Source: Thermoleophilia bacterium
GTDB taxonomy: Bacteria > Actinomycetota > Thermoleophilia > RBG-16-64-13
Direction: 5' to 3'
DNA: 64,000 bases
NCBI GenBank assembly: GCA_027493445.1
Contig: JAOSKU010000001.1
Coordinates: 3,609,845 to 3,673,844, forward strand
This document shows, in pieces, positions 1-64,000 of this stretch. The translations under genes were made by a program, and so were the position numbers. Within the stretch, counting starts at the first letter, position 1; each line of letters opens with the position of its first letter. The notes under the pieces were generated by a model that had not been told where the DNA came from, ran no database searches, and was given only the letters and a program-made list of their open reading frames with translations.

Positions 1-1006
1 GGGACCTCGCGCCGATGCCGAGCCGAGGGCATGTTGTAGTAGAGGCCGCCCCCGGGCACGCCTAGAGTGCCGGCCAGGAAGGCCAGGGCGTGCACGGCGC
101 GCACGCTCTCACCTCCCCGATGGTAGCGCTGTGCGCCCCAGCCCACGATGGTGGCGACGCGCGCGGTGCGGGCGTATGTGCGGGCTAGGAGCTCGGCGCC
201 GGCGCGGGGCGTACCGCTGGCGGCCAGCAGGTCGTCCACCGGGTGACGGCGCAGCAGGTCCTCGAACGCTCCCCGATCAGCCGCCTGCTCCCACGGCACG
301 GGCCGGTCGATGAGCTCGAGCAGCAGCGCGGCTACGGCCAAGGCCAGGAAGCGGTCGTGGCCGGGGCGTACCCGCACCACCTGGTCGGCCAGCGCGGTGG
401 CGGTGGCCCCATCGGGTGTCACCGCCACGACAGGCGCTCCCCGACCGCGGGCGGCCTTTACCTGCGAGGCCGTGTGGATCGAAGAGGCCCGTGGATTCTT
501 GCCCCAGAGGACGACCGCCTCCGCCTTGTCGATCTCCGTGGGGTCGTTCATGTCGACCGCTCCGGCGTCCAGCCGACAGGCGGCGCCGCCGGCGGCTTCG
601 CACAGGCTCCCCCGCGTGGTGCGAGCACCCAGCGACGCGAAGAAAGCCTCGATGAAGTCCTTGCTCGCTCCCATGGAACCGCAGCCCCGCAGCAGAAGCA
701 CCGAAGCGGGGTCATTCGCCAAGGCGGTGGACAGGGCCGCGCAGGCGGCGTCGAGGGCCTCCGCCCACGAGACGGGCTCGAAGTCGCCCTGCCGGCCTCC
801 CCGGCGCATGTGGGGCTGGGTGATCCGGGAAGGGCTCCTCAGCCGGTCTGGGTAGCGGCGGATCTTGGCGCAGGTGAAGTCTCGGGTGTACGGGTGGTCG
901 GGGTTCCCGCGCAGACGCAGGCTGCCGCCATGGGGCCGGCAGAGGATGGAGCAGCGGTCGGGGCAATCGAGGGTGCAGATGGTGAGGATGCCGGCGCCGG
1001 TGCTCA
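1..1006 (-). CDS. Molybdopterin oxidoreductase family protein, N-terminal part. The gene continues past the window start and is absent from the ORF track because it is edge-truncated.
   Basis: Reverse-complement translation from ATG at 1006 gives a continuous 335-aa ORF to position 1. It reads MSTGAGILTICTLDCPDRCSILCRPHGG (CxxDCPDxC N-terminal FeS motif), then WGKNPRAS, then LAFLAGTLGVPGGGLYYNM (GNIGxPGGG-like motif of MopB enzymes). Confidence 0.7.
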
Positions 1007-1139
1007 TGCGCCCCAGGATACCGTGCCGGTTGGCCCATATCGACCCCCGGACTCCCCCGCTCGCCCCCAATGTCGGCGGCCAGCCGTGACCCCGACCCAG
1101 CCGCGACGCCCGTCGCGACTGCTAAGATGGTCGCGATGA

Positions 1140-2327
1140 GTGCGACTCAGCGACCGAGGACGCGGCATGGCGCCGCCCAGTGCTGCCCGGCGGCCGGCGG
1201 GTGGTTCTGCGGGGCCCTGGCCGCCCGGAGGGCGGCCGGCTGACGTGGGCACCGAGCTGCTCGTCGATTCTCCCGTTTTCCGCACGCGGCTCAGGGACGA
1301 TGTGGTCTCCGCCCGGGAGCACGTGTACGTGCAGACTCTCTCCTTCGAAGGCGACGACGCCGGCCGAGAGCTCACCGATCTCCTCTTGCGGGCCGCCTGC
1401 CCGGACCGCCGCCTGCTGATCGACGCCTACTCGCTGGTTAAGATCAGCGACAAGTTCCTCTACTCGCCCCTGCGCTTTGGTGACCACGAGCTTTTCCGCG
1501 AGCGCAGGCGCACCGGCGGTCTTGTTCGCGAGCTCCGCCGCGCGGGCGTGCGGGTGGGTTTCACCAACCCCATGGGGCCCTTGTTGATCCGCTACCCGGC
1601 TCGCAATCACAAGAAGCTGGCGGTGATCGACGGGCGAGTGGCCTACATCGGGGGGGTCAACTTCAGCGACCACAATTTCCAGTGGCACGACCTCATGCTC
1701 AGATTCGAGGATTCTGAGGTGGCGCGGGCGCTGGGCTGGGACTTCGAGCAAACCTGGCAGGGCCGCAACCTGTGCATGACCAAGGTCATCCCTGGGGCGG
1801 AGATCCATGTCTTCCGGGGGGGCGCCAACGAGCCCCGCTTCGAGCGGATCCTGGACCTGATTGACCGGGCGGAGCGCTCGATCTTCGTGGAGAGCGCCTA
1901 CTTGACCTTTCCTTTTCTGGATCGTCTCGGTCACGCGAGCCGGCGGGGAGTGGCGGTTACCGTGGTGGCCCCCCGGGAAAACAACTTCAAGACCATGGAC
2001 GACTACGTCGCCTGGGAGTGTCACCGATATGGCATCGACCTGCGACTCTACCCGGCCATGACCCACCTCAAGGCCATGCTGGTGGACGACGGTGTGCTGG
2101 TAGTGGGCTCCACCAACTTCGACTTCGTGAGCTACCGGCTGGAGCAGGAGGTGGTGGCCCTGATCACCGACCCCTCCGTGCTGGCCGTGTTCCGCGCCCA
2201 GGTCGTGGAGCCTGACTTGGCGGCCTCCGTCCCCGCCCCCGTCTGGTCACGGGGCGCGCGTGGCCTCTGCCGTCGGGCCCAGCTCCAAATGGTCGACGGC
2301 TTCGCCAGGATCGTGCAGCGCCTTTGA
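1140..2327 (+). CDS. Phospholipase D / cardiolipin-synthase-like protein with two HKD motifs
   Basis: Two HxK(x4)D motifs are present: [22 protein letters not shown] and [20 protein letters not shown]. The gene is divergent from the upstream molybdopterin gene. The exact start is uncertain; M at 1167 is possible. Confidence 0.7.
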
Positions 2328-2395
2328 GGGCTCGTTCAAGACGAGCTGCAAGTAGCCCTCGTCGGCATCCGGCCGCGGGCGGAGAGGAGAACGCC

Positions 2396-5300
2396 GTGGA
2401 TCAGCCCATCATCAGCGCCGTCGGGGTCCACAAGACCTACGACACCGGCAAGGTCAAGGTGCACGCCTTGCGTGGCATCGACCTGGCCATCGCCCGGGGA
2501 GAGATGGTGGCCATTATGGGCCCTTCGGGTTGCGGCAAGACCACCCTGCTGAACACGCTCTCCGGACTGGACGACATCGATGCCGGCGAGGTGGTCGTCG
2601 AGGGTAGGCCGCTCAACACCATGTCCGACAGGCAGCGCACCCGCTACCGGGCGGAGCGCATGGGCTTCGTCTTCCAGTTCTTCAACCTGTTGCCCGTGCT
2701 GAGCGGCGTGGAGAACGTGGAGCTCCCATTGCTGGTCGCCGGCGTCAAGCCCGGACGTGCCCGCCGGCAGGCGGAGGAGGCCATGGGGCTTGTAGGCCTC
2801 GCCGGCGAAGAGGGCAAGCGGCCCGCCGAGATGTCCGGGGGCCAGCAGCAGCGAGTGAGCGTCGCCCGCGCTCTGGTCAACGAGCCCGCGCTGGTCTGGG
2901 CCGACGAGCCCACGGGCAGCCTTGACAGCGAGACTTCGGCCGAGGTCATGGAGCTCCTTTCCCGTCTCAACAGGGAGAAGACCCAGACCTTCGTCCTGGT
3001 GACCCATGACCCGGCGGTGGCCGCCCGGGCCGGCCGGATCGTACACATGCGCTCGGGTCGGATCGAGAGCGACGGTCCCAACCACACGCAAAGCGCGGCC
3101 GCTTCGGCGGGCGGGCCCCCGTCCGCTAGGGGGTCGGTGATGGAAAAGATCTTCGGGGTACCCATCGACCAGTTTATGCTGGTGTTCCTCGGGCTCTTCC
3201 TGGCGGCGGGCCTAGTCACCACTGTGGTCGCCCTGCGCAGCCGGGTGGCCTTCCGCTTGGCCGTGCGGAACATCCCCCGGCGGCCCACGCAGACGGCCCT
3301 CATCGTGCTTGGCCTGATGCTGGCCACGCTCCTGTTTTCGGCGGCCTTCTCCACCGGGGACACCATGACCCACTCGCTGAGGGTCCAAGCCCTCGACGAC
3401 ATCGGCGAGGTGGACGTCATCGTGCGGGGCCGCGATGACGGCTCCGGCCGCCGGCCCTACTTCGACGAAGCCCTGGCCAACGACCTGGCCGGGCGGGTCG
3501 CCACCCTCGAGGACGTCGCGCCTTCCGCGATGCCGGTCTCCCTGGAGACCGCTCCGGTGGTCGCCGGCGGTTCCGGGCTGAACGAACCGGCCGTGACTGT
3601 GCTCGGCGTGGATGAGGCGCGCATGTCGGGCTTCTCTCCGCCTCGTACCGCCGGGGGCGAGGAGCTGCCGGTCGGCTCCCTTCCCGGTGACGGCGTGCTC
3701 CTCAGCAGCAAGGCGGCCGAGAATCTCGGCGTGGCCCTGGGGGACGGTGTCCAGGTCTACTTCGGCCCGCAGCCGGCAGCCATGACGGTGGCCGGCGTCT
3801 ACGACTCGGGAGCGCACCCGGCCGGCGAGATCTCCCTGGTGATGCCCCTGGCTCGGCTGCAGCAACTGACCGGCAACGAGGGCCGGGTCAACGCCCTCCT
3901 GATCACCAGCACCGGCCATCTGGTGGAGGGCGCCCGGTACACCGACGCGGTGGTGGGCGCCTTGAAGCCGGCGTTGGAGGGTACGGGCTTGGAGGCCGAA
4001 CCGGTCAAGCAGGACGCACTCGACGAGGCCGACCAGGCCGGAGCGTCCTTCGCCTCGATATTCCTGCTGTTCGCCCAGTTCTCCGTGGCGGCCGGCGTGC
4101 TGCTCATCTTCCTGATCTTCGTCATGCTGGCCGCCGAGCGCAAGCACGAGCTCGGTATCGCGCGGGCGGTGGGCGCGCAGCGGGGGCACGTAGTGCGCAT
4201 GTTCGTGTTCGAAGGAGTGGTGTACGCCTTGATGGCCGCGGCTGCGGGGAGTCTTCTGGGCGTGGCTGTGGGCTGGGGCATGGTGCGCATCATGGCCGTG
4301 GCCTTGGGCCAGGTCGACTTTCAGCTGGCCTTCAGCTTCAACTGGAAGAGCGTGGTTATCGCCTTCGTCATGGGCATGGTGCTCACCTTCGTGGTCGTGC
4401 TCGCGTCGTCGTGGCGGGTCAGCAGGCTGAACATCGTGCGGGCCATACGGGACATCCCGGAGCCGAAGGTGTCCCGTCGCAGCCGGCTGCGCCTGGCGGC
4501 CGCCATCCTGCTGGTTCTGGGCGGGGTGCTCGTCACGGCCGGCGGCTATCGGAGCCTGCAGTGGGGCCCCACGGCGTTGGGTGTGTCGCTGGTCATCATC
4601 GGGCTGGCCCTGGTGGCCCGCCGGCTTGGTGCGCCCGACCGGGTGGCCTTCACGGCTGCCGGCGTGGCCCTCATCGTCTGGTGGCTCCTGCCGGCCTCGG
4701 TGACGGAGCGAATCCTGCCGGAGATGGAGGCCGGCATCGAGATGTTCTTCCTCTCGGGCATCATGCTGGTCTTGGGTGGCGTGTGGGTGGTCATCTTCAA
4801 CGCCGATCTGGGACTGCGGGCGATCGTCCTGGTCCTGGGCCGGCTGAAGGGCCTGCCCCCGGTGCTCAAGGCCGCCGTCTCCTACCCCATGCAGAACCGC
4901 TTCCGCACGGGGATGACCCTCTCGATGTTCTCGCTGGTGATCTTCACTCTGGTGGTCATGGCGTACATCATCAGCGGACTCGGCGGCCTCTTCGCCGATC
5001 CCTACCGCCTCACGGGTGGGTACGACCTCCTGGCTACCGCGAGCTACGCCAATCCCATCTCCGATTTCGGACACGAGCTGGCCCAGTTGCGGGCGTCATC
5101 TGTGGGTACGGCCGAAGAGGCTCGGGCGTTGGCGGCTATCGAGACGTTCGGGGGCACGGGCGCGGTGCCCGTCCAGGCGCGCCCCCAGGGGTCGCAGCAG
5201 GAGCCTGCGGATATCACGGTGACGGCGGTGGACGACCTCTACGCCGGCTCGGTCACGTACGACTTCGCCCTGCGGGCCGCCGGCTACGACTCGGGCGAGT

Positions 5301-6133
5301 CGGTGTGGCGGGCCCTGCGCGACGAACCCGCTACGGCGGTGATCTCGGCCATGCTCGTTCCGAGCCGCACCAATTTCAACGTGGGAGGGCAGCAGCCTCC
5401 CTTCCAGTTCGAGGGCTTCTACCAGCAGGACGAGAGCCTGCCCGAGGTCATGCTCGAGGTGACGGATCCTGCGAGCGGCTACAGCCAGGAGCTCCGGGTC
5501 GTCGGCGTGCTGCCGGCGAGCGCCTTCTTCGGCGGGGGAGTGATGACCTCGCGCCGCACCCTCGAGAGCTTGGTCGGGCGCCCGGTGCCCCCCCAGACAT
5601 ACTACCTACGTCTGCACGAAGGCGCCGACGCCTCAGCGGTGGCGACGATGCTCGAGAAGCGTTTCCTCGCCAACGGCCTGCAGGCTTTCGATCTCAGAGA
5701 GGAGCTGGACAAGGCGGCTGAGGCCAACACCATGATCAACACCCTCCTACAGGGTTTCATGGCCCTTGGGCTCGTCGTCGGCATCGCCGCCCTCGGTGTC
5801 ATCTCGGCCCGGTCGGTGGTGGAGCGGCGCCAGCAGATCGGGGTGCTGCGGGCCATCGGCTTCCAGAAGGGCATGGTACAGGCCTCGTTCCTGTTGGAGT
5901 CCTCGTTCATCGCTCTACTGGGGATCGGCATCGGGCTGGCCCTCGGCATCGCCGTCTCCGGACAGGTCATGGACAGCCTGGCCCAGGAGATCGAAGGCCT
6001 CACCTACGATCCGCCCTGGCTCTCGATCCTGGTCGTCACGTTGGTCGCCTACGCGGCCTCGCTGCTGACCACCTACATCCCCGCTCGACAGGCGGCCGCA
6101 GTCCGTCCGGCGGAGGCGCTGCGCTACGAGTAG
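2396..6133 (+). CDS. ABC transporter with fused ATPase and FtsX-type permease (MacB-like efflux/lipoprotein-release family)
   Basis: Walker [13 protein letters not shown] signature [15 protein letters not shown] and Walker B LVWADEPT are present. A long C-terminal part has several TM segments and two FtsX-like blocks. GTG start at 2396 is preceded by GGAGAGGAGA. Confidence 0.85.
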
Positions 6134-6266
6134 GCCTGGGACAGGTTTCCACCGCCGGTGCGTGTAGGCCGAAGGGCGACTGGGTAGGCTGTCTGCTGGA
6201 GTCGTGGCGCGGGGGTCTCGGCTGGGTGCTGGGCCCCGGGGCGGCGCCGGTGAGGGAGGACTCGGA

Positions 6267-6686
6267 ATGGCGCCCCGCGTAAAACCGGGCCGTGAAGCGC
6301 ACGTGGCGGTCGATCTGCCCGCCGCGGCCGGAGAGAGCGATCTCGCAAGTCTGCTCAGTGTGGAGGAGCGGCTCGCCGAACTACTGGCGGCCGCCGACGA
6401 GGAGGCGGCTCGACTCGAAGAGGTCGCCCAGGCGAGGATTCGCGAGGCCGACATCCGGCTGGAGGCCGAGCTCGAGGAAACTCGGCGCGCTCTCAGGCGG
6501 CAGATCGAAGCGGACACCGAGGAGTCTCTCGCCCGCATCGCCGCAGAATCCGCGGCCGAAGCCGCCCGCTACGAGCGGGTCCGGGGCGCAGAGCTGGAAC
6601 GCTTGGCGGCCGACCTGGCCGTGCTCGTGGCGCTCGCGGCTTCGCCGGCGGAGGCCGGCCCGGAACAGCCGGGAGGAACGCCATGA
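6267..6686 (+). CDS. atpG: V/A-type ATPase small peripheral-stalk subunit (subunit G/H-like)
   Basis: Small Glu/Ala/Arg-rich coiled-coil protein directly upstream of subunit I, at the same position as atpG in Thermus atpGIKECFABD operons. ATG at 6267 follows a GGAGG site. Confidence 0.55.
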   Translation: MAPRVKPGREAHVAVDLPAAAGESDLASLLSVEERLAELLAAADEEAARLEEVAQARIREADIRLEAELEETRRALRRQIEADTEESLARIAAESAAEAARYERVRGAELERLAADLAVLVALAASPAEAGPEQPGGTP

Positions 6687-8581
6687 TCCTCGAGATGTCC
6701 CGCTTGCGCATCCTGGGTCCTCGGGACGCGTACGACGGGGTCGTCCGGGCGTTGCAGGACGCGGGGGTGCTGCACCTGGCCAGCCCGCCGTCCGGGCCGC
6801 AGCTCGAGCCGCTCAGATTGTCTCCCACGCAGGAACGGGAGCGACGGTGCCTACGCCGGGTGCTCGAGGATGTCGAGGTCGTCTTTGACGACCTCCACTG
6901 CCCGGGCCGCATCGCGAAGCTCCCCCCGGGGTCGCCGCCGCACGCACTCGACCGCTCCTCCTTCATGAACTGGGCACGCAAAGCCCGCCGCCTGCGCCAG
7001 GAGATCGCGTATCTGCGCCAGCGGGCCGCCGGACTCGAGGAGGAGCGCGCCCTTATCCTCAAGTACCGCTACTTCCTCTCCGCCTTCGGACCGCTGCTCA
7101 CCGAGGCCACCCGGGCGGCCCACCTGGCCGCCTATCACATCGTCCTGCGGCCGGACGAGGCGAAGGCGGTCGAGAGGCTGCGTTCGGGGCTGGAGGCCGT
7201 GATCGGGGATGCCTTCGACCTGCGCAGCCGCCGCCTGGCGACGGGAGAGACGGCCGTGCTGCTTCTGGTAGCTGCCGCGGGAGCGGAGCGCGTCGAGCGC
7301 CTCCTGGCCGAGGCTCGGGTGCAGGAGATTCCGGTTCCCGTCAGCTTTGGGGGAGGCTCGCTGGCCGAGGCCGTGCCGCGCATGCGGGCCCGCCTGGAGG
7401 CGATACCCGAGGAGCTGGCGGCCGGCCAACGCAGGCTGGACGCTTTGGCGGCGGAGCACGGGGGAGGGCTGCGAGCGGTCCGCTCGGCTCTGCACGATCG
7501 CCTCGGCGAGCTCGAAGCGCTGCCTCTGCTGGGCGTGACACGCAGGGCCTTCGTCATCGAGGGATGGGCCCCCGCGGCTCGGGTCGCGGGGTTGCGGGAG
7601 TCCCTGGCGCGGGAGTTCGGCAGGCTGGTGGTAATCCGGGAGCTGGGGGACACCGGCGAGGAGGCGCCGGTGGCGCTCTCGAATCCGGTCGCTCTGCGGC
7701 CCTTCGAGCTGGTGATCCGCCTGCTTCCTCTGCCCCGGTACCACACCGTGGATCCCACGCCCTTCGTAGCGCTCTTCTTTCCCCTCTTCTTCGGACTCAT
7801 GTTGGGGGACGTAGCCTACGGCGTGATGCTCGCGGGTGTCAGCGCCTTCCTTTGCCTGCGCTCCCGTCCCGGAACGGTGCTGCGGTCGGCTGCGGTCATC
7901 GCCACGGTGTGCGCCGGCTGGACGATCGTCTTCGGCCTGCTGTTCGGCGAGCTTCTCGGCGACCTGGGGCGCCGCCGGCTCGGGCTTCGGGCCCTCGCCT
8001 TCGATCGGGAGGAGGCCATGCTCACCTTCCTGGGGCTCGCCATCGCCATCGGCTTCGGTCACGTCCTGCTCGGCCTGGCTCTGGGGGTGCGATCCGCCTG
8101 GCGGGATCAGCGGCGCCTGGCCCTCGGGCGGGGCGTAGCGGCGGTCATGGTGGTTCTGGTCGGAGTGGCCGTGCTAGCGGGCGCCGGACCGCTCCCGGCC
8201 TGGCTGCTTCGGCCGGCCATCGGGGGGCTGGTGGCGGCCTTGCCTCTCCTGCTGGCCCTGGAGGGAGTCATCGCGGCCGTGGAGCTCCTCTCCACGCTGG
8301 GCAACATCCTCTCCTATGCCCGGCTCATGGCCCTGGGGACGGCCTCTGTGATGCTGGCGCTGGTAGCGAACCAGATGGCGGGAGCCATGGGCAGCCTGAT
8401 CTTGGGGGGGCTGGTGGCTCTGCTCTTCCACCTGCTCAATTTCGTCCTGGGGGTGTTCAGCCCGACCATCCACGCCTTGCGTCTGCATTACGTGGAGTTC
8501 TTCGGGAAGTTCTACAGCGCCGGAGGTGTACCGTACCGACCGCTCGCCCGTTGGGGGCCCGAGGCCGGTGCACGGATCTGA
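6683..8581 (+). CDS. atpI: V/A-type ATPase subunit I (membrane a-subunit)
   Basis: N-terminus MILEMSRLRILGPRDAYDGVVRALQDAGVLHL is typical of subunit I. There is a hydrophilic N-terminal half and a polytopic C-terminal half. The start overlaps the upstream stop. Confidence 0.9.
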   Translation: MILEMSRLRILGPRDAYDGVVRALQDAGVLHLASPPSGPQLEPLRLSPTQERERRCLRRVLEDVEVVFDDLHCPGRIAKLPPGSPPHALDRSSFMNWARKARRLRQEIAYLRQRAAGLEEERALILKYRYFLSAFGPLLTEATRAAHLAAYHIVLRPDEAKAVERLRSGLEAVIGDAFDLRSRRLATGETAVLLLVAAAGAERVERLLAEARVQEIPVPVSFGGGSLAEAVPRMRARLEAIPEELAAGQRRLDALAAEHGGGLRAVRSALHDRLGELEALPLLGVTRRAFVIEGWAPAARVAGLRESLAREFGRLVVIRELGDTGEEAPVALSNPVALRPFELVIRLLPLPRYHTVDPTPFVALFFPLFFGLMLGDVAYGVMLAGVSAFLCLRSRPGTVLRSAAVIATVCAGWTIVFGLLFGELLGDLGRRRLGLRALAFDREEAMLTFLGLAIAIGFGHVLLGLALGVRSAWRDQRRLALGRGVAAVMVVLVGVAVLAGAGPLPAWLLRPAIGGLVAALPLLLALEGVIAAVELLSTLGNILSYARLMALGTASVMLALVANQMAGAMGSLILGGLVALLFHLLNFVLGVFSPTIHALRLHYVEFFGKFYSAGGVPYRPLARWGPEAGARI

Positions 8582-8600
8582 AACGGAAGGAGGAAGCGTC

Positions 8601-8819
8601 ATGGAGATGTTCGTGGTGACCCTGAGCGCAGCCCTGGCCGTGGGGCTCTCGGCCATCGCCACGGGGTGGGCCCAGTCCAGGATCGGGTCGGCCGGGGCGG
8701 CTACGATCGCCGAGAAGCCGGAGATGACTTCGACGATCATCATCATGCTGGCCATCCCCGAGACCATGGTGATCCTGGGCTTCGTGGTGGCCGTGCTGAT
8801 CATCCTGCGGGGAGGATGA
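8601..8819 (+). CDS. atpK: V/A-type ATPase proteolipid subunit K (c/L)
   Basis: 72-aa two-helix proteolipid: MEMFVVTLSAALAVGLSAIATGWAQSRIGSAGAATIAEKPEM...AIPETMVILGFVVAVLII, with the conserved carboxylate Glu. RBS GGAAGGAGGAAG lies upstream. Confidence 0.9.
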   Translation: MEMFVVTLSAALAVGLSAIATGWAQSRIGSAGAATIAEKPEMTSTIIIMLAIPETMVILGFVVAVLIILRGG

Positions 8820-8822
8820 CGG

Positions 8823-9461
8823 TTGGCGCTCGAGCACCTGATACGGGCTCTTGAGGAGGACGCCGAAGGCCGGGTGCGCCGCCGGCTGGAGACGGCCCGG
8901 GCGGAAGTGGACCGCCTGCTGGCCGAAGCCGAGCGCGAGCGGGGGCAGCAGCGGCTAACGCGCCTCCGGGATTGGGAGAAGGAGCTGCGTCGCGAGGCGT
9001 ACCTGGAGCTCGCTCGAGCCCGTCGGGAAGGCTGGCGCGAGGTCTTGCTCGCCCGGGAGAGGATGCTAGATCGGGTCCTTGCTGCGGCGGAGGACCGGCT
9101 GGCGGCGCTGCTCGAACAGGATGCCTGCCGGATCGCCCTGGGTGAGCGCTTGGAGGTTGCCCAGGCCTACATGGGGGATGAGCCTTGTGTCCTACGCGCC
9201 TCACCGGGGCTCGCCGGCGAGCTACGCAGCCACCTCGCCGGGCGCGCGGGCGTGACGGTCGTCGAGGAGCCGGATCTAGGGAGCGGCTTCAGCCTCGAGG
9301 CTCGAGACGGGTCGGTGCGGGTGGATGGTACGTTGGAGGCGCTGCTTGCCCGCTTGCGGCCGGTCCTCTCGCTGGAGGTCGTGCGCCGGGTTGAGCGGGG
9401 CCTGGGGGCCGGCCGCCAGCGCGCGGCCGGCCTCCAGAGCACGGCGGGGGGACGGGCATGA
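8823..9461 (+). CDS. atpE: V/A-type ATPase subunit E
   Basis: Coiled-coil N-terminus followed by a globular C-terminal domain. Operon position matches Thermus atpE. A TTG start is implied by the ORF track. Confidence 0.75.
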   Translation: MALEHLIRALEEDAEGRVRRRLETARAEVDRLLAEAERERGQQRLTRLRDWEKELRREAYLELARARREGWREVLLARERMLDRVLAAAEDRLAALLEQDACRIALGERLEVAQAYMGDEPCVLRASPGLAGELRSHLAGRAGVTVVEEPDLGSGFSLEARDGSVRVDGTLEALLARLRPVLSLEVVRRVERGLGAGRQRAAGLQSTAGGRA

Positions 9462-10486
9462 GGCTCCAGGCCCCTGTATCCTGGGAGGATCTGAACTCCC
9501 GAGCCCGAGGGCTATCGGGACGCCTGCTCACCAGGGCTCAGCTGCACTCGCTGGCCGAATCGTCCGACCTGCCGGCTCTGGCCGAGGCCCTGAGCACCCT
9601 TGGGTATCTGCCCAGCGATCTGGCAGGAACGGTCTCGCCCGAAGCACTCGACCTGGCCTCGCGCCGACTTGCCGGCGCGAGGCTGGAGACGCTGGCCCGC
9701 TGGGCCCGCGGGCGGGCCGCTCCCTTGGCGGTGGTCTTCGAGGACGAGGACCGGCGGAGCCTGCGCGCGTTGCTGCGGGGGGCGGTGCAGGGAGCGTCCG
9801 CCGAGCTGCGCACGGCCGGCCTCATACCGACGCCGCGCCTGCCCGAGAGGGTTCTCGAAGAGCTCGCGCGCCTGGGATCGCCGGGAGCGATCGCCGCGCT
9901 GCTGGTGTCCTGGGGCGACCCGTACGGCAGCGCCGTGCTGCGGGAGGCGCGCAGCCCTCAACCCGACCTCTTCCGGCTCGAGACCGCCGTCAACCGGACG
10001 TACGCGAGTCGGGCCCTGGCGGCCGCGAGGCGAGGCGGCCGCCGTTTGGTGGCCTATGTCCAGGACTCCATCGATCTCGAGAATGCCGCCGCCGTCCTGG
10101 GCTTGGTGGGCCAAGGCAGCGACGTGCCCAGTGGGGAGTGCTTTCTGGTCGGGGGCGTCCGGCTCGATCGGAAGGCCTTCGAGGCCGCCACCGCCCTCGA
10201 TGACCTGGAGGCCGTGCTGAAGCGCCTGGTCCGCGTCTTCGCCCACACGCCCTACGCGGCGGTCTTCGAATCCCGCGCCGGCGATCCGGAGGCGATGGAG
10301 CAGGCCTGGCTCGAGACGCGCATCGAGGCGCTTTTCCGGGACGCCCGGCGCGAACCCTTGGGCCCCGCTCCTCTTCTCCTGTACGGGCTACGGCTGCGCC
10401 GGGAGGTGACGGTCCTCAGGCGGGTGATCTGGGGAGTGGCCCTGGGCGCTCCCGGTGGGGAGCTCGCGGGTGGAGAGGCCGGATGA
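9458..10486 (+). CDS. atpC: V/A-type ATPase subunit C (d)
   Basis: 342-aa alpha-helical protein between E and F. The start overlaps the atpE stop. Confidence 0.75.
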   Translation: MRLQAPVSWEDLNSRARGLSGRLLTRAQLHSLAESSDLPALAEALSTLGYLPSDLAGTVSPEALDLASRRLAGARLETLARWARGRAAPLAVVFEDEDRRSLRALLRGAVQGASAELRTAGLIPTPRLPERVLEELARLGSPGAIAALLVSWGDPYGSAVLREARSPQPDLFRLETAVNRTYASRALAAARRGGRRLVAYVQDSIDLENAAAVLGLVGQGSDVPSGECFLVGGVRLDRKAFEAATALDDLEAVLKRLVRVFAHTPYAAVFESRAGDPEAMEQAWLETRIEALFRDARREPLGPAPLLLYGLRLRREVTVLRRVIWGVALGAPGGELAGGEAG

Positions 10487-10815
10487 TGAGGCACGGCGTC
10501 CGGGTGGTATGCCGTCCCGAGGTAGCGGCCGGCTTCGCGCTTGCCGGGATGCACGTGCTCGAGGCCGACTCGATCGACCGCGGGGTGCGCGCCATCGTCG
10601 AGCTGGGAGGTCGCCCGGAGGTAGGGGTCATCCTGGCCCAGGAGGAGTTCTACGAGGGCCTCCCCGAGGAGGTGCGCCGCGACCTGGGTCGCCGGCCGTT
10701 GCCCATGGTGGTGCCTTTTCCGGGACCGACCTGGCAGGGGCGCCTGGCCGGTCCTGAGGCCTACATCGTCGAGATCCTTCGCCAGGCGATCGGTTACCGC
10801 GTACGGCTGCGTTGA
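10483..10815 (+). CDS. atpF: V/A-type ATPase subunit F
   Basis: 110 aa. MMRHGVRVVCRPEVAAGFALAGMHVLEADS matches the subunit F fold signature. Confidence 0.8.
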   Translation: MMRHGVRVVCRPEVAAGFALAGMHVLEADSIDRGVRAIVELGGRPEVGVILAQEEFYEGLPEEVRRDLGRRPLPMVVPFPGPTWQGRLAGPEAYIVEILRQAIGYRVRLR

Positions 10816-10825
10816 GGGGGAGGAG

Positions 10826-12711
10826 GTGCGGATGCAGGCCGAGCGCTCCGTGCAGTCCGCCGATGGCCCCCGAGGCTCCGCGCGCCTGGTGCGCATCACG
10901 GGGGCGTTGGCGCAGGCCCGCCCCATGCGGGAGGCCGCCCTGTACGAGCTGGCGCACGTTGGCACGCGCCGGCTGTTGGGGGAGGTCATCCGGCTCGAGG
11001 GCGACATCGGAACACTTCAGGTCTACGAGGACACCACCGGCCTGACCGTGGGCGAGGAGGTCGTGCTGACGGGGCGCGCCTTGACCGCGGAGCTGGGCCC
11101 CGGCCTGCTGGGTTCTGTTCTCGACGGCGTGGGACGACCCCTCACCCGGATGGCTGAGGAGGCGGGGGACTTCGTGCAGACAGGGATGGCCACGCCCACT
11201 CTCGACCGCGCGCGTCGCTGGGGCTTCACGGCCACCGCCGAGGCAGGCGATCGGGTCGAGGGGGCGACCTGCTGGGAATCGTGGAGGAGCGTCCCGGATT
11301 CGAGCACAGGGTCCTCCTTCCCCCCGAGACCGCCGGGATCGTCGCTGAGATCCGCTCGGGAGAGCTCTCGGTGGACCAGGCCTTCGGCCGACTGGTGGAC
11401 GGTACGGAGTTGAGCCTGGTGCAGCACTGGCCCGTGCGCCGCCCCCGTCCGGTGGCCGAGCGGCTGCCGGGAGACCGACCGCTTGTCACCGGCCAGCGGG
11501 TCTTCGACCTGCTCTTTCCAGTGGCCGAAGGAGGGAGTGTGGCTGTGCCCGGCGGGTTCGGCACCGGCAAGACGGTCATCGAGCAGTCGCTCGCCAAGTT
11601 CGCCGCCGCACAGATCGTGGTCTATGTGGGCTGCGGCGAGCGGGGCAACGAGATGGCCGAGGTGCTGACCGAGTTCCCCCGACTCACCGACCCTCATACC
11701 GGCCGGTCCGTGATGGACCGTACCGTGCTGGTCGTGAACACCTCGAACATGCCCGTGGCCGCCCGGGAGGCCTCGGTCTACCTGGGTATCACGGTGGCCG
11801 AGTTCTACCGGGACATGGGCTACACGGTGGCCGTCATGGCCGACAGCCTCTCGCGTTGGGCCGAGGCCCTGCGCGAGATCGGGGCCCGCCTGCAGGAGAT
11901 GCCGGGAGAGGAAGGCTACCCCACCTACCTGGGCAACCGCATGGGCAAGTTCTACGAGCGTTCGGGGCGGGTAGTGGCCCAGGGCCGGCCGGAGCGGACC
12001 GGAGCTTTGACCTTCATCAGTGCCATCTCGCCGCCGGGGGGCGACTTCTCCGAGCCGGTGACCCAGGCCTCCCTGCGTGTGGCCGGGGCCCTGTGGGCCC
12101 TCGATGCGACCCTGGCCCATCAACGCCAGTTCCCGGCCGTGGATTGGGAAACCAGCTACACGCTCTACGCCGACGCTACCGCTCCCTGGTTCGCCGATGC
12201 CGCCGGGAAGGACTGGACTCATCTGCGCCGGGACATACTGGAGCTCCTGCAACGCGAGCGGGAGCTTCGGGAAATCGCCGGCCTCATCGGCGCCGAGGCC
12301 CTGCAGGATGCCGACCGTCTGGTGCTGGAGGCGGCCGCGGTAGTGCGTGAGGCGGTTCTGGGGCAGAACGCCTACGATCCCAACGACGCCGTATCGCCCC
12401 TCGGCAAGACCTACCGGCTGGCCTTTCTTGCACGCTCGCTCTACGAGTCCGCCCGCGACGCGCTGCGGGCGGGGGTTCCCTTCGAGGCGCTCGACCTGGG
12501 CCCGGCCAGGCACACCCTGGTGGTGGCGCGCTACGCTCCGCCGGAGGAGCTGGAAGCGGCGTTCGCTCGAGTCGAGGCGGCCATCGACGCGCTGCGGGCG
12601 GCCGGGTCGGAGGTGACGGCGGAGGCGCCCCCTTCCGCGCGGGAGCCCCCCTTCGCGCCGGAGCCCCTTCCCGTTCTGGAGTCCCCTCCCGAACGGCGGG
12701 CGGACGCATGA
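10826..12711 (+). CDS. atpA: V/A-type ATPase catalytic subunit A, split by an apparent -1 frameshift near 11261-11264
   Basis: ORFs 10826..11413 and 11281..12711 together give a complete A subunit with Walker [10 protein letters not shown]. The join DRVEG|[15 protein letters not shown] needs one extra G in the run gagggggcgac. Confidence 0.85.
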
Positions 12712-14093
12712 AGCCTCTGCAGCGCACGTACCGCGGGGCCCGAGCGGCCAGCGGGCCTCTTCTCTACCTGGAGGGTGCGCGCAACGTCTGTCTGGGGGAA
12801 TGGGTGGCCATCGAGGTCCCCGGTCAACCAGCCCGCCGGGGGCAGGTCATCGACGCGGGTGAGCGGGTCACCGTGATTCAGGTGCTGGAAGAGACCCTGG
12901 GCCTGCCCCCGGCTCGGGCCGAGGTGACCCTCACAGGGGAGACGGCCACCACGGTGGTGGGGCGCGAGCTTCTTGGCCGGGCCTTTACCGGCACCGGGTC
13001 CCCGGCCGACGGGCTGCCCGGCCCGGTGGGCGAGGCCATCCGGCCCATCTGGGGCGCGCCCATGAACCCGTCCCGGCGGCAGCGGCCCTCGGACTTCATC
13101 GAGACGGGTGTGTCGGCCATCGACGGCATGAATACCCTGGTGCGGGGACAGAAGCTGCCGGTATTTTCCGGCTCGGGCCTGCCCGGGCTGGAGCTGGCTT
13201 CGCAGATCGTGGAGAACGCGCGGGCTCCGCGCGGCGAGGCCTTCGCCGTGATCTTCGTGGCCATCGGCATTACGGCTCGGGAGACCCATGCCTTCCTCGA
13301 CCGGTTCGAGCGGAGCGGGGCCATGGAGAGGAGCATCCTCTATCTCAACGAGGCCCGCGACCCCACCATCGAGCGGTTGCTAGCTCCCCGGGTGGCTCTG
13401 ACCCAGGCCGAGTTCCTGGCCTTCGAGGCGGGCATGCACGTGCTGGTGGTCATGGCCGACATCACCCACTATTGCGAGGCCTTGCGCGAGATCGCCACCG
13501 CCCGGGAGGAGATACCGGGTCGCCGGGGGTACCCCGGGTACATGTACACGGACCTGGCGGGCATCTTCGAGCGGGCCGGTATCATCGCCGGCCGCGAGGG
13601 CTCGGTCACGCAGATCCCCATCCTCACCATGCCGGACGATGACATCACCCATCCCATCCCGGATCTCACAGGTTACATCACCGAGGGACAGCTGGTGCTC
13701 AGCCGTGACCTTCACCGCCGGGGTGTTTTCCCACCCCTGGATGTCCTGCCCTCCCTGTCGCGCCTGATGAACGCCGGGATCGGGCCGGGCAAGACCGCTC
13801 CCGAGCACCGCGAATGGGCCAACCAGCTCTACGCCGTCTACACTCGGGGCCGGGAAGCGCGGACGATGGTGTCCATCGTGGGGGAGGCCGGCCTCGGTGA
13901 GTCCGACCGGCGCGCCCTGGAGTTCGCCGAGCGGTTCGAGCGGGAGTTCGTCGATCAGGGCGAGCGCCGCCGCTCCATCGAGGAGACCTTGGAGGTCGGC
14001 TGGGCCCTCCTGGAGACTCTGCCGCGTGAGGACCTGCTCCGCATCAGCGACCAGGTGTGGGAAGCCCGCCGGGCCCGCCGGGAGGCGCCATGA
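12708..14093 (+). CDS. atpB: V/A-type ATPase subunit B
   Basis: 461-aa non-catalytic B subunit. The start overlaps the atpA stop. Confidence 0.9.
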
Positions 14094-14722
14094 GCGGCCT
14101 GCACGGCGTGGCGGCCACCAGGATGAACCTTCTGCGGGTCCAGCGCCGTCTCTCTCGGGTGGAGAAGGGCGTGGAGCTGCTGCGCCGCAAGAGGGAGGCT
14201 CTGGTCACCGAGCTTTTCCAGCTGGCCCGTCCGGCGATCGACTCGCGGGCCCAGATCGAGGAGCGGACGGCCCGAGCGTATCCCCTGCTTCTCGAGGCCT
14301 TGGCTGCCCACGGGCGCCCTGGTCTACGCGCCCTCGGCTGGCCGGCCCGGGACCTCACGGTGGATGTGCGCGCCGGCCAGGTGTGGGGCATCTCCGTGTC
14401 CGACATCGTAGAGCGTCCGCCACTGAGCCGTAGTCTGGCCAGCCGGGGCACGCCGCCGGGTAGCACAGGGGTCGCGACCGCCCTGGCGGCCGGCGAGTTC
14501 GAGATCTTGGCCGACCTGCTCCTGGACGCCGCTCCGCGCGAGATGCTCATCCGCCGCCTGGCGGAGGCCCTGGCTCAGACGTCGCGACAGGTGAACATGC
14601 TCGACCTGCGGGTGGCGCCGGCTCTGCGCGATCAGATGGCCGCCGTGCGCCGTACCCTTGAGGAACGCGAGCGCGAGGAACACCTGCGCCTCAAGCACCT
14701 CGTGCGCGCCCGGGCGGGGTAG
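14090..14722 (+). CDS. atpD: V/A-type ATPase central-stalk subunit D
   Basis: [38 protein letters not shown] is a typical D-subunit N-terminus. ATG at 14090 overlaps the atpB stop as ATGA. Confidence 0.85.
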   Translation: MSGLHGVAATRMNLLRVQRRLSRVEKGVELLRRKREALVTELFQLARPAIDSRAQIEERTARAYPLLLEALAAHGRPGLRALGWPARDLTVDVRAGQVWGISVSDIVERPPLSRSLASRGTPPGSTGVATALAAGEFEILADLLLDAAPREMLIRRLAEALAQTSRQVNMLDLRVAPALRDQMAAVRRTLEEREREEHLRLKHLVRARAG

Positions 14723-15045
14723 GAGTTGGTCCGCCACGCGGGTCATGGCGAACCCGGCGGTCTAGGCGGCCGGTTAGGTGGGGCAAGAGTCAACGAGAAG
14801 GATCGTTGGCGAACAAAGCCGCTTGCGTTGGGTTCCGCTTCGTGGTACAAGTTTGGTAACCGCTGTGTTGTTGAGTGTGGAAGCGGGGGTTTTGTGAAAA
14901 GTGGCGCAATTGGGCGGCCAGACATAGCGGTTCATGCTCCGGGCTACCCCCATGCCTCCTCCGGTCTCTCCCATCCCATCCCGGGCCAAGCTCTGCGATC
15001 GCATCGGTCTCGGCGCGCGGCTCGCCCGTCCCTGGGGAGCGTGCT
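14723..15045 (+). promoter_or_regulatory. Intergenic region between the V-ATPase operon and the hdr/mvh cluster; likely holds a terminator and promoter
   Basis: 320-bp non-coding stretch with locally lower GC (ttgggttccgcttcgtggtacaagtttggtaaccgctgtgttgttgagtgtgg). No ORF with coding character. A GGGGAG RBS precedes ATG 15046. Confidence 0.35.
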
Positions 15046-16861
15046 ATGAAGGTCGCAGTCTACATCTGCCAGGAGAACCCAGAAGCCGGCGGGGGGGTGA
15101 ATCTCGACTCTGTCGCCAAGTACGCGGCCAATCTCCCCGACGTGGCCCAAGTGAGGTCGCTGGGTGTGCGGCCGAAGCTGCTGCCGGAGCCGCTTGCTGC
15201 CGAGATCGGCCGGCAGGGTTTGGACAGGCTCGTCATAGCGGGGACTCGCCCGGCTACTTCAAGCCCGCTTTCACTCGAGCCATGGCGCTCGCCGGCGGGG
15301 ATCCGGGGGAGGTGCGGCTGGCATCATTTCGCGAGCACGGGGCCATTTCGTACGACGAGACCGAACGGGCTAAGGCCATCCTCGCCTGTGCGGTCAGCGG
15401 AGTTTCCTTTTGGCTCGCGGCTGTGCCGAAATTCACAACTGTGCATCCCGACACGCTGATCGTCGGTGCAGGGGTGGCGGGGATCCAGGCGGCTCTGGAG
15501 ATCGCGGAGGCGGGCAAGCATGTGTACCTAGTCGAACGGACCGGCACCATCGGAGGCCACATGGCCATGTTCGACAAGACCTTCCCCACCCTGGACTGCG
15601 CCGCGTGCATCCTTACACCGAAGATGGTGGCCGTCGGACAGCACGAGATGATCGAGCTCTTCACCATGAGCGAGGTCGAGGTAGTGGCCGGTGTGCCCGG
15701 CGATTACAGGGTGACGATCCGCCGGCAGCCACGCCGCGTGGACCAGGACGCCTGCGTGACTTGTGGCGCCTGCTCGGAAGCCTGCCCGGTGACGGTGCCG
15801 AGTGAGTTCGATTGCGGCATCGCTTCGCGAAACGCCATCTACATGCCCTTCCCTCAGGCGGTTCCCAACGCGTACTTGGTGGACGCGGCCTCGTGTCGCT
15901 ACGTACAGTCCGGTGGCGAGAAGTGTGGGGTGTGCGCCCGCAAGTGCCCCAAGGAGTGCATCAATCTCGACGAGGAAGTGGAGAGGGTCGAGGTCAAGGT
16001 GGGCAGTATCGTCCTCGCCACCGGCTACGACGTCTACGACGCCACCCGCATCGAGCGTTACGGCTACGGGGTTTACCCCAACGTGCTGACCGCTCTCGAG
16101 TTCGAGCGGCTCACGAATGCCTCGGGGCCGACCGGAGGTCGGATCGTGACCCGGACCTTGCGCCACGACAAGCGCGCCAAGGCCGACCAGTGGGTGTTCG
16201 ACCTCGCGGGTTCGGCGCCTCGAAGCGTGGCCATCGTGCACTGCGTCGGTTCCCGGGACCACAACCATAACCCGTATTGCTCGCGGGTCTGCTGTATGTA
16301 CTCACTCAAGTTCGCCCACCTGGTGAGGGAGAAGCTCCCCGACGCAGAGTGCTACGAGTTCTACATCGACATGCGGGCCTTCGGGAAGGGCTATGAGGAG
16401 TTCGCGGAGCGCATCAAGCAGGAGGGGACCTTCGTGGTGCGGGGGCGGTCGGCCAAGGTCACCGCCGCCGATGGCCGCATGCTGATCCGGGGGAGGACAT
16501 TCTGAGCGACCAGCTCCTGGAGTTCCCGGTGGACATGGTGCTTCTCGCTGTCGGCCTCGTCCCAGCGCACGGGTCGGAACTCACGGGCGCGTTGCTGGGT
16601 GTGGGCTGCGACGTGGATGGATGGTTCAGCGAGCTCGACTACAACGGCGATCCCACAGACACGGAACGAGGCGGGGTGTTCGTGGCCGGCGCGTGCCAGG
16701 GTCCCAAGGACATTCCCGACACCGTTGCCCAGGCCTCCGCGGCGGCCGCCGGTGTGCTGAAGAGCATCGCGAGCGGACGGGGCTACGGCAGTCTGAGCAG
16801 CCTTGCGCTCAGCGACGTCGAGGCGCGAGCGCGAGCGCTCGCCGCGGGAAAGGGGACCTGA
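15046..16861 (+). CDS. hdrA: Heterodisulfide-reductase subunit A-like flavoprotein 1 with an inserted 2x[4Fe-4S] ferredoxin domain, split into three frames by two single-G deletions near 15241 and 16491
   Basis: Cys-containing N-terminal domain MKVAVYICQ. FAD-binding GxGxxG (LIVGAGVAGIQAALEIAEAG). Inserted CVTCGACSEACP and CGVCARKCP motifs. C-terminal GVFVAGACQGPKDIPDTVAQASAAAAG. The joins LVIAG|DSPGYF and MLIRG|EDILSDQ each need one more G. Confidence 0.8.
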
Positions 16862-18012
16862 TGGCAACGCGGGTGAACCCCAAGCTCATCGACGACCTGG
16901 AGCGCTACGGCGCCCAGGACGTCTCGAAGTGCTACCACTGTGGCAATTGCTCGGCCGTGTGTCCCTTCTCGCAGGGTACCCGCATCTTTCCGAGGCGGTC
17001 CATGCGCCACCTGCAGCTTGGCCTGGAGAAGCGGCTGGAGGGAGACCTCGAGCCCTGGCTCTGCTACTACTGCGGGGAGTGCTCCGAGGACTGCCCCCGG
17101 GAGGCGGAGCCCGGCGAGACCATGATGAGCTTGCGGCGGTGGCTGACCTCCCGGTACGACTTCACCGGGATCTCGCGGCTCTTCTACCTCTCCTGGAAAG
17201 CGGAGCTCGGGGCTATCCTTCTGGTGGCCCTTCTCGCGGCGATCGGCTTCCTGTTGCTGGGGTTCCTGCACGGCAACATCGGGGTCTATGACGGTCCCGG
17301 CGCCTTCCTGCCGAGCCATATCGTGCACTGGTTCGACTGGAGCATGGCCGTGGTGCTGGTGATCCTTCTCGGTATCAACTGCGCCCGCATGTGGTGGTTC
17401 ACACTGGGCAGGGAGGGTCGCGACGCGGGTTTCCACGTTCCGCTGCGGGAATACCTGACCCGCGCCTATCTACTCCCCTTCCATTTCGCAACCCAGGCGC
17501 GCTATGCCCGGTGTGAGCGCAAGCGTCCGTGGGTGGTCCACCTGGCGCTGATGCTGAGCTACGTGACCATGCTGGTGCTCATCATGTTCTTCCTCGGCTT
17601 CATGCAGGCGGGGCCGGGCATCGACTGGCGGGTGCACGCCTTCGGCTACGCTGCGGCCCTGGGGTTGGTGGTGACCACCGCCTACGCTATGTGGGGCCGG
17701 GCAAAACGCACGGAGATGCGCTACAAGCACTCTCATGAGTCCGACTGGATCTTCCTTATCCTGCTCTTCGTGGTGGCGGGCACGGGAGTCCTCCAGCACA
17801 TCCTGCACCGCGCCGACCTCGACGTGGCCGCCAACGTCGTCTACGTGATGCACCTGATGGGCGTCGTGCCCATGCTGGTGCTGGAGGTGCCGTTCGGCAA
17901 ATGGGCCCACATGGCCTACCGGCCGCTGGCCATGTACTTCGCCGATCTGCAACCACGGGCGGTCCCCTCGAGATCGCGGGCCGAGACCGCGCGACGTGCC
18001 GCGGCGAGCTGA
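16861..18012 (+). CDS. QmoC/HdrE-like membrane subunit: N-terminal 2x[4Fe-4S] domain fused to a NarI/HdrE-type cytochrome-b-like membrane domain
   Basis: CYHCGNCSAVCP and CYYCGECSEDCP motifs are followed by 5-6 predicted TM helices carrying conserved His (HIVHWFDW, HAFGY, HLMGV). The TGATG start overlaps the upstream stop. Confidence 0.65.
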   Translation: MATRVNPKLIDDLERYGAQDVSKCYHCGNCSAVCPFSQGTRIFPRRSMRHLQLGLEKRLEGDLEPWLCYYCGECSEDCPREAEPGETMMSLRRWLTSRYDFTGISRLFYLSWKAELGAILLVALLAAIGFLLLGFLHGNIGVYDGPGAFLPSHIVHWFDWSMAVVLVILLGINCARMWWFTLGREGRDAGFHVPLREYLTRAYLLPFHFATQARYARCERKRPWVVHLALMLSYVTMLVLIMFFLGFMQAGPGIDWRVHAFGYAAALGLVVTTAYAMWGRAKRTEMRYKHSHESDWIFLILLFVVAGTGVLQHILHRADLDVAANVVYVMHLMGVVPMLVLEVPFGKWAHMAYRPLAMYFADLQPRAVPSRSRAETARRAAAS

Positions 18013-18023
18013 GGGAGAACGCC

Positions 18024-19774
18024 ATGAAACAGCACAGGACCGGCGTATACGTGTGTGCTTGTGGGACCAACATCGCCAAGGTGGTGGACTGTGACGAGGT
18101 GGTGCGCGCAGCTGAGGGGATCCCCGGGGTTGCGGTGGCCACCACCTACAAGTACATGTGCTCTACGCCCGGGCAGGAGATGATCATCGCCGACATCCAG
18201 GAGAAGGAGCTGGACCGGGTAGTGGTGGCCTCGTGCTCGCCGCGCATGCACGAGATCACCTTTAGAAAGGCCGTCAATAAGGCCGGTCTCAACCCCTACT
18301 ACCTACAGATGGCGAACATCCGCGAGCAGTGTAGCTGGGTACACGAAGACGGGGCCGAGGCCACCCAGAAGGCTATCGACCTGGTGCGCGCGGCTGTCGG
18401 CCGGGTGATTCTACACGAGCCTCTCGAGAGCCGCACGGTAGCCATGTGTCCGAACACCCTGGTCCTGGGTGGGGGCATCGCGGGCCTTACTGCGTCCCTG
18501 GAGCTGGCCGACGCGGGCTACCAGGTGTACCTGGTGGAGAAGGCGGACCATCTGGGCGGCAACCTGGCCCGGGTGGACCTGACCGCCCCGTACCTGGACT
18601 CGGCCCACGATCTCCTGCGCGAGCGGATCCATCGGGTGGCGGGTCACCCTCAAATCGAGACATTCCTAGGCGCTGGGGTGAAGTCGCTCGAAGGCTACGT
18701 GGGGAACTTCACGGCCACCGTGGTCCTGCCGGGGGCGACGGTGCCCGGCCGGCCGCCGGAAGCGGTGCCGATCGATCTTCGCGGGTTCTCGAGGTTGGGA
18801 GCGTGATCGTCGCCACCGGCTACCAGGAGTTCGACGCCTCGCGGATCACCCACTTCGGCTACGGCAAGTTGCCGAATGTCATCACGTCGTTCGAGTTCGA
18901 GCGGATGGTGCGCGAGGGGCGCATCGAGACGGCCGAGGAACGCCGGCCCCAGTACGCCGCCATCCTGCATTGCGTCGGCAGCCGGAGCCTGGAGTTCCAC
19001 GCCTATTGTTCGCGCGTCTGCTGCATGACCGCCCTGAAGTACGCCCACGAGCTGAAGTCCGCCGTCCCCGGCTGTTACGTCAGCGACGTGTACATCGACA
19101 TGCATGCCTTCGGCAAGGGGTGCGAGGATTTCTACCGGCGGAGCTCCGAGGTCAAGACCCTCTTCATCATGTATGGAAAGAACGACTACCCGGTGATCCG
19201 CAAGGCGGAGCCGGGGGACGACTGCGAGATGCTGATCGAGGTGAGCGAGCAGCTCTCGGGCGAGCGCATCGAGATCCCCGCTGACCTGGTGATCCTCATG
19301 GTGGGGATGGAAGCCCGGGCGGACGCCGCCGAGGTCGCCCGCCTGGTGCGCATCAGCCAGGACAAGGACGGGTGGTTCATCGAGAGCCATCCGAAGCTCG
19401 ATCCGGTGGCCACGACCACCGAAGGGGTCTTCATCGCCGGCACGTGCGCGGCTCCCAAAGACATCCCCGACTCGGTGGCCCAAGCTCGGGCCGCCGCCGC
19501 CCGCATCCTCGGCAAGATCGCCAAGGGGATCATCGAGGTGGATGCCGTGTTCGCCGAGATCGACGAGGAGGCGTGCTCGGGGTGTCGCATCTGCAACGAG
19601 CTCTGCCCGTATGGGGCCATCGAGTACAAGGCCGACGTTAAGCGAAGCCGGGTCATCTCTGCCCTCTGCAAGGCCTGCGGCGCCTGCGTAGCGGCGTGCC
19701 CGTCCGGCGCCATCAGAGCTCGTCACTTCACCGACGAACAGATCCTTGCCGAGATCGAGGGGGTGCTGGCATGA
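18024..19774 (+). CDS. hdrA: Heterodisulfide-reductase subunit A-like flavoprotein 2 (no inserted ferredoxin; C-terminal 2x[4Fe-4S]), split by one apparent single-G deletion near 18785
   Basis: Cys-rich N-terminus MKQHRTGVYVCACG...CSTPG...CSP. FAD-binding LVLGGGIAGLTASLELADAG. C-terminus GVFIAGTCAAPKDIPDSVAQARAAAA then CSGCRICNELCP and CKACGACVAACP. ORFs 17901..18806 and 18446..19774 join if the cgcggg run has one more G. Confidence 0.8.
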
Positions 19775-20319
19775 ACACCGACCTCGCCACCGCGGTCGAC
19801 GGCGCGGCTGCGGCCGTGGCCGACGGCGGCCGGACCGCCACGATGGTCGACGGGCATACCCGGCGCTCGGGGGCGGGCGCCGCGGCGTCGTTCCAGCCGC
19901 GCATCGTCGGGTTCCTGTGCAACTGGTGCTCCTACGCCGGCGCCGACCTTGCCGGCACGAGCCGCACCCACTACGCCGCCAGCGTGCGGGTGGTGCGGGT
20001 CATGTGCTCGGCCCGCGTCGACCCGACCTTCGTCCTGAAAGCCCTCGCCGAGGGAGCGGACGGGGTCCTCATCTGCGGGTGCCATCCAGGCGACTGCCAC
20101 TACTCCGAGGGCAACTACAAGACCATGCGCCGCTTCCCATTGCTCAAGAAGATGGTGGCCGATCTCGGCATCGAGGACGAGCGGGTGCGGCTCGAATGGG
20201 TGAGCGCCAGCGAAGGGCAGCGGTTCGCCGACGTGGTCAACGACATGACGCAGCGGCTGCGTGCACTGGGTCCCAGCAAGATCAAGATCGCGCTGGCTAC
20301 CGATCGCGCGGAGAGGTGA
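19771..20319 (+). CDS. mvhD: MvhD-like hydrogenase/heterodisulfide-reductase electron-transfer subunit
   Basis: IVGFLCNWCSYAGADLAG...LICGCHPGDCHY is the MvhD signature. ATG at 19771 overlaps the hdrA2 stop (ATGA). Confidence 0.8.
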   Translation: MNTDLATAVDGAAAAVADGGRTATMVDGHTRRSGAGAAASFQPRIVGFLCNWCSYAGADLAGTSRTHYAASVRVVRVMCSARVDPTFVLKALAEGADGVLICGCHPGDCHYSEGNYKTMRRFPLLKKMVADLGIEDERVRLEWVSASEGQRFADVVNDMTQRLRALGPSKIKIALATDRAER

Positions 20320-20322
20320 GTC

Positions 20323-21289
20323 ATGGGCGAGAGGAAGTTGCAGATCGCGCTGTACTGGGGAGCGGGGTGTGGCGGCTGCGACGTCGCCGTCCTCGATACC
20401 AACGAGTTCATCCTGGACGTGGCCGCACTTGCCGACATACGGCTCTGGCCGATCGCGGTGGACGGTAAGTACCGGGACGTGGAGGCGATGGCCGACCTGG
20501 AGCTCGACCTCACTCTGTTCAACGGAGCCGTGCGCAACTCCGAGAACGAGCACATCGCCTGCCTTCTGCGCCAAAAGAGCAAGCTCCTGGTGGCCTTCGG
20601 CTCGTGCGCGTACATGGGGGGCATCCCTGGGCTGGCCAATCTGGTGACGAAGGAAGAGATCTACGATTGCGCCTATCTCCACAACCCCTCCATTGAGCCG
20701 GGCAACACCACGGTCCCGCTGGCGCGCACCTCGGTGAACGGTTACTCGCTCGATATCCCCCGCTTCTACCGGAGGGTGTACAAACTCGACGACGTCGTGG
20801 ATGTGGACTACTACCTGCCCGGTTGCCCCCCGGCGGCCGACCAGGTGAAGGCCGTCCTTGGAGTGATCGCATCCGGGGCCGTGCCGCCAAAGGGCTCGGT
20901 GGTGGGCGCGGGGGACCGGGCGCTATGTGACGACTGCACGCGCGCCAAGACCGAGAAGAAGGTCAAGGAGTTCAAGCGTCCCTGGCAGATCATGGCCGAT
21001 CCGGAGACCTGCCTACTGGAGCAGGGGGATCCTGTGCTCGGGGCCGGCCACTCGCTCGGGGTGCGGGGTGCGCTGCCCGACGAGCGGCATCCCCTGCCGG
21101 GGGTGCTACGGGCCGCTGCCGGGAGTAGTCGATCAAGGAGCAAAGCTGCTTTCGGCGGTGACCTCGATCATCGACAGCAAGGACCCGGACGAGATCGACA
21201 CGATCCTCGCGGGCCTACCCGACTTCACCGGCTACGCCTACCGCTTCGGCCTCCCGGCCTCTCTCTTACAAAGGAGCGTCCGGCCATGA
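20323..21289 (+). CDS. mvhG: [NiFe]-hydrogenase small subunit (MvhG-like, group 3), with an apparent +1 G insertion near 21026
   Basis: N-terminus LQIALYWGAGCGGCDVAVLD. The C-terminus is found in ORF 20927..21289: ILCSGPATRSGCGVRCPTSGIPCRGCYGP. The join ETCLLEQG|ILCSGP needs removal of one G from cagggggatcc. Confidence 0.8.
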
Positions 21290-22752
21290 CGAGACTGATC
21301 ACCATCGATCCCATCACCCGGCTCGAGGGCCACGGCAAGATCGAGGTGTTCCTCGACGACGAGGGGGTTGTTCAGGACACTTTCTTCCAAATCCCGGAGC
21401 TGCGTGGTTTCGAGCGCTTCGTGGTGGGGAGGCCCATCGAGGAGTTGCCGCGCCTAGTGACCCGCATCTGCGGAGTCTGTCCGGCCAGCCACCACATGGC
21501 GAGCGCCAAGGCGGTCGACGGCTGCTTTGGCGGCGAGGTGGCGCCCCTTGCGGTGAAGCTGCGCGACATGTACTACAACGCTCACTACATGCACAGCCAT
21601 ATCGCCCACTTCTACGCGCTGGCGGCGCCGGACTTCGTGATGGGGCCCGACGCCGATCCCGCCGAGCGCAACATCCTGGGCGTGGTGGGGAAGGTGGGCT
21701 TGGAGATCGGGGGCGCGGTCATCAAAGCCCGGGGCCAGGCTCAGGAGATCCAGCGCATCATCGGCGGACGCAGCACCCAAGACATCTGGTGCCTGCCGGG
21801 CGGGGTGGCGAAGGGGCTGAAACCCGAGGAGCTCGAGCAGATCAAGCCCATGGCCCGCGAGCTCCACGACTTCGCTCTGTTCTCGCTACAGCTGTTCCGG
21901 GACGTGGTGCTGGGCAATCATGGTTATGTGGAGCTGATCCTGAACGGGCCCTACACTTTGAACGTCCAGAACATGGGACTGGTGGACGAGGCTAACGCTC
22001 CCGACTTCTACGACGGCCAGGTGCGGGTGGTGGATTTCGAAGGGAACGAGCTCTATCGCTACGAGTCGCGGGCGTATGCCGACTACGTGGCCGAGCACGT
22101 GGAGTCGTGGTCGTACCTCAAGTTCCCCTACCTGAAGAAGCGAGGTTGGAAGGGCTTCGTGGAGGGAATCGACACGAGCATCTATTGCGCCACGCCCTTG
22201 GCGCGCCTGAACGTGGCCGACCGCATGGCTACGTCCAAGGCCCAGGAGGCCTTTGAGGAGATGTTCTCGACCCTTGGTGGCCATCCGTGCCGGGCGCTGT
22301 TGGCCCAGCATTGGGCGCGACTCGTCGAGATGGTGCAGAACTCCGAGGCACTGCTTGCCTATTGTGACGATCCCGAGATCACGGGCGACGCATTCCGGGT
22401 GATACCGCAGGAGATCACCGGGGAGGGCGTGGGGATAGTCGAGGCCATGCGTGGCACTCTCACGCACCACTACACCTGCGACGACCGAGCTATCTGCACG
22501 AGCGCGAACCTGATCGTGGGCACGACGAACAACAACGCGCCCATCCAGATGGTGACGAAGAAGGTGGCCCAGGCGATGATCAAGCCCGGCGTGGAGCCGG
22601 ACCAGGGCGTGCTCAACATGATCGAGATGGGGTTTCGGGCGTTCGACCCGTGCTACAGCTGCGCCACCCACACACTGCCCGGAGAGATGCCCTTGGAGCT
22701 GATCGTCTGGAGGGAAGGTGAGGTGTGGCGCCGGGTGACGCGGAACTGCTAG
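21286..22752 (+). CDS. mvhA: [NiFe]-hydrogenase large subunit (MvhA-like)
   Basis: N-terminal RICGVCPASHHMAS motif and C-terminal DPCYSCATH motif. ATG at 21286 overlaps the small-subunit stop. There is a C-terminal tail after the CxxC-H, consistent with protease processing. Confidence 0.85.
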   Translation: MTRLITIDPITRLEGHGKIEVFLDDEGVVQDTFFQIPELRGFERFVVGRPIEELPRLVTRICGVCPASHHMASAKAVDGCFGGEVAPLAVKLRDMYYNAHYMHSHIAHFYALAAPDFVMGPDADPAERNILGVVGKVGLEIGGAVIKARGQAQEIQRIIGGRSTQDIWCLPGGVAKGLKPEELEQIKPMARELHDFALFSLQLFRDVVLGNHGYVELILNGPYTLNVQNMGLVDEANAPDFYDGQVRVVDFEGNELYRYESRAYADYVAEHVESWSYLKFPYLKKRGWKGFVEGIDTSIYCATPLARLNVADRMATSKAQEAFEEMFSTLGGHPCRALLAQHWARLVEMVQNSEALLAYCDDPEITGDAFRVIPQEITGEGVGIVEAMRGTLTHHYTCDDRAICTSANLIVGTTNNNAPIQMVTKKVAQAMIKPGVEPDQGVLNMIEMGFRAFDPCYSCATHTLPGEMPLELIVWREGEVWRRVTRNC

Positions 22753-23471
22753 GGTCGGGGCGACAGCCGGCAGTGTGGGCCGAGGCGTCCGCCGAGGGCG
22801 GCGGGGCCGAGGCGCCTGCCGGAGGCCGGTCGGGCTACGGCGGTGGAGATCGCTCGGTCGAGTCGCACTCGACGGGCGCCGCCGGGAGGACGCTCATCAT
22901 CGGCATGGGCAACCCGATCGTGAGCGACGACGCCGTCGGTGTGCTCTTGGCCACCGATCTCAAGCGCAGTCTGGCGGCAGTTGGGGTGGCTGGGGCGGCG
23001 TCGACCGCGACTGCCGGCGAGCTGGGGGGTCCGCCCGCAGCCGGCCACGCGCGGGGGCACGGGCGCGCGACTGAGGCGGTGGACGTGGTCGAAGAGTGCG
23101 CCTGCGGGGGACTGAGCCTCCTAGACATGGTGGTCGGGTACGACCGGCTGATCGTGCTCGACGCCATCAAAACCCGCGGCGGCGTGCCGGGCACTTGGTT
23201 CGAGCTCACAGCCGGCGATCTGCGCGAGACTCTACACCTTCGCAACGTACACGACGTCAATCTGGCGACCGCGCTCGCGCTCGGCCGGCGCCTGGGCCTT
23301 CAAGTGCCCGAAGATGCCCAGGTCCATATCTTCGCTGTGGAGGTCGAGGACGTCTGCACCTTCGCGGAGACCATGACCCCGGCGCTGCAGGCCACGTATC
23401 CCCAGCTGGCCGACGAGATCTACCGGCGCGTCACGGTGTTGCTTCGATCAGGCAGTGGGGCGGTGGTCTAA
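22725..23471 (+). CDS. Hydrogenase maturation endopeptidase (HyaD/HycI family); N-terminal extent uncertain
   Basis: LIIGMGNPIVSDDAVGVLLA and the later DAIK/HDV region match hydrogenase maturation proteases. The annotated GTG start gives an unusual 60-aa Gly/Ala-rich leader that overlaps the mvhA 3' end. Confidence 0.6.
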   Translation: MAPGDAELLGSGRQPAVWAEASAEGGGAEAPAGGRSGYGGGDRSVESHSTGAAGRTLIIGMGNPIVSDDAVGVLLATDLKRSLAAVGVAGAASTATAGELGGPPAAGHARGHGRATEAVDVVEECACGGLSLLDMVVGYDRLIVLDAIKTRGGVPGTWFELTAGDLRETLHLRNVHDVNLATALALGRRLGLQVPEDAQVHIFAVEVEDVCTFAETMTPALQATYPQLADEIYRRVTVLLRSGSGAVV

Positions 23472-23949
23472 GGTCGGGAGGCGCATCCTCCCCGTTCGTG
23501 GTATGGTACACGAAAGTATTGGGTCCTGCGCGCTCAGGGGGTCTGCAGATGAACGCGGGTGCTGACACAGCGAGAGAGCGTCAGGAAGCCGTGGATGGCT
23601 CCGTGCTCGAGGGGTATGGGCTGCGGTGGGCGGTACTGGCGGCCTGGGCCGACCAACTCAGGGGCCGGGGGCGGATGTGTCTCCCCAGGTGCGTAGGAAG
23701 CAGGAGGAGGCCCGCGTCATGATCTCGTCGGGCTGCTTCTCCAGCTGCGAGGTCGGGTGCATCCTTGGGGACATCGAGGCCGCGCTCATGACGGCGGACG
23801 GGTCCACTTCGGACACCCGGGCGGGCTTCTGGACCGAGCTCCTGGCCATGGCCATGTCCGACCGCGCGGGGGCCACGCAGCTGCTCCGTTTCCCCGCGGT
23901 GAAGGTGCACTTCAGCGATTGCGGGGCCCCTGTTTGCCGGTGCTGAGGA

Positions 23950-24650
23950 CGGTGCCCGTTCTCCGGTGAACTGATCAAGACCCGGCGCGAGGAGCGGTCT
24001 ACCGTTGTCCTTGCCGAGCAGGCCCAGCGGGCGGCGGGGGAGGCGGACGAGCGCCAGGCCCGCGACGCACGACTCGACGCACCTCTCGACGCATCGATGG
24101 TTTCCTCGCTTCGTGAGGCCGGAGCCATCTCCATTGGCCGGACCGACCTGGGTGATGCCGCTGGTGTCCGCGAGGCGAACACGCGAAAGGCCGGTATCGC
24201 ATCGCCGGCCTACGCTCTGATCGAGGCGAACGCGCGCGGCTGGAGTTCTCCGCTCATCCTGGCGCTCTTCGCCGTCTCGGTAGCGACGCTCACGAGCTTT
24301 TTCGTCGTTAAGTCGCGCACCGCCGGCCCGATGCTGCAGCTGCACTCCTTCCGCGACCCCACCTTCGCGGCCGCCAATGCGGTGGCGGCCATCATCAGTT
24401 TCGGCCTGTTCGGGATCTTCATTCTTCGGCTCCGATCGGCGGCCAGATAGCGGGCCGCATCGGCTCGCGGGCGCCCATGGTGGCCGGACTCACGTTCGCC
24501 GGGAGGAACCTCCTGCTGATGACGCGGGTCGACGCAGGAGATCCCTACGCGACGATCCGGCCCTTCCTCATGCTGATGGGTCTGGGGATGAGCTTGGCGA
24601 TCTCGCCGATGACCGCCGCCGTTTTCCGTCCGAGCTCCCATTTATGCTCG
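23950..24650 (+). pseudogene. Remnant of an EmrB/QacA-type MFS drug-efflux gene (internal fragment only, frameshifted)
   Basis: ORF 24097..24450 gives PMLQLHSFRDPTFAAANAVAAIISFGLFG (TM6-7 region). ORF 24477..24806 gives LMGLGMSLAISPMTAAVF (TM8-9 region) in another frame. No N-terminal TMs or C-terminus are found, and no convincing coding signal exists in 23480-23950. Confidence 0.4.
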
Positions 24651-24681
24651 TTCCACGTGATCAGGACCAGGAGGTGCGGGC

Positions 24682-25233
24682 ATGAGGCGCTCGAGAGGGC
24701 GGGGGGCACGGTGGGCGTCACTGGCGGCCGGAGCTGTTCTGACGGCCATCGCGGTCGGGGCGTTGGCGGGAGGTATCGCGGAGGGGGCGGGTGGTGGCCG
24801 GCCTGAACCGGTCGGCGGGTACCCGAGCGCAGACCTCCAGCTTCGCGGGTCGGAGTCGTCCCCGGCGGTGCCCGGCAACGATTCATCGGCCTTGCTGCAG
24901 GGCCCGTGGTCTATTGTAGAAGGTCATGTGCACGTCGTAGTGGAACGGGTGGAGACCGGGGTCGAACGGGGAGAAGGGCGCCTGGCCGTCTATCTCACCG
25001 TCGTGAACGAAGGCGACCACCTGGCTACGGTGACCCCGCTCGACTTCGCGCTGATCGACGAGAGAGGCGGTCGCACTGTGGCCATCGTTGGAGGCGGTGC
25101 GCACGAAGACGCGTTGCTGCCCGCGGTGGCCCTCGATTCGGGGGAGCGGGCCGAGGGATGGCGGGTGTTCAAGCTCCCCCGGGGGAGGTCGATCTTCGAG
25201 CTTCGCTACCGCCCCGAGGTCCGAGGCAGCTGA
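24682..25233 (+). CDS. Secreted or membrane-anchored hypothetical protein (DUF4352-like beta-sandwich)
   Basis: Basic N-terminus followed by a hydrophobic helix (signal/anchor). Then a G/A-rich linker and a compact domain with coding-like composition. Confidence 0.5.
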   Translation: MRRSRGRGARWASLAAGAVLTAIAVGALAGGIAEGAGGGRPEPVGGYPSADLQLRGSESSPAVPGNDSSALLQGPWSIVEGHVHVVVERVETGVERGEGRLAVYLTVVNEGDHLATVTPLDFALIDERGGRTVAIVGGGAHEDALLPAVALDSGERAEGWRVFKLPRGRSIFELRYRPEVRGS

Positions 25234-25447
25234 TTGGTGGTCGTCGGGGGGGCGCTCGTTGATCGCACATAGTACAGCTCCTCCGCCCCGCCCCCGGTCT
25301 GTTCCGGCTCGGCAGGCTGGGCTTACCGGTGTTCGCGTGCGGGCATACTTCCCACTGGAAAGTGCGGGCGGGCTGGGCCCGTCCCCCTCCTCAGGAGCGT
25401 GAGACCCGCGGGGCCGGAGGGCCTCGGCGGCCGGAAGGGAGCTTCGA

Positions 25448-26944
25448 ATGTTGCGGATCGAGATAGAAAGGGATCTCAAGATGATCGTCGGGGGCGAGGA
25501 GGTCGAGGCCGCCGGCGGGCAGCGGATGGAGGTCGTTAACCCGGCCGACGAGACCGTCGTGGGCAGCGTGCCCAAAGCGGGCTCCGAGGACGTGGCGCGG
25601 GCGGTGGCCGCCGCGCGCAAGGCCTTCAAGACGTGGTCGCGTCTCTCGCCCGGAGAGCGGGGGACCTTGCTGACCCGCCTGGCCGACCGCTTGGACGAGT
25701 ACGCGCGGCCGCTCGCCGAGCTGGAAACGGCTCAGACGGGCAAGCCCATCAAGCTCTCGGCCAACTCCGACGTGCCCTTCGCCAACGACAACATCCGTTT
25801 CATGGGCGCGCAGGCCCGGGTGCTCGAGGGGAGCGCCGCCGGGGAGTACGTCACGGGCTACACCAGCATCATCCGCCGGGAACCGGTGGGGGTGGTGGGC
25901 TCCATCGCTCCCTGGAACTACCCGTACCTCATGGCCGCTTGGAAGATCGGCCCGGCTCTGGCGGCGGGGAACACCGTTCTTCTGAAGCCGGCGTCGAATA
26001 CGCCCCTCACCTCCATCGAGATCGCCAAAGTGGCGCTGGAGGTGGGTATCCCTGAGGGCGTGCTGAACGTGGTCACCGGACCGGGCGCTGAAGTGGGCAA
26101 GGCCATGACCACCCATCCGGATATCAACATGATCTCTTTGACCGGCGACACGGCTACGGGGGCGCTGATCATGGCGCAGGCGGCTCCCACGGTGAAGCGC
26201 CTGCATCTGGAGCTGGGGGGCAAGGCGCCCTTCATCGTCTTCGACGACGCCGACCTGGAGGCCGCGGTGCAGGGCGCCGTGGTGGGCGGCTTCGTCAACA
26301 CCGGGCAGGACTGCACCGCCGCTACCCGGGTCTACGTGCAGCGAGCCCGTTACCCCGAGTTCCTGGAAAGGTTCGTTGAGGCGACCCGCGCGATCCGCGT
26401 GGGAGATCCGATGCTCGAGACCACCGACATGGGTCCCCTGATCTCGGCGGCCCAGAGGGAGCGGGTGGTCGGTTTCATGGAGCGGTCGCGGGCGGCCGGC
26501 ATCCAGGTCGCGCTCGGCGGCCATGTCATCGACGGCCCCGGCTTCTATTTCCAGCCCACCATCCTGACGGGGGCCAGGCACGAGGACGAGGTGGTGCAGA
26601 GAGAGATCTTCGGGCCCGCCGTGGTGGTCATGAGCTTCGACACGGAGGAGGAGATCGTCGAGAAGGCAAACGGCGTGGAGTACGGTCTGGCCTCCTCGGT
26701 CTGGACAACCAACGTATTCCGGGCCCTGCGGGTCTCGAAGGAGCTGGAGTTCGGCGAGGTGTGGATCAACGACCACCTGCCCCTTGCTTCCGAGATGCCT
26801 CACGGTGGGGTGAAGAAGTCGGGCTTCGGCAGCGATCTGTCCCGGTACAGCTTCGAGGAGTACACCACGGTCAAACACGTGATGGCCGACCTGACCGGCG
26901 GCGCTCGCAAGGGCTGGCACTTTACCGTGTACGGCGACGCCTGA
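25448..26944 (+). CDS. NAD(P)-dependent aldehyde dehydrogenase
   Basis: ALDH motifs are present: ELGGKAP, the catalytic Cys region GQDCTAATR and EIFGPV. Length is about 490 aa. The start may be 25448 or 25481. Confidence 0.9.
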   Translation: MLRIEIERDLKMIVGGEEVEAAGGQRMEVVNPADETVVGSVPKAGSEDVARAVAAARKAFKTWSRLSPGERGTLLTRLADRLDEYARPLAELETAQTGKPIKLSANSDVPFANDNIRFMGAQARVLEGSAAGEYVTGYTSIIRREPVGVVGSIAPWNYPYLMAAWKIGPALAAGNTVLLKPASNTPLTSIEIAKVALEVGIPEGVLNVVTGPGAEVGKAMTTHPDINMISLTGDTATGALIMAQAAPTVKRLHLELGGKAPFIVFDDADLEAAVQGAVVGGFVNTGQDCTAATRVYVQRARYPEFLERFVEATRAIRVGDPMLETTDMGPLISAAQRERVVGFMERSRAAGIQVALGGHVIDGPGFYFQPTILTGARHEDEVVQREIFGPAVVVMSFDTEEEIVEKANGVEYGLASSVWTTNVFRALRVSKELEFGEVWINDHLPLASEMPHGGVKKSGFGSDLSRYSFEEYTTVKHVMADLTGGARKGWHFTVYGDA

Positions 26945-26992
26945 TAGGAGCGGCGCGAGGACCGTCCGCCAGGGCCAGCGCCTGAACCCGGG

Positions 26993-28612
26993 TCAGAAGT
27001 CGTTGCCCACCTCGAGGGGCGGGATGTAGTCCGGCTCGTAGGGGAAGTCGACCAGGCGTTTGGCCACCGAGGCCTCCAGGACGTCGTCGACCCAACGGAA
27101 TATGTTGTTCCGGCGGATCGACTCACGCAGTCGCTTCATGCGGCGCTGCCTCTCGGCGGGAGCCATGTGGTACGCGGAGTGGATGGCCTCGGCCATGCCC
27201 TCGACGTCGAAGGGGTTGACCGTGAGGGCCCAGCGGTGGAGCTGGGCGGCGGCGCCGGCGAACTCGCTCAGGATGAGGGTGCCCATGTTGTCCACATGGG
27301 CGGCGCAGTACTCTTTGGCCACCAGGTTCATGCCGTCCTTGAGAGGGGTCACCAGGGCGATATCGGCCGCCCGGTAGTAGGCCAGCAGCTCCTCGCGGTC
27401 GAAGCTGCGGAAGAAATAGTGGATGGGCACCCAGCCGATCTGGGTGAACTGGCCGTTGATCTCGCCAACCAGCCGGTCGACCTCGGCCCGCAGGGCCTGG
27501 TACTCGGGCACCGTCTGGCGGCTGGGCACGGCCACCTGCACGTAGGTGACGTTGCAGCGCAGCTCCGGGTAGCGGCTGAGGGCCAGACGGAAGGCCTCCA
27601 GGCGCTCGGGGATGCCCTTGGTGTAGTCGAGCCGGTCGACCCCCAAGATGATGGTCCGGCCGCCCAGCTCCTCGCGCAGGCGCAGGGTGCGCGCCGACAC
27701 CGAAGGGCCGGCCGCCTGGCGGGCGAACTCGTCGTAGTCAATGCTGATGGGGAAGGCGCCCACACGCACATCGCGGCCCGCGTAGCTCAGGCTGACCACC
27801 GCGCCTTGCCCGCGGGCCCGCACGTTCGGTACGACCATGCGGGCGCAGTCCAGGAAGTTGCGGCGGTCGCGGGCCGTCTGGAAGCCGACCAGGTCATAGT
27901 CGAGCAGGGCATGCAGGATCTGGGCTCGCCAGGGGAGCTTGAGGAAGATGTCCAGGGCCGGGAAGGGGATGTGCAGGAAGAAGCCGATGCGTTGTTCGAC
28001 CCCTAAAGCCCGCAGCTCCCGGCCAAGGGTCATCAGATGGTAGTCGTGCACCCAGATGTAGTCGGCCGACCGGCCGCGCCGGGCGACCACTCGGGCGAAC
28101 TTGCGGTTCACCTCCAGGTAGGCGCGCCAGCCTTCGGGGGCGAACTTGGCCCGGGTGAAGAGGTCGTGGAACAGGGGCCACAGGGCCTCGTTCGAGATGC
28201 CTCGGTAGAACAGGCGCACCTCTTCGGGCGTCAGGCGGACCGGGTGCAGGCGATAGCCGGCCTCGCGGGAGGCCTGGTCCAGCAGCGGGTGCAGATCGAC
28301 CTCGTCGCTGACTCCGGCCCAGCCAATCCAGAGCCCGCCGCGGTTCCGCAGCACCGGCGCCAGAGCGGTGACCAGCCCTCCGGACCCCGGGTGGGTGGTC
28401 CAGCCTTCTTCGCCGTGCTCCACGACCACAGGGAGACGGTTCGACACAGCTACGAAACGTAGGGCGTCTCTGTCGACCCGCGTCTCGAGGTTGCGGGCGC
28501 CGGCGGTGTTTCGCTCAGGCGCGTGTTCACGTGGGTTTTGGGTGGTCGCGCCGTTGGTGGCCCCTCCGGGGGGGGTCAGAGTCCATCGTGTCGTCATGTC
28601 AGTCAAAACCAA
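26993..28612 (-). CDS. otsA: Trehalose-6-phosphate synthase (GT20 family)
   Basis: GT20 hallmarks are present: [29 protein letters not shown]. It is convergent with the aldehyde dehydrogenase gene. The start is 28612 or 28597. Confidence 0.85.
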
Positions 28613-29846
28613 CCTCGATCCTCTCAGTCTGCCCGACCCGCATGCCGAGCATGATGGCCAGGTACTCCCGCAGGTGGCGTGTGATCAGGAAGTTCTCCCA
28701 CACAAAGCGGTGAGCCCGTTCCCCCATCATGTTCAAGACGTCGCGCCGGTGCAGCAGGTAGCGGACACGCAGGGCTGCCCCCTCGGGGGTGCGCACCAGG
28801 AAGCCTGTGTAGTGCTGCACCACCTGCAGGCGGATGCCCCCGGTGTCGCCGCCTATGACCGGCTTGCCCTTCCACATGGCCTCGGTCACCGTGAGCCCGA
28901 AGCCCTCGCGCAGCGACTTCTGCAGCACGATGTCGGCCGCCCGCTGCAGGGCGTTGATCGTGCGGTGGGCGTCGGGAGGGAGGAGGAGCACCTTCACGCG
29001 CGGGTCGCCCTCCGCGGCGACGCGCACCTCGCTCAGGACGGCTTCGGCCTCGGGGTCGTCGCTCGCTCCGCCGCCCGCCAGCACCAGTTGCAGGGGCGTG
29101 TGGTGCGCTACCAGCTGGTAGGCGGCGATCACGCCCAAGGGGTCTTTGAAGCGGTCGTAGCGCGAGACCTGCAGGATCATGGGGAGCTCCGGATCCAGGT
29201 CGTGCTTCTGGCGGACGGCGGCCACCTCGCCTTCGGGCAGGTCGATGTTCTTCTCGCTGAGCGGGTCGATGCTCGGAGGCACCAGGAACTGGCGGTGCGG
29301 CAGGGGCTGGGCGAACTCCGGCAGGGAGAAGATGCTGGCATCGTAGGGGGTGACCCACTGGCGCACGTATCGCCACGTGGGCCGGTGGGGCCGCTGGGCG
29401 TCGATATGGCAGCGCCAGATCCAGATGCCCTTACGGTCGGGGAAGTGGCTGAGCAGGGCGGCCGGCTGCGGGTCGTGGATGAAGACGAAGTCGGCGTCCT
29501 GCAGCACGCCCCGGAGCAGCTCGGCGTTCTCAGCGTTGACCTGCTCGTATTCGCGCAGGAGGTGTTGCGGTAAGGGTACCGCCCGGCCCTGCAGGCCGTT
29601 GTGGAGGCTCTTGGTGAGCTGGTAGAAACCAGGGCCTCCGGTTATGACCTCCCAGCCGGCGTCGATGCCGAGGGCCCGCTTGAGGGGAATGAGCTTGCCC
29701 AGGATCTCGGCCACCCCACCGCCTTCGCGCGTGGAGTTCACATGGACCACGCGGGCGCCCGCCAGTGGCTTGGCCAGCTGGCGCAGATGGTCGACCACGT
29801 CCTGCCCGGCCGCCTGGGCGTAGCTGTCCAGGATGTCGGCCATCAT
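28599..29846 (-). CDS. treT: Trehalose glycosyltransferring synthase, TreT-type GT4 (NDP-glucose + glucose to trehalose)
   Basis: Strong TreT signature blocks: VHVNSTREGGGVAEIL, VFIHDPQPAAL, WRCHID, PPSIDPLSEKN, REGFGLTVTEAMWKGKPVIG, NFLITRHLREYL. The start is placed at ATG 29846 (MMADILDSY); the upstream 107 codons of the ORF look non-coding. Confidence 0.85.
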   Translation of the reverse strand: MMADILDSYAQAAGQDVVDHLRQLAKPLAGARVVHVNSTREGGGVAEILGKLIPLKRALGIDAGWEVITGGPGFYQLTKSLHNGLQGRAVPLPQHLLREYEQVNAENAELLRGVLQDADFVFIHDPQPAALLSHFPDRKGIWIWRCHIDAQRPHRPTWRYVRQWVTPYDASIFSLPEFAQPLPHRQFLVPPSIDPLSEKNIDLPEGEVAAVRQKHDLDPELPMILQVSRYDRFKDPLGVIAAYQLVAHHTPLQLVLAGGGASDDPEAEAVLSEVRVAAEGDPRVKVLLLPPDAHRTINALQRAADIVLQKSLREGFGLTVTEAMWKGKPVIGGDTGGIRLQVVQHYTGFLVRTPEGAALRVRYLLHRRDVLNMMGERAHRFVWENFLITRHLREYLAIMLGMRVGQTERIEVGFD

Positions 29847-30039
29847 CGCGGCCGTCCCTCGTCGGGGCAGGGGATCGTTTCGGGCATCACGCCCCGGGGG
29901 TCCCATTGCTCGGTAGGCAGGTCGAAGAACGAGCCGAAGGCGCAGACCAGCATGCGGCGGATCTCTTTGAGCGACGAGAAGTAGGGATCGAGGTTGCAGA
30001 GGGCCGTGACCAGCCGGGCGTACTCGGGTCCCCAGGAGT

Positions 30040-30648
30040 CTAGCCAGATACTGAGGTCGTCGCGCCTGTCGCTGGTGCGCCGGTGGGCGTCGATGAAGTG
30101 ATAGTACACGCTGCCCAGAGAGAGCCCGGGCATGCCGTCGGCCATCTCCCGGGGGTAGTGTAGACAATACCCGAATCGAGAACGATGATTTCAGACTGGA
30201 CGAAGTGGAGCGGCTGCTCGGCTCTTATGAAGCTGAGCATGGGGTTCTCGTCGAGGGCCTGCTCGACGATCTCAATGAGCTCCTGTCGCAACGTGCCCAG
30301 ACTGTCGAACTCGGCTGGGTCCACGGCGCTCAGGCGTTCGGCCAGAGCCTTGTCGCGCAGGTGATGGTAGGTCCAGGCGGCGAAGTCGTTGCTGTATTCC
30401 GGCTCGTCGAACTGGGTACGCATGAGGCGGCCCCAGAAGTGGTGATAGATGCTGCTCTCCGGGATCAGCTGGAGGGCGCCGTGGAACTCCTTGGCGTTCT
30501 CAGCGGAGACGGCGGTGGACAGGGTCAGGAGCGTGCAGTCGCGCACGGCGAAGCCGTTGACGCTCTTGGGCCTGGTGCTGCCTCGGTTGCGCGCGGAGCT
30601 GCCGATCGGGACCTTACCGCTCCCGGATGCAGAGAACGCTTCACTCAT
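30040..30648 (-). CDS. Hypothetical protein; 3' end uncertain
   Basis: About 200-aa ORF with acidic, coding-like composition (FHGALQLIPESSIYHHFWG...FDEPEYSNDFAAW). It lies upstream of treT. The C-terminal tail may carry a homopolymer frameshift. Confidence 0.4.
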   Translation of the reverse strand: MSEAFSASGSGKVPIGSSARNRGSTRPKSVNGFAVRDCTLLTLSTAVSAENAKEFHGALQLIPESSIYHHFWGRLMRTQFDEPEYSNDFAAWTYHHLRDKALAERLSAVDPAEFDSLGTLRQELIEIVEQALDENPMLSFIRAEQPLHFVQSEIIVLDSGIVYTTPGRWPTACPGSLWAACTITSSTPTGAPATGATTSVSG

Positions 30649-30649
30649 G

Positions 30650-30852
30650 GCGTGCTACGGTGTGCGCACTAATATCGCTGCGGAACATGTGATCTCCATG
30701 ATATCGTATTAGAGTGTCTCATGCAAAGAATGAGTGATAACTGGGATCAAGAAACAACGCTATTCTTAAGAACAAGAAGTAGAGATTCTTCTGACCCTCC
30801 TTATGGCAGTCGGGGGTGGTGATGGGCGCCAAGGGATTGGTCGGGGCGCTCG
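30650..30852. promoter_or_regulatory. AT-rich divergent intergenic region (candidate bidirectional promoter/operator)
   Basis: About 200 bp at roughly 40-45% GC in a 70% GC background. It contains the palindrome TCTTAAGA and the inverted repeat aagaat...attctt. It is flanked by divergently oriented genes. Confidence 0.4.
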
Positions 30853-32013
30853 ATGCGCGTATCCGCGCCTGCCTGGAGCTGCCGTTCCAGGTGCGCGGCC
30901 ATCCACACACGCGCCCTCCAGAACCCTTTCTCCGGCACCGGGGTGCTGCTAAACCCCGCCCGCCGTGAACGCACCCGTATCTCCTCAGACGCCTGCCCGT
31001 ACTGCGCGGGACGCACCCCGCCGACGCTGGCGTATGTAGCCGACCGGCCGGGAGGGCCGGAGTTGGTGGTGGAGGGCGAGACGGAGTCGCTCGCGCTGGC
31101 CGGCGCCTTGGCCGCCCGGGGCACGGCCGATGCGTGGGAGGTGGTGCAGGCCCTGGGGGATCGCACTCGCACGGGGGCGGGCGAAGGCTTGGTGCCCCTA
31201 GTCCATCCGCCCGAGCCTTGGCTGGCCCGGGTCTTCCTGAACCTGACCCCGGCGCTGGTTTCGCGCGAGAGCCCGGCCAATGCCTTCGTGGTGTCGGTGT
31301 CGCCGGCTCATCACGACGCAGACCTGGCTCCCATCCGCCGGACCGTGGCCACCCCGGTGCTGCCCGTGGACGTGGTGACGGCCGTGGTCCGTTGCTGGCA
31401 GGCGCTCGACGACTGGGCTTCGGTACAGGGCCTCACGGCCGTGCCCTTCATCAACGGAGGCAAAGACCGGGCCTCCGGTCAAAGTATCAGCTGCTTTCAC
31501 AGCCAGGTGGTGGCTGTGGGACCGGAGGACGCCCCGCCCCTCTACCAGGCCATCGCCCGGCGACGGGCGGCAGCCGGCTGTCCCGTCTGCGCCGTGCTGG
31601 CCGATCCCGGGTTGTGGGTGGCCGATGTGGGGAAGGTGGCGCTGGCCGTGCACCCGGCGCCCGATCGTGACCTCACGTTGCTGGTGGCTCCCCGGAGCGA
31701 GACGGCGCGTCTGGGCGAGGTCCATCCCCTGAAAGACCTGGCCCGCGGCCTGCTCTTGGCGGCGGCCTGCCTGGATCGGCGGCTGGGTGGTCTGCCCGCC
31801 TACAACGTGGCCCTCAGGCTGGGACTCCAGGTGGGACACCTGCACGCCGAGGTGGTACCCCGCTCGGGCGTGAACGTGCGGGCCGGCTTCGAGGTGGCCA
31901 CCGGGCTCACGGTGCTGACCCGCAACCCGTACGCCGTGGCCGCTCGGCTTCGCAGTGAGATGGCCGGTTGGGAGCCAGCCGGCGGGCGGGCCGGCCGCGC
32001 ACCGGCCTCCTAG
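30853..32013 (+). CDS. GalT-family HIT-like nucleotidyltransferase (galactose-1-phosphate uridylyltransferase / NDP-hexose phosphorylase-like)
   Basis: N-terminus HTRALQNPFSGTGVLLNPARRERTRISSDACPYCAG corresponds to GalT [22 protein letters not shown]...CFLCAG. VSVSPAHH corresponds to FSPDH. SISCFHSQV corresponds to NPHPHGQ. GHLHAEVVP corresponds to LHAHFYPP. Confidence 0.65.
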   Translation: MRVSAPAWSCRSRCAAIHTRALQNPFSGTGVLLNPARRERTRISSDACPYCAGRTPPTLAYVADRPGGPELVVEGETESLALAGALAARGTADAWEVVQALGDRTRTGAGEGLVPLVHPPEPWLARVFLNLTPALVSRESPANAFVVSVSPAHHDADLAPIRRTVATPVLPVDVVTAVVRCWQALDDWASVQGLTAVPFINGGKDRASGQSISCFHSQVVAVGPEDAPPLYQAIARRRAAAGCPVCAVLADPGLWVADVGKVALAVHPAPDRDLTLLVAPRSETARLGEVHPLKDLARGLLLAAACLDRRLGGLPAYNVALRLGLQVGHLHAEVVPRSGVNVRAGFEVATGLTVLTRNPYAVAARLRSEMAGWEPAGGRAGRAPAS

Positions 32014-32435
32014 TAGCGACCGAGCAACTTCCAGAGGCCCCGGTGCAGTACGTGGAAGCTGGTCGCCGGAGCGTTGTACATGACGGCGCAGCTACCGGTG
32101 AGCACCTGGGCGCCGCGGGAGTGGGCCAGCTCCAGGGCCTCGGGGGTGTCGGTCATCTGGTGGATCCAGATGCGGGTGATCCCTCGATCGAGCACGGCCC
32201 GCACGGCCTCGATGGTACGCTCCTTGGCTACCTCGATGATGGCGGCCTGGGTCTCCTCGGGCACTTCGTCGAGGGAGCTCAGAAAGCCGGGCCGGCCGCC
32301 GGCCAGGTCTACGGCGTGCACGGTTTTCCCCCGGTCTTGCAGATAGCCGCGGGTGAGAGCGGGGAACTTGCGACTGCTCGTGTCGCCCACGAGCGCGAAG
32401 CTGCTGGCGCTGAAGAAATCAGACTTGGCCGACAT
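32010..32435 (-). CDS. CoA-binding domain protein (YccU-like)
   Basis: 141 aa: MSAKSDFFSASSFALVGDTSSRKFPALTRGYLQDRGKTVHAVDLAGG... Minus-strand ATG at 32435 follows AAGGAGG. The rest of ORF 32010..33563 is antisense to cfa and was discarded. Confidence 0.7.
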   Translation of the reverse strand: MSAKSDFFSASSFALVGDTSSRKFPALTRGYLQDRGKTVHAVDLAGGRPGFLSSLDEVPEETQAAIIEVAKERTIEAVRAVLDRGITRIWIHQMTDTPEALELAHSRGAQVLTGSCAVMYNAPATSFHVLHRGLWKLLGRY

Positions 32436-32630
32436 CCGTCCTCCTTGGGATGGGGGGCTCGCATACCGACATTGTGCAGCATGAGCGCCCGCATTGCACC
32501 CGGCATTCGGAGGGGCTCCGGCCCGGCCGGCGGTCTTGTCCGGCTGCCCGGTCGAGTGGCGGGGAAGGTCTTTCCTGCGATATCCTCGCACGGTCAATGT
32601 CCGCGATCCTGGCCCCAGGAGGGGGAAGCG

Positions 32631-33821
32631 ATGATCGATACGGTCGACGCCATCTTCCGGCAGCTGAACCGCGACATCCCCGAGGTGTCGTTCCGTCTCC
32701 GCCTGTGGGATGGGAGCGAGCGCAGCTACGGGCAGGCCGACGAGAGTTTCGTGCTCACCGTAGGTAGTGAGGATGCGCTGGCCGACATCTTGACCCGCGG
32801 CTCCCTGGGCTTCGGTGAGGCTTACATGGACGGTCGCGTGGACGTGGAGGGCGACCTCCAGGCAGTGGTGCGCTTCGCCTTCCACCCGGCCGTGCGCGAG
32901 CTGCATCTGCGCCCGCGGGACAAGGCCAAGATCCTGGCCATGTACGCCCGCCACCGCAACAGCATGAAGAAGGCTCGGGAGAATATCCAGCACCACTACG
33001 ACCTGGGCAACGACTTCTACCGCCTCTGGCTCGACGAGAGCATGACCTATTCCTGCGCCTACTGGGACCAGGGCTGCCAGAGCCTGGAGGAGGCCCAGCG
33101 CGCCAAGTACGAGCACATCTGCAGAAAGCTCCAACTGCGGGCGGGGGAGCGCTTGGTGGACATTGGCTGCGGCTGGGGTGGGATGCTGGGCTACGCGGCC
33201 ACCAATCATGGCATCGAGGGGATCGGCTACACCCTCTCCGAGGAGCAGCACGCCTACGCCAACGAGCGTTTCCGGGAGGACGGTCTCTACCCCAAGGTCC
33301 GGGTCGAGCTGCGTGACTACCGGGAAGCCACAGGCGCTTTCGACAAGTTCGTCTCGATCGGCATGTTCGAGCACGTGGGCAAGGAGTTTTACGGCCAGTT
33401 TTTCGCCAAGGTCGACGAGCTCCTGGTGCCGGGGGGCCTGGGTGTGCTCCACACCATCGGCAAGGATCGGGAGAGCGAGACCGATCCTTGGATCGCCCGG
33501 TACATCTTTCCCGGTGGGTTTCTGCCCACGCTGGCGCAGATCGCGCACCATGTGGGTCTCCAAGGGTTAGGCATGATGGATGTGGAGAATCTACGGCCTC
33601 ATTACGCCCGCACCTTAGACGCCTGGGCCGAGCGCTTCGAGGCCCACCTCGACGAGGTGGCCTCCCGCTTCGACGAACGCTTCATACGTATGTGGCGCTT
33701 CTATCTCAACGCCTGCTCGGCGGGCTTCAAGTGGGGCGATATCCGGGTGTTCCAGGCGACCTTCAGCAAGGGCATCCGCGCCGACCTACCTCTGACGCGG
33801 GCCCACCTGTACGTGGAGTAA
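32631..33821 (+). CDS. cfa: Cyclopropane-fatty-acyl-phospholipid synthase family SAM-dependent methyltransferase
   Basis: SAM motif VDIGCGWGGMLGYAA, FVSIGMFEHVG and a CFA-synthase-like C-terminus. ATG at 32631 follows AGGAGGGGGAAG. Confidence 0.9.
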   Translation: MIDTVDAIFRQLNRDIPEVSFRLRLWDGSERSYGQADESFVLTVGSEDALADILTRGSLGFGEAYMDGRVDVEGDLQAVVRFAFHPAVRELHLRPRDKAKILAMYARHRNSMKKARENIQHHYDLGNDFYRLWLDESMTYSCAYWDQGCQSLEEAQRAKYEHICRKLQLRAGERLVDIGCGWGGMLGYAATNHGIEGIGYTLSEEQHAYANERFREDGLYPKVRVELRDYREATGAFDKFVSIGMFEHVGKEFYGQFFAKVDELLVPGGLGVLHTIGKDRESETDPWIARYIFPGGFLPTLAQIAHHVGLQGLGMMDVENLRPHYARTLDAWAERFEAHLDEVASRFDERFIRMWRFYLNACSAGFKWGDIRVFQATFSKGIRADLPLTRAHLYVE

Positions 33822-34243
33822 GTCCCGGTCGGCCTGCCTGAGCAGGCTGTCGGGAAATGACGCTTCGCCGCCGGAGTGCGCTGGGTACGCGCCAGGCTAG
33901 GACGCAGGGAGCGCTCGTAGCAGCGCTACGGGCGCGACTGAGGACAACGCATGGCGCCGCCCAGTGCGGTCCGGCGGCCGAGGTTTCGTTTTCCGACAGC
34001 CTCTGAGTCCCGGCGCTCTGGGCCGGCGGAACGGAGCGCGCCCGCGGCCCGCCATGGAGCTGTGGCCGGCTTCGCTGGTGGGCAATGCGTCCCGCTCAGC
34101 GACGCGCGACCTCGTCAAACATTCGATTCCTCTCATGTGAGAAGCAATCTCATGCCGGTCGTGTACGGTGATGTCGACCACCCATCGCGCCCAGAAGGCG
34201 AAGCGTGATTCTGAGGCCTACGACCCTCGGAGGAGGAGACATC

Positions 34244-34735
34244 ATGGGGCTTTGGTGGAGTCCAGCCGGCCGTGGGAGAGGGAGTGCGGTCGCGGGACCG
34301 GCGGCGACCGTGGTGGACGTGGAGACGGCCGTCTCGGCGGACATCGCGGCCGGGATCCGGGGGGCGCAGCTCGACGAGTACGCCGACATCCTGGTCTCGT
34401 TGCGGCTGCGTCGAGTCGACCGGGGTCCCGGCGCCTTCCTTCAGGTCGCTCCGGAGGAGAGCAGCGACGAAGAGATCTACCGCACCAGCGCCGAGTTCTG
34501 TCTGACCGATCTGCCCGAGACAGTGGCGGCGATGGCCGTCTTGCCCGATGTTCCCTGGCCCGCCAAGTGGGCGGAGCTTAGCTACCGCGAAGCCTTGCTC
34601 CAGATCATGCACACCGCCCGGCTGCTCCTGGCCGACTTCAACCCCAACACCGTCGCGTGCTACCGGCACGCGTGGCAGCAGGAGGCCCATATGTGGGAGA
34701 CCTGGCTCCAGGAGTTCGCGGAGTCCTTTCAGTAG
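34244..34735 (+). CDS. Hypothetical protein
   Basis: Acidic, coding-like ORF (SAEFCLTDLPETVAAMAVLPDVPWPAKWAELSYREALLQIMHTARLLLADF) with no recognisable motif. The start may be 34205 or 34244. Confidence 0.35.
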   Translation: MGLWWSPAGRGRGSAVAGPAATVVDVETAVSADIAAGIRGAQLDEYADILVSLRLRRVDRGPGAFLQVAPEESSDEEIYRTSAEFCLTDLPETVAAMAVLPDVPWPAKWAELSYREALLQIMHTARLLLADFNPNTVACYRHAWQQEAHMWETWLQEFAESFQ

Positions 34736-34908
34736 GCGCGATCCGCCCACGCGGAGAAACTGCCGTCCACGCCAACACCCGCGTGATCACGCTGGCGCGT
34801 GATCCCCGAGGTCGCACCTGCACACCAGTTGGGGTATCGTGAGGACCGGCAGCCTGGCGGCTCGGACGCGAGGCCGCGAGCACTGGGTTACTCGGGACCA
34901 GGGGGATC

Positions 34909-36274
34909 ATGGAGCGGGACCGCGGCGGGGCATTCGAATCGGCACCGAGCACCCTGTCCACTCTTCCTTTCCACTGGGGCTGGGCCGTCCTCGTGATGGG
35001 TGCCCTCGTGACCTTCGGTTCGCTCGGCCTGGGTCGGTTCGGCTACACGATGGTGCTGCCTTCGATGCAGAAGGGCTTGGAGCTTGACAACGCCCAGGCC
35101 GGTGCGCTGGCCACCACCGGCCTGGTGGGGTACATGGTGCTGGCGGTCGGAGGGGGCCTGCTGGCGTCGCGCTACGGACCGCGCATCGTGATCTCGGTGG
35201 GCCTGCTGGCCACTGGCGCCGGCATGCTCCTGACCGCCGCCGCCGGAGGATTCCTCTCCGCCGCGGTCTTTCAGCTTGTCACCGGCATGGGCACGGGCGC
35301 CAGCAACGTGCCGGTGATGGGTCTGCTGGCGGCCTGGTTCTCGGCCAGGAGGCGGGGCCTGGCTTCTGGTATCGCTGTATCCGGGATATCGGTTGGCCTC
35401 ATCGTCGTGGGTGCGTTGGCGCCGCGCATCGTCGCCGCCTACGACCCTGATGGCTGGCGGGCCGCCTGGCTTGTGCTGGGGGCCATGTCGACGGCGCTGG
35501 CCGTGCTGAGCTTCCTGCTGCTGCGAAACCGCCCGGCCGACATCGGGCTGGAGCCCTTGGGCTCAGTGAAACGGTTGGAGCCTGTGGGCTCGGTGAAACC
35601 AGGGATGCCGGACCCGGGTGGGGAGGCGTCCGCTCAAGTTCGAACGAGGGGCGCCGCCTCGGCCGTCGCCAAGCCGGGGGGCCGGCTCGCGTGGGGCGCG
35701 GTGTACCGTGCGCCCGCCGTGTGGCACCTGGGTTTGGTGTATGTGGCCTTCGGGTTCAGCTACGTCATCTACACCACCTTCTTCACGAAGCACCTCATCT
35801 CCGAGGGCGGGTATACCCAGGCCCAGGCCGGCACCCTTTTCATGGTCATGGGCTGGGCCAGCCTCGCCTGCGGAGTGATCTGGGGCTCCATCTCCGGACA
35901 GGATCGGGCGAAAGCGGGCCCTGGCCGCTGTCTACGCCCTTCACGCCGTCAGCTTCGCTCTGTTCGGGCTCTGGATCGCGCCGCTGGGCTTCACGATCTC
36001 GGCCGTTCTCTTCGGCCTCACCGCCTGGAGCATCCCGGCCATCATGGCGGCCACGTGCGGCGATGTGCTCGGGCCGCGGCTGGCGCCGGCGGCCCTGGGC
36101 TTCATCACCCTGTTCTTCGCCGTGGGCCAGACCGTGGGACCGTCACTGGCGGGAGCCATTGCCGACGCCGCCGGCAGCTTCAACCCGGCCTTCCTGCTGG
36201 CCGCCGCGGCGGCCGCCCTGGGGGCGGCGGGGTCGCTGATGATCCCGGCCGCGTCGACGGCCGGGAGGCATTAG
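34909..36274 (+). CDS. MFS transporter (MFS_4 / YbfB-YjiJ-like), interrupted by an apparent 1-nt insertion near 35897
   Basis: 12-TM-like profile (GRFGYTMVLPSM, GLVGY). Downstream of WGSIS the reading frame continues in ORF 36044..36274 as DRIGRKRALAAVYALHAVSF... Confidence 0.7.
35548..35601 (+). repeat. Imperfect 27-nt tandem duplication inside the MFS gene
   Basis: ctggagcccttgggctcagtgaaacgg / ttggagcctgtgggctcggtgaaacca encode LEPLGSVKR-LEPVGSVKP in the central cytoplasmic loop. Confidence 0.6.
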
Positions 36275-36526
36275 GAGCACCCACCGGTCCCTCGCCTGCT
36301 CGGCTCGCGGGAGCCCGGTCGACGGTCTGAGCGCCCCCGGCACGGGCATCGAGGCGGGTTGAGTTGGCCGCCGCGGCGTGAGAAGCTCTCAGAGGCAGTT
36401 TGCGGCCGGGGCGGAGCATGTTCGGCCGGAACTTGGGCGGGTCGCCGGGCGATAAGGTGGCCGCCGCGTTTGTTGGTGCAGACCGTCGGGCTTCGACGGT
36501 GGAGGGGAGGATCCTTGGAGGAACGG

Positions 36527-37327
36527 GTGACGCTCGAAAGCGCGCTGGCCGAGATGGAGATGCGGACCCAGGCGGCCGGGGCTTCGGCGAAGAAGCTGTC
36601 TAAGGCCATCCTCAGCGCCCGCCGGGCCAGCACCGGGGGCGATATTGCGGCCATGAAGAAGGCTCTGGCCGACGCCCGGGACATGCTGCGCGTGGTGGAG
36701 GTCGAATTCGCGGACGCCGTGACCGCCTGGCCGTTCGATGAGGAGCAGGAGCAGGACTACTTCGAGTCGGGGCACTTCACCCGGGAACTTCTGGCAGCCG
36801 CGGGCGAGATCGAGCTCGCCATCTCGGAGGAGGACGGACGGCTGATGTGCTACCCCTCCGTGATACGGGTGGATCCGGGCCGCCGTTTGGTGACCGTCGA
36901 CAAGAAGCCCCACCGCGCGGTGCGACCCTCGGTGCTGGCCGCCCACCTGCGCGCCCAGCAGACGAAGACCGTCAGATTCAAGGCCGGCCCTTTCTTGGAA
37001 GCGCTCTACGCCGCGTGGAAGTACGCGCGTCACGCCGACGGGAAAGGCAAGGGTCCGCTGCGGGATGTCCCCGTTGACCGCATCTACGCGGTGCTGACGG
37101 TGGCTCCCGGCAGCGGAAAGGAGTACTCACGCCAGGAGTTCGGCCGGGATCTGTTCCTGCTCGAGAGCAGCGGGGAACGGCGCACGAGGAAGGAGGCTGA
37201 GATTCACTTCTCGCGCTCCACCGGTACCAAGGGCGGCCGGGGCGTCATCACCATCGTGCGCGAAGACGGCAAGCGTGTTCTGTACTCGTCGATCTCCTTC
37301 CAGGAGGCGGCGGCGAATGGTTCCTGA
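36527..37327 (+). CDS. Hypothetical protein A of the SNF2-associated cassette
   Basis: GTG at 36527 is preceded by GGAGG. The protein is about 266 aa, with a coiled-coil-like N-terminus and a basic C-terminus. Its 3' end overlaps the next gene by 11 nt. Confidence 0.5.
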   Translation: MTLESALAEMEMRTQAAGASAKKLSKAILSARRASTGGDIAAMKKALADARDMLRVVEVEFADAVTAWPFDEEQEQDYFESGHFTRELLAAAGEIELAISEEDGRLMCYPSVIRVDPGRRLVTVDKKPHRAVRPSVLAAHLRAQQTKTVRFKAGPFLEALYAAWKYARHADGKGKGPLRDVPVDRIYAVLTVAPGSGKEYSRQEFGRDLFLLESSGERRTRKEAEIHFSRSTGTKGGRGVITIVREDGKRVLYSSISFQEAAANGS

Positions 37328-38288
37328 GATCGGCGTCGAGGAGTATGCCGCCTTTCTGAGCGCGGAGTACCTGGAATCGTTCGTCGGATCCGGAGGTTCC
37401 GCTGTCAAGGTCGCCGTGGTTCCCGACCCACGCCACGCAGGCGCCCTTAACGACGACGTGATGCGGCGGGCGGGGCTCCGGAGCTACACGGCCGTCGCGG
37501 TGGATTCAGCCTGCACGCGCGTCCACCTGATCCAGCAGATCTTCTTCGCCGTGGCCGCCGAGCTCGATTGGGCGGCCTACGCCCGCAAGGTGGTCGACAC
37601 GATGCTGGTGCGGATCTATGGGGAAGACGTTCGGGGCGCCGGGACCCTCGAACAAGTGGCTCGCCTGACCGAGCTCGACGAGACTCTTGTCCGCACCGAA
37701 GTCGGCAAGGCGCTTTCGAACGACGTCCTCCGGAACTACGCGCTGGCGAAGGACTTCCGCATCGCCATGATGCATCTCTGCCTGGCGGAGCTCGAACCCG
37801 AGGCGTACACCGAGGAAGGCCGGCTCGCCGTGCTCGAGTGGCTGCGGGGAGAGCTTCGGCTGATCTCGGCGCTCAAGGAGATGTCGATCTTCCAGCGGAT
37901 AGCCCGGCACAACGCCCGGTCGATACTCGCCTCGACGGCGCGTTGGGTGCACCAAGCGGGCTCCCCCGGCCTGTGTCTCGTGATCAACGCGGGCCGCCTG
38001 GCGGTGAGCCGGCGGGGCGACGTCGCCGACGAGGGCCTGTACTACACCCCCGCCGCCGTGATGGATGCCTACGAGGTGCTCCGGCAGTTCATCGACGCCA
38101 CCGATGAGATGGAGCACGTGATGATCCTGGTGGTCGCGCCCGCCGAGCTCCTCGATGCTGAGAGCAAGCGGGGCTTCGCGGCCTACCCGGCCCTGCGCAA
38201 CCGCATCTGGGACGACGTGCGCGACCGGAACCGAGTCAACCCGTGCGCCCCCATGGTGCGGATCGCCGGCGACAGGGGAGGGGGCTGA
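37317..38288 (+). CDS. Hypothetical protein B of the SNF2-associated cassette
   Basis: About 323-aa alpha-helical protein starting MVPEIGVEEYAAFLSAEYLESFVGSGGSAVKVAVVPD. No assignable domain. Its stop overlaps the start of gene C (ATGA-type). Confidence 0.5.
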   Translation: MVPEIGVEEYAAFLSAEYLESFVGSGGSAVKVAVVPDPRHAGALNDDVMRRAGLRSYTAVAVDSACTRVHLIQQIFFAVAAELDWAAYARKVVDTMLVRIYGEDVRGAGTLEQVARLTELDETLVRTEVGKALSNDVLRNYALAKDFRIAMMHLCLAELEPEAYTEEGRLAVLEWLRGELRLISALKEMSIFQRIARHNARSILASTARWVHQAGSPGLCLVINAGRLAVSRRGDVADEGLYYTPAAVMDAYEVLRQFIDATDEMEHVMILVVAPAELLDAESKRGFAAYPALRNRIWDDVRDRNRVNPCAPMVRIAGDRGGG

Positions 38289-39538
38289 TGATCGATCAGA
38301 TCACTGCGCTGCACGCCCGGCGGGCCATCGAAGCGCTGCGGGCCGGCGTGCCGAACCGGGACGCGGTTCGGGCCCTGGGTTTCGCCGACGACCCCCTGGT
38401 GGAGGAGCTCGACCGGCGGCTCGACACGCTTGCCGCCGGTGCGCCGGACGGCGGCGGTCTGCTGCTGGCGGCGGAGTTCGGAGGAGGCAAGTCGCACGCG
38501 CTCGAGTACCTGCGCCATCGCGCGCTCGAGCGGAACATCGCCGTCAGCAAGGTGGTGGTCTCCAAGGAGACCCAGCTCTTCGATCCGCTGAAGCTCTTCC
38601 GCTCGGCGGTCGACAACCTCGCGGTCGATGACCGCACGGGCGCTGTGTTCGACGACATCGCCACGACCCGCCTCAACAGCGACCCCCACCGCGATCGCTT
38701 CGCGGAGCTTGGGGCTTGGCTGCAGACGAGCGGGCTGAACGCCTGTTTCGCGGCGTCGATGTGGCTGTTCGAGCACGCTCGGGCGAACGCCGAGCTGCAG
38801 AGTCGGCTGGTGGCTTTCTGGGGTGGAGGCGCGCTCAAGCTTACGGAGCTGAAGAAGGACCTGCGGCTGTGCGGTCGGGCCGGCTACTATCCCTTGGAGA
38901 AGATCCGGGCCCGCGATCTCGCCCGGGAGCGCTTCGTGTTCTTGGCCCGGCTGCTCCAGGCGGCCGGTTACGACGGCTGGCTGCTCCTGCTCGACGAGCT
39001 CGAGCTGGTCGGGCGCTACAGCGTGCTCCAAAGAGCCCGCTCCTACGGAGAGCTGGCGCGCCTGCTGGGCCTGGACGATCAGGGCCCCATCCCAGGGCTT
39101 TTCACCGTGGGCGCCATCACCCCCGACTTCGAGTCCGCCGTGCTTCTGGGCAAGGACGACTACAACCAGATCGGGTTCCGGATGCGGGCCCGCGGCGACG
39201 CCGAAAGCGAGCTCACAGCCGTCCTGGCTGAGAGGGTCATGGAGCGGATGCGCGGCGGCTTCCTCTCGATCCGCCGGCCCGAGCAGGGAACCCTCGAGGC
39301 GACCTTCGCCCGTCTGGCCGCCGTCTACCAGGCCGCCTACGACGTCCCACCTGAAAGGCCCCCGGTCATCTTCGACGGGACCTGGCAGATGAGGGAGTAC
39401 GTCCGCTCCTGGATCACGCGCTGGGACCTCCGGCGCTTCGCGCCTGACCACGAGGCTCATCCCGTCGTCTTTCCCATGCCTGTGGACTACACCGAGAACG
39501 TCGTGCTCGAGCGCCCGCCCGAGAACGGCGAGGACTGA
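38288..39538 (+). CDS. P-loop NTPase C of the SNF2-associated cassette (KAP/DUF2791-like ATPase)
   Basis: Walker A LLLAAEFGGGKSHALEYL. Walker B WLLLLDELELVGRY. About 416 aa. Confidence 0.6.
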   Translation: MIDQITALHARRAIEALRAGVPNRDAVRALGFADDPLVEELDRRLDTLAAGAPDGGGLLLAAEFGGGKSHALEYLRHRALERNIAVSKVVVSKETQLFDPLKLFRSAVDNLAVDDRTGAVFDDIATTRLNSDPHRDRFAELGAWLQTSGLNACFAASMWLFEHARANAELQSRLVAFWGGGALKLTELKKDLRLCGRAGYYPLEKIRARDLARERFVFLARLLQAAGYDGWLLLLDELELVGRYSVLQRARSYGELARLLGLDDQGPIPGLFTVGAITPDFESAVLLGKDDYNQIGFRMRARGDAESELTAVLAERVMERMRGGFLSIRRPEQGTLEATFARLAAVYQAAYDVPPERPPVIFDGTWQMREYVRSWITRWDLRRFAPDHEAHPVVFPMPVDYTENVVLERPPENGED

Positions 39539-39549
39539 CCGAGGATCCC

Positions 39550-40110
39550 ATGGCGATACCTTTCCGGCCGTCGGACTCCGTCGAGCTCGGTGAGGCCGCC
39601 TTCCTGCGGGTCATCCCCTTCGTCGATGGCGGCGGCTACGACGGCGCACTCTTTGTGATGGACGCCCGGGGCGAGCCGGTGGAGTTCTGCTTCTCGCGCA
39701 TCGAGACGCCCCGTACCGCGCTGTGGCGGCCCAGAGATCTCGCCCGGCGGGCTACGGTGGAGCTGACTCAATCGCTGCTGGAGGTCTGCTCCACCTCTCC
39801 CCTCCTGCTGCTCGCCCGGGCCGAAGAGGTGGGCCCGGATGTGCTCGGGCAGGAGCTCCTGGTGGAGATCCCGGTCTGCCGGGTGGCTTCGTCGCTCTCG
39901 CTGGCGGTGGTGTCTCCGGAGGAGCGGGAAGAGAAGGCGTCGGGGGAGGAGGCTCTGCACCTCTTCTGGTTCCCCGAACCCCCTCGGGATGGGGAGCCGG
40001 CCCGGCTGGTGATCGACCGGCTGGCGGCTTCGGGGCTCCTCACGGAGCCCTTCGAGCGGGCCGAGGCCGGGCTGCGGGAAGTGAGAAGCGAGGGGCCGGA
40101 GGAGCCATGA
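39550..40110 (+). CDS. Hypothetical protein D of the SNF2-associated cassette
   Basis: 186-aa ORF with coding-like composition. Its stop overlaps the start of the SNF2 gene (ATGA). Confidence 0.45.
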   Translation: MAIPFRPSDSVELGEAAFLRVIPFVDGGGYDGALFVMDARGEPVEFCFSRIETPRTALWRPRDLARRATVELTQSLLEVCSTSPLLLLARAEEVGPDVLGQELLVEIPVCRVASSLSLAVVSPEEREEKASGEEALHLFWFPEPPRDGEPARLVIDRLAASGLLTEPFERAEAGLREVRSEGPEEP

Positions 40111-42316
40111 GCCTCTTCGCCCGCGGCCCCGGCCCGGCTCGGACCCTGCGCGCGCGGGTGCCTCACCCCCGGGGATCGACGGCAGTGCGGCTCACGGTGC
40201 CTCGTCTGAACGAGAGGGCCGGGACCGCCAGGAGCTTCGCCCCCGTGGCGCATCCCGGGGACACGCTGCGAAGCTCGGCGGGAGCCCTCGCGCTCGGGCT
40301 CGCCACCCCACCGGCCACGTCGATCGGGCTGCGCGCGGGGCCAACGGCCGGGGTGGGACCGCTCACCGGGCGGGCGGCGCGTGCGGGGCACGCGGCGGAC
40401 GGTGAGGGCGTGGCCGGCGAAGCACCCGCCGGAGTCGGTGCAGGCCGGGGGAGCGTCCCCGAGGATCGGGCCTCGCTTCGGGAGCGGCTGCGCGCCGTTC
40501 TGGCGCCTCCGGTGGTCGCGCTCCTTCCTCGGGCCGGGTCCATCCTGCACTGGCCGGCCTCGCTTCACCCGTTTCAGCTCGACGGCGTGCGCGTGCTCCT
40601 CGCCAAGCCTGAGGTCCTCCTGGCCGACGACATGGGCCTGGGCAAGACCGTGCAGGCCATCGCCGCCTTGCGCATCTTGCTGCACCGGGGCGACGTCGAG
40701 ACGGCACTGGCGGTCGTGCCGGCCAGCCTCATCCACCAGTGGCGGCACGAGCTCACCCGCTGGGCCCCCGAGCTGCGCGTCAGCACGGTGGCCGGCTCCC
40801 GGGAGCAGCGCTTGTTTGCCTGGACTGTGGCGGCCCACGTCTTCCTCGTGACCTACGAGACCCTGCGCTCCGACTTCTCCCCCACCCAGGTTCGGGGCCC
40901 CGGCGCCGGACTTGGGGTATCGTGCTGCTCGACGAGGCGCAGAAGGTCAAGAATCGGGATGCCGACGTCAGCGCGGTGTGCAAGATGCTGCCGCGGACAC
41001 GTTCGTGGGCTCTGACGGGCACGCCCCTCGAGAACAGCGTCGACGACCTCGCGTCGATCCTGGAGTTTCTGCAGCCGAACCCTCGGGGTGAGCCCGCGCG
41101 CCCCCTCCGTTTCGATGCCTCGCTGGTCCAGCGACACGAGCAGGTGCAGCTGCGGCGCCGGAAGATGGACGTGCTGGAGGAGCTCCCCCCGAAGACCGTC
41201 AACCGTGTGCTCCTCGACCTGTTCGGCGAGCAGCGGCGCTCGTACGAACGGGCGGAAGAGGAAGGCGTGCTCGAGCTGCGCCGCCGGGGAGAGACCATTC
41301 AGCTGACCCATGTTTTGCAGCTCATCACTCGGCTCAAGCAGGTCTGCAACTTCTGCCCGGAGACCGGCGCCTCGGCCAAGCTGGCCGACCTGGCCGGCCG
41401 GCTCGAGGTGCTTGCCGCCGAGGGCCACAAGGTTCTGGTCTTCAGCCAGTACACCGACGAGATCTTCGGCGTCCGGGCGATCGCGCACGGCATCGGCGCC
41501 TTCAAGCCGCTCACCTACACGGGGGAGCTCACCCTGCAGGAGAGGAGCCGCCGGATCGACCGCTTCAAGAGCGACCCGCTGCACCGGGCTTTGGTGCTAT
41601 CGTTGCGCGCCGGAGGGCAGGGCCTCAACCTGCAGGAGGCTTCGTACGTGGTGCACTTCGACCGCTGGTGGAATCCGGCCACCGAGCGCCAGGCGGAGGA
41701 TCGCAGCCACCGCCTGGGCCAGACCGTGCCGGTGACTGTTTACACGTACACCTGCGCCGGGACCATCGAGGAGCGCATCGCGCAGCTTCTGGAGGAGAAG
41801 CAGAGGCTGTTCGACCTGGTGGTCGACGAGGTCAGCATGGACCTCGACCGCCTGCTGACAGCGGAGGACCTGTTCGGACTCTTCGGACTGCGGCCTCCTG
41901 GCCGCCCCCGCGGCCCGGAGGCCAAGGGCCGGCGCTCGTTCGCGGAGATGACCGGCCGGGAGTTCGAGGAGTACGTGGCCGATCTCTTCCGGGCCCTGGG
42001 GTTCTCCGTCGAGCTGACGCCGGCCACCCGCGACCGGGGAGTGGATGCCGTCGCGCGCCACGTGGACGTGGTGGGCATCGAGACCAGCCTGTACATCCAG
42101 TGCAAGAACCATGCTTCGCCGGTGGGGGTGGAGACGGTCCGGGCCCTCATCGGGGCGGTCCCGGCGGACGATCCCGGGGCGAGGGCGGTGCTGGTGAGCC
42201 CGTCGGGTTTCTCGGGCGAGGCGGCTCGGCTGGCCCGGGAGCGCGGCGTGCAAGTGGTCGACGAGAGGGGCCTTCGCGTACTGGCGGAGCAGGCGGCTCG
42301 CGGCTGCGGGCGGTGA
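40107..42316 (+). CDS. SNF2-family helicase fused to a C-terminal Mrr-like restriction-endonuclease domain, with an apparent 1-nt deletion in the C-run near 40898
   Basis: SNF2 N-terminus LDGVRVLLAKPEVLLADDMGLGKTVQA. DEAQ box WGIVLLDEAQKVKN (in ORF 40739..42316). Helicase-C motifs LVLSLRAGGQGLNLQEASYVVHFDRWWNPATERQAEDRSHRLGQ. C-terminal EFEEYVADLFRALGFSVELTPATRDRGVDAVA...IQCKNH (Mrr_cat-like). The first ~130 codons are low-complexity, so the start is uncertain. Confidence 0.8.
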
Positions 42317-42463
42317 GGTCGGTGAAAGGGGTTCTCGGGGCTCAGCCCTGGGCCACTGGCTTCCCGTGGGGACGGACGGGTGGTGCGGGATGCGAGCCGT
42401 AGCGGGATGGCGATTGCCCCGCCGGGAGAACCTGCCGCGACTCCTCGACTGACCACTGGGGGG

Positions 42464-42687
42464 TTACAGGAGCTCTCTGAACTCCTCGATTGTTAGGCCC
42501 GCCTGCCGGATGATGGCCCGCAATGTGCCCTTGGCATCTCGCTGTGGTTGGGGACCGTGATTCTTCGGTGGGGACGGGCGACCTGTCGCATGACGATGTG
42601 GCTGCCTCTTTGTCTATCTTTCTCGTACCCGACCTTCGTCAGGGCCGTCACCGCCTCCCGGCCAGATACTCGTGGGAGAGGGCTCAC
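42464..42687 (-). CDS. hicA: HicA-family toxin (mRNA interferase), with an apparent 1-nt deletion near 42530
   Basis: N-terminus SGREAVTALTKVGYEKDRQRGSHIVMRQ. After a -1 correction the C-terminus reads KGTLRAIIRQAGLTIEEFRELL, the canonical HicA tail. Confidence 0.7.
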
Positions 42688-42896
42688 ACCGCTACCTCGA
42701 CAACCTCCTCGTTGATCGACGGCGGTATGGGTTCATCATGGGCTTTCAAGCTTTCCAGATAGGCCTGCATCGCTTCCTGGATGTTGCGCACAGCCTCAGA
42801 GCGCGTCTTCCCTTGGGAAATGCACCCGGGCAACGAGGGTACCTCCGCGACGAACATGCCGTCTTCGTCCTGTTCGACTAGGACGCGATACTTCAT
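42684..42896 (-). CDS. hicB: HicB-family antitoxin (UPF0150)
   Basis: MKYRVLVEQDEDGMFVAEVPSLPGCISQGKTRSEAVRNIQEAMQAYLES. The start is preceded by GGGAGG. It overlaps hicA by 4 nt. Confidence 0.75.
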   Translation of the reverse strand: MKYRVLVEQDEDGMFVAEVPSLPGCISQGKTRSEAVRNIQEAMQAYLESLKAHDEPIPPSINEEVVEVAV

Positions 42897-43232
42897 GGAT
42901 GCCTCCCTTGCGCGTTCCAGCCCCGACCGCATGGGCGGCGCTTCAGTCTCCCATGCTCTTGAGCTGGACAAGCCACCACCCATTGTACACCGGCGGGTCG
43001 CGGGGTGGCCGCACGTGGACGACGTGCGGTCGCTGCCGGAAGGTGCAGTCACCCGGTGGATGAAGCAGCGGTGCGGACGAAGAACACGGTCTTCGACTTC
43101 AGCGGGCTCGCAGTCGCTGAGCGCATCCATCACGCCCAGATCTCCTCGAGTGACCCTGGCTCCGGCCACCCGTGGGAAGACGTTCGCGCCCCTATCTCCG
43201 CTCGTCTGCTGCAAGGCACGTGATGCCGAGCC

Positions 43233-43820
43233 TCATGCACCACCAGCCCGGCACAGCTCGAGACTCTCCTGTTCTTTGGAAAGAATCTCGGCAATCTCGT
43301 CGCAGCCGTTGTCTTTCAGCGCGGGAATGGTGTCGCGAAGCTCCAAGACGTTGTTGAGGGCCGCGACGAACGGGTACGCAGAGGTGCCGGGGACGACGGC
43401 CCCATGATGGTCCGCGAGCCACCGCGAGACCTCAGACCACCGCCAGATACGGTTGCGGGCGTTTCCCAGTCTCGTCAGCGGGGGCGGGAAGAAGCCCGTT
43501 CCGCGTTTGCCGATCACGAGCAATCGAACGTATTCTCTGCTCCACCCTGTTCGCTTCGATATGTCTGTGAGAGTCACGTAGTCGTCCGGCTCGACCCGTG
43601 AGATGCGAACGCCCGGAATCGCCTGCTCGATGGCTCGGATGGCCGACATGACAGCCTGGGGTAAGCCGGCAGCTTCGCGCACGAAGTCGGCATAAGCAAC
43701 ACCGGCGGTGCGACCGAACATAGCGTCATCGCAGCCGGCCTCGAACAAGATGTCGAGCTGCTCGTCCGTGGGGAAGCTTAGGGGTGCGGAAAGAAGCAGT
43801 GTAAACTCGAACTTCTGCAT
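43233..43820 (-). CDS. HTH-containing putative antitoxin/regulator (possible long-form HicB-like partner)
   Basis: About 195-aa protein with a C-terminal HTH-like segment (VTLTDISKRTGWSREYVRLLVIG). It is immediately downstream of a HicA-like small ORF. Confidence 0.45.
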   Translation of the reverse strand: MQKFEFTLLLSAPLSFPTDEQLDILFEAGCDDAMFGRTAGVAYADFVREAAGLPQAVMSAIRAIEQAIPGVRISRVEPDDYVTLTDISKRTGWSREYVRLLVIGKRGTGFFPPPLTRLGNARNRIWRWSEVSRWLADHHGAVVPGTSAYPFVAALNNVLELRDTIPALKDNGCDEIAEILSKEQESLELCRAGGA

Positions 43821-43825
43821 GTCTC

Positions 43826-44062
43826 TCACCGCCCACATGGGCACTGGAGCACTCGTCTTCTCAGCTCCTTTGCATGGTCCTGAGGAACGCGGGGAGTCGA
43901 CCATATCGAAGCTCGGCATTGGCCTCTGCCCGACTTACCCAAGCAGTACATCGAACCCCATGCGTGTTTGCTCTGACCTTTGCCCTGCTCGACCTTCCAA
44001 CCGTGGATCTCAGCGAACCGAAGGGCATCTTCGACCTCCTTGTCGGGGTGGCCGCCCCTCAT
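43826..44062 (-). CDS. Putative HicA-like small toxin
   Basis: 78 aa: EVEDALRFAEIHGWKVEQGKGQSKHAWG resembles the HicA dsRBD-like core (GW...GSH). The match is divergent. Confidence 0.35.
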   Translation of the reverse strand: MRGGHPDKEVEDALRFAEIHGWKVEQGKGQSKHAWGSMYCLGKSGRGQCRASIWSTPRVPQDHAKELRRRVLQCPCGR

Positions 44063-44576
44063 GTTGGCAGTATAGCAACAGGAGGGCAGCTAGGCCGTGG
44101 GAATTCCGTATGCCGGTCGACTTCCAGCTGTTCCAGACAGCCGATCGACAATTCAGTTCGCAAGATTCCGAAGCGCACCAACCTCCAACCCCCAAGACAG
44201 AGCAGCCCGTGGATGTTGAGTCTGCGGCAGGAGGAATGTGGGCGGCATAGGCCTTTGGTCTGAACTTGGGCCTCGCTCGAGGCGTGGAATATGCAGTCAC
44301 CTTCCCCACGACCTCCGCAAATGCCTCCACTTCCTTCTTTCCCTCCGACCAAGGTTGTAGGATGGCACCCATAGCTCATGCTGGAGCTCATCCTCACCCG
44401 CGAGCGGGAGAAGAGCCTCATCAAGGCCACCCAGGGCCTGCAGTTCCTGGTGCGCGACGAGCTGCGCACCTACCGGGGCCGCCAGGGCTCTGAGTAGCGT
44501 TGCTGGTGAGGCGCGTCCGCGATCGCCTGGCGATAACTGGATGAACCCACCGCCGGTGAGTACAATGGGGTCATAG

Positions 44577-44648
44577 GCCGGTCTCCGGCCGGGATGTGCG
44601 TGCCACACATCTACACGTACCGCCTGGGGCCGGCCGTCGCTTCGTGTA
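44577..44648 (+). other. Three consecutive stem-loops upstream of the carboxylase operon (candidate leader/regulatory RNA structure)
   Basis: gccgg-tct-ccggc; gatgtg-cgtgcca-cacatc; tacacg-(25 nt)-cgtgta. Non-coding region. Confidence 0.25.
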
Positions 44649-44970
44649 GCGCACCGCCGCTAGTCCGTCCAGACCAATCACTGAACTGACCGCTTGGTCG
44701 CCGTTCGCCTCCACCGGTTCGTCACGCCGACCGTTCGGAAACGCGGCTTCGACCCGGCCACCCGGCTACGTAAGATGGTATGCGAGTGGGGAATCATCGG
44801 GGGGATTCTTTGCATCCACGCCTTTGCCCGCCGCCCGCGCTGCCCGCGCGCCGGCGCTTATGCGCCGGTGCGTGGGCGCCGGGCGCCGTCTGTATCCTCC
44901 CGCGACATGACGAAAGGAGCGCCATGGGGGCACAGGAAAGGCTTCGTCGAAGGGTGCGGAAAGGAGCAGC

Positions 44971-46960
44971 ATGGGTTTCACTGTAGATATCGACACAGGG
45001 GGGACCTTCACCGACGGCCTCTTCGGAGACGGCACCTCCAGCCGGCGGGCGAAGGTCGATACGACGCCGCACGATCTCACCATCTCCCTCTTCAACTGTC
45101 TCTACGCGGGCGCCGTCGCGTTCGGTCTGGCGAACGTCAAGGACCTTCTGCGCGGATGCGACATCGTGCGCTGGACGAACACCATAGCCACGAACGTCGT
45201 GGCGGAGCGGAAGGGGCCCCGAGTGGGCCTGTTCGTCACGCAGGGGCATGAGCGGTCCCTCTACTCCGGTAACGGTGAGAGTCCTGCCATCGGACACGTG
45301 GTGGGCGCCGAGAACATCGTCGGCGTCAGTCAGCCCGTGGACGTGGAGGACCTGCTGGTGCGGCTGAAATCGCTCCTCGACCAGGGAGTGCGCCGCATCT
45401 GCATCAGCCTCAAGGACGGCCTGGAGAACAGCGCCGACGAGGCCGCCGTCAAGCGGGTGTTCGAAGACCAGTATCCCGACCATTACCTCGGTACCATCCC
45501 GCTCCTCATGGGCAGCGACATCTCCAAGCATCCCGACGACATGACCCGCACGCACATGGCCCTGCTGAACGCGTATGTCCATGGGCCGATGGCCCAGGCC
45601 ATGTTCAAGGCGGAGGACGATCTGCGCCACGAAGGCTTCATCAAGCCTCTCCTGGTGGGTCACATCAACGGGGGCGTCACCAGGGTTGCGAAGACCAAGC
45701 CGGTGGACACCATCGAGTCGGGACCCATCTTCGGCATCCATGCCGCCGCCTACTTCGCGGAGAAGTACGGGCTGCCGCGGGTGGTGACCTTGGATGTGGG
45801 CGGCACCACCGCCAAGGTGGGTCTGGTGCAGGACGGCAGGCCCGCTCTCACACGCCCGGCGGACGTGCTGGGCATACCGCTGAACCAGCCCATGCTCTCA
45901 TTGAAGAGCATCTCGCTTGGCGGAGGGACGGTCGCCCGGGTGGCCGGCGGCGACCTGACTCTGGGCCCGGACAGCATGGGCGCGTACCCGGGCCCCGCAT
46001 GCTACGACCTCGGGGGTACCGAGGCCACGGTCACCGACGCGTATCTGGTGAGCGGCTTCCTCGATCCCGACTACTTCGCGGGGGGACCAAACGGGTAGTG
46101 CTGGAGCGCGCCAAGAAGGCGTTGGCCGAGGCCGTTGGGGGCCCGCTGGGGATCGATGAGCACGCGGCGGCCGCCAAGGTGGCCGAGGTGGCGGCCGATC
46201 TGGTGGCCGACGACGTGCGCCGGGCGCTGGCCACGCTCCATGCCGAGGCGCCGGACCAGGTGCTCTTCGCGTTTGGGGGAACGGGGGCATCGCGGCCGCG
46301 CGTGTGGCCGAGAAGGCGCACATCCGGAAGGTCGTGGTCTTCTCGCTGGGCTCGGTGCTGAGCGCGTTCGGCTCCTCCGTGGCCGACGTCGCCCACACCT
46401 ACGAGTACGCCCCGTTCCTGCCGGTGGAAGACACGGATCGGGTCGAGGCCTTGATCGACGACATGTGGGCGGAAGCCCGTCGGGATTTCCGCGGCGAAGG
46501 CTTCGTCGAGGCGGACATCGTTGCCGACGTGGAGTTCACCGTGACCCAGTCCCCCGACCATCACGCCGTGGAGGAGCTGGTATGTGGCTTCGCAGTGGAC
46601 GGCCCGCCGGAGCCGGGCAAGACCGGTCCCTGCCTCACGGCTGCCGGTGTCCGGCCGGGCAAGGATTCACTAGTGGAGATCGTACGTCTGCGCGCCCGGG
46701 TGCCGGCGGTCAAGACCGCCCTGCTGGAGCAGGCCCCCGGTGACGAGGACCCGAGCGGCGCGCGCAAAGGCAGCCGCACGGTGTGGTGGAATGCGGCGGG
46801 CGGTGTGGATTCCGCCCTGTACGAGTGGGACCGCCTTCAGCCCGGCGCGCGCGTCGTAGGCCCGGCCGTCATCGAGGGCGTCGACACCACCTACCTCGTT
46901 CCGGAGCATTGGGACCTCAGAATCGACAGCTTTGGCAACGGACAGATGGAGAGGAGGTAG
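44971..46960 (+). CDS. Hydantoinase/oxoprolinase A-family subunit (acetone/acetophenone-carboxylase-like paralogue 1), split by two single-G deletions near 46083 and 46276
   Basis: N-terminus MGFTVDIDTGGTFTD. ORFs 44971..46098, 45999..46361 and 46304..46960 join as FAGG|TKRVVLERAKK and FAFGG|NGGIAAARVAEKAH if each G-run has one more G. Total length is about 663 aa. Confidence 0.75.
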
Positions 46961-46965
46961 GCACG

Positions 46966-47340
46966 GTGGGTAGACGAGTCGCCATCACCGAGTACCTCGA
47001 CGTCGACATAGACGAGATGAAGTGGCTGTGCTCCGCCTGCGGCGCACAGCTCATCGACGCCGACGACAACTACAAGAAAGGGTGCCTGGTCCACGCACGC
47101 GATCCGCGTGAGGTCCACAACCCCGTCTTCGAAGCCGAGTACAACTTCGCTCCCGACCCCGCCTGGGTGCGGATCATCGAGTTCTACTGTCCCGAATGCG
47201 GGGTGCAGGTCGAGACCGAATACCTGCCCCTGGGCCATCCCGTCACGCACGACATCGACCTTGACGTGGCCGCGCTGCGGGCGCGCGTCGACGGCGGCGA
47301 GCTGACGATCGTCGACAAGCGGATGGAGGTGAGTCGGTGA
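46966..47340 (+). CDS. Acetone-carboxylase gamma-subunit-like small Zn-binding protein
   Basis: ITEYLDVDIDEMKWLCSACGAQLID...EFYCPECGVQVETEY with two Cys pairs. GTG 46966 is preceded by GGAGAGGAGG. Confidence 0.7.
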   Translation: MGRRVAITEYLDVDIDEMKWLCSACGAQLIDADDNYKKGCLVHARDPREVHNPVFEAEYNFAPDPAWVRIIEFYCPECGVQVETEYLPLGHPVTHDIDLDVAALRARVDGGELTIVDKRMEVSR

Positions 47341-49459
47341 ACACGATCGACATCGATGCGGGCGGCACGTTTACCGACCTCGTCTTGCGGGTGGACGGGC
47401 AGACCGTTATGAAGAAGGCACCCACCACTCAGTACGACCTTTCGGTCTGCTTCCTCAACGTGATCGAGGAGGGCGGGCGCGAGCTGGAGATGGAGCTCGA
47501 CCAGCTGCTGCCCAAGATCGACCTCGTGCGCTACTCCACCACCGTGGCCATGAACCGGCTGATCGAGCGTAAGGGCCCGGCCCTTGGACTTATCACCACC
47601 GAGGGGCAGGAAGACTGCATCCTCATCGGCCGCGGCGCCCAGTGGGTGGACGGCACCACTCCCTCCGAGCGCCGAAACTTGGCCATCCAGCAGAAGCCCG
47701 AACCGCTGATCCAGCGCGAGATGATCGTGGGGGCCAGGGAGCGGGTCGACAGCCTGGGCAAGGTCGTAAGGCCGTTGGACGAGGCGGCCCTGCGCGAGAG
47801 CATCCACTACCTGGTGGATAAGGGGGTGCGTGGCTTCGTGGTCTCGCTCCTCTGGTCGCACGTGAACCCGGTGCACGAGAGGCGGATCAAGGAGATCATC
47901 CGCGAGGAGTACAAGGACTACACCTTGGGGCACCTGCCGGTGGTCCTGGCCGGCGAGGTCATCGGCCGCTTGGGCGAGTATCAGCGCACCATGACCGCGG
48001 TGCTCGACGCCTACCTGTTCCGGGCCATGCAGATCGAGCTCTCCGGTATGTGGGACACGTTGCGCGGTTACGGCTACCGGGGCCCATTCATGATGGTGCA
48101 CAACTCGGGCGGTATGGCCGAGGTGTTCAAGACCGACGCCGTGCGCACCTACAGCGCCGGGCCGGTGGCCGGTCTCATCGGGTCGCACCATCTGGCCAAG
48201 AAGCTGGGCTACCGCAACGTAATTGCCAGCGACGTCGGGGGGACGAGCTTCGACGTGGGCGTGGTGGTGGACCAGAACGTGCGCAATTACGAGTTCCGGC
48301 CCATCATCGATCAGTGGATGGTGGGCATGACGATGCTGCAGACCATCTCCATTGGAGCGGGGGCGGTTCGATCGCCCGGATCAACGAGTTGGTGGGCAAG
48401 CGGCTCGAGGTCGGCCCGCAAAGCGCCGGTTCCTACCCGGGCCCGGCCTGCTACGACCAGGGAGGAGAGGAGCCCACCGTTACCGACGCCGACGTGGTGC
48501 TGGGCTACCTGGACCCCGACTTCTACTTCGGCGGCCGCATGCTCCTGGACAAGGCCCGTTCGGCGGACGTCATCAAGACCAAGATCGCCGACCCTCTGGG
48601 CCTACAAATACCGGAAGCCGCCTACCTGATCCGCAAGATCGTCGACTCGAACATGGGCGCCGCCATCCGCAAGCAGATCCACCTGCGGGGTTACGACCCC
48701 AAGGACTTCGTCCTGTTCGGTTTTGGGGGAGGCGGCCCGACCCACCTCACCGGCTACATGGGGGACATCCCGAAAGCCGTCGTCTTCCCCTTCTCGCCCG
48801 TCTTCTCGGCCCAGGGTTCGTCGGTGATGGACGTGGTGCACGTTTACGAGCTCTCTCGCCGTTTCATGCTCATGGAGCCCATGACCCGCACCTTCGCCAC
48901 CGACTTCGCCGCCTTCAACGAGGCCGTGGAGTCGCTGATCGAGAAGGCGAAGAAGGAGTTGGCCGGCGAACGGCTGCCGGTGGACACGGCTGTGTTCCGT
49001 CTGGAGCTCGACATGCTCTACGGCGGGCAGGTGCACCGCAAGCGGGCGAGCTCGCCCCTGCTCCGGATCGAGTCGGAAGCGGATGCCCGCGCGGTCTACG
49101 AGGAGTTCGAGCGCGAGTTCAGCGAGACCTTCAGCCCCCTGGTGGTGCACCAAGACGGGGGGGTCTACGTGGAGAACTTCGTGGTCACGGCGAGTGTCCC
49201 CACCGAGAAGCCCGAGATCCGCACCTACACCGGCAACGGCGCCGGCCCGGAGAAGGCCCGCAAGGGGAGCCGCAAGTGCTACTGGGGCGAGGCGGGAGGC
49301 TTCGAGGAGACCGAGGTGTACGACTACAACGGGCTGGCGCCCGGTCACGCGATCGCGGGCCCGGCCATCCTCGAGACCGAGTACACCACCGTGGTGGTGC
49401 CCCCGGCATTCCACTGCAGCATCGACGAGCACATGTTCGGCCACATCGTGCGGGCCTGA
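47337..49459 (+). CDS. Hydantoinase/oxoprolinase A-family subunit (paralogue 2; acetone-carboxylase beta-like), with an apparent single-G deletion near 48361
   Basis: N-terminus MNTIDIDAGGTFTD. ORFs 47337..48629 and 48050..49459 join at TISIGAG|GGSIARINELVGK. Total length is about 707 aa. Confidence 0.8.
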
Positions 49460-49470
49460 AAGGAGGGACG

Positions 49471-51531
49471 ATGCCGTTCCCCACAGCTGAAGAGAAACTG
49501 GCCATGATCAAGGTGGTGCCGCCCGAGGCTGACGAGCTCCGGTGCGTCTACGCGCTCGGTCAGGGCGAGTACGAGGTGGGCTTCGAGCGCACCAACAACA
49601 TCCTCGACGAGGCCATGGAGGTGTTCACCCGCTCCTCGCGCAGCTCCATGGGAGTCGCCGGAGACTCCATGGTGGCCCTGTTCACCGCGCAGGGCGACCT
49701 GGCCAACGCCAGCTGCGGCACCTATCTGCACGCGGTGATCCAGCCCATCATCATCAAGTACATCCTCAAGCAGTACGGGAAGAACCCGGGCATCAAGGAA
49801 GGGGACGTCTGGTTCACCAACGACGCTCTCTACGGAGGTATCCACAATCCCGACGAGCTGATCCTCATCCCCGTCTTCTACCAGGGAGAGCTCATCGCCT
49901 GGACGGGCGCGGCGGTGCACACCAGCGAGACCGGGGCCATCGAGCCGGGTGGTATGCCGGTGACGGCCACCTCCCGCTTCTCGGAGGGGATGAACTGCCC
50001 GCCCATCAAGATCGGTGAGAAGGGCGAGATCCGCGAGGACTTCCTGGAAATGATCGGCATCTTCGGCATGCGGGCGCCGCAGATGGTGGTCATCGATCTG
50101 AAGGCTCGGGCCACCGGGGCCGACCGGGCCCGCAAGCGACTGGTGGAGCTGGCCGATGAGCGCGGCCGTGACTACGTCGTGGGCCTCTTGCGCAAGATGC
50201 TGCTGGTGGCGGAGGAGGGTGCCCGTAAGCGCATCAGCTCCTGGCCGGACGGCGATTTCACCTGCGTCAACTTCGCCGACAGCGCCGGCATCGAGATGGG
50301 CCTGCTGCGCACTAGCCATCTCACCCTGCGGAAGAAGGGCGATCACCTCACCTTCGACTTCACCGGCATCTCACCGGAGACCCCCTACTCCTACAACGCG
50401 CACGTGCAGGCCGTGGTGGGACACATCTCCAACTTCGTGTACGAGTACATCTTCCACGACCTGCCCATTTCGAGCGCGGCCTTCGCGCCCATCGACTTCG
50501 TCTTCCCGCCCAACACCTGCCTGAACCCGGACGCCCGGGCCGCCACGAGCTGCTCCGTGATGATCGCTACCGGGGTCATGAGCGGCGTGCATAACGCGTT
50601 CGGCAAGATGATGTATTGCACGCAGGAGATGTGGCGCCAGGTGTCGGCCTCCCAGGGCAACGCCGGCAATGCCACAGTGGTGGCCGGTCTCTCCCAGTGG
50701 GGCTTGCCCTTCGCCGACATGCCCGCCTACTCGCTCAACAGCGAGGGCCAGGGCGGCCGGCCTACCATGGACGGCGTGAACGCCTTCGGCTTCCCCTGGT
50801 GCGTCTACGGACGCACCCCGGACGTGGAAGAGATGGAGAACGACCTACCGGTCATCATCCCTCTCTCGAATCACTGGGTGGATTCCTGCGGTCACGGCAA
50901 ATACCGGGGCGGCGTGGGCACTGTGCAGATCTGGGTGACCCACCATGCGCCCGCCATCTACTTCATGGCCATCTCCGACAACAGCAAGATGCAGACTCCG
51001 CAGCCACTGTTCGGCGGCTACGCGCCGGCCACCGTACCGGGCATCAGCGTGCGCGGCGCCGACATCATGCAGAAGATGGCCGAGGGCGGGGAGTTCGCAC
51101 TGGACGCGATGAAGATCCTCGCGGAGCAGACCGTGAGCGGAGACTGGCAGTATGAGTTCTTCGGTCGCAGTGTGCGCCCGTACAATCTGGGCGACATCAT
51201 CACCTTCGGCTTCGCCACGGGCGGCGCCGGCTACGGCGATCCGCTCGACCGCGACCCGGAGCTGGTGATGCAGGACATCAAAGACAAGATCATCTCCGAA
51301 TGGTCGGCCGAGAACGTCTACAAGGTCACGTACGAGGCCGCGACCATGCGTCTGGACGAGGCGGCCACGGCCGCCGCCCGTGACGCCGAGCGTGCGGCCC
51401 GGCTGGGCCGGGGCAGGAGCTACCAGGAGTTCGAGGCCGAGTGGCTTACCATGAAACCGGACGACTCGCTCCTGAGATTCTACGGCACCTGGCCGGACGC
51501 CGAGATGGTGGCGCCGGTGTTCCGGCCGTAG
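49471..51531 (+). CDS. Hydantoinase B/oxoprolinase-family subunit (acetone-carboxylase alpha-like)
   Basis: 686-aa HyuB-family protein. AGGAGGGACG precedes the ATG. Confidence 0.85.
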   Translation: MPFPTAEEKLAMIKVVPPEADELRCVYALGQGEYEVGFERTNNILDEAMEVFTRSSRSSMGVAGDSMVALFTAQGDLANASCGTYLHAVIQPIIIKYILKQYGKNPGIKEGDVWFTNDALYGGIHNPDELILIPVFYQGELIAWTGAAVHTSETGAIEPGGMPVTATSRFSEGMNCPPIKIGEKGEIREDFLEMIGIFGMRAPQMVVIDLKARATGADRARKRLVELADERGRDYVVGLLRKMLLVAEEGARKRISSWPDGDFTCVNFADSAGIEMGLLRTSHLTLRKKGDHLTFDFTGISPETPYSYNAHVQAVVGHISNFVYEYIFHDLPISSAAFAPIDFVFPPNTCLNPDARAATSCSVMIATGVMSGVHNAFGKMMYCTQEMWRQVSASQGNAGNATVVAGLSQWGLPFADMPAYSLNSEGQGGRPTMDGVNAFGFPWCVYGRTPDVEEMENDLPVIIPLSNHWVDSCGHGKYRGGVGTVQIWVTHHAPAIYFMAISDNSKMQTPQPLFGGYAPATVPGISVRGADIMQKMAEGGEFALDAMKILAEQTVSGDWQYEFFGRSVRPYNLGDIITFGFATGGAGYGDPLDRDPELVMQDIKDKIISEWSAENVYKVTYEAATMRLDEAATAAARDAERAARLGRGRSYQEFEAEWLTMKPDDSLLRFYGTWPDAEMVAPVFRP

Positions 51532-51535
51532 GCGG

Positions 51536-52639
51536 GTGTGGGGCGTGCGCGAGCGCGGCGTTTCTCGGGTGCGGGAGCAGCGTCTGAGGCAGGGCGGCTT
51601 GTTCGTACCGCTCGTGTTCTCGTTCGCCGCTTCGCTGGAGCAGCTGACGCCCGAGGCGTTCCTGGCTTCGGCGACGAAGGCGTCGAACGGACTGCGGACG
51701 GTGTTCGCCTCGTTCGACGTGGACGGCGTGGCCGGCTGGTGCGACGATACCGCGCCCGCGGACACGTTGAGTTGCACGCTCGACTGGTGCACATACCCTC
51801 CGGCGGTGGTGGAAGCGCCACCGCCGGAGGTAGCCCCAGACCTCGGCCGGATCGGGGTGGCGGGCGCCACCGGCGTGGCCACCGACGTCGTGCGCCGCTT
51901 GGGCTCCCTGCTTCCTGACACCGTGCTCGTGGGCACTATGCCCGGTCCGGTGACCTTGGCCCGGCAGCTGGCCGGTCCGGGTGCGGGCGGCCCGGACTCC
52001 GGCGACTCCACGCCTGGGGAAGGCCTCGAGCGGGTGCGCGTCGCCGCCAAGGCCTGCCTGGCGTACGCCAAAGCGCTCGGAGACGCGGGTCTGGACCTGC
52101 TTCTGGTGCGGGAGGAGGCCCTACTCGTCCCCACCGACGGCGTGTCGGCCGGAGACATCGCGCGCCTGTACTCGTCGATCTGGAACACGGCGCGCTTCTA
52201 CGGTCTTACGGCGTTGCTTGCGCTCGGAGGTGAAGGCGCGCGTGACGTCGTCGGCGGCAGGCACGATGCCCGCGCCGGCGCGGGAGGGCCTTCGGCGCAA
52301 TCCGCCTCGGCGTACTCCGCGGCCGGCCTACTCGCGCTTGCCGGGGTGGTCGATGGGTTGGTGGCTCCTCCCGCATTGATCGAGCACTGGAGCGATGTGC
52401 TCGACCACGGCTTCAGGCGCATCGGACTGGCTCTTCCCGCGAATCTACCCGCCCAGCCGGTCGACGTGATCGACGCGTACCTGCGGGGGCACGCAGTTGC
52501 CGAGCGGATGCGCGACGGGCGACTGTTCCTTGTCACCACCGACGGCGAGGTGCCGCCGAGCACCGATCGAGCCGCCTTGCTCGTTGGCCTGATGACGATT
52601 CGCGATCACGTGAGAGGAGCGGGTGCTCGTGACGCCTGA
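51536..52639 (+). CDS. Hypothetical protein in the carboxylase operon
   Basis: 367-aa Ala/Gly-rich ORF between the HyuB-like gene and the CoA ligase. No motif recognised. Confidence 0.4.
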   Translation: MWGVRERGVSRVREQRLRQGGLFVPLVFSFAASLEQLTPEAFLASATKASNGLRTVFASFDVDGVAGWCDDTAPADTLSCTLDWCTYPPAVVEAPPPEVAPDLGRIGVAGATGVATDVVRRLGSLLPDTVLVGTMPGPVTLARQLAGPGAGGPDSGDSTPGEGLERVRVAAKACLAYAKALGDAGLDLLLVREEALLVPTDGVSAGDIARLYSSIWNTARFYGLTALLALGGEGARDVVGGRHDARAGAGGPSAQSASAYSAAGLLALAGVVDGLVAPPALIEHWSDVLDHGFRRIGLALPANLPAQPVDVIDAYLRGHAVAERMRDGRLFLVTTDGEVPPSTDRAALLVGLMTIRDHVRGAGARDA

Positions 52640-53954
52640 GCGGAGTTACTGGAACGAGCGGATGGAGACGGTGTCCCCCGAGGAGTTCCGGCGGGTGCAG
52701 GAGGCGGCGCTCTCGCGCCAGCTCGACTACCTGTGGGAGCACTCGGACTTCTACCAGGCCAAATGGGCGGCCGCCGGCCTCGAACGGGGCGACGTGACCG
52801 GTCTCGACGACCTGGCCAAGCTGCCGTTCACCGAGAAGAGCGAGCTGCGCGACAGCCTCGCCCAGCATCCACCGTTGGGGAGTCACCGGGCCTGCGCGTT
52901 GGATGATGTGATCCGCGTCTACTCCACCAGCGGCACCACCGGCAATCCCACCTACATCGGTCTCACCGCTCACGACCGCGACGTCTGGATGGAGACCGCC
53001 AACCGGGCCATGTGGTCGTGCCGCATGCGGCCGGAGCATGTGGTACCGCTGCCCATCGGCACCTTCTTCATCGCCGCCTCCTACGGCGAGGCCATCGAGC
53101 ATCTTGGCGCCATGCTGGTGCCGGTGGGGGTGGGAGCCACCGACCGCTTCCTCGGGGCCGTGCGCAACCTGAGGGCCGACTTCGTGCTCTCCACCGCCTC
53201 GTTCCCGCTCTATCTCATCGACTACTGCGAAGGCAAAGGCATCGACACGCGTAGGCTTGGCATCAAGGGCTTCATGGTGGGGGGTGAGCCCGGCGGAGGC
53301 ATCCCGCAGGTGCGGCGGCGGATCGAGGACGCCTTCGGGGCCACGGTGCGGGAGTGCATGGGCAACGGCGACATGCTCGGGCTAATTTGGGCGGAATGCG
53401 AGGCGGGGCCGGGCATGCATTTCATCGGCCAGGGCGCCTGCCATCCCGAGATCATCGACCCAGAGACCGGTGAGTCGCTCGAGATCCGCCAGGGCCTCAC
53501 CGGCGAGCTCGTTTACACCTCCCTCGACCGCGAGTGCCAACCCCTGGTCCGCTTCCGCACCCGCGACCACGTGCTGGTGGTGCGCATGGAGTGCGAGTGC
53601 GGGCGCACAGGCGTCGCCGTTAGCTGCATCGGCCGGACCGACGACATGCTCATCGTGTCCGGGGTGAACGTGTACCCGGCCGCGGTGCGTGACGTGATCG
53701 GCGGGTTCCAGCCGCGCATCACCGGTGAGTTGGTGATCGAGCTTCACGAGAAACCGCCCACCGTGAGGCCGCCCATGAAGATCCGGGTGGAACACGGCCC
53801 CGAGCCCGGCGATCTGGCCCAACTCAAGAGGGAGATCGAGCACCTCCTGCGGGAGAAGCTCATATTCCCGAGCGACGTAACGCTGGTGCCGGCGGGGACC
53901 CTGCCGAAGTTCGAGTACAAGGCCAAGCTCACCGAGGCGCACTACGAGGAGTGA
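52623..53954 (+). CDS. paaK: Phenylacetate-CoA ligase-like adenylate-forming enzyme (PaaK / F390-synthetase family)
   Basis: YSTSGTTGNPTY AMP-binding motif. N-terminal EEFRRVQEAALSRQLDYLWEHSDFYQ. C-terminal VSGVNVYPAAV. Confidence 0.85.
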   Translation: MLVTPERSYWNERMETVSPEEFRRVQEAALSRQLDYLWEHSDFYQAKWAAAGLERGDVTGLDDLAKLPFTEKSELRDSLAQHPPLGSHRACALDDVIRVYSTSGTTGNPTYIGLTAHDRDVWMETANRAMWSCRMRPEHVVPLPIGTFFIAASYGEAIEHLGAMLVPVGVGATDRFLGAVRNLRADFVLSTASFPLYLIDYCEGKGIDTRRLGIKGFMVGGEPGGGIPQVRRRIEDAFGATVRECMGNGDMLGLIWAECEAGPGMHFIGQGACHPEIIDPETGESLEIRQGLTGELVYTSLDRECQPLVRFRTRDHVLVVRMECECGRTGVAVSCIGRTDDMLIVSGVNVYPAAVRDVIGGFQPRITGELVIELHEKPPTVRPPMKIRVEHGPEPGDLAQLKREIEHLLREKLIFPSDVTLVPAGTLPKFEYKAKLTEAHYEE

Positions 53955-53962
53955 GCCGGATT

Positions 53963-54709
53963 CTACAACCGCAGGGCGTTCTTGAGCTCGGGGAGCGCCC
54001 GGCGCGACACCGGCACTTCCTGGAGCCGGCCCGCCCGCAGGCGGAGCTCGTACTTGGAGGGGCTCACCACCTCGATCTTCTCGATCATGCGCAGGTTGAT
54101 GATGAACGAGCGATGCACGCGTAGGAAGGGCGGGTGGGGAAGGAGCTCCTCCAGCTCGGCGAGGGAGTAGCTGCTCGAGAGCAGGGATTCGGTGGACGTG
54201 TGCACGCGGCAGTACTGACGCTCGGCCTCGAACACGACGATGTCCTCGAGCGGCAGGAGCTTGATGGTGTCCGCGGAGTGCCGTACCGGGAAAAGGTCGA
54301 TGAGGCCCCTGGGCGGCGGTACGAGGTTGGCCTCCGCCGCGTGGAAGAACTCTAGCAGGTGGGCCATCGCCAGACCGAAGCGCTGCGGCGGAACCGGCTT
54401 CAGCAGGTAATCGTGGGCCGCCACCTCGAAGGCTCGCAGCGCGAACTCCTCGTAGGCTGTGACGAAGATGATGTAGGGTCGCGGATGGAGCCGGCTCGCC
54501 GTCTCGGCGACCGTGATGCCGTTGTCGCCGGGCAGGTTGACGTCCAGGAACAGGATGTCGAACGGCCTTTCCCGCAAGAACCGCTGGGCCTCGGCGGCAT
54601 TCCCGGCCTCCGCGCCCACTTCTATCATGGGGAACGACAGCAGCAGATGCCTGATCTCTCTGCGGGCGAATGGTTCGTCGTCAACGACGAGCGCTATCAG
54701 CGGGCGCAA
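53963..54709 (-). CDS. LytTR-family response regulator
   Basis: REC domain (LIALVVDDEP, phospho-acceptor D in ILFLDVNLP) plus a C-terminal LytTR domain (FLRVHRSFIIN). Confidence 0.9.
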   Translation of the reverse strand: MRPLIALVVDDEPFARREIRHLLLSFPMIEVGAEAGNAAEAQRFLRERPFDILFLDVNLPGDNGITVAETASRLHPRPYIIFVTAYEEFALRAFEVAAHDYLLKPVPPQRFGLAMAHLLEFFHAAEANLVPPPRGLIDLFPVRHSADTIKLLPLEDIVVFEAERQYCRVHTSTESLLSSSYSLAELEELLPHPPFLRVHRSFIINLRMIEKIEVVSPSKYELRLRAGRLQEVPVSRRALPELKNALRL

Positions 54710-56047
54710 GATCCCTCCTCGTGCGGTTGTCGGAATCGGCTCGGGTCGCGGGCAGCGAGACGATCAGTCTCAGACCGGGGGCCCTGTTCTCGACGGTCAG
54801 ATTCCCCTGCTCGCCGGCGAGCGCCTGGAGCCGGCGCCTGGTGTTGCGTATGCCCACTCCTTCGCGGAGGTCGCTGGACTCGTCCAGGAGCTCGGCCAGC
54901 TCGGCGTCCGTCAGCCCATGCCCGTCGTCCTCCACCTCTACTCTCAGCCTTTGGTCGGCGAGGCGCGCCCGCGCGATGATCCGGATGTGGCTCCCCTGCA
55001 GGCCATGGATGATGCAGTTCTCCACCAGCGGCTGGAGGATCAGGACCGGCACCAGGCAGTGCATCGTCTCCGAATCGACCTCTTCGTGGTAGCTGATCAC
55101 ATCGGGGAAGCGGATGCTCTCGATCTCCAGGTACTCGCGTACGAGGGAGAGCTCCTCTTGGAGAGTGATGTACTCCGTGCGGATGCGGAACGTGCGCCGG
55201 AGCAGCGAGCTGAGACGCAGCACCACCGTCCGGGCCACCTGCGGGTCGACGACGCAGGCGGAGCTGATGGTGTTGAGGACGTTGAAGATGAAGTGCGGGT
55301 GGATCTGGGCCTTCAGCGCCCGCATCTGGGCCTCGGTGGCCATCTGCCGCTGCACTTCGATCTCGTTGAGCTCGAGTTGGGTGGAGAGAAGGCGGGAGAG
55401 GCCCTCGGCCAGGACCCGGTCTTCCTCGCCTATGGTATCGCGGGCCGTGCGGTAGAACTTCATCGTACCGGCCGACTTACCCGACACCACCAGCGGGGCG
55501 ATCACCCCGCAGGCGAGGCGGCAGCTGGGGTAGGCGCAGCGGATCTCCTCCGGGCTGTGAGCCATCGCCACGCGCATGTCCCGCAGAGCGGTGCGGGTGG
55601 CCTCGGTGGCGACCAGGTCGCCCCTAAGGTGGTGCTCAGCTTCGGCTCCCTCAAAGGCCAGGATGCGCTCGGTGTTGGTGATGGCAATGGCATCGAAGTC
55701 GAGCTCGCGGAAGAGCACCCGTACCAGGTCGCCGGCCGACCCGGGACCGAGTCCGGTCCTCAATATCGGCAGCGACATCTCCACGATGGCGAGTATGGTG
55801 CGTGCCCGCTCGTCGTGCCGATCACCCGTGGGGGGCGGGGCAGTTCGCGCGAGCGCCGCGCCGGAAGGCAGGGTGAGAACAGCCACGATCGCGAGGGCCA
55901 GAGCAAGGGGGGCGACGACAAAGAGGCCGGATGACTGGCGCGCAGCAAGAAGGAGTACCACCAATGCCGCTCCCGCGACGGCGAACATCGCCCAGCGGCC
56001 TCGTGGAGTCCGGCGCAGCTCACCCAGCGCAACGATGATCTTCGGCA
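54681..56047 (-). CDS. LytS/YehU-type sensor histidine kinase
   Basis: His_kinase block QIHPHFIFNVLNTISS and HATPase block (ENCIIHG...DDGHGL). N-terminal TM segments. ATG at 56047 follows GGGGGA. It overlaps the response regulator by 29 nt. The longer ORF extension upstream looks non-coding. Confidence 0.8.
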
Positions 56048-56240
56048 TGAGTCCCCCTGGCGAGCGCGAAGGGATGGCGATTCGGACGTTCCCCGACCTT
56101 GTGATTGTACAATACTCGCGGACGAGGTTTCCCCTCGCTGGGTGTCGGCCTACCCGCTGCGGGCGACGCGGATCACCCGGCACGAATTGCGTCACCTGGT
56201 ATGATGTACAGAACAATGTACATATACGTGCGGGGGCCCT

Positions 56241-56504
56241 GTGATGCGCCAGACCACATTCTCCGAGCTCAGACGACATGCCAAGGACTACTTCGATGCA
56301 GTGGAGGAGGGCGACGTGGTGCGTGTGTATCGAAACGGTCGTCCGATCGCCGACATCGTACCCATCCCGGCCGCGGAACCGGCTTGGAAACGTCCCGTTG
56401 CGCGATTGGCGGTGCGGGGAGGGCTGGCATCCCAAGCGGTCATCCAAGGACGGGCGGAAGGGTCGGTGAAGGACCCTGCTCCCGGCTCTGGCGGAAGACC
56501 GTGA
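56241..56504 (+). CDS. Phd/YefM-type antitoxin (VapB partner)
   Basis: MMRQTTFSELRRHAKDYFDAVEEGDVVRVYRNGRPIADIVPI is the Phd/YefM fold signature. It lies immediately upstream of the PIN gene. Confidence 0.6.
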   Translation: MMRQTTFSELRRHAKDYFDAVEEGDVVRVYRNGRPIADIVPIPAAEPAWKRPVARLAVRGGLASQAVIQGRAEGSVKDPAPGSGGRP

Positions 56505-56513
56505 GGGTTCTGG

Positions 56514-56927
56514 ATGAGGATGTTCTTCGACACGTCTGCCTTGGTGAAGCGATACATCGAAGAGCCGGAGAGCGACACCGTCGCCCGACTCCTCGAAGGC
56601 GCGGAGAGCCTCATCGTGTCGGCCCTCTTCCTGCCAGAGTGCGTGTCGGCCTTCCGGCGCCTGGTCCGCGAAGGCCGCCTGTCGCCTCGGGAGTACGAGC
56701 AGCTGAAGGGTACGGTGCTGGCGGACCTGGCTGACGCGATCATCTGTCACGTCGTGCCTGAGGTGGTCGACCTCGCCGTCGATTGTCTGGAGCGTCACGC
56801 TTTGCGCACTCTGGACGCGATGCAGCTCGGGTGCGCGCGTGCTGTGGGTCCCGATCTCTTCGTCACCGCAGATCGGCGGCAGGAGGTGGCCGCCGCCGCA
56901 GACGGCCTTGCCGTCAAGCTGGTGTAG
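56514..56927 (+). CDS. vapC: VapC PIN-domain toxin
   Basis: MRMFFDTSALVKRYIEEPE...LGCARAVGPDLFVTADRR. The conserved PIN acidic residues are present. Confidence 0.8.
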   Translation: MRMFFDTSALVKRYIEEPESDTVARLLEGAESLIVSALFLPECVSAFRRLVREGRLSPREYEQLKGTVLADLADAIICHVVPEVVDLAVDCLERHALRTLDAMQLGCARAVGPDLFVTADRRQEVAAAADGLAVKLV

Positions 56928-56971
56928 CGGTAGGGGTCAGGCGCTCCCGTTCGGCCGTGACCGGCCCCACC

Positions 56972-59731
56972 CTACGGCACCACCAGGGTCGCGGTGCTCC
57001 CCCGCGGCCCCGGCGTGATCTCCAGGCGGCAGTCGATCCGCTCCCGCAGTTCCGGCACGTGGGAGATGACGCCCACCAGCCGTCCGTGCTCGCGGAGATC
57101 GAGGAGCGTCTCGATGGCCGCGTCGAGGGCCTCTTGATCGAGGGTACCGAAGCCCTCGTCGATGAACACCGTGTCCAGGCGGATGCCCCCGGAGAAGTTT
57201 TGCACCACTTCGGCGAGCCCCAGTGCGAGCGCCAAGCTCGCGAGGAACCCCTCGCCCCCCGACAGCGTGCTCGCGGGCCGGTCGAGGCCGGTGAACTCGT
57301 CGAACACCTCCACGTCCAGGCCGCCCACGCGGCGGCCGTCCGCCGGGCCTGCCGCCTGGTGCAGGCGATACCGCCCTCGGCTCATCTCGAGGAGGCGGCG
57401 CGTGGCCGCGACCAGCACCTCGTCCAGGAACGCGGCGAGCACCCAACGCTGGAACGTCATGGTCTTGGAGGAGGCGGTATCGGCCAGCAGCGCGATCACC
57501 GAGTACTCGTTCTCGAGAGCGGCGTATTCGGCGTGGAGCTGCTGGACGCGCCCGAGTGTCTTCTTCAGCGACTCGTGGCGTTCCAGCGTTCGCGTGGCCT
57601 CCGTGAAAGCCGTCTCCCAGGCCTGGCGGGCAACGAAGGCGTCGTGTTCGAGCGAGGGGAGATCGGGCGGCACGACACCCGCCACCGTTCTCTCCGCCTT
57701 CTCGGCGTACGCGGCCTCTCTCGCACGGAGTGCTTCGGCCTGCGCGAGCGCGTTCGCAGCCTCGCGCTCGGTCGCCGCGGCCCGATCCAGGGCTCCGTCG
57801 AGGTGACCCAGGCGGGTCTCCGCCTCCGCCAGTGCCGCGGCCAGGACGCCGGGCGGCCGGTACTCCTCGGGGACATCCCGCTCGCGAGCCTCGACCGTGC
57901 CTTCGAGCGTGCTCACGGCCGTCTTCTGCGTCTCCAAGACCGCTTCTGCCTGCTGCTTGTCGCCGGCGGCCCGCTCGGCCGAAAGCCGGGCCGTCTCCTC
58001 GCGTTCCTCGTGGCCGGGTGGTAGTTCGGCGGCGGTCTCCAGCTGGTCCACGAGCGTGCCCCTCTCGGCGACCCGCGCCTGCTGCTCGCGGATCCTCAAG
58101 GCCAAGGCCGCCGCGGTGAGGGTGCCGTCATCGCCGAGCGCGCCGGCCGCGTCGGCACGCCGAGCGCGGAGGCCCTCGACGGCGGTGCGGGCTCCGGACC
58201 CCTGCTCACGGAAAGCGTCGGCCGTCGCGCGGAGACTCTCGACGTGGGCCTTGGCGAGCTCGAGGTCTTCCGTGGAAACGAGCGCGCCCGCCGCGTGGGC
58301 GGGCAGCGGGTGTTCCGTCGAGCCGCAGACCGGGCACGGCTCGCCCTCCACGAGGGTGGAGGCCAACACCGCAGCCTGCCCGGCCCGCCACTCACTCTCG
58401 GCGGCGTCTAGGCCGGCGAGCGCGCGGTCGAGATCCCGCTGCGCCGTCTCCTGTGCACTCCGTGCCTGGGTCTCGGCCTCGCCGGCCCGCCGTATCTGCT
58501 CGTCGAGGTTCTGGAGGCTCGTGAGACCCCGCAGGCGGTCTTCCGCCAGTTCGAGCGCGGGGCGTTCAGCAGCCAGGCTCGACGCCGCCTGTTGTGCGGC
58601 GAGTCGCTGAGCCCGAAGCTCGTCCAGCGCGGCGGCGGCGGCCTGCGAACGCTCCTCCGCCGAGAGCACGGCCTTCTCCGACGCGTCCCGGTCGGCCCTC
58701 GCCTGTTCGAGTTCCGCCGTCCGTTGAGCGAGTTCGGCCACCTTGGGGCCGAGCTCCCGCAGGCGTGTCATGGTGGCACGCAGAGTCTCGCGCTCCGGAT
58801 CGCGGCCGCGCTCCTCGAGCAGTGCCGCCGAGGCCGTCTCCAGCTCGGTCTGCGCCCGGGTCACGCCGCCCTCCGCTTCGAGGCAGGCGGCGCGTGCGTT
58901 CTGCGCGGCTCGGATCAGATCCGCGACGGCCTTGCCTTCTTCCAGTGCCTTCTCGACCGCCTCCCTGGCGGATCTGGCCGTTCGCTCGGCTTCCGCGGCC
59001 GAGTCTCGGGTAACGGCCGCCGCCTCGATGAGGCCCTCGAGCCCTTCCTTCGTCTCCACCTCGTGGCCCCGGAGGGCCTCGTTCATGCGGCTCTCGAGCT
59101 CTTTGAGTCGTTGCGCCGCGCTCTTCTTCTTGCCCTTGAGGAACTCCTCGAACCCGCCGTACAGTTGGGCTCCGAACAGTTCCTCGAGTATCTGCTGGCG
59201 CTCGGAGGAGTTCGCCGACAGCAGTTCCCGGAACCTGCCCTGCGGCAGCATCACCACCTGCCGGAACTGTTCCACCGAGAAGCCGAGCAGGCCCTCGACG
59301 GCCTGCGTGACCGCCCGCGTGCCCGAAGCCAGCACGTCGCCGCTGTCATCGTCGCGATCCAGACCGGTTCGCCGCCACAGGGTGGCCGTCGGCTGCGCCT
59401 CGACCATCCCGCCGGAGCCACGCGCCGCCGGCCGTTCCTGTCTGGGGGTGCGTTCGACCCGGTACTTGTCCCCGCCGATGGCGAAGTCGAAGGAGAGTGC
59501 GGTGGGGTGATCGGGATCCGCGAATTGACTCCTCATCTGCTCGGCCGTGCGCTCGCTTCCGGTCGTCTGCCCGTAGAGCGCGACGGACATGGCATCGAGG
59601 ATGGAGGTCTTGCCCGCGCCGGTGGGGCCGTGGATAAGGAGGAAGGTGGAGTCGCCGAGCGCGCGGAAGTCGATGATTTGGGTGCCCGCGTAAGGGCCGA
59701 AGGCCTGCATGGTCAGGTGGAGGGGCCTCAT
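56972..59731 (-). CDS. sbcC: SbcC/Rad50-family DNA double-strand-break repair ATPase
   Basis: Walker A LIHGPTGAGKTSILDA. Long coiled coil with the zinc hook GEPCPVCGSTEHP. C-terminal signature and D-loop region (LSGGEGFLASLALAL...VFIDEGFGTLD). Confidence 0.9.
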   Translation of the reverse strand: MRPLHLTMQAFGPYAGTQIIDFRALGDSTFLLIHGPTGAGKTSILDAMSVALYGQTTGSERTAEQMRSQFADPDHPTALSFDFAIGGDKYRVERTPRQERPAARGSGGMVEAQPTATLWRRTGLDRDDDSGDVLASGTRAVTQAVEGLLGFSVEQFRQVVMLPQGRFRELLSANSSERQQILEELFGAQLYGGFEEFLKGKKKSAAQRLKELESRMNEALRGHEVETKEGLEGLIEAAAVTRDSAAEAERTARSAREAVEKALEEGKAVADLIRAAQNARAACLEAEGGVTRAQTELETASAALLEERGRDPERETLRATMTRLRELGPKVAELAQRTAELEQARADRDASEKAVLSAEERSQAAAAALDELRAQRLAAQQAASSLAAERPALELAEDRLRGLTSLQNLDEQIRRAGEAETQARSAQETAQRDLDRALAGLDAAESEWRAGQAAVLASTLVEGEPCPVCGSTEHPLPAHAAGALVSTEDLELAKAHVESLRATADAFREQGSGARTAVEGLRARRADAAGALGDDGTLTAAALALRIREQQARVAERGTLVDQLETAAELPPGHEEREETARLSAERAAGDKQQAEAVLETQKTAVSTLEGTVEARERDVPEEYRPPGVLAAALAEAETRLGHLDGALDRAAATEREAANALAQAEALRAREAAYAEKAERTVAGVVPPDLPSLEHDAFVARQAWETAFTEATRTLERHESLKKTLGRVQQLHAEYAALENEYSVIALLADTASSKTMTFQRWVLAAFLDEVLVAATRRLLEMSRGRYRLHQAAGPADGRRVGGLDVEVFDEFTGLDRPASTLSGGEGFLASLALALGLAEVVQNFSGGIRLDTVFIDEGFGTLDQEALDAAIETLLDLREHGRLVGVISHVPELRERIDCRLEITPGPRGSTATLVVP

Positions 59732-59733
59732 CG

Positions 59734-60897
59734 CTACGCCGACCTGCGCCCGCGCTCGAACTCCTGCACCACGTCGGCGAACACCGCCTGTTGGTCCGGC
59801 GACAGGGCTTCACCTGTGGTGTCCGTGAAGAATCGTTCGAACAAGTCGGCAAGACCGAGGCGCGCGATCTCTCCCGCCACCGGCCCGCCCGGACGGTTCT
59901 GGGGCGCCGTCGCTGTGGCCCGCGCCGCGTACATGACGTTGGGGAAGACGGCCCTCAGCCGCTCGAGTGGACTCGGGACCGGGAGCTCGTCGAGCAGGTC
60001 GACCCACAGATAGTCGTGCCGTCCGCCCGCAGGCGGGGCCGCGAGGAGATCACGGAGGCGGCCGCTGATCTTGCGGACGTCTCGCCGGACCGGGAGCTCG
60101 TACTCCTCGATGGTGGGAGCCATGGTGGGGGCCGCGCCGGTGATCTCGACGAGGGTGACGGATTTGCGGTGGTCGTGCTCGTCGAACGAGTACTTGAGCA
60201 GAGACCCCGAGTAGCGGACCCGCCGATCTGCCAGCGACTGCGGGCGGTGGAGATGGCCGAGGGCCACGTAGTCGAAGCCGTCGAACAGGGGGCAGCGACC
60301 TGGGCCGTGCCGCCCACGCTGAGAGGCCGTTCGGACTCGCTCGGCCTCCCCGGTGACGAACGCATGGGCCACCACGATGCTGCGCTCACCGGCGACTCCA
60401 GCCGCCCGGATTCGCCCGAGCATGGCCGCCATCGCCGCCTCGTGACCACGCACGCAGTCGTCCTCCAGCGCACAGGCCACTTCCGGGGGGTCCGCGTGCG
60501 GGAGGGCCCATATGCGCGCCGGCCCCGCGGGAGTGGACACGGATACGCCCACGGGGTCCGCCTCCACGGGGCCGGCCACGTGCAGCCCGCCTCGCGCCAG
60601 AAGGCGGCTGCCGAAGGCCAGGCGCGCGGGGCTGTCGTGGTTGCCGGCGATGACCACTACGGGCACCCGCACGCCGGTTACCAGCCGCGTGAGGGTCTCG
60701 TCGAGCAACGCCACCGCCTCTGCGGGGGGCAGGGACCGGTCGTAGACGTCGCCCGCGATCACGATCGCATCGGGACGGAGATCGGCGGCCAGCGCGCAGA
60801 ACTCCTCCAGGGCGTGGGCCTGATCCTCGATCAGGGAGGCCCCATAGAAGACCCGGCCCAGATGCCAGTCGGCCGTGTGCAGGAGACGCACCTTCAC
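59734..60897 (-). CDS. sbcD: SbcD/Mre11-family nuclease
   Basis: LLHTADWHLG phosphoesterase motif I and further calcineurin-like motifs (GNHD). GTG start at 60897 or 60891, next to GGAGG. The stop is 3 nt from the sbcC start. Confidence 0.85.
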   Translation of the reverse strand: MKVRLLHTADWHLGRVFYGASLIEDQAHALEEFCALAADLRPDAIVIAGDVYDRSLPPAEAVALLDETLTRLVTGVRVPVVVIAGNHDSPARLAFGSRLLARGGLHVAGPVEADPVGVSVSTPAGPARIWALPHADPPEVACALEDDCVRGHEAAMAAMLGRIRAAGVAGERSIVVAHAFVTGEAERVRTASQRGRHGPGRCPLFDGFDYVALGHLHRPQSLADRRVRYSGSLLKYSFDEHDHRKSVTLVEITGAAPTMAPTIEEYELPVRRDVRKISGRLRDLLAAPPAGGRHDYLWVDLLDELPVPSPLERLRAVFPNVMYAARATATAPQNRPGGPVAGEIARLGLADLFERFFTDTTGEALSPDQQAVFADVVQEFERGRRSA

Positions 60898-61118
60898 CTC
60901 CGGAGCTATCGGGGGGACACTGGTGGAACGATGCTGCAGCAGTGTAACGATCCTACACCACCGCTCGGACGGAACGGCGACACCGCTCGAACAGAACGGC
61001 GGGCGAGGTCGCACGCTCCGTCGCACCGGTGTACCATCACAAGGCCCGGCCTGTCGATCGGCGGGCGGCCCCGGGGGTGTGCGTGCGTCCCCGGAAGCGA
61101 TCGGGAAGCGGAGGCGGC

Positions 61119-62036
61119 ATGGCACGGAAGAAGCGAAGTCGGCGAACGGGCGGCGCGGGACCGCGCAAGGGCGAAGCCGGGGTGCGGTCGGGCGGGACCG
61201 GGACCGGCAGTAGTGGCGCCGGCGCCGGCCGGACGGGAGATCTCGCCGCCGGCGCCGGCGGCGGTGCCGGTCTCGACGGCTTCTGGGCCTGGGGCGCCCC
61301 GCCCCTCGAGCTGGACGGGCTCCCCACGATCGTCGGACCCGATCCCCTCTTGCCCAGCCCCACCGAGGCGGTCATGGCGGATATATCGGCGATGGTTGCC
61401 GGCCGCGAGTTCGGCAGCATCGAGGAGGCGAACGCCTTCCTGCGGGAGGCGACCACCGCCGGCCCCCTTCCTTCGGCCCTCCCGGCGACCCCTCTGGCCC
61501 GCGCACAGCAACTCGTCTACCGTGCCATGGATGTCGGCGGCAAGCAGCGCGTCGCTCTGGCCCGGAAGGCCCTCGGGTTCAGCAAGGACTGCGCCGACGC
61601 CCACATCATCCTGGCCACCGAGACCGCCCGGAACCAGCGTGAGGAGATGGAGCTCTTTCAGCAGGCGTTGGCGGCGGCGGAGCGGGCTCTGGAAGGCACC
61701 GGCTACGAGGAACACCTACCCCACCTGTGGGGGCACGTGCCCGGACGCCCCCTGCTTCGAGCCCTCTTCGGACTGGGCCTCGCCGAATGGGCGCGCGGTG
61801 CGCGCCTGGCCGCGGTGGAGCAGCTGCCCCGCATCCTGTCCCTGAACGAGCAAGACGCTCAGGGCGTGCGCTACTACCTGCTCGGCTGGCTGCTGGACAT
61901 CGACGAGCTCGTGCTTGCCCGGGAGCTCGTCGGGAGGTATCGGGAGAACACGGCCGTCTGGCTGTGGGGCGACGCCCTGCTAACCTTCAAGGAGAAAGGG
62001 CCGTCGTCCGGGCGCGCGAAACTGCGGAAGGCGTAA
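61119..62036 (+). CDS. Hypothetical protein with a basic Gly-rich N-terminus
   Basis: ATG 61119 follows GGAGG. The N-terminus is MARKKRSRRTGG..., then a Gly/Ala low-complexity region, then an alpha-helical domain. The gene is terminated by a single TAA. Confidence 0.45.
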   Translation: MARKKRSRRTGGAGPRKGEAGVRSGGTGTGSSGAGAGRTGDLAAGAGGGAGLDGFWAWGAPPLELDGLPTIVGPDPLLPSPTEAVMADISAMVAGREFGSIEEANAFLREATTAGPLPSALPATPLARAQQLVYRAMDVGGKQRVALARKALGFSKDCADAHIILATETARNQREEMELFQQALAAAERALEGTGYEEHLPHLWGHVPGRPLLRALFGLGLAEWARGARLAAVEQLPRILSLNEQDAQGVRYYLLGWLLDIDELVLARELVGRYRENTAVWLWGDALLTFKEKGPSSGRAKLRKA

Positions 62037-62051
62037 CGGGCGAACCCACAT

Positions 62052-63119
62052 GTGCCGGACCTGCTCATCGGCGAGGACGAGGAAGAACCCGCGCCGCGGG
62101 ACCGTCTCGAGGCCGAAGCGCACCACGCCGTGACCCTTCTCGGCCGGGCGTGGATCCGGGACATCCCCGCCATGTGGTGGCTGGAAGAGGAGACGGCGTT
62201 GTTGCCAGCTTCCCGCCCGGCGCCCGCCTCCGCGCCCCGGAGGTCGCGCGCAGCGCGGGGCAGTGCTTCCGACTCCTTCGTCGACGACCTCCGCGCCACC
62301 CTCGCCGGCGATCCCTCCGGCTTGGACGCCGACGTCGTGATGCGCCTGATCACATCTCCTCTGGGTACGCCCGGGTGCGCCGTCGTTCTGCGCGACGAGC
62401 TCACGCTCCCCGAACTCGCCGGCTCCGCCTACCTCTTCAACGCCCGCCTCTTCCTGGGGAAGGCGGCCCCGGCCGACGTCCGGGCCACCGCCAAGGGCAA
62501 CCTGAACCAGGCCTTCGTGGACTACATGGCGGGCGGGATGCATCTCTCGGCGGATGAGGAGCACTGGTTCTCGTACGGCAGACCGAGGCGGGAGGACGGT
62601 TTCAGAGCCCTCCGGGCCTTGCGGGCGGTGCTGACGCTCGCCGGGCTCCTGGAAGAGAAGCCCCGTTCCTTCGCCGTCACCGACGAGGGATTCCGCCTTC
62701 TCGCAGAGGGTGCCGCCGGTACGTTGCAGGCACTACTCTTCCGTACGTTCTTCGGGCCGTTCGACCTCGCCTTTTTGGACCAGATGGGCGAGGACTCCCT
62801 CCTGCAGGCCACCGTTCCGTACACGCTGTTCATGCTGAGCCGGGAGGCGGGGGAGTGGCTCTCGCCGCTCGACCTGCGCGATCGCGTGGTGTTGGAAGAG
62901 ATCCGCGACCCTGAGGAGGAGGCGAGCATCTTCGACGAGACGTTGTGGCGCTTCGAGAACCGGATCTTGGCTCCCCTGGTGGGCTTCGGGCTTCTGGAAC
63001 GCCGGCCTCATCCCGACCCGCCCGCTGACGGGGGTCGGCTCGACGTTGGCGGCTACCGCTACTACCAGGTTCGCCGCACTCCCTTGTTCGACCGGTTCGT
63101 AGGGTTCGACCTGACGTAG
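62052..63119 (+). CDS. Hypothetical protein, in the same reading frame as the preceding gene
   Basis: GTG 62052 lies 5 sense codons after the in-frame TAA of the previous ORF. The protein is acidic and helical with coding-like composition. Confidence 0.45.
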   Translation: MPDLLIGEDEEEPAPRDRLEAEAHHAVTLLGRAWIRDIPAMWWLEEETALLPASRPAPASAPRRSRAARGSASDSFVDDLRATLAGDPSGLDADVVMRLITSPLGTPGCAVVLRDELTLPELAGSAYLFNARLFLGKAAPADVRATAKGNLNQAFVDYMAGGMHLSADEEHWFSYGRPRREDGFRALRALRAVLTLAGLLEEKPRSFAVTDEGFRLLAEGAAGTLQALLFRTFFGPFDLAFLDQMGEDSLLQATVPYTLFMLSREAGEWLSPLDLRDRVVLEEIRDPEEEASIFDETLWRFENRILAPLVGFGLLERRPHPDPPADGGRLDVGGYRYYQVRRTPLFDRFVGFDLT

Positions 63120-63238
63120 GGGTGTCGCGGCGGGCCAGGAGCCTGCAGCTCGCTGTGAGCCGACTTCTCCCTGTGAGTGTAGTGGAGGGCGGGCGGTAGA
63201 GGAGGAACGAGGAGCGCCGGCGTTCGCCGCAAGGCGAG

Positions 63239-64000
63239 TCAGGCCCCCCCTTTGACAACTACCGACGCAGCCCGCGCAGCCTGTGCGGTGCCTGAAGCGG
63301 GCACAGGCTCCTCGGTAGACATGTGGTGCAGCGTGGAACGAAGCCATGCGATCGCAACCCCACCGGCGCTCATGTTTGCGGCAAAGGCCGCCCACCAAAC
63401 GCCTGTGAGGCCCCATATCGACGCGCCCAGATAGGCGAGCGGAACGTAGAGCACGAACATGCGCAGGAGCGAGATGGTAAGCGAACGCATCGGCCGATGG
63501 AGGGCATTCAGCGAATTCGTGACCGTCTGGAGCGCACCCAGCATCAGGTAGGACGGATACACGATCGCCATGTAGGAGGTGACAACCGCGATGACCGCGG
63601 GGTTGTCGTTGAAGACGCCGGCGATGTGACGGCCGAAGACCAGCGCCACCATCCACACGAAGAGACCCCAACCCAGCGCGAAGATGATACCGGCCCGCGT
63701 CGCTTGGGAGACACGCGACCTGAGGCCTGCCCCCAGGTTCTGGCCGATGAAAGGGATCAACGCCGCACCCAGTGCCATGACGAACATGAGCATGAGCATC
63801 TCCAAGCGGCCGGCGACGCCGAACCCGGCCACCGCAGCCACTCCGTAGCCCGCGACTATCGCGGTGACGACACCCGTCGAGATCGGTGTGATGAGTTGCG
63901 TGGTCGCGGCCGGAATGCCGATCGCAAGGACGCGCTTCCAGGCGCTGAGCACCTCGGTCACCCGCTGACGCTCGAGCGCAAAGAGCCCCATCCGGCGGAG
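63239..64000 (-). CDS. MATE-family efflux transporter, C-terminal half; the gene continues past the window end
   Basis: TM-rich sequence with MATE-like blocks (IPAATTQLITPISTGVVTAIVAGYG, AGIIFALGWGL). The ORF stays open to the window edge. Confidence 0.7.
   Translation of the reverse strand, partial: LRRMGLFALERQRVTEVLSAWKRVLAIGIPAATTQLITPISTGVVTAIVAGYGVAAVAGFGVAGRLEMLMLMFVMALGAALIPFIGQNLGAGLRSRVSQATRAGIIFALGWGLFVWMVALVFGRHIAGVFNDNPAVIAVVTSYMAIVYPSYLMLGALQTVTNSLNALHRPMRSLTISLLRMFVLYVPLAYLGASIWGLTGVWWAAFAANMSAGGVAIAWLRSTLHHMSTEEPVPASGTAQAARAASVVVKGGA

Follow-up and report, generated by a model that had tools for sequence, protein, structure and literature searches.

The broken genes in the analysed window, i.e. 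the whole stretch of 64,000 nt, are with a probability of about 95% assembly artefacts, judging from the comparison with related sequences. The consensus would have miscalled the length of G/C homopolymers, and the organism's own genes would be intact, with the exception of hicA. The cause is then presumably not mutation but an error in base calling or in the consensus. In a blastn comparison with independently assembled contigs of the same strain, the window showed one substitution and 17 indel sites in 58,726 aligned bases. At 17 of the 17 sites, the window was contradicted by all covering contigs.

Comparison with independent assemblies

Intact proteins encoded in the window were used as queries for exact-sequence look-ups. 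These retrieved 14 same-strain contigs, independently assembled from four public sequencing runs (SRR11288141, SRR11288142, SRR25580097 and SRR8536199), as well as a 112-kb SPAdes-style contig and a 3-kb contig, both from a strain ~99.3% identical to the window. Two ENA assemblies (ERZ13693045 and ERZ13693099) were among the sources of the retrieved contigs. The diverged strain is represented by loci L003 and L008 (~150 substitutions, 99.3% identity), both cut from contig NODE_1110. The contigs from the four SRR runs apparently derive from accurate reads, judging by stretches of 2.8 kb to more than 20 kb without a mismatch to the window and by the SPAdes-style ENA names.

The same-strain contigs could be aligned to 58,726 of the window's 64,000 nt. 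Each error site was covered by one to four same-strain contigs, plus up to three diverged-strain contigs where these reached. A single independent contig stands behind eight of the sites (3115, 35894, 36333, 46079, 46274, 48358, 60287 and 60347), and the atpA site (11259) is supported by one same-strain contig and the diverged strain. We denote run lengths as the true length, i.e. the length in the independent contigs, followed by the length in the window (e.g., G6>G5). Frame switches were located with a Viterbi frame tracker based on codon usage, which was trained on the window's long ORFs and was blind to the sites listed in the initial annotation.

Length errors in G/C runs

Relative to the same-strain contigs, the window contained 14 deletions and three insertions, in agreement with the initial annotation, which had reported indels of both kinds. 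The 17 sites hit 13 genes and one intergenic site and span at least positions 3115-60351. With 17 indel sites in 58.7 kb, the density is ~29 per 100 kb, or roughly Q35. The same run length was found in all retrieved contigs (a maximum of seven per site, originating from as many as four runs plus two ENA assemblies), with the window as the sole outlier.

G/C runs with a true length of 6-7 nt held 13 of the 17 indel sites, yet true runs of at least 6 nt account for 0.5% of the bases compared (binomial P ~2e-27). One of 18,108 runs of true length 1 was miscalled, one of 6,869 of length 2, none of 1,819 of length 3, one of 421 of length 4, one of 135 of length 5, 12 of 40 of length 6 and one of six of length 7. 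Hence, the miscall rate was 0.01% at lengths 1-2, 0.24% at length 4, 0.74% at length 5, 30% at length 6 and 17% at length 7. Since ~70% of the true 6-mers were called correctly in the window, errors arise stochastically and not in a strictly systematic way. The insertions at 35894 and 30914 occurred where the true run is only 1-2 nt long, which is atypical of homopolymer compression. No length errors were detected in A/T runs in the comparison with the same-strain contigs. A/T runs of at least 5 nt are nearly absent at 68% G+C, and a restriction of the errors to G/C runs is therefore expected.

The diverged strain had the in-frame run length at all eight error sites that it covered. With ~150 substitutions at 99.3% identity, this implies that the run lengths are conserved while substitutions accumulate.

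Runs of at least three G or C occur 2,646 times in the 64 kb, i.e. every ~24 nt, and location in such a run is therefore weakly informative when judged from the window alone. The association with homopolymers becomes significant only via the comparison with independent contigs. The initial annotation had placed all its sites in G/C runs of 3-7 nt, which holds for most of them but fails for the MFS transporter gene (C1>C2) and for hicA, where there is no homopolymer.

Affected genes

All 11 frame breaks listed in the initial annotation exist, as indicated by Viterbi frame switches, split Pfam matches and independent contigs. The frame switches were located at 11260/1, 15240/1, 16490/1, 18788/9, ~21106, 35902/3, 40916/7, 42534/5 (minus strand), 46085/6, 46279/80 and 48347/8. 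These 11 sites lie in nine genes, however, and not in the "at least eleven" that had been claimed. Most of the positions given were accurate, with two sites misplaced by 20-55 nt: the break in the second hdrA-like gene had been put at ~18785, ~50 nt from its true position at 18731-18735, and that in the SNF2 gene at ~40898 in the motif ggggcccc, whereas the true break lies ~20 nt upstream. The attribution to homopolymer error rather than pseudogenisation was sustained for 10 of the 11 sites, which are confined to the window and for which the covering contigs are all in frame; it was not sustained for hicA, where the break is shared with an independent assembly. Moreover, the listing was incomplete, as seven further error sites (3115, 23666, 30150, 30914, 36333, 60287 and 60347) bring the number of affected genes to 13. 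Unless stated otherwise, the genes described below are on the plus strand, and all errors are 1-nt indels found in the window only.

Near the 3' end of an ABC-transporter ATPase gene (2396-3129), a C6>C5 deletion (site 3115, run at 3116-3120) joins this gene in frame to a MacB/FtsX permease gene (3140-6133), yielding an artificial ORF of 1269 aa (2324-6133). In the independent contig L001, the ATPase and the permease were called as two genes of 244 and 997 aa. The atpA gene (10832-12711), encoding the A subunit of a V/A-type ATPase, carries a G6>G5 deletion at 11260-11264, with G6 in both L001 and L003. Its Pfam matches are split accordingly: ATP-synt_ab_N is in one frame, and the second frame encodes the barrel-sandwich, nucleotide-binding and C-terminal domains.

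The first hdrA-like gene (15046-16861) is broken twice, by a G5>G4 deletion at 15240-15243 (G5 in 3/3 same-strain contigs and two diverged-strain loci) and by a G6>G5 deletion at 16489-16493 (G6 in 3/3 same-strain contigs and three diverged-strain loci). The second hdrA-like gene (18024-19774) carries the G6>G5 deletion at 18731-18735, which is contradicted by 4/4 same-strain contigs and three diverged-strain loci. In the mvhG-like gene for the small subunit of a [NiFe]-hydrogenase (20323-21289), the extra G that had been proposed proved to be a G4>G5 insertion at 21024-21028 (3/3 same-strain contigs and two diverged-strain loci). The shifted frame is open by chance and, together with mvhA (21286-22752), forms an artificial ORF of 809 aa (20323-22752); in the independent contigs, mvhG (321 aa) and mvhA (488 aa) are separate genes.

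Three genes further downstream were also affected. A G6>G5 deletion (site 23666, run at 23667-23671) lies in a hypothetical gene of 132 aa (23549-23946; 2/2 same-strain contigs and two diverged-strain loci). The DUF5752 gene on the minus strand (29843-30648, 268 aa) contains a deletion that reads G6>G5 on the plus strand (site 30150, run at 30151-30155; 3/3 same-strain contigs and one diverged-strain locus). A C2>C3 insertion at 30914-30916 was found ~30 codons into a hypothetical gene of 396 aa (30822-32013; 3/3 same-strain contigs and one diverged-strain locus).

The MFS transporter gene (34909-36274) carries a C1>C2 insertion at 35894-35895, where the true sequence has no homopolymer; only contig L011 covers this site. 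The MFS_4 profile is split, with positions 4-172 in one fragment and 252-361 in the next. The intergenic error, a C6>C5 deletion (site 36333, run at 36334-36338; L011), is situated in a spacer with gene calls on both sides. In the gene for an SNF2 helicase/Mrr nuclease (40107-42316), a C6>C5 deletion at 40879-40883 was identified from L012 and L013. Here, the SNF2-rel_dom match is divided between two fragments (profile positions 2-119 and 124-286), and correction yields a continuous ORF.

The remaining sites are covered by L013. The first hydantoinase-A-family gene, hyuA1 (44971-46960; 663 aa when intact), is broken by a G7>G6 deletion (site 46079, run at 46080-46085) and again by a G6>G5 deletion (site 46274, run at 46275-46279). 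The second, hyuA2 (47337-49459; 707 aa when intact), has a G6>G5 deletion (site 48358, run at 48359-48363), and its Hydantoinase_A profile is split into positions 1-153 and, in the next fragment, 127-288. On the minus strand, sbcD (59734-60891) contains two deletions 60 nt apart, namely G6>G5 (site 60287, run at 60288-60292) and the 2-nt deletion C6>C4 (site 60347, run at 60348-60351), both as read on the plus strand. Their net effect of -3 keeps the frame, and ~20 codons are garbled when the corrected and window translations are compared. A frameshift detector would miss this scrambled stretch of 20 codons.

The independent assemblies contain intact gene calls for atpA (626 aa), the two hdrA genes (605 and 583 aa), mvhG (321 aa), the MFS transporter (454 aa) and the two hyuA genes (663 and 707 aa). 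As the initial annotation had predicted, correction rejoins the broken genes: after reversal of the indels, the window's ORFs for those checked, i.e. atpA, both hdrA genes and mvhG, were 626, 605, 583 and 321 aa long, equal to the lengths in the independent gene calls. A collection covering 153 billion gene positions had no record of a truncated atpA, hdrA2 or hyuA1 product, and the intact neighbours of these genes were recorded in 2-5 contigs each.

The frameshift in hicA

The hicA toxin gene on the minus strand (42464-42687) has a frameshift near 42530-42537, in a context without a homopolymer. The HicA_toxin profile is split into positions 1-46 and 37-58, with scores of 42.5 and 16.4 bits for the fragments and 68.1 bits over positions 1-58 for the spliced product. 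The sequence is identical in L013, which did not differ from the window anywhere between 40878 and 46079. We judge the frameshift to be biological because it is shared with an independent assembly; on this evidence, it is genuine and represents a real pseudogene or variant rather than an error of the window.

The gene thus resembles a true toxin-antitoxin pseudogene, in which the toxin of a hicB-hicA pair is inactivated alone and the break, outside a homopolymer, recurs in L013. This description fits one of the 11 listed sites, whereas the other ten behave differently. It is advisable to retain hicA as a real pseudogene and not to "correct" it.

Alternative explanations

Real gene decay, in a lineage with frameshift-inactivated genes such as a mismatch-repair-deficient mutator or a population under relaxed selection, is a very unlikely explanation of the other breaks. 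Defects in mismatch repair do make indels in homopolymers more frequent, but mutators accumulate transitions too, whereas the window differs by 17 indels and a single substitution in 58.7 kb. The hicA frameshift, which is real and common to the window and an independent assembly, would be in keeping with decay; none of the 17 indels, however, was shared by the contigs of the four runs and the two ENA assemblies. Among the genes hit are those for the catalytic ATPase subunit and the small subunit of the hydrogenase as well as both hdrA genes, without in-frame stops or other marks of decay, and no truncated product of atpA, hdrA2 or hyuA1 is on record elsewhere. Furthermore, a rate of 30% at true length 6 against 0.7% at length 5 resembles a measurement threshold and not a mutation spectrum. 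We consider it even more improbable that the window represents a real clonal sub-lineage, e.g. a mutator deficient in mismatch repair within an enrichment culture, in which many G/C 6-mers contracted without substitutions. Such a sub-lineage would have lost its V-type ATPase, its Hdr/Mvh module and its hydantoinase-family genes almost at once.

Genuine run lengths combined with programmed recoding or phase variation, through ribosomal frameshifting, transcriptional slippage or switching by slipped-strand mispairing, are scarcely credible. Homopolymers are the substrate of slippage mechanisms, but we found nothing else in favour of this explanation. Real recoding sites are conserved in orthologues, whereas here the DNA of both the same strain and the strain with 99.3% identity is in frame. 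Phase variation is contradicted by the lack of length heterogeneity among up to seven independent contigs per site, and G/C runs of 4-6 nt are shorter than typical contingency tracts. Moreover, the genes hit serve housekeeping or energy metabolism, and one of the sites lies between genes. It is just as hard to believe that the window is correct and that k-mer or short-read assemblies over-called the G/C runs, even though Illumina data show coverage biases at high G+C (PMC9262707). At every site there was mutual consistency among six independent assemblies, for which two or more assemblers had been used. The versions in these assemblies encode proteins of full length in which the Pfam architecture is complete, as opposed to the split profiles of the window's versions. 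In addition, most errors in short reads are substitutions and not +1 calls that recur consistently in homopolymers.

Miscalled homopolymers in the consensus thus remain the preferred explanation. The assembly would have misjudged the length of G/C runs, mainly by contracting 6-base runs to 5. Errors of this kind typically persist in long-read assemblies with little or no polishing and in flow-based reads such as those of 454 and Ion Torrent. Each miscall would introduce a 1-nt indel (2 nt at one site) and, inside a gene, shift the reading frame. As a result, a gene would be split into two or three ORFs, or neighbouring genes would be fused where the wrong frame stays open, in DNA with 68% G+C.

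Likely source and consequences of the errors

Homopolymer indels that fragment gene calls are known as the principal residual error when bacterial genomes and MAGs are assembled from long reads only (PMC9262707), and passages in PMC8812927 and PMC12007338 describe the same class of error. The window resembles such assemblies (Nanopore R9.4.1-type, PacBio CLR) in its homopolymer-centred indels with almost no substitutions, in their density of ~29 sites per 100 kb, in the excess of deletions over insertions and in genes split into adjacent ORFs in different frames, for which short-read polishing is the remedy. Unlike these assemblies, the window has errors in G/C runs only. The ~70% of correct 6-mers points to moderate coverage or to incomplete polishing. 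Reads from the flow-based 454 or Ion Torrent platforms also produce run-length-dependent indels, with both contractions and extensions. In contrast to what such reads would lead one to expect, the window forms an uninterrupted stretch of at least 64 kb, apparently from an uncultured high-G+C organism, which is probably more typical of long-read assembly.

The significance of these errors is one of data quality only. In the window, 13 of ~55 genes are broken up, fused or garbled over a short stretch, including two artificial fusions, one of the ABC ATPase to the MacB permease and one of mvhG to mvhA. Polishing of the assembly is feasible, because same-strain contigs, apparently from accurate reads, are available in the four SRR runs. 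At the error density of the window, pseudogene counts, completeness estimates and metabolic reconstructions for this genome will be distorted, for example as to whether a functional V-type ATPase or an electron-bifurcating Hdr/Mvh module is present.

Frame breaks within conserved genes

The window has a G+C content of 64–72% and is densely coding, with genes predominantly on the plus strand. Reading frames were tracked with a codon-usage model built from ten long ORFs and a Viterbi path over six frames and a non-coding state, and the breaks listed in the initial annotation were withheld from this tracking. Within apparent genes, the tracker switched frame at 11260/1, 15240/1, 16490/1, 18788/9, ~21106, 35902/3, 40916/7, 42534/5 (minus strand), 46085/6, 46279/80 and 48347/8. 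They correspond to the eleven breaks of the initial annotation, which assigned them to at least eleven genes; the list holds nine. Other switches (6667/8, 8521/2, 28601/2, 40104/5 and 59751/2, among others) were ordinary gene boundaries according to gene calls on independent contigs.

Three-frame translations gave a continuous conserved protein around the sites only with a frame change there, and Pfam scans of the fragments showed single profiles divided between different frames. The SNF2-rel_dom profile was split over two fragments (positions 2-119, then 124-286), as were Hydantoinase_A in hyuA2 (1-153, then 127-288), MFS_4 (4-172, then 252-361) and HicA_toxin (1-46, then 37-58), while atpA had its N-terminal barrel in one frame and the other three domains in another. 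The frame breaks are therefore real features of the sequence as given. A tRNA scan and an Rfam scan of the window returned no matches.

Comparison with independent assemblies

Exact-sequence look-ups with proteins that the window encodes intact (atpB, a ferredoxin-domain membrane protein, mvhA, a BrxD-like ATPase, hyuB, an OtsA-type glycosyltransferase and a CMAS-type methyltransferase) retrieved contigs from six independent public assemblies. Four were Logan assemblies (runs SRR11288141, SRR11288142, SRR25580097 and SRR8536199), and two were ENA assemblies with SPAdes-style contig names (ERZ13693045 and ERZ13693099). According to blastn, the 14 Logan contigs represent the same strain as the window, a strain thus found in four or more public runs. 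The ENA contigs come from a slightly diverged strain (99.2-99.8% identity, with ~150 substitutions over 21 kb). A literature search for the run and assembly accessions found no mention of them, and JGI metagenome contigs yielded no match to a pattern in which the atpA run may be G5 or G6. Among GTDB species representatives, the nearest atpB shared ~80% amino-acid identity, with the best matches in Gaiellales, Thermoleophilia and Gemmatimonadales MAGs, and that set seems to lack a representative genome for the species.

Over the 58,726 bases covered by same-strain contigs (2710-33870 and 33964-61528), blastn revealed one substitution and 17 indel sites. The stretches outside this coverage (1-2709, 33871-33963 and 61529-64000) contain further runs of seven G or C, at 1650-1656, 1816-1822 and 63244-63250. 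Every contig covering any of these sites contradicted the window there, with one to four same-strain contigs and up to three diverged-strain loci per site. Contig NODE_1110 of ERZ13693045 (99.3% identity) covers eight of the error sites, and at each of them its run length is the in-frame one of the same-strain contigs. The sole substitution, at 52629, lies in the start codon of an AMP-binding-domain gene, which reads GTG in the window but ATG in the independent contig L013; either a real polymorphism or a base error could account for it.

Two further differences from NODE_1110 were considered as window errors and rejected. The same-strain contigs share the window's sequence at 14888, and this intergenic difference is real strain variation; the difference at 26948-26951, likewise intergenic, was seen only against the diverged-strain contig. 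Both are real indels, and they show that in this lineage genuine indels lie outside genes.

Error sites and run-length dependence

The 17 sites comprise 14 deletions and three insertions, given here as true run length > window run length. Deletions of one G affected atpA (11259, G6>G5), hdrA-1 (15239, G5>G4; 16488, G6>G5), hdrA-2 (18730, G6>G5), a 132-aa hypothetical protein (23666, G6>G5), DUF5752 (30150, G6>G5), hyuA-1 (46079, G7>G6; 46274, G6>G5), hyuA-2 (48358, G6>G5) and sbcD (60287, G6>G5). Runs of C were shortened in an ABC ATPase (3115, C6>C5), in intergenic DNA (36333, C6>C5), in SNF2/Mrr (40878, C6>C5) and a second time in sbcD (60347, C6>C4). The insertions were in mvhG (21024, G4>G5), a 396-aa hypothetical protein (30914, C2>C3) and the MFS gene (35894, C1>C2). 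This amounts to ~29 sites per 100 kb, with 13 genes affected.

The initial annotation had attributed the breaks to homopolymer sequence error, and the comparison supports this cause for all of them except hicA. Its breaks in hdrA-2 and SNF2 are real but were placed ~50 and ~20 nt off, respectively, and the MFS break, although an error found in the window only, is an insertion outside any run of 3-7 nt. Moreover, seven further error sites, inside and outside the range given there, had been missed.

Errors per true G/C run were ~0.01% at lengths 1-2, absent at length 3 (0 of 1,819), 0.24% at length 4 and 0.74% at length 5, and then rose to 30% at length 6 (12 of 40), with one of six at length 7. 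No errors occurred in A/T runs, of which those of at least five bases are nearly absent from the window. Thirteen of the 17 events fall in true G/C runs of at least six bases, which account for 0.5% of the bases compared (binomial P ~2e-27, by our own arithmetic). The association with G/C runs of 3-7 nt noted earlier is uninformative from the window alone, because such runs occur once per ~24 nt, but becomes significant through the independent contigs. The deletion bias and the threshold of about six bases fit nanopore R9-type data, but also low-coverage PacBio CLR or flow-based reads.

Consequences for gene content

In the other assemblies, atpA (626 aa), two hdrA-like genes (605 and 583 aa), mvhG (321 aa), mvhA (488 aa), the MFS gene (454 aa) and the two hydantoinase-A family genes (663 and 707 aa) are intact, with complete domain architectures. 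Once all 17 indels were reverted, the window gave ORFs of exactly the independent lengths for atpA (626 aa), hdrA (605 and 583 aa) and mvhG (321 aa). The truncated atpA, hdrA-2 and hyuA-1 products, as they stand in the window, had no exact match in a database covering 153 billion gene positions.

Errors also join genes. At 2324-6133, a 1269-aa ORF combines an ABC-transporter ATPase with a MacB/FtsX permease, as if the two genes were fused; the independent contig carries two genes (244 and 997 aa), and the apparent fusion is caused by a 1-nt deletion at 3116-3120. Similarly, after the insertion at 21024 the wrong frame stays open, so that a single 809-aa ORF spans mvhG and mvhA. In sbcD (59734-60891, minus strand), a 1-nt deletion at 60288-60292 and a 2-nt deletion at 60348-60351 lie 60 nt apart. 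Their net effect of -3 keeps the frame and scrambles ~20 codons, with …VTGEAERVRTASQRGRHGPGRCPLFDG… in place of …VTGGRPSESERPLSVGGTAQVAAPLFDG…; a compensated error of this type would escape frameshift detectors.

The hicA toxin gene is the exception. Its break was correctly seen in the sequence, but L013 has the identical sequence there and the site (…GAGATGCCAAGG…) is not a homopolymer. Separately, the two fragments reach 42.5 and 16.4 bits; spliced, they reach 68.1 bits along the full HicA_toxin profile. The hicA gene carries a genuine 1-nt frameshift, which should not be 'corrected'. The hicB-hicA pair (42464-42896, minus strand) has overlapping stop and start codons (GTGTGA), and hicB (70 aa) is intact.

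Neighbouring gene clusters

An Hdr/Mvh-type module (15046-23471) lies directly downstream of the V/A-type ATPase operon (6268-14722), in the order hdrA-like, a 383-aa ferredoxin-domain membrane protein, a second hdrA-like, mvhD (FlpD), mvhG, mvhA and a HycI-type protease. No hdr/mvh genes were found beside the atp operon at 80 distant atpB loci from GTDB genomes, and these loci were hence of no help for frame checks. A defence-like cluster (36527-42316) encodes a 266-aa hypothetical protein, two BrxD-like P-loop proteins side by side (323 and 416 aa), each of which matches a different part of the BrxD profile, a hypothetical protein of 186 aa and a ZorD/DpdE-like SNF2 helicase that carries a fused Mrr nuclease domain (PADLOC ZorD, E=1.7e-66); no complete known system matched this cluster. 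At 44971-51531, a small Acetone_carb_G gene lies between two hydantoinase-A-family genes, followed by a hydantoinase-B gene, an arrangement like that of acetone/acetophenone carboxylase rather than a plain hydantoinase.

Origin of the frameshifts

Five features jointly mark consensus homopolymer-length error as the source of the broken genes: the indels are unique to one assembly, substitutions do not accompany them, the error rate jumps at run length 6, essential genes, non-essential genes and intergenic DNA are equally affected, and the indels are missing even in the diverged strain. This artefact is well documented in long-read-only bacterial and MAG assemblies (PMC9262707, PMC8812927, PMC12007338).

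We rejected three biological explanations. Gene decay or a mutator lineage would produce real frameshifts, but is incompatible with 17 indels against a single substitution, while programmed recoding at the sites is incompatible with the in-frame DNA of all relatives. Phase variation, in turn, is contradicted by run lengths that are uniform across as many as seven contigs at a site. The 17 sites are an ordinary artefact, and the sole value of the finding lies in its warning on this assembly and in pointing to public reads that are able to polish it.

What the first reader, a model, noticed from the sequence alone, without database searches (positions are those of the whole stretch)
15046..23471. 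Hybrid Hdr/Qmo/Mvh cluster: two HdrA paralogues flank a QmoC-like membrane FeS/cytochrome-b subunit, followed by MvhD-MvhG-MvhA and a protease
The gene order is HdrA1 (with inserted ferredoxin), a QmoC/HdrE-like protein (2x[4Fe-4S] plus a NarI-type membrane domain), HdrA2 (with C-terminal ferredoxin), MvhD, the [NiFe] small subunit, the large subunit and an endopeptidase. There is no HdrB/HdrC (CCG-domain) gene anywhere in the window. Canonical Mvh-Hdr is soluble MvhADG-HdrABC. Canonical Qmo is QmoA, QmoB (with an MvhD-like domain) and QmoC, with no hydrogenase. Here the MvhD module is separate and directly coupled to a group-3 [NiFe] hydrogenase. This looks like a membrane-anchored, H2-driven, possibly flavin-based electron-bifurcating Qmo-like complex. 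That is an unusual combination, and it sits directly downstream of the V/A-ATPase operon.
Basis: partly seen in the sequence, partly recalled or inferred. Interest (0 to 1): 0.7.

Follow-up and report, generated by a model that had tools for sequence, protein, structure and literature searches.

The report
Membrane-anchored hydrogenase–HdrA–QmoC operon
A seven-gene operon joins a cytoplasmic nickel-iron hydrogenase to two complementary flavoproteins and a membrane cytochrome. It probably links hydrogen to the membrane quinone pool, and perhaps to ferredoxin. The same module is common in environmental bacteria, but I found no biochemical study of it.

Summary
Window 15046-23471 (+) encodes HdrA1, a QmoC-type protein, HdrA2, MvhD, MvhG, MvhA and a maturation protease, tightly packed. 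There is no HdrB/CCG, apr, dsr or sat gene in the ORFs tested across the window.

All four shifts are 1-nt indels in G runs. Short-read assemblies of the same strain, with 0 mismatches over HdrA2 to the protease, give intact genes. AtpA is broken the same way. These are assembly errors, not decay.

The module is not rare. Relatives of the QmoC-type protein occur in at least 598 species genomes. Of the best 80 loci, 47 carry the HdrA1-QmoC-HdrA2 trio next to mvhDGA, across about seven phyla. Elsewhere the same core sits beside FlxABC (NAD(P)H) or a selenocysteine formate dehydrogenase.

HdrA1 and HdrA2 have complementary halves of methanogen HdrA, conserved in more than 50 orthologues. This implies an obligate heterodimer.

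Best reading, inferred and not shown: QmoC replaces HdrBC, so H2 reduces menaquinone, probably coupled to ferredoxin by flavin-based bifurcation or its reverse.

The V/A-ATPase adjacency is not conserved. I rate it a new variant of a known kind. The literature mentions it only in passing, as function unknown.

The parts
15046..16861 (+). HdrA1, 605 aa once two missing G at 15239 and 16488 are restored. It has an N-terminal domain without FeS cysteines, an FAD (thioredoxin-reductase-like) domain with DKTFPTLDCAAC, an inserted 2x[4Fe-4S] ferredoxin domain and the four HA4 cysteines. It has no C-terminal ferredoxin domain.
   Evidence: frameshifts. (605-aa intact gene in L001). (aligns 2-578 to 5ODC_A 5-568, E 9e-136). 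(cysteine conservation in 52 orthologues).
16861..18012 (+). QmoC-type subunit, 383 aa. It has an N-terminal HdrC-like 2x[4Fe-4S] domain, six predicted transmembrane helices, and invariant H227, H292, H331 and H350 (H313 in 73 of 76). I infer that these are the heme b ligands.
18024..19774 (+). HdrA2, 583 aa once the missing G at 18730 is restored. It has an N-terminal domain with all cluster cysteines, an FAD domain lacking the Cys194/Cys197 equivalents (DLTAPYLDSAHD), a deleted inserted ferredoxin domain, the HA4 cysteines and a C-terminal 2x[4Fe-4S] ferredoxin domain.
   Evidence: (aligns 1-233 and 256-581 to 5ODC_A 1-234 and 319-649). (53 orthologues).
19771..20319 (+). MvhD, 182 aa. This is the [2Fe-2S] electron-transfer subunit, encoded as a separate gene and not fused to an HdrA/QmoB-like protein.
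   Evidence: PF02662 FlpD, 2.7e-54. (VhuD, 2.8e-39)..
20323..21289 (+). MvhG, the [NiFe] hydrogenase small subunit, 321 aa once the extra G at 21024 is removed. In the raw window it reads through into mvhA as a false 809-aa ORF.
   Evidence: (PF01058). (VhuG, 2.4e-59). (321-aa gene in L001 and L002).
21286..22752 (+). MvhA, the [NiFe] hydrogenase large subunit, 488 aa. It carries the RICGVCPASHH and DPCYSCATH nickel-binding motifs and a C-terminal extension after the final histidine, which I take to be the stretch a maturation protease removes.
   Evidence: best solved relatives are Mvh/Vhu subunit A: 9sw2_F 7e-114, 5odc_F 4e-106. (VhuA is the best family, 342 bits, below the 800-bit cutoff).
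22725..23471 (+). Hydrogenase maturation endopeptidase, called as 248 aa. Relatives match only residues about 50-240. There is a low-complexity insertion at about residues 85-125.
   Evidence: PF01750 HycI. (TIGR00072, 76.7 bits, above the 47.45-bit cutoff)..
14723..15045 (.). A 323-nt intergenic gap between atpD and hdrA1, presumably the operon's own promoter region.
   Evidence: The consensus scan found no sigma-70-like promoter or intrinsic terminator anywhere in 14500-25500.

Best explanation
The seven genes encode one membrane-anchored complex, MvhAG-MvhD-HdrA1/HdrA2-QmoC, plus its maturation protease.

Proposed path:
1. H2 is oxidised at the cytoplasmic [NiFe] site of MvhA.
2. Electrons pass through the MvhG clusters and the MvhD [2Fe-2S] cluster into the C-terminal ferredoxin domain of HdrA2.
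3. They reach the FAD of an obligate HdrA1/HdrA2 heterodimer.
4. The high-potential electron leaves through the HA4-type cluster, the two [4Fe-4S] clusters of the HdrC-like domain of QmoC and its two hemes b, and reduces menaquinone. QmoC therefore takes the place of HdrBC and heterodisulfide.
5. The low-potential electron leaves through the N-terminal cluster and then the inserted ferredoxin domain of HdrA1, and reduces ferredoxin. The N-terminal cluster would be built from HdrA2 cysteines plus the Cys197-equivalent of HdrA1.

Net reaction: 2 H2 + MQ + 2 Fd(ox) -> MQH2 + 2 Fd(red) + 2 H+. It could run in reverse as confurcation.

Shown here: gene content, domain and ligand complementarity, conservation, and swapping of the electron-input module.

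Inferred: that the proteins form one complex, that hemes and quinone bind, the direction of electron flow, and bifurcation itself.
For: 1. The operon is tight, with overlapping or nearly abutting genes.

2. Synteny. Of the 80 best loci carrying a QmoC-type relative, 30 have the identical order and 17 have the permuted order mvhDGA-hdrA1-qmoC-hdrA2. They come from Actinomycetota, Acidobacteriota, Latescibacterota, Aminicenantes, Chrysiogenia and Bacteroidota, among others.

3. The same HdrA1-QmoC-HdrA2 (+MvhD) core sits next to other donor modules. FlxD-C-B-A, an NAD(P)H module, precedes it in L041 and L034. Five further loci (L022, L030, L039, L042, L050) show the same MvhD-upstream pattern by tblastn only. 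A selenocysteine FdhA follows it in L010. In the separate QmoA-QmoB-QmoC-order loci, an HdrA carries an NfnB/GltD-like insert; this was checked by Pfam in L024, and ORF size suggests the same in L017, L019 and L023. Methanogen HdrABC pairs with Mvh or Fdh and sulfate-reducer HdrABC pairs with Flx in the same way (PMC5861303, PMC3333476).

4. Complementarity, mapped on 5ODC HdrA. [quoted passage not shown] HdrA2 is the exact converse. All of this is conserved in 52 and 53 orthologues. It matches the heterodimer logic proposed for tandem HdrA genes in ANME archaea (PMC9012536).

5. QmoC. The NCBIfam qmoC model aligns over its full length. The N-terminal domain resembles HdrC. The model has six transmembrane helices. 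Four histidines are invariant and one nearly so, placed toward both membrane faces. The fold resembles the quinone-reducing EtfD and NarI.

6. Thermodynamics, from established values. Menaquinone (about -75 mV, PMC3333476) is an even better high-potential acceptor than heterodisulfide (-140 mV, PMC5861303). FixABCX is a precedent for quinone-dependent bifurcation (PMC5861303).

7. Conserved flanking regulators fit a redox-regulated energy module. A GAF-HisKA sensor kinase flanks 26 loci. Rex flanks 5 Bacteroidota loci.
Against: - No biochemistry exists for any member that I could find. Ten literature searches produced no paper describing this cluster.
- Retaining the inserted ferredoxin domain does not prove that ferredoxin is reduced.
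- HdrA2 has lost the DKTFPT motif next to its flavin, so which FAD bifurcates, if either does, is unknown.
- No ferredoxin gene and no ferredoxin-consuming enzyme lies in the operon.
- Some relatives (L009, L012) carry a canonical hdrCBA-mvhD directly downstream, so Mvh could serve another Hdr there.
- The rest of the 4.6-Mb genome could not be searched for hdrBC, apr or dsr genes.
Confidence: 0.5

Rival explanations
1. This is a plain, non-bifurcating cytoplasmic H2:menaquinone oxidoreductase, or its reverse. All electrons from H2 go through the HdrA pair and QmoC to quinone. The ferredoxin-type domains are only wiring.
For: The gene content and QmoC architecture are the same as for the best explanation. 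There is no ferredoxin gene in the operon. HdrA homology alone does not prove bifurcation, as PMC5861303 points out.
Against: A simple H2:quinone enzyme would not need two flavoproteins. It would also have no reason to keep strictly, in 52 of 52 orthologues, the eight cysteines of the inserted ferredoxin domain that forms the ferredoxin-reducing branch in Mvh-Hdr. The donor modules that swap onto this core (Mvh, Fdh, Flx) are those that feed bifurcating HdrA cores elsewhere.
Confidence: 0.2
2. This is a true Qmo-type quinol oxidase. QmoC takes electrons from menaquinol, the hydrogenase supplies a second low-potential electron, and the two together reduce a soluble acceptor encoded elsewhere, such as APS reductase or a DsrC-like or other thiol/disulfide protein. 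This is the confurcation scheme that Ramos et al. proposed for QmoABC.
For: PMC3333476 proposes a hydrogenase, a formate dehydrogenase or ferredoxin as the co-donor for Qmo through the MvhD-like domain. PMC10504309 reports 'type II' Qmo proteins, closer to HdrA, in sulfate reducers (Ammonifex, Vulcanisaeta) and also in organisms without Dsr or Apr. In the NJ tree HdrA1 and HdrA2 sit beside the QmoA-like and QmoB-like proteins of Actinomycetes and Chloroflexi.
Against: No apr, sat or dsr gene appears in the ORFs tested across the window. Clustering the ORFs that flank the module in the related loci gave only regulators as recurrent neighbours, and no candidate acceptor enzyme.
Confidence: 0.15
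3. There are two separate systems that only share an operon. MvhAGD would feed a canonical HdrABC or another acceptor encoded elsewhere. HdrA1-QmoC-HdrA2 would work on its own with an unknown donor.
For: Thermoleophilia relatives L009 and L012 have a second hdr cluster with its own mvhD just after the protease. In L009 Pfam confirms it as hdrC-hdrB(CCG)-hdrA. L004 and L015 carry a second Mvh cluster nearby.
Against: An MvhD gene travels with the HdrA1-QmoC-HdrA2 trio whichever donor module is present (Mvh, Flx or Fdh). HdrA2 keeps the C-terminal ferredoxin domain, which is where electrons from MvhD enter in the solved complex (PMC9012536). The window has no HdrB.
Confidence: 0.1
4. The cluster is a decaying pseudogene relic, because three of its seven genes are frameshifted in the window.
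For: There are four frame breaks, in HdrA1 (two), HdrA2 and MvhG.
Against: All four are single-base indels in G4-G6 runs. Independent short-read assemblies with 0 mismatches (covering HdrA2 and MvhG) and a 99.3% identical strain (covering all four sites) have intact genes. The same error type hits AtpA and other genes or spacers in the window.
Confidence: 0.02

Closest known systems
MvhADG-HdrABC, the H2:heterodisulfide oxidoreductase of methanogens, an electron-bifurcating complex with a group 3c [NiFe] hydrogenase (PDB 5ODC)
   Same: MvhA, MvhG and MvhD are all present, and the best solved relatives of MvhA are Mvh/Vhu subunit A (E 7e-114). The HdrA fold, FAD domain, HA4 cysteines and both ferredoxin domains are present, at 41-49% identity. 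The HdrC-like two-cluster domain is present. A maturation protease is encoded.
   Different: There is no HdrB, so no CCG domains, no non-cubane clusters and no heterodisulfide site. HdrC is fused to a six-helix cytochrome-b-type membrane domain. HdrA is split into two paralogues with complementary domains and ligands, so the core would be a heterodimer, not a homodimer. The complex is predicted to be membrane-bound, and the host is a bacterium.
QmoABC, the quinone-interacting membrane-bound oxidoreductase of sulfate reducers and Chlorobi, including the 'type II' Qmo of PMC10504309
   Same: It has two HdrA-related flavoproteins plus a QmoC subunit (HdrC-like FeS domain fused to an HdrE/NarI-like cytochrome b). 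An MvhD module is part of the system. It has no HdrB.
   Different: The gene order is A1-C-A2, not A-B-C. HdrA1 is not an FAD-only QmoA. MvhD is a separate gene, not the C-terminal domain of QmoB. A hydrogenase is encoded in the operon. There is no linkage to aprBA or sat. The QmoC score is below the NCBIfam equivalog cutoff (180 against 300 bits).
FlxABCD-HdrABC, the NADH dehydrogenase/heterodisulfide reductase of Desulfovibrio
   Same: The logic is the same: a donor module, an MvhD-like FlxD and an HdrA core. Relatives of this locus (L034 and L041 by Pfam; five more by tblastn pattern) carry FlxD-C-B-A directly upstream of HdrA1-QmoC-HdrA2.
   Different: The window carries Mvh, not Flx. The acceptor branch is QmoC, not HdrBC/DsrC.
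FixABCX and EtfD, the quinone-linked branches of electron-transferring flavoprotein systems
   Different: The flavoprotein family is unrelated (Etf, not HdrA). The EtfD match covers only 212 residues at 14% identity.
Tandem or fused HdrA paralogues of ANME archaea and Moorella MetFV-HdrABC-MvhD (PMC9012536)
   Same: [quoted passage not shown] The other copy has Cys197 but cannot bind the N-terminal cluster. This pattern is interpreted there as an obligate heterodimer.
   Different: Here the ferredoxin domains are also partitioned, with the inserted domain in HdrA1 and the C-terminal domain in HdrA2. The partner is QmoC, not HdrBC.

Membership tests
MvhADG-HdrABC (group 3c [NiFe] hydrogenase : heterodisulfide reductase) | Large subunit of the Mvh/Vhu type with the N-terminal RxCGxC and C-terminal DPCxxC nickel-binding motifs | tested here: met
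   The motifs RICGVCPASHH and DPCYSCATH are present. The best PDB hits are MvhA/VhuA (7e-114 and 4e-106). The best NCBIfam family is VhuA, but at 342 bits it is below the 800-bit equivalog cutoff. HydDB and a maximum-likelihood tree were not available.
MvhADG-HdrABC (group 3c [NiFe] hydrogenase : heterodisulfide reductase) | MvhG small subunit and MvhD [2Fe-2S] subunit | tested here: met
   PF01058 and VhuG (2.4e-59). PF02662 FlpD (2.7e-54).
MvhADG-HdrABC (group 3c [NiFe] hydrogenase : heterodisulfide reductase) | HdrB with two CCG domains, the heterodisulfide-reducing site | tested here: not met
   tblastn with the L009 HdrB gave a best E of 0.23. The CCG regex found no match in any of the six frames. 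No PF02754 was found in any window ORF tested.
MvhADG-HdrABC (group 3c [NiFe] hydrogenase : heterodisulfide reductase) | A single HdrA polypeptide carrying FAD and all six [4Fe-4S] sites, forming a homodimer | tested here: not met
   The sites are split between HdrA1 and HdrA2.
QmoABC | QmoC: an HdrC-like 2x[4Fe-4S] domain fused to a multi-helix di-heme cytochrome b domain | tested here: inconclusive
QmoABC | QmoA: a flavoprotein of about 410 aa with only the FAD domain | tested here: not met
   HdrA1 is 605 aa, with an N-terminal domain and an inserted two-cluster ferredoxin domain. Compare the 426-aa FAD-only QmoA-like protein in L037.
QmoABC | QmoB: an HdrA-like protein with a fused C-terminal MvhD-like domain | tested here: not met
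   HdrA2 ends after its C-terminal ferredoxin domain, and MvhD is a separate 182-aa gene. Compare the 714-aa QmoB-FlpD fusion in L037.
QmoABC | Genomic linkage with aprBA or sat | tested here: not met
   None was found in the ORFs tested across the 64-kb window. No conserved acceptor gene was found among the recurrent flanking-gene clusters of the related loci. The rest of the genome could not be searched.
'Type II' Qmo (PMC10504309) | QmoA and QmoB closer to typical HdrA than to bacterial type I QmoAB, with a type II QmoC | tested here: inconclusive
   Both flavoproteins are 41-49% identical to methanogen HdrA. In the NJ tree they branch away from the Myxococcota QmoA/QmoB-like pair. The reference type II sequences (Ammonifex, Vulcanisaeta) were not available for comparison.
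HdrA heterodimer pattern (PMC9012536) | Complementary presence of the N-terminal cluster cysteines in one paralogue and Cys197 in the other | tested here: met
   HdrA1 has C185/C188 in 52 of 52 orthologues and lacks the N-terminal ligands. HdrA2 has C11, C13, C46 and C71 in 53 of 53 and never has a cysteine at the Cys194/197 positions.
[NiFe] hydrogenase maturation endopeptidase (HycI/HyaD family) | A match to the family profile above the curated cutoff | tested here: met
   TIGR00072 at 76.7 bits, above the 47.45-bit cutoff. PF01750 at 26.5 bits, above the 23-bit cutoff.

The most novel reading that the evidence does not exclude
This is the first HdrA-type flavin-based electron-bifurcating enzyme whose high-potential acceptor is the membrane quinone pool. 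It would be a modular 'donor : menaquinone + ferredoxin' oxidoreductase in which the same HdrA1/HdrA2/QmoC/MvhD core accepts electrons from H2 (Mvh), formate (Sec-FdhA) or NAD(P)H (Flx). Running forward, it would let soil, peat and sediment bacteria of many phyla make reduced ferredoxin from H2 while charging the quinone pool. Running in reverse, it would dispose of quinol-level electrons as H2.
Probability: 0.4. Interest if true: 0.82.

Novelty: new variant of a known kind. Interest (0 to 1): 0.62.

Why it matters
Bacterial group 3c hydrogenases are widespread in anoxic soils, peat and sediments. Their role is usually copied from methanogens, as heterodisulfide reduction, even though most of these bacteria make no CoM-S-S-CoB.

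This locus and its relatives point to a different acceptor, the quinone pool, reached through a QmoC subunit that replaces HdrBC.

If confirmed, this would:
- give a function to a large, uncharacterised share of HdrA and Mvh genes in metagenomes;
- provide a tractable model for the long-debated Qmo confurcation hypothesis and for the purpose of the MvhD-like module in QmoB;
- add a second, unrelated enzyme family, after FixABCX, that couples quinone reduction to ferredoxin reduction.

The clean split of HdrA's cofactor sites between two paralogues is also a natural experiment on how electrons are routed in HdrA dimers.

Tried and rejected
- **Pseudogene or decaying operon.** Rejected. All frame breaks are homopolymer indels that are absent from identical short-read assemblies, and the same errors occur elsewhere in the window.
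- **A real MvhG-MvhA fusion (the 809-aa ORF).** Rejected, for the same reason: it comes from the extra G at 21024.
- **Functional link to the V/A-ATPase operon.** Rejected. AtpB and AtpD queries hit none of the 80 related loci (L004-L083).
- **Standard QmoA and QmoB.** Rejected.
- **hdrBC hidden in the window.** Rejected.
- **My first guess for the HdrA2 frameshift site (18785).** Wrong. Comparison with L002 puts it at 18730.
- **Promoter and terminator consensus scan of 14500-25500.** Found nothing. This is uninformative in a 68% GC actinobacterium.
- **Literature.** Queries on 'group 3c' + QmoC, 'Qmo-like' + hydrogenase + HdrA, and 'QmoC-like' returned nothing. Two papers could not be retrieved.
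- **Histidine geometry in the QmoC model.** Could not be measured, because the model coordinates are not exposed.

Full report
**What is there.** The window is about 68% GC. Its QmoC-like protein is 100% identical to one from a Thermoleophilia MAG whose longest contig is 4.6 Mb.

Between 15046 and 23471 on the + strand lie seven tightly packed genes. Pfam and NCBIfam identify them as follows.

| Gene | Coordinates | Main evidence |
|---|---|---|
| HdrA1 | 15046-16861 | HdrA-like flavoprotein |
| QmoC-type | 16861-18012 | NF038018 qmoC aligned over its whole length, E 1e-52, but 180 bits against a 300-bit cutoff |
| HdrA2 | 18024-19774 | second HdrA-like flavoprotein |
| MvhD | 19771-20319 | PF02662, 2.7e-54 |
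| MvhG | 20323-21289 | small subunit |
| MvhA | 21286-22752 | large subunit |
| protease | 22725-23471 | TIGR00072, above cutoff |

The best solved relatives of MvhA are the Mvh/Vhu A subunits (7e-114 and 4e-106). It carries RICGVCPASHH and DPCYSCATH.

In this copy HdrA1 changes frame twice, HdrA2 once and MvhG once. The MvhG shift makes MvhG run into MvhA as a false 809-aa ORF.

Every junction lies in a run of four to six G. An exact-sequence look-up of MvhA found three other contigs.
- Two short-read assemblies (L002, L003) have 0 mismatches to the window. They differ only by single-G indels at 18730, 21024 and 23666.
- A 99.3% identical contig (L001) also restores 15239 and 16488. HdrA1 is covered only by this contig.
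- In the restored loci the genes are intact, at 605, 383, 583, 182, 321, 488 and 248 aa.

Indels of the same kind lie outside the cluster at 14888 and 30150, and AtpA is broken at a G5 run near 11260. These are homopolymer errors of the assembly, not gene decay.

**No HdrBC or sulfur genes nearby.** An HdrB taken from a relative (L009, confirmed as CCG by Pfam) finds nothing in the window by tblastn (best E 0.23). A CCG-motif regex is empty in all six frames.

I ran Pfam on the other long, coding-like ORFs of the window. They are:
- a V/A-ATPase operon upstream;
- two small ORFs without Pfam hits, DUF4352, aldehyde dehydrogenase and trehalose genes downstream;
- unrelated genes further out.

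None carries a CCG, Apr, Dsr or Sat domain. A 323-nt gap separates atpD from hdrA1.

**How common it is.** The QmoC-type protein has thousands of close relatives in metagenomes. The best 120 are all at least 64% identical. It also has 184 clusters at 50% identity with E of 1e-30 or better.

I fetched the best 80 with 10-kb flanks and mapped the seven proteins onto them.

| Arrangement | Loci | Taxa |
|---|---|---|
| Same order as the window | 30 | Thermoleophilia and other Actinomycetota, several orders of Acidobacteriota, Latescibacterota, Aminicenantes, Chrysiogenia, some Bacteroidota |
| Permuted, mvhD-G-A-hdrA1-qmoC-hdrA2 | 17 | Bacteroidales, Cytophagales |
| QmoA-QmoB-QmoC-like order | 16 | Actinomycetes, Gaiellales, Chloroflexota, Myxococcota |
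| HdrA1-QmoC-HdrA2 without MvhGA, MvhD 3-5 kb upstream | 7 | Geobacteraceae, Anaeromyxobacter, Acidobacteriota |
| HdrA1-QmoC-HdrA2-MvhD followed by FdhA | 1 | Thermoanaerobaculaceae (L010) |
| Contig too short to tell | 9 | - |

None of the 80 related loci has the V/A-ATPase next to it.

**The donor module is interchangeable.**
- In the seven loci of Geobacteraceae, Anaeromyxobacter and Acidobacteriota the trio has no hydrogenase. In the two I examined by Pfam (L041, L034) it is preceded by MvhD/FlxD, two FeS proteins, and an FAD_binding_6 + NAD_binding_1 + DHODB-FeS protein. That is the FlxDCBA NAD(P)H module.
- In L010 (Thermoanaerobaculaceae) HdrA1-QmoC-HdrA2-MvhD is followed by a molybdopterin formate-dehydrogenase catalytic subunit. 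It has an in-frame stop at the ...DHCARL*HS... position, which I read as selenocysteine.
- In L024 the first HdrA carries an NfnB/GltD-like NAD(P)H insert. Similar long HdrA ORFs in L017, L019 and L023 suggest the same.

These donor modules parallel those attached to bifurcating HdrABC cores in methanogens and sulfate reducers (PMC5861303, PMC3333476). MvhD travels with the core.

Recurrent neighbours are regulators: a GAF-HisKA kinase in 26 loci, response regulators, and Rex in five Bacteroidota loci. No acceptor enzyme recurs.

**Two half-HdrAs.** I aligned both paralogues to the solved HdrA of 5ODC.

| Feature of methanogen HdrA | HdrA1 | HdrA2 |
|---|---|---|
| Region aligned to 5ODC_A | 2-578 to 5-568 | 1-233 and 256-581 to 1-234 and 319-649 |
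| Identity | 41% | 42-49% |
| N-terminal cluster cysteines | lost (only one kept) | all kept |
| DKTFPT(L/N)DCxxC motif (Cys194/197) | kept | replaced by DLTAPYLDSAHD |
| Inserted two-cluster ferredoxin domain | kept | deleted |
| HA4 cysteines | kept | kept |
| C-terminal ferredoxin domain | absent | kept |

In the methanogen homodimer, Cys197 of one protomer ligates the N-terminal cluster of the other. The C-terminal domain receives electrons from MvhD, and the inserted domain delivers electrons to ferredoxin (PMC9012536, PMC6019823).

The partition here therefore predicts an obligate HdrA1/HdrA2 heterodimer that keeps exactly one complete set of routes. It is conserved in all 52 HdrA1 and 53 HdrA2 orthologues examined.

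A rough NJ tree shows that each paralogue forms its own clade. Both are nearer to methanogen HdrA than to the Myxococcota QmoA (426 aa, FAD only) and QmoB-MvhD fusion (714 aa). So the proteins are not standard QmoA and QmoB. They fit what PMC10504309 calls 'type II' Qmo, whose function that paper leaves open.

**The membrane subunit.** The N-terminal 95 residues match HdrC (2e-12). The AlphaFold model has a mean pLDDT of 75.6, rising to 80-95 in the membrane part. It shows six transmembrane helices and a C-terminal amphipathic helix.

Across 76 homologues down to 38% identity, H227, H292, H331 and H350 are invariant and H313 is nearly so. With the loop-charge pattern, they sit toward both faces of the membrane. 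This would fit two bis-histidine hemes b, but that is an inference.

**Mechanism.** I propose that QmoC replaces HdrBC. [quoted passage not shown] One branch goes through HA4, the QmoC clusters and the hemes to menaquinone. The other goes through the shared N-terminal cluster and the inserted domain of HdrA1 to ferredoxin.

Menaquinone (about -75 mV) is a better high-potential acceptor than heterodisulfide (-140 mV). FixABCX already shows that quinone-dependent flavin bifurcation exists (PMC5861303). The reaction could run in reverse.

Everything beyond gene content, ligand pattern, conservation and module swapping is inference. A non-bifurcating H2:quinone enzyme, a Qmo-style quinol oxidase serving an unknown soluble acceptor, and two unrelated systems sharing an operon all remain possible.

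**Novelty.** The nearest mentions are:
- the 'type II Qmo' remark (PMC10504309);
- the proposal by Ramos et al. that a hydrogenase might partner Qmo (PMC3333476);

The window is one ordinary member of a widespread but uncharacterised family. The family itself is a new variant of the Mvh-Hdr/Qmo kind.

Noticed in passing
window 11260, 14888, 15239, 16488, 18730, 21024, 23666, 30150, 30914, 26948-26951: There are systematic single-base indels in G/C homopolymers relative to near-identical short-read contigs. They break AtpA, HdrA1, HdrA2, MvhG and probably other genes. The window has 196 G/C runs of 5 or more bases. This looks like a long-read assembly that was never polished, so any ORF-based reading of this window needs frameshift-tolerant methods. 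The difference at 26948-26951 is a 4-nt GAGC insertion relative to L001, just after the aldehyde dehydrogenase gene.
   Followed up: partly
window 6296-14722 (+): This is a V/A-type ATPase operon, with subunits I, E, C, A, B and D identified. It ends 323 nt upstream of hdrA1. The adjacency is not seen in any of the 80 related loci fetched.
   Followed up: partly
L009 16718-20715; L012 about 16600-20800: In two Thermoleophilia relatives a second hdr cluster with its own mvhD follows the maturation protease directly. In L009 Pfam confirms it as hdrC-hdrB(CCG)-hdrA with a full-length 675-aa HdrA; L012 shows the same pattern by tblastn only. A QmoC-linked and an HdrBC-linked HdrA system therefore sit side by side. 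L004 and L015 carry a second, divergent Mvh/HdrA cluster upstream on the other strand.
   Followed up: partly
L010 13330-16158: A formate-dehydrogenase-type molybdoenzyme follows HdrA1-QmoC-HdrA2-MvhD where the hydrogenase would be. It has an in-frame stop at the position where FdhF-type enzymes carry selenocysteine (...NNVDHCARL*HSVTV...). I did not check that the codon is TGA or look for a SECIS element.
   Followed up: partly
L024 4483-7419 (and L017, L019, L023): In L024 an HdrA-like protein of 978 aa carries an inserted GltD/NfnB-like Fer4_20 + Pyr_redox_2 module, in a QmoA-QmoB-QmoC-order cluster from Actinomycetes MAGs. L017, L019 and L023 have similar long HdrA ORFs of 868-972 aa. This resembles the HdrA-NfnB fusions described for ANME-1.
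   Followed up: partly
window 22725-23471: The maturation protease is called at 248 aa, about 90 aa longer than typical family members. Relatives match only from about residue 50. There is an Ala/Gly-rich insertion at about residues 85-125. The true start codon is uncertain.
   Followed up: no
window 37098-42316 (+): Two adjacent ORFs match BrxC/BrxD-type ATPase and are probably one gene split by a frameshift. A SNF2 helicase-Mrr restriction endonuclease fusion follows. This is a possible phage-defence islet.
   Followed up: no
window 26993-30654 (-): These are trehalose-related genes on the opposite strand: a GT20 trehalose-phosphate synthase-like gene, TreT/GT4 and DUF5752. The annotation comes from the L001 gene table.
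   Followed up: no
window 44911-48629 (+): There are two sets of hydantoinase/oxoprolinase domain ORFs. The first appears to be split between 44911-46098 and 46160-46960, probably by another assembly frameshift.
   Followed up: no
L063 3999-4697 (-), and L053, L062, L070, L082: A Rex-type redox-sensing repressor (Put_DNA-bind_N + CoA_binding) lies next to the permuted Mvh-HdrA1-QmoC-HdrA2 operon in Bacteroidota. This hints at control by NADH/NAD+.
   Followed up: partly

What the first reader, a model, noticed from the sequence alone, without database searches (positions are those of the whole stretch)
36527..42316. Uncharacterised five-gene cassette centred on a SNF2 helicase-Mrr nuclease fusion and a P-loop NTPase, in a defence-island context
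Five genes are co-directional and overlapping or tightly coupled: hypothetical A (36527-37327), hypothetical B (37317-38288), a P-loop NTPase with GGGKSH Walker A and LLLLDELE Walker B (38288-39538), small protein D (39550-40110), and a roughly 735-aa SNF2 ATPase with a C-terminal Mrr-cat-like nuclease domain (40107-42316). The ATGA and 11-nt overlaps suggest translational coupling of one module. The neighbours are two HicAB toxin-antitoxin pairs immediately downstream and a compositionally odd low-GC patch; VapBC and SbcCD lie about 14 kb further down, beyond an intervening catabolic operon and two-component system. This is the classic make-up of a defence island. The cassette has no methyltransferase, PglZ, ZorAB, DrmABC or other partners that would place it in BREX, DISARM, Zorya, Druantia or Wadjet. 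Proteins A, B and D carry no motif I can assign. A helicase-nuclease plus ATPase plus unknown accessory proteins is the usual architecture of anti-phage or anti-plasmid systems, so this is a candidate undescribed defence system.
Basis: partly seen in the sequence, partly recalled or inferred. Interest (0 to 1): 0.85.

Follow-up and report, generated by a model that had tools for sequence, protein, structure and literature searches.

The report
Unnamed five-gene helicase-nuclease defence candidate
Five tightly packed genes (two related ATPases, a DNA motor with a DNA-cutting tail, and two proteins of previously unknown type) recur in the same order in hundreds of unrelated environmental bacteria and match no named system, so this is a credible but untested candidate for a new defence against viruses or plasmids.

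Summary
All five genes are real and at the stated coordinates. The SNF2-Mrr gene (E) is frameshifted in this window. Three independent short-read assemblies of the same strain show that this is a one-base homopolymer assembly error. The true gene encodes an intact 736-aa protein.

The order A-B-C-(D)-SNF2(-Mrr) is conserved. An A relative is encoded in 321 of 185,579 species genomes across many phyla. The flanks differ from locus to locus, often carry toxin-antitoxin genes or transposases, and sometimes carry known defence genes. No gene reaches an equivalog cutoff for BREX, Zorya, DISARM or Dpd. A and D are absent from Pfam, PADLOC, NCBIfam and PHROGs. I found no paper describing the cassette.

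Verdict: an undescribed candidate DNA-targeting defence system. Its function is inferred, not shown.

The parts
36527..37327 (+). Gene A, 266 aa. It belongs to a new family. The model shows an N-terminal long helical hairpin (residues 3-65), a small beta unit (100-129) and a C-terminal helix/beta module that looks like a winged helix.
37317..38288 (+). Gene B, 323 aa. A BrxD-family (PF10923, Orc/Cdc6-type AAA+) paralogue without a Walker A GK[ST] motif. Presumably non-catalytic.
   Evidence: Pfam 39.1 bits. PADLOC BrxD 1.2e-7 and SngB 2e-4. The family consensus has GGAAVKF in place of the P-loop. hhalign of the B family against the C family gives E 3e-5 over 199 columns.
38288..39538 (+). Gene C, 416 aa. 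A BrxD-family AAA+ ATPase with conserved Walker A (GGGKSH, K68) and Walker B (LLLLDELE).
   Evidence: Pfam 70.1 bits. NCBIfam BrxD 65.7 bits against a cutoff of 350. Motif conservation.
39550..40110 (+). Gene D, 186 aa. A new family with an RNase H-like fold of the EndoV/UPF0215/Piwi/UvrC-C/NurA clade. In many homologous loci it forms the N-terminal domain of the SNF2 helicase.
40107..42316 (+). Gene E, the SNF2 helicase-Mrr nuclease fusion. The true length is 736 aa. In the window it is interrupted by a one-base deletion.
   Evidence: Intact P0241 and L092.
40875..40879 (+). C5 homopolymer that is C6 in an independent short-read assembly. This is the site of the apparent frameshift in E.
   Evidence: It is the only difference between L092 and the window over 6978 nt.
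40575..41350 (+). SNF2 ATPase lobe of E, with motif I DDMGLGKT and motif II LLDEAQ. The frameshift site lies inside it.
   Evidence: Pfam SNF2-rel_dom hits on both fragments (1.4e-19 and 2.6e-23). Sequence.
41411..41719 (+). Helicase_C lobe of E, containing QAEDRSHRLGQ.
   Evidence: Pfam 7e-18.
41942..42274 (+). Mrr_cat PD-(D/E)xK nuclease domain of E. The motifs GVDAV ... IQCK are present.
   Evidence: Pfam 85.2 bits against a cutoff of 21. PADLOC ZorD profile PDLC00631 is matched through its Mrr part.

Best explanation
The cassette is a self-contained, horizontally mobile, ATP-driven DNA-targeting system, most likely an anti-phage or anti-plasmid defence.

Inferred mechanism:
- C is an active Orc/Cdc6-type AAA+ ATPase of the BrxD family. 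Together with its degenerate paralogue B it forms a hetero-oligomer.
- With A (a coiled-coil protein with a winged-helix-like end), this complex binds or surveys DNA and loads or activates the effector.
- The effector is the D + E unit. E is a SNF2 double-strand DNA translocase. Its N-terminal partner or domain D, with an EndoV/Piwi-like RNase H fold, recognises, and possibly nicks, a DNA structure, lesion or end.
- In the window's subtype, the C-terminal Mrr-type PD-(D/E)xK nuclease of E cuts the DNA.

Shown here: the domain identities, the gene order and its conservation, the B-C and D-E gene fusions, and the intact state of E.

Inferred, not shown: the physical complex, the order of events, the target, and the defence role itself.
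For: Architecture:
- PF10923 hits for B and C, and SNF2 + Helicase_C + Mrr_cat for E.
- C keeps Walker A and B; B has lost Walker A.
- D has the EndoV/DUF99/Piwi fold.

Functional linkage:
- A-B-C is invariant in order in 87 loci. SNF2 lies directly downstream in 66 of 78 decidable loci.
- D is fused to SNF2 in 29 loci, and B is fused to C in L042 and L075.
- The overlapping start and stop codons in the window suggest translational coupling.

Mobility and context:
- 321 of 185,579 species genomes from many phyla encode an A relative.
- Flanks are unrelated between loci.
- Toxin-antitoxin modules or transposases lie next to most of the eight loci with called genes, and HicAB lies next to the cassette here.
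- Of 145 flanking ORFs from 25 loci, about 10 hit defence profiles (AbiE, AbiL, PARIS AriA, pAgo-SIR2, HEC-01, mad3, PDC-M12), and 4 hit PIN.

Precedent:
- In type 2 BREX, BrxD and the BrxHI helicase form a tightly linked dyad, and BrxD has been proposed as a helicase loader (PMC12839542).
- SNF2-Mrr fusions such as ZorD act as defence effectors. This rests on my own knowledge and on the PADLOC profile name.
Against: - There is no experimental evidence of any kind.
- The cassette was not found on any plasmid (PLSDB), phage (INPHARED) or IMG/VR viral contig.
- Most flanking genes are ordinary metabolic genes. The enrichment for defence genes is modest and was not tested statistically.
- Twelve loci have A-B-C with no helicase nearby, so the helicase-nuclease is not obligatory.
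- D lacks a conserved acidic residue in its first core strand in the window's subtype, so its nuclease activity is doubtful.
- A has no detectable similarity to anything, so its DNA-binding role rests on secondary-structure appearance only.
- I could not run the newest DefenseFinder models or search the subscription-only literature.
Confidence: 0.55

Rival explanations
1. The cassette is an accessory genome-maintenance or DNA-repair module. An EndoV/UvrC-like lesion- or structure-recognition domain is coupled to a SNF2 translocase, in the manner of RapA or Mfd. The Orc/Cdc6-type ATPases act at stalled forks, R-loops or damaged DNA of the host itself.
For: - The cassette is chromosomal only.
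- Most neighbouring genes are housekeeping genes.
- E also scores against RapA-type and SCO1167-type helicase models.
Against: - Only about 0.17% of species genomes carry it, scattered over many phyla.
- Its position is not conserved, and it is often next to toxin-antitoxin genes, transposases or defence genes.
- A C-terminal Mrr restriction-type nuclease is typical of restriction and defence rather than repair.
- The modular gain and loss of D and Mrr resembles the behaviour of conflict systems.
Confidence: 0.2
2. The cassette is a divergent or partial form of an already named system: the BrxD-helicase accessory dyad of type 2 BREX, a ZorD-only remnant of Zorya type I, or a Shango-like ATPase-helicase system.
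For: - B and C hit the BrxD profiles, and weakly hit SngB.
- E's best PADLOC hit is ZorD, 5e-54, including the Mrr part.
Against: - Scores are far below the equivalog cutoffs: BrxD 65.7 and 29.5 against 350; ZorD 118 against 1500; DrmD 48 against 610; DpdE 41.5 against 500.
- No PglZ, PglX, PglW, BrxC, ZorABC or TerB protein appears in the cassette or in the eight gene-called neighbourhoods.
- The helicase is SNF2, not Lhr-like as BrxHI is.
- A and D have no counterpart in PADLOC.
Confidence: 0.1
3. The genes are the machinery of a mobile element itself (transposition, replication or partition). Orc/Cdc6-clade AAA+ regulators such as TnsC, MuB or IstB pair with RNase H-fold enzymes.
For: - In L087 the cassette lies between two ISAZ013 transposase genes.
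- Established knowledge: AAA+ partners of DDE transposases belong to a related clade.
Against: - The window has no terminal inverted or direct repeats, no tRNA and no integrase at the cassette borders.
- D's closest matches are EndoV and DUF99, not DDE transposases, and D lacks a DDE triad.
- The conserved unit ends exactly at A and E, and the neighbours differ between loci.
Confidence: 0.07
4. In this genome the cassette is a decaying relic, because its largest gene is frameshifted.
For: E is split over two frames in the window.
Against: - Three independent short-read assemblies of the same strain differ from the window only by single-base homopolymer indels.
- One of them restores E to an intact 736-aa protein, and another restores the upstream MFS gene.
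Confidence: 0.03

Closest known systems
BrxD-BrxHI accessory dyad of type 2 BREX (Pgl)
   Same: A PF10923 (DUF2791/BrxD, Orc/Cdc6-type AAA+) ATPase is encoded next to an SF2 helicase. The ATPase has been proposed to load or activate the helicase (PMC12839542; Pfam hits).
   Different: Here there are two BrxD-like paralogues, one of them degenerate. The helicase is SNF2 with an Mrr nuclease, not the Lhr/Ski2-like BrxHI. There is no PglX, PglZ, PglW or BrxC. Scores are far below the BrxD equivalog cutoff. The extra proteins A and D have no BREX counterpart.
ZorD of type I Zorya
   Same: Both have a SNF2 helicase fused to a C-terminal Mrr-like nuclease. ZorD is the best PADLOC profile match to E (5e-54).
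   Different: ZorA, ZorB and ZorC are absent. The NCBIfam ZorD score is 118 bits against a cutoff of 1500. E is much shorter (736 aa against about 1000-1200 profile positions) and lacks the ZorD N-terminal region. Its N-terminal partner is the RNase H-fold protein D.
Shango (SngABC)
   Same: A three-part logic: an accessory protein, a BrxD-like ATPase and an SF2 helicase. SngB is weakly similar to C (2.5e-7) and to B (2e-4).
   Different: A has no TerB domain. There are two ATPase paralogues. The helicase is of the SNF2-Mrr type. D is absent from Shango. The composition of Shango is recalled from my own knowledge and from PADLOC names, and was not tested in detail.
Argonaute/EndoV-clade RNase H modules coupled to helicase-nucleases (for example DdmDE, HerA-NurA)
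   Same: An RNase H-fold protein of the Piwi/EndoV/NurA clade works with an ATP-driven motor and a PD-(D/E)xK nuclease. The systems themselves are recalled from my own knowledge.
   Different: D is a minimal 186-aa domain with no MID or PAZ domain, so guide binding is unlikely. The motor is SNF2, not Lhr-like or HerA. There is no sequence similarity.

Membership tests
BREX type 2 (BrxD) | The protein reaches the NCBIfam BrxD equivalog cutoff (350 bits). | tested here: not met
   C scores 65.7 bits and B scores 29.5 bits.
BREX type 2 (BrxD) | PglZ, PglX, BrxC/PglY and PglW are present in the locus, with a Lhr-like BrxHI helicase. | tested here: not met
   None of these occurs among the five genes or in the eight gene-called neighbourhoods. 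The helicase is SNF2.
Pfam PF10923 BrxC_BrxD (DUF2791) family | The score is above the Pfam gathering threshold (22.2 bits). | tested here: met
   B scores 39.1 bits and C scores 70.1 bits. All homologues in the gene-called loci carry the same annotation.
Pfam PF10923 BrxC_BrxD (DUF2791) family | Intact Walker A (GxxxxGK[ST]) and Walker B motifs. | tested here: met
   Met for C (GGGKSH and LLLLDELE, conserved). Not met for B, which has no GK[ST].
Zorya type I | ZorA/ZorB motor and ZorC present, and ZorD reaching the equivalog cutoff (1500 bits). | tested here: not met
   ZorD scores 118 bits (C-terminal part) and 34 bits (N-terminal part). The cassette contains no ZorABC-like genes.
Shango | A TerB-domain protein SngA together with SngB and SngC. 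| tested here: not met
   A and 39 of its homologues have no TerB hit or any other Pfam hit. SngB is matched only weakly. SngC is not among the 25 families listed for either fragment of E.
DISARM / Dpd | DrmD or DpdE at equivalog level, with the partner genes DrmABC or DpdA-K. | tested here: not met
   DrmD scores 47.8 against 610 bits. DpdE scores 41.5 against 500 bits. No partner genes are present.
SNF2 family helicases | SNF2-rel_dom and Helicase_C above threshold, with helicase motifs I, II and VI. | tested here: met
   Scores are 70.7 and 83.0 bits (cutoff 24.9) and 65.3 bits (cutoff 23.5). GLGKT, DEAQ and QAEDRSHRLGQ are present in the sequence.
Mrr_cat PD-(D/E)xK nucleases | The Pfam threshold is met and the D ... 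(E/Q)xK motif is present. | tested here: met
   85.2 bits against 21. GVDAV and IQCK are present in the sequence. Catalytic activity was not tested.
RNase H-like superfamily, EndoV/DUF99/Piwi clade (protein D) | The characteristic fold: a three-strand meander, a helix, strand 4, and a C-terminal helix. | tested here: met
RNase H-like superfamily, EndoV/DUF99/Piwi clade (protein D) | A complete acidic catalytic set, including an Asp in the first core strand. | tested here: inconclusive
   E42, E93 and E166 are conserved throughout the family. In the window's subtype no acidic residue is conserved in strand 1. In the fused subtype, 23 of 26 sequences have Glu at position 24.

The most novel reading that the evidence does not exclude
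This is a previously undescribed, phylogenetically widespread defence system. A heteromeric pair of BrxD-type (Orc/Cdc6) ATPases and a protein of novel fold load or license a SNF2 motor. The sensing head of that motor is a minimal EndoV/Piwi-like RNase H domain, and a Mrr nuclease is an optional cutter. If this is true, it would define two new protein families (A and D). It would also provide a simple stand-alone model for what BrxD-type ATPases do to helicases in type 2 BREX.
Probability: 0.4. Interest if true: 0.75.

Novelty: new variant of a known kind. Interest (0 to 1): 0.62.

Why it matters
The role of BrxD-type ATPases next to helicases in type 2 BREX is unknown. This cassette isolates that pairing in a compact operon with no methyltransferase or PglZ, which would make the question directly testable.

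The cassette also reveals two protein families that are missing from Pfam. One of them (D) shows a previously unreported coupling of an EndoV/Piwi-clade RNase H domain to a SNF2 motor.

The system is almost confined to uncultured soil, sediment and groundwater lineages: Chloroflexota, Vicinamibacterales, Binatia, Thermoleophilia and Desulfobacterota. That may explain why defence-discovery screens centred on cultured Proteobacteria and Firmicutes have not reported it.

Practical point: anyone cloning from this MAG must correct the homopolymer error in E.

Tried and rejected
- D, sequence searches. A profile search against PDB sequences and a scan of 40 family members against Pfam found nothing. 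The relation to EndoV is therefore at fold level only.
- Plasmids, phages and viral contigs. tblastn of A against PLSDB and INPHARED, and a pattern scan of IMG/VR, found no match.
- Element ends. The window has no credible flanking repeats, no tRNA and no Rfam family.
- An alternative effector in the A-B-C-only loci. Their neighbours are unrelated housekeeping genes such as MutS, GH57, radical SAM and isochorismatase.
- The idea that D is the active nuclease wherever Mrr is missing. Glu24 at the end of strand 1 is found in 23 of 26 fused forms. However, forms with a separate D and no Mrr mostly lack it, so Glu24 is a clade signature and not evidence of a nuclease hand-over.
- An apparent N-terminal Mrr domain in L069. 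It was an artefact of a weak secondary HMM hit.
- Literature. Searches for DUF2791, PF10923, BrxD-like, BrxD + helicase, Shango, SNF2 + Mrr + Cdc6, and SNF2 + RNase H-like found no description of this cassette.

Full report
THE OBSERVATION

- A is 36527-37327 with a GTG start. The product is identical to the 266-aa NCBI protein [quoted passage not shown], which sits on a 4.6-Mb contig.
- B is 37317-38288.
- C is 38288-39538.
- D is 39550-40110.
- E starts at 40107 and stops at 42316.

The junctions are an 11-nt A/B overlap, a TGATG B/C overlap, an 11-nt C/D gap and an ATGA D/E overlap. C has GGGKSH and LLLLDELE.

THE FRAMESHIFT IN E

The N-terminal part, up to about 40880, lies in one frame. 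The rest lies in the frame one base back. Homologous proteins align across both frames.

I looked for independent assemblies of the same strain.
- Logan short-read contigs L090 and L091 (two different SRA runs) match window 33964-40648 and 33964-38353 respectively. Both differ from the window at exactly two sites: an extra C at 35894 and a missing C at 36334. The first splits the upstream MFS transporter gene in the window. That gene is an intact 454-aa gene in L090.
- Logan contig L092 (a third run) is identical to window 39069-46045 except for one additional C in the C-run 40875-40879. It encodes an intact 736-aa protein, P0241, with the junction ...SDFSPHPGSGPRRRTWGIVLLDEAQ.

The frameshift is therefore a homopolymer error of the long assembly, and E is a functional-looking gene.

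WHAT THE FIVE PROTEINS ARE

E has SNF2-rel_dom, Helicase_C and Mrr_cat. The helicase motifs GLGKT, DEAQ and QAEDRSHRLGQ and the nuclease motifs GVDAV...IQCK are all present. Its first 130 or so residues are a poorly conserved, low-complexity linker.

C is a PF10923 (BrxC_BrxD/DUF2791) ATPase scoring 70 bits. Its Walker A and B motifs are conserved across 82 family members.

It aligns to C by profile-profile comparison (E 3e-5, 199 columns). The family has GGAAVKF where C has the GK[ST] P-loop. B is therefore a degenerate, presumably non-catalytic paralogue.

A and D hit nothing in Pfam, PADLOC, NCBIfam or PHROGs. The same is true when 40 members of each family are scanned individually against Pfam.

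CONSERVATION OF THE CASSETTE

A has 126 homologues in the 90%-clustered database. It has 1040 cluster representatives at E <= 1e-3 among 1.84 billion. All are about 255-280 aa, and none is fused to another domain.

A pattern and tblastn scan of one genome per species found an A relative in 321 of 185,579 species. Nearly all are MAGs: Actinomycetota, Chloroflexota, Vicinamibacterales, Binatia, Desulfobacterota, Nitrospirota, Gemmatimonadota, Firmicutes and Proteobacteria.

I scanned 87 independent loci with iterated HMMs built from the window proteins.
- A is always followed by B and then C. The exceptions are contig-end truncations.
- A SNF2 helicase lies directly downstream in 66 of the 78 loci where this can be judged.
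- D is present in 55 of those 66 loci.

The subtypes are:
- 29 loci with D fused to the N-terminus of the helicase, and no Mrr.
- 17 loci with a separate D and a SNF2-Mrr fusion. This is the window's type.
- 9 loci with a separate D and no detected Mrr. In two of these the 3' end is cut off.
- 11 loci with a helicase but no D.
- 12 loci with A-B-C only.

B and C are fused in L042 and L075. The gene fusions are classical evidence that D works with E and that B works with C. Independent gene calls with Pfam annotation in eight metagenomic loci show the same order.

GENOMIC CONTEXT

Flanks differ from locus to locus. Those with called genes show:
- HEPN/nucleotidyltransferase pairs, NERD and DUF4160/DUF2442 in L001.
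- PIN/MazE in L003.
- SIR2 and Unstab_antitox in L085.
- PhdYeFM and several transposases, including two ISAZ013 copies bracketing the cassette, in L087.
- HEPN/NTase and a Mu-type transposase in L088.
- DUF772 in L004.

I scanned 145 flanking ORFs from 25 further loci. Most are metabolic genes. Four are PIN proteins, and about ten hit defence profiles: AbiEii, AbiLi/ii, PARIS AriA, a pAgo with its SIR2 partner, HEC-01A, mad3, PDC-M12A and HNH. The three "pVip" hits are radical-SAM HMPTM-type proteins and probably not viperins. This is suggestive of defence-island association, but it is not a statistical test.

In the window itself the island is small. It holds the cassette, one verified HicAB pair and two ORFs without Pfam hits in a slightly lower-GC patch. 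It lies between an MFS transporter gene and a downstream ORF (44971..46098) that I read from its sequence alone as hydantoinase-like.

There are no flanking repeats, tRNAs or Rfam elements. A was not found on any PLSDB plasmid, INPHARED phage or IMG/VR contig.

HOW IT PROBABLY WORKS (INFERENCE)

BrxD is classed as an Orc/Cdc6-type AAA+ ATPase. In type 2 BREX it forms a tightly linked dyad with the BrxHI helicase, for which a helicase-loading or activating role has been proposed (PMC12839542). Active-plus-degenerate Orc/Cdc6 pairs are also described in other mobile conflict loci (PMC10853773).

By analogy, I propose the following. B and C form a hetero-oligomer in which only C hydrolyses ATP. 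Together with A it engages DNA and loads or licenses the D-E unit. E translocates on double-stranded DNA. D supplies recognition, and perhaps nicking, of a particular DNA structure, lesion or end, as its EndoV, UvrC, NurA and Piwi relatives do. In the window's subtype the Mrr domain makes the cut.

The invariant A-B-C core and the exchangeable effector end (D fused, separate or absent; Mrr present or absent) fit the sensor-core plus variable-effector pattern of defence systems. I put the probability that this is an anti-mobile-element system at about 0.55. Each individual mechanistic step is less certain than that.

RIVALS

A host DNA-repair or genome-maintenance role (0.2) is suggested by D's structural relatives and by the chromosomal, largely housekeeping surroundings. 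It fits poorly with the 0.17% patchy distribution, the variable location and the Mrr fusion.

Membership of a named system (0.1) fails the tests I could run:
- BrxD scores 65.7 and 29.5 bits against a cutoff of 350.
- ZorD scores 118 against 1500.
- DrmD scores 48 against 610.
- DpdE scores 41.5 against 500.
- None of the partner genes is present.

A role as mobile-element machinery (0.07) lacks element ends and a DDE triad. Pseudogene decay (0.03) is refuted.

NOVELTY

Full-text searches of the open literature for DUF2791, PF10923, BrxD-like, BrxD with helicase, Shango components, SNF2 + Mrr + Cdc6, and SNF2 + RNase H-like found no description of this cassette. I read two recent comparative-genomic surveys of BREX-related and Dnd-related systems, and neither includes it.

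There are limits to this check. Subscription-only papers and the newest DefenseFinder models could not be checked, and PADLOC-DB is the 2023 release.

I class the cassette as a new variant within the known kind "ATPase plus helicase-nuclease defence system". It has two new protein families and a new domain coupling, RNase H-like with SNF2. Interest is moderate to high (0.62). The cassette is robustly conserved and makes the BrxD-helicase question testable. Against that, new candidate defence systems are now common, and the function here is wholly inferred.

Noticed in passing
window 35894 (MFS transporter gene 34909-36274, + strand): The upstream MFS transporter gene is split over two frames by an extra C. 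It is an intact 454-aa gene in the short-read contigs L090 and L091 of the same strain. A third homopolymer difference (a missing C) lies in the intergenic C-run at 36334. The window's assembly therefore carries about one homopolymer indel per 4 kb in this region, and other apparent pseudogenes in the window should be treated with suspicion.
   Followed up: yes
window 42493-42687 (-) and 42684-42959 (-): A HicA toxin and HicB antitoxin pair lies immediately downstream of E (Pfam 6.7e-11 and 2e-11). It is the only toxin-antitoxin pair I could verify here.
   Followed up: yes
window 43233-43919 (-), 43826-44062 (-), 44010-44372 (-): These ORFs lie in the slightly lower-GC patch (0.62-0.63 against about 0.68) and have no Pfam hit. 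L092 has a called 201-aa gene of unknown function in the same place.
   Followed up: partly
L075:1045-5835: In a Nitrospirae MAG, A is followed by two tandem genes, each a B-C fusion. No SNF2 helicase lies in the 5 kb downstream.
   Followed up: no
L087:29-18474: The cassette is bracketed by two ISAZ013-family transposase genes (29-1246 and 17257-18474), with further DDE transposase fragments upstream. This could be a composite-transposon-like arrangement. In this locus the C gene is called in two pieces.
   Followed up: no
L023:13035-17041; L059:13356-15857; L072:4185-7816: These loci have insertions of 2.5-4 kb inside the cassette: between C and D in L023, between C and the helicase in L059, and splitting C in L072. 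The inserted content was not examined.
   Followed up: no
L041:13088-15964 and L079:12802-15870: In two actinomycete MAGs (Actinocrinis and Streptosporangiaceae), A-B-C is followed by a much longer and more divergent helicase ORF of about 960-1020 aa (HMM E about 1e-130), with no D and no Mrr. This may be a further subtype.
   Followed up: no
L011, L024, L031, L048 (Vicinamibacterales), upstream of A: A radical-SAM protein with an HMPTM-type zinc ribbon lies just upstream of the A-B-C-only cassettes in several Vicinamibacterales genomes. It gives weak 'pVip' hits in PADLOC. This probably reflects lineage synteny rather than a functional link.
   Followed up: partly
D family alignment, position 24 and position 45 (window numbering): The fused-D clade has Glu at position 24, the end of the first core strand, in 23 of 26 sequences, and has mostly lost E45. 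The separate-D clade keeps E45 (96%) and has no acid at position 24. The two clades may therefore have different active-site arrangements.
   Followed up: partly

What the first reader, a model, noticed from the sequence alone, without database searches (positions are those of the whole stretch)
44971..53954. Acetophenone/acetone-carboxylase-like operon with two HyuA paralogues, a gamma subunit and HyuB, linked to a PaaK-type CoA ligase
The arrangement is HyuA-like (44971-46960), a small Zn-binding gamma subunit (46966-47340), a second HyuA-like (47337-49459), HyuB-like (49471-51531), a hypothetical and a PaaK-family ligase, all co-directional and overlapping by a few bases. It mirrors ATP-dependent ketone carboxylases: acetone carboxylase AcxABC, and acetophenone carboxylase with its alpha, alpha-prime, beta and gamma subunits. 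The coupling to an aryl-acetate-type CoA ligase and the neighbouring aldehyde dehydrogenase suggests an aromatic or alkyl ketone catabolic module. An adjacent LytS/LytTR two-component system may regulate it. The substrate cannot be read from the sequence.
Basis: partly seen in the sequence, partly recalled or inferred. Interest (0 to 1): 0.55.

Follow-up and report, generated by a model that had tools for sequence, protein, structure and literature searches.

The report
Acetophenone-carboxylase-type operon, intact despite assembly frameshifts
This is an ordinary member of the known apcABCDE-plus-CoA-ligase operon type for ATP-driven carboxylation of aromatic ketones, found in an uncultured actinobacterium; the two largest genes look broken in this window only because of homopolymer sequencing errors.

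Summary
The six co-directional genes are at the stated coordinates. As written in the window, however, the two HyuA-like genes are not open reading frames. Gene 1 has two frameshifts and gene 2 has one, each a single missing G in a G-run.

An independent assembly of the same strain (99.96% identical over 20.9 kb) has those runs one base longer. It encodes intact proteins of 663 and 707 aa. The breaks are therefore homopolymer undercalls, and similar breaks occur across the window.

With the frames repaired, all five subunits match acetophenone carboxylase (Apc) of Aromatoleum aromaticum one-to-one:
- alpha-prime: 42% identity
- gamma: 55%
- alpha: 60%
- beta: 59%
- the "hypothetical": a divergent ApcE (epsilon, URO-D fold)

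Matches to acetone carboxylase and hydantoinase are far weaker. Gene order, subunit lengths and signature motifs meet the published Apc criteria. The PaaK-family ligase sits where bal sits in the reference operon, and such ligases flank apc clusters in other phyla. A LytTR/His_kinase pair stays linked to the operon in two relatives.

All subunits score below NCBIfam's equivalog cut-offs, and 3 of 7 putative pocket residues differ, so the exact ketone is unproven. The "neighbouring" aldehyde dehydrogenase is 18 kb away.

The parts
44971..46960 (+). apcA-like gene (Apc alpha-prime; HyuA-type ASKHA kinase subunit, proposed bicarbonate-activating). 663 aa once two single-G undercalls are restored, at G-runs 46080-46085 and 46275-46279.
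   Evidence: Pfam Hydant_A_N, Hydantoinase_A and Hydant_A_C. Best PDB hit is 5L9W chain b, 523 bits, 42% identity, full length. NCBIfam AcphenoCarb_ApcA 620.7 bits, cut-off 1250. Intact 663-aa gene in L004. Lacks the R/KERiDsxG motif, as expected for alpha-prime (sequence).
46966..47340 (+). apcB-like gene (Apc gamma; small four-Cys Zn-ribbon subunit, 124 aa).
   Evidence: Pfam Acetone_carb_G, E 4.9e-34. 5L9W chain C 157 bits and 55% identity, against 45 bits for Acx gamma. NCBIfam ApcB 181 bits, cut-off 250. CxxC...CxxC present in the sequence (alignment).
47337..49459 (+). apcC-like gene (Apc alpha; HyuA-type ASKHA kinase subunit, proposed ketone-activating). 707 aa once one G undercall at G-run 48359-48363 is restored.
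   Evidence: Pfam Hydant_A_N, Hydantoinase_A and Hydant_A_C. 5L9W chain B 973 bits and 60% identity. NCBIfam ApcC 1053 bits, cut-off 1500. RERVDSLG motif present. Intact 707-aa gene in L004.
49471..51531 (+). apcD-like gene (Apc beta; HyuB-type subunit, 686 aa).
   Evidence: Pfam Hydantoinase_B, E 2.8e-86. 5L9W chain A 981 bits and 59% identity over the full length, against 158 bits for acetone carboxylase. NCBIfam ApcD 1061 bits, cut-off 1500.
51545..52639 (+). apcE-like gene (Apc epsilon; URO-D-fold accessory subunit, 364 aa).
   Evidence: NCBIfam AcphenoCarb_ApcE is the only hit, E 9e-8, 31.8 bits. A profile of 16 homologues against PDB finds 9FOU_A ApcE best, E 1.3e-13. The AF2 model (pLDDT 78, pTM 0.82) has 9FOU ApcE as top Foldseek hit (E 7.7e-14, TMt 0.78), followed by uroporphyrinogen decarboxylases. 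32% identical to the gene in the same position in L005 and L008.
52629..53954 (+). PaaK-family acyl-CoA ligase in the position of bal (benzoylacetate-CoA ligase). 441 aa. The start codon is GTG here and ATG in L004.
   Evidence: Pfam AMP-binding plus AMP-binding_C_2. PDB phenylacetate-CoA ligases 4R1L and 2Y4O, 204 and 193 bits. NCBIfam PaaK models 245 and 205 bits, below cut-offs of 700 and 646. 49% and 38% identical to PaaK-like ligases beside the apc genes in Paradesulfitobacterium (L009) and Desulfatiglans (L008).
53963..54709 (-). LytTR-family response regulator, convergent with the operon; candidate regulator.
   Evidence: Pfam Response_reg plus LytTR. NCBIfam BtsR/LytR-like. Orthologues (80-91% identity) lie beside the apc operon in L001 (upstream) and L002 (downstream).
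54681..55988 (-). LytS-family (PF06580) histidine kinase, about 435 aa. It has an N-terminal hydrophobic anchor and no 5TM-Lyt domain.
   Evidence: Pfam His_kinase plus HATPase_c. The L004 gene call is 435 aa. Hydropathy shows hydrophobic residues at about 1-50. Coding signal ends near 55.8-56.0 kb.

Best explanation
The locus is an intact apcABCDE-plus-ligase operon of an uncultured actinobacterium.

Inferred mechanism, by homology with the Aromatoleum enzyme:
- The alpha subunit (47337-49459) uses ATP to phosphorylate the enol form of an aryl methyl ketone, either acetophenone or a close analogue.
- The alpha-prime subunit (44971-46960) uses a second ATP to make carboxyphosphate from bicarbonate.
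- Beta forms the dimeric core, and gamma is a Zn-ribbon structural subunit.
- The URO-D-fold epsilon subunit docks transiently and is needed for the coupled carboxylation that yields a beta-keto acid (benzoylacetate).
- The PaaK-family ligase then converts that acid to its CoA thioester, which a thiolase encoded elsewhere would cleave.
- The adjacent LytTR/His_kinase pair probably controls expression.

Shown here: gene content, order, one-to-one orthology, motifs, the epsilon fold, and intactness in an independent assembly.
Inferred: the chemistry, the substrate and the regulation.

The three frameshifts in the window are homopolymer undercalls of the assembly, not biology.
For: One-to-one best hits to 5L9W chains: 981, 973, 523 and 157 bits, at 59, 60, 42 and 55% identity over the full length. 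Acx, caprolactamase and hydantoinase score far lower.

The NCBIfam best model for each subunit is ApcA, B, C, D and E respectively.

Epsilon: the profile hit to ApcE 9FOU has E 1.3e-13, and 9FOU is the Foldseek top hit with E 7.7e-14.

Criteria published in PMC5214803 are met:
- order alpha-prime, gamma, alpha, beta, epsilon;
- lengths of 686, 707 and 124 aa;
- four Cys in gamma;
- DxGGTxTD, DVGGT and GxYPGP motifs in both alpha and alpha-prime;
- RERVDSLG only in alpha;
- alpha-prime polar residues E248, D274 and K281 conserved.

The reference operon is apcABCDE-bal. PaaK-like ligases flank apc genes in Desulfatiglans and Paradesulfitobacterium. In relative L002 an SDR gene overlaps the ligase stop, as ped does functionally in the ethylbenzene pathway.

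The LytTR/HK linkage is kept in L001 and L002 despite rearrangement.

Intactness:
- L004 is 99.96% identical, with 663- and 707-aa genes. All six indels are G/C runs of 6 or more that are shorter in the window. That is 6 of 19 such runs, against 0 of 33 runs of length 5.
- L001 and L002 orthologues are single-frame.
Against: - Every subunit is below NCBIfam's equivalog cut-off: 620.7/1250, 181/250, 1053/1500, 1061/1500 and 31.8/450.
- Three of the seven residues proposed to line the ketone pocket differ from the characterised enzyme: L81M, F281Y and N282S. This variant is shared by a large clade.
- Only one Apc has ever been characterised, and PMC5214803 itself warns against functional assignment of distant members.
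- No ethylbenzene dehydrogenase, alcohol dehydrogenase, thiolase or benzoyl-CoA pathway gene is present in the 64 kb.
- That the reference Bal is itself PaaK-like was not verified here.
- Regulation by LytTR rests on synteny only.
Confidence: 0.75

Rival explanations
1. The machinery is the same Apc-type five-subunit ATP-dependent carboxylase, but the physiological substrate is not acetophenone. It could be a hydroxylated, amino- or heteroaromatic ketone, or an aliphatic methyl ketone. The ligase would then act on a different beta-keto acid.
For: - Pocket substitutions L81M, F281Y and N282S make the pocket more polar. They are shared by the actinobacterial, L005 and Desulfatiglans clade.
- All scores are below equivalog cut-offs.
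- Epsilon is only about 19-20% identical to ApcE and about 70 aa longer.
- No ethylbenzene-pathway genes lie nearby.
- PMC5214803 cautions that the Apc branch is diverse.
Against: - Four of seven pocket residues and all alpha-prime residues are conserved.
- Core subunits are 55-60% identical to the reference enzyme.
- The aryl-acetate-type ligase is retained.
Confidence: 0.2
2. The operon is decaying. The three frameshifts are real, so apcA and apcC are pseudogenes in this organism.
For: The window sequence as given has three frame breaks in the two largest genes.
Against: - An independent assembly of the same strain has intact genes. It differs from the window by one substitution and six homopolymer contractions in 20.9 kb.
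- Breaks of the same kind hit the SNF2-Mrr gene and sbcD. A further break splits the V/A-ATPase A subunit, and two apparent breaks lie in a hydrogenase small-subunit gene and an MFS gene.
- GC3 coding signal continues undiminished across each break.
- Relatives have single-frame orthologues.
Confidence: 0.03
3. It is an acetone carboxylase (AcxABC-type) for small aliphatic ketones.
For: It has the same Pfam domains, including Acetone_carb_G.
Against: - Scores against Acx chains are only 158, 358 and 45 bits, against 981, 973 and 157 for Apc.
- Acx has one HyuA-type subunit, gene order acxABC with gamma last, a 168-aa gamma, a 776-aa HyuB-type subunit, and no alpha-prime or epsilon. None of this fits.
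Confidence: 0.01
4. It is an ATP-dependent hydantoinase, oxoprolinase, lactamase or caprolactamase (an amide hydrolase), not a carboxylase.
For: The HyuA and HyuB domains are shared. Caprolactamase models give secondary hits.
Against: - Hyd-type loci are two-gene hyuAB without gamma, alpha-prime or epsilon.
- PDB 6YRA and 7HK5 score only 118-295 bits.
- The HyuB-type subunit is 686 aa, against about 580 in Hyd.
Confidence: 0.01

Closest known systems
Acetophenone carboxylase operon apcABCDE-bal of Aromatoleum aromaticum EbN1 (core complex PDB 5L9W; ApcE PDB 9FOU)
   Same: - Same six-gene order: alpha-prime, gamma, alpha, beta, epsilon, CoA ligase.
- One-to-one best matches for all five subunits.
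- Same subunit sizes.
- Four-Cys gamma.
- ASKHA ATP motifs in both alpha and alpha-prime.
- R/KERiDsxG only in alpha.
- URO-D-fold epsilon.
   Different: - Identity is 42-60% for the core subunits and about 20% for epsilon.
- Epsilon is about 70 aa longer.
- All subunits are below NCBIfam equivalog cut-offs.
- The pocket differs by L81M, F281Y and N282S.
- The host is an actinobacterium rather than a betaproteobacterium.
- There is no adjacent ebd/ped cluster.
- The adjacent regulator is a LytTR/His_kinase pair, not AdiRS.
Apc-like clusters in uncultured Actinomycetota (L001, L002), Desulfatiglans (L008), Paradesulfitobacterium aromaticivorans (L009) and an abundant metagenomic lineage (L005-L007)
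   Same: - Same apcABCD order, followed by a gene of about 290-356 aa at the epsilon position. The L005 and L008 copies are 32% identical to the window's epsilon; the L009 copy gave no BLASTP hit.
- Beta is 62-87% identical.
- Same M/Y/S pocket variant in most.
- A PaaK-like ligase is adjacent in L001, L002, L008 and L009.
   Different: - The ligase position varies: upstream in L009 and absent in L005-L007.
- Flanking genes differ.
- L002 adds an SDR after the ligase.
- L003 (58% beta identity) lacks an adjacent epsilon and ligase.
Acetone carboxylase AcxABC (Xanthobacter autotrophicus and Aromatoleum; PDB 5SVB, 5M45)
   Same: Same superfamily and the same HyuA, HyuB and Acetone_carb_G domains. 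It is an ATP-dependent, biotin-independent ketone carboxylation.
   Different: - A single HyuA-type subunit, with no alpha-prime and no epsilon.
- Gamma is encoded last and is about 45 aa longer.
- The HyuB-type subunit is about 90 aa longer.
- Bit scores are 3- to 6-fold lower.

Membership tests
[quoted passage not shown] 2017, PMC5214803) | Gene order apcABCD(E): alpha-prime, gamma, alpha, beta, then epsilon | tested here: met
   44971-46960, 46966-47340, 47337-49459, 49471-51531 and 51545-52639, all on the + strand. Criterion quoted.
Acetophenone carboxylase (Apc) branch | Subunits group with Apc rather than Acx or Hyd in sequence comparison | tested here: met
   PDB phmmer gives Apc 981, 973, 523 and 157 bits, against Acx 158, 358, 170 and 45 and Hyd 118-295. 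The NCBIfam top model is ApcA-E one-to-one. No full tree was built.
Acetophenone carboxylase (Apc) branch | Characteristic subunit lengths (HyuB-type about 680 aa, gamma about 125-130 aa; shorter than Acx, longer than Hyd) | tested here: met
   686, 707, 663 and 124 aa here, against 684, 732, 658 and 129 in 5L9W. Acx is 776, 717 and 168; Hyd beta is 581.
Acetophenone carboxylase (Apc) branch | Signature motifs: four Cys in gamma; ASKHA PHOSPHATE1, PHOSPHATE2 and ADENOSINE motifs in alpha and alpha-prime; R/KERiDsxG in alpha only | tested here: met
   - Gamma: C-S-A-C and C-P-E-C.
- Alpha: DIDAGGTFTD, DVGGTSFD, GSYPGP.
- Alpha-prime: DIDTGGTFTD, DVGGTTAK, GAYPGP.
- RERVDSLG in alpha; the aligned region of alpha-prime reads VSQPVDVE.
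Acetophenone carboxylase (Apc) branch | Separate epsilon subunit (ApcE) required for activity | tested here: met
   The gene is present. The ApcE HMM gives E 9e-8, the profile against 9FOU gives E 1.3e-13, and Foldseek against 9FOU gives E 7.7e-14 with TMt 0.78. The requirement for activity is not testable here.
Acetophenone carboxylase (Apc) branch | NCBIfam equivalog score cut-offs for ApcA-E (same function as the characterised enzyme) | tested here: not met
   620.7/1250, 181/250, 1053.4/1500, 1061.5/1500 and 31.8/450.
Acetophenone carboxylase (Apc) branch | Putative acetophenone pocket of Apc-alpha (L81, F281, N282, P285, I333, Q344, T345) | tested here: inconclusive
   The window has M, Y, S, P, I, Q, T, so 4 of 7 are identical and 3 are conservative changes shared by a large clade. 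The pocket assignment itself is tentative in PMC5214803.
Acetophenone carboxylase (Apc) branch | ATP-dependent (2 ATP to 2 ADP) carboxylation of acetophenone to benzoylacetate | not testable with these tools
   Needs an enzyme assay.
Acetone carboxylase AcxABC | Three genes, acxA and acxB followed by gamma (acxC); a single HyuA-type subunit; a long gamma (about 168 aa) and a long HyuB-type subunit (about 776 aa) | tested here: not met
   The window has two HyuA-type genes, gamma in second position, a 124-aa gamma and a 686-aa HyuB-type subunit.
Hydantoinase/oxoprolinase HyuAB | Two-gene hyuAB locus without gamma, alpha-prime or epsilon | tested here: not met
   Gamma, a second HyuA-type gene and epsilon are all present. 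Criterion.
Phenylacetate-CoA ligase PaaK (equivalog) | Scores above NCBIfam PaaK cut-offs, with AMP-binding plus AMP-binding_C_2 architecture | tested here: not met
   The architecture is met, and PDB PaaK gives 204 bits. The equivalog scores of 244.6/700 and 205.4/646 are not met. It is a PaaK-family member but not PaaK itself.
LytS/LytTR two-component system | Response regulator with receiver plus LytTR domain; kinase with PF06580 His_kinase plus HATPase_c; 5TM-Lyt sensor domain in the kinase | tested here: inconclusive
   The response-regulator domains and the kinase core are met. No 5TM-Lyt domain was found, only an N-terminal hydrophobic stretch of about 50 aa.

The most novel reading that the evidence does not exclude
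The actinobacterial/Desulfatiglans 'M-Y-S' pocket clade of Apc-like enzymes, with its longer and highly divergent epsilon subunit and LytTR-type control, may carboxylate a ketone other than acetophenone, for example a polar-substituted or heteroaromatic methyl ketone. That would define a second substrate specificity in a family where only one enzyme has been characterised.
Probability: 0.2. Interest if true: 0.4.

Novelty: new member of a known kind. Interest (0 to 1): 0.2.

Why it matters
The locus adds an actinobacterial example to a widespread but biochemically almost unexplored enzyme family. More than 950 ApcD-like proteins were found at E <= 1e-100, yet only one Apc has been characterised.

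It shows that the epsilon subunit and a PaaK-family ligase travel with the core genes across phyla.

Practically, it is a caution. The window carries roughly one homopolymer frameshift per 7 kb, so apparent pseudogenes in it should not be taken at face value.

Tried and rejected
- Pseudogene or programmed-frameshift reading of the three breaks. Rejected after comparison with L004 and with L001 and L002.
- afdb50 fold search for epsilon. The library was unavailable, so PDB Foldseek was used instead.
- Literature searches for ApcE with uroporphyrinogen decarboxylase, and for benzoylacetate with PaaK. They found nothing, so I could not confirm from papers that the reference Bal is PaaK-like.
- The ApcD homologue search did not list the Aromatoleum protein among its best 120 hits. 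The reference apcE and bal genes could therefore not be fetched as DNA.
- Rfam and tRNA scans of the whole window gave no hits.
- The sigma-70 promoter and terminator scan upstream of apcA gave nothing.
- A functional link to the aldehyde dehydrogenase was rejected on distance and on the unrelated intervening genes.
- The 705-aa ORF for the kinase was rejected in favour of about 435 aa, because the upstream part lacks coding signal and protein-like sequence.

Full report
**1. Observation**

ORF listing and translation show co-directional genes on the + strand at the coordinates given. The two "HyuA-like" genes, however, are not continuous ORFs in the window.

The first gene reads in frame 1 from 44971 to a stop at 46098. 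It continues in frame 0 for about 200 nt and then in frame 2 to 46960. The second gene starts at 47337 in frame 0 and continues in frame 2 from about 48355 to 49459.

A GC3 frame plot and a simple frame HMM show strong coding signal running straight through each switch. Each switch lies in a G-run: 46080-46085, 46275-46279 and 48359-48363. Adding one G at each site gives proteins of 663 and 707 aa.

- Hydant_A_N, Hydantoinase_A and Hydant_A_C in both genes
- Acetone_carb_G in 46966-47340 (E 4.9e-34)
- Hydantoinase_B in 49471-51531 (E 2.8e-86)
- AMP-binding plus AMP-binding_C_2 in the last gene
- Response_reg plus LytTR, and His_kinase plus HATPase_c, on the minus strand

**2. Are the frameshifts real?**

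An exact-protein look-up of the HyuB-type product found a Logan contig from run SRR11288142 (L004). In it the two HyuA-type genes are called as 663 and 707 aa.

L004 aligns to window 40620-61528 at 99.96%. The differences are one substitution and six indel events. Every indel is a G or C run that is shorter in the window: C6 to C5 at 40878, G7 to G6 at 46079, G6 to G5 at 46274, G6 to G5 at 48358, G6 to G5 at 60287, and C6 to C4 at 60347. Six of the 19 runs of length 6 or more differ, and none of the 33 runs of length 5 differ.

Orthologues in two actinobacterial MAGs (L001, L002) are single-frame and have the extra base at each site.

Frame breaks also occur elsewhere in the window:
- The SNF2 domain is split between two frames at about 40.9 kb.
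- The V/A-ATPase A subunit is split at about 11.26 kb.
- Apparent breaks lie in a hydrogenase small-subunit gene (about 21.05 kb) and an MFS gene (about 35.9 kb).

The pattern of almost no substitutions, length-dependent homopolymer contractions, and unrelated genes affected is that of assembly error. I conclude the operon is intact in the organism.

**3. What the genes are**

Against all PDB sequences, each core subunit has the corresponding chain of the Aromatoleum aromaticum acetophenone carboxylase core complex (5L9W) as its best hit over its full length:

| Subunit | 5L9W chain | Bits | Identity |
|---|---|---|---|
| HyuB-type (beta) | A | 981 | 59% |
| HyuA#2 (alpha) | B | 973 | 60% |
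| HyuA#1 (alpha-prime) | b | 523 | 42% |
| gamma | C | 157 | 55% |

Acetone carboxylase chains score 158, 358, 170 and 45 bits. Hydantoinase, oxoprolinase and N-methylhydantoinase score 118-295 bits.

NCBIfam's best model is ApcA, ApcB, ApcC and ApcD respectively.

The "hypothetical" (start 51545 by the L004 gene call) hits only NCBIfam AcphenoCarb_ApcE, at E 9e-8. A profile of 16 homologues finds PDB 9FOU (ApcE) first, at E 1.3e-13, and a URO-D-superfamily methyltransferase second. An AlphaFold2 model (pLDDT 78, pTM 0.82) has 9FOU ApcE as top Foldseek match (E 7.7e-14, TMt 0.78, 19% identity), followed by uroporphyrinogen decarboxylases. It is therefore a divergent, longer ApcE.

**4. Published criteria**

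Weidenweber et al. 2017 (PMC5214803) give four rules for separating Apc, Acx and Hyd:
- gene order apcABCD(E), that is alpha-prime, gamma, alpha, beta, (epsilon);
- phylogenetic branch;
- subunit lengths;
- motifs: four Cys in gamma, ASKHA ATP motifs in alpha and alpha-prime, and R/KERiDsxG in alpha only.

All are met here.

The proposed polar bicarbonate-site residues of alpha-prime (E248, D274, K281) are conserved. Of the seven residues proposed to line the ketone pocket of alpha, four are identical and three differ conservatively (L81M, F281Y, N282S). The same M/Y/S variant occurs in L001, L002, an abundant metagenomic lineage (L005) and Desulfatiglans (L008).

All five subunits fall below NCBIfam's equivalog cut-offs. 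Membership of the Apc branch is therefore supported, but identity of substrate with the characterised enzyme is not established.

**5. The ligase and the pathway**

In A. aromaticum, apcABCDE is followed in one operon by bal, which encodes benzoylacetate-CoA ligase (PMC4729919).

The window's sixth gene is a PaaK-family ligase. PDB phenylacetate-CoA ligases score 204 and 193 bits, and it is below the PaaK equivalog cut-offs.

PaaK-like ligases of about 440 aa also lie next to apc genes in Desulfatiglans (downstream; 38% identity) and in Paradesulfitobacterium aromaticivorans (immediately upstream; 49% identity). They also lie next to apc genes in L001 and L002 (85-88% identity).

In L002 an SDR gene overlaps the ligase stop codon. 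This would fit a secondary-alcohol dehydrogenase that feeds the carboxylase. I could not verify from the literature that Bal itself is PaaK-like.

**6. Regulation and context**

The LytTR response regulator (53963-54709) and the PF06580 kinase are convergent with the operon. The kinase is about 435 aa (54681-55988), has an N-terminal hydrophobic anchor and shows no 5TM-Lyt domain.

Orthologues of the response regulator lie beside the apc operon in L002 (downstream) and L001 (upstream, divergent). The linkage therefore survives rearrangement. This supports a regulatory role but does not prove one.

The reference organism uses a different system, AdiRS.

The upstream region of apcA holds a block conserved in all three actinobacterial loci, CCGTTCGGAAAC...TAAGATG.

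The rest of the window does not encode aromatic catabolism. Its contents are:
- PLD-like and ABC/FtsX genes
- a V/A-ATPase operon
- Fe-S/FAD proteins and a NiFe hydrogenase
- aldehyde dehydrogenase (25448-26944)
- trehalose synthesis genes
- a CFA synthase
- an MFS transporter
- BrxC/D-like genes and an SNF2-Mrr gene
- HicB
- then, downstream of the operon, a PIN gene and SbcCD

The aldehyde dehydrogenase is 18 kb away and is not a neighbour.

**7. How common is this?**

The ApcD-like family has at least 959 members at E <= 1e-100. They come from Actinomycetota, Chloroflexota, Desulfobacterota, Firmicutes, Pseudomonadota and others, and many are already labelled "acetophenone carboxylase" by their sources. 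The epsilon family of this clade is small in the word-indexed search (16 hits).

**8. Verdict**

This is an Apc-type, not Acx-type, five-subunit ketone carboxylase operon with a bal-position ligase. It is intact in the organism and probably under LytTR control. The exact substrate remains open.

It is a new member of a known kind and of low general interest. The main practical finding is that the window's frameshifts are homopolymer artefacts.

Noticed in passing
window about 11262; about 21050; about 35896; 40878; 60287; 60347: There are further frame breaks outside the operon. Two are shown by Pfam domains split across frames: the V/A-ATPase A subunit, and an SNF2-Mrr helicase/nuclease at a C-run. 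Two in sbcD are shown by comparison with L004. Two more, in a NiFe-hydrogenase small-subunit gene and an MFS transporter gene, are apparent from reading the frames. That is roughly one break per 7 kb. Those covered by L004 are homopolymer undercalls, so the whole window is error-prone at G/C runs of length 6 or more.
   Followed up: partly
window 44912-44986: The ribosome-binding site plus start codon of apcA is duplicated 47 nt upstream (GAAAGGAGCGCCATGGG and GAAAGGAGCAGCATGGG). This creates a 20-codon upstream ORF that ends just inside apcA. It is conserved in L002 and absent in L001.
   Followed up: partly
window about 44720-44770 (aligned with L002 about 5250-5300 and the L001 upstream region): A sequence block, CCGTTCGGAAAC followed about 30 nt later by TAAGATG/TATGATG, is conserved upstream of apcA in all three actinobacterial loci. 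It is a candidate promoter or regulator-binding site.
   Followed up: no
window 52629: The only substitution against the independent assembly falls on the ligase start codon, which is GTG in the window and ATG in L004.
   Followed up: no
window 36275-42900: A defence-island-like stretch lies directly upstream of the operon. It holds two BrxC/BrxD-like ATPase genes, an SNF2 helicase fused to an Mrr-type restriction endonuclease domain, and a HicB-like antitoxin.
   Followed up: no
L002 14418-15263: In the closest MAG relative, a short-chain dehydrogenase gene overlaps the stop of the ligase gene and so extends the operon. No such gene follows the ligase in the window.
   Followed up: partly
window 14934-23471: A cluster of FAD/Fe-S (heterodisulfide-reductase-like) proteins lies with NiFe-hydrogenase small and large subunits and a maturation protease, next to a V/A-type ATPase operon (6683-14722).
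   Followed up: no
window 23444-25448 and 55989-56500: These stretches have weak or no coding signal. The first holds what looks like a fragment of a membrane transporter. The second is upstream of the kinase gene and next to a PIN-domain gene (56514-56927).
   Followed up: no
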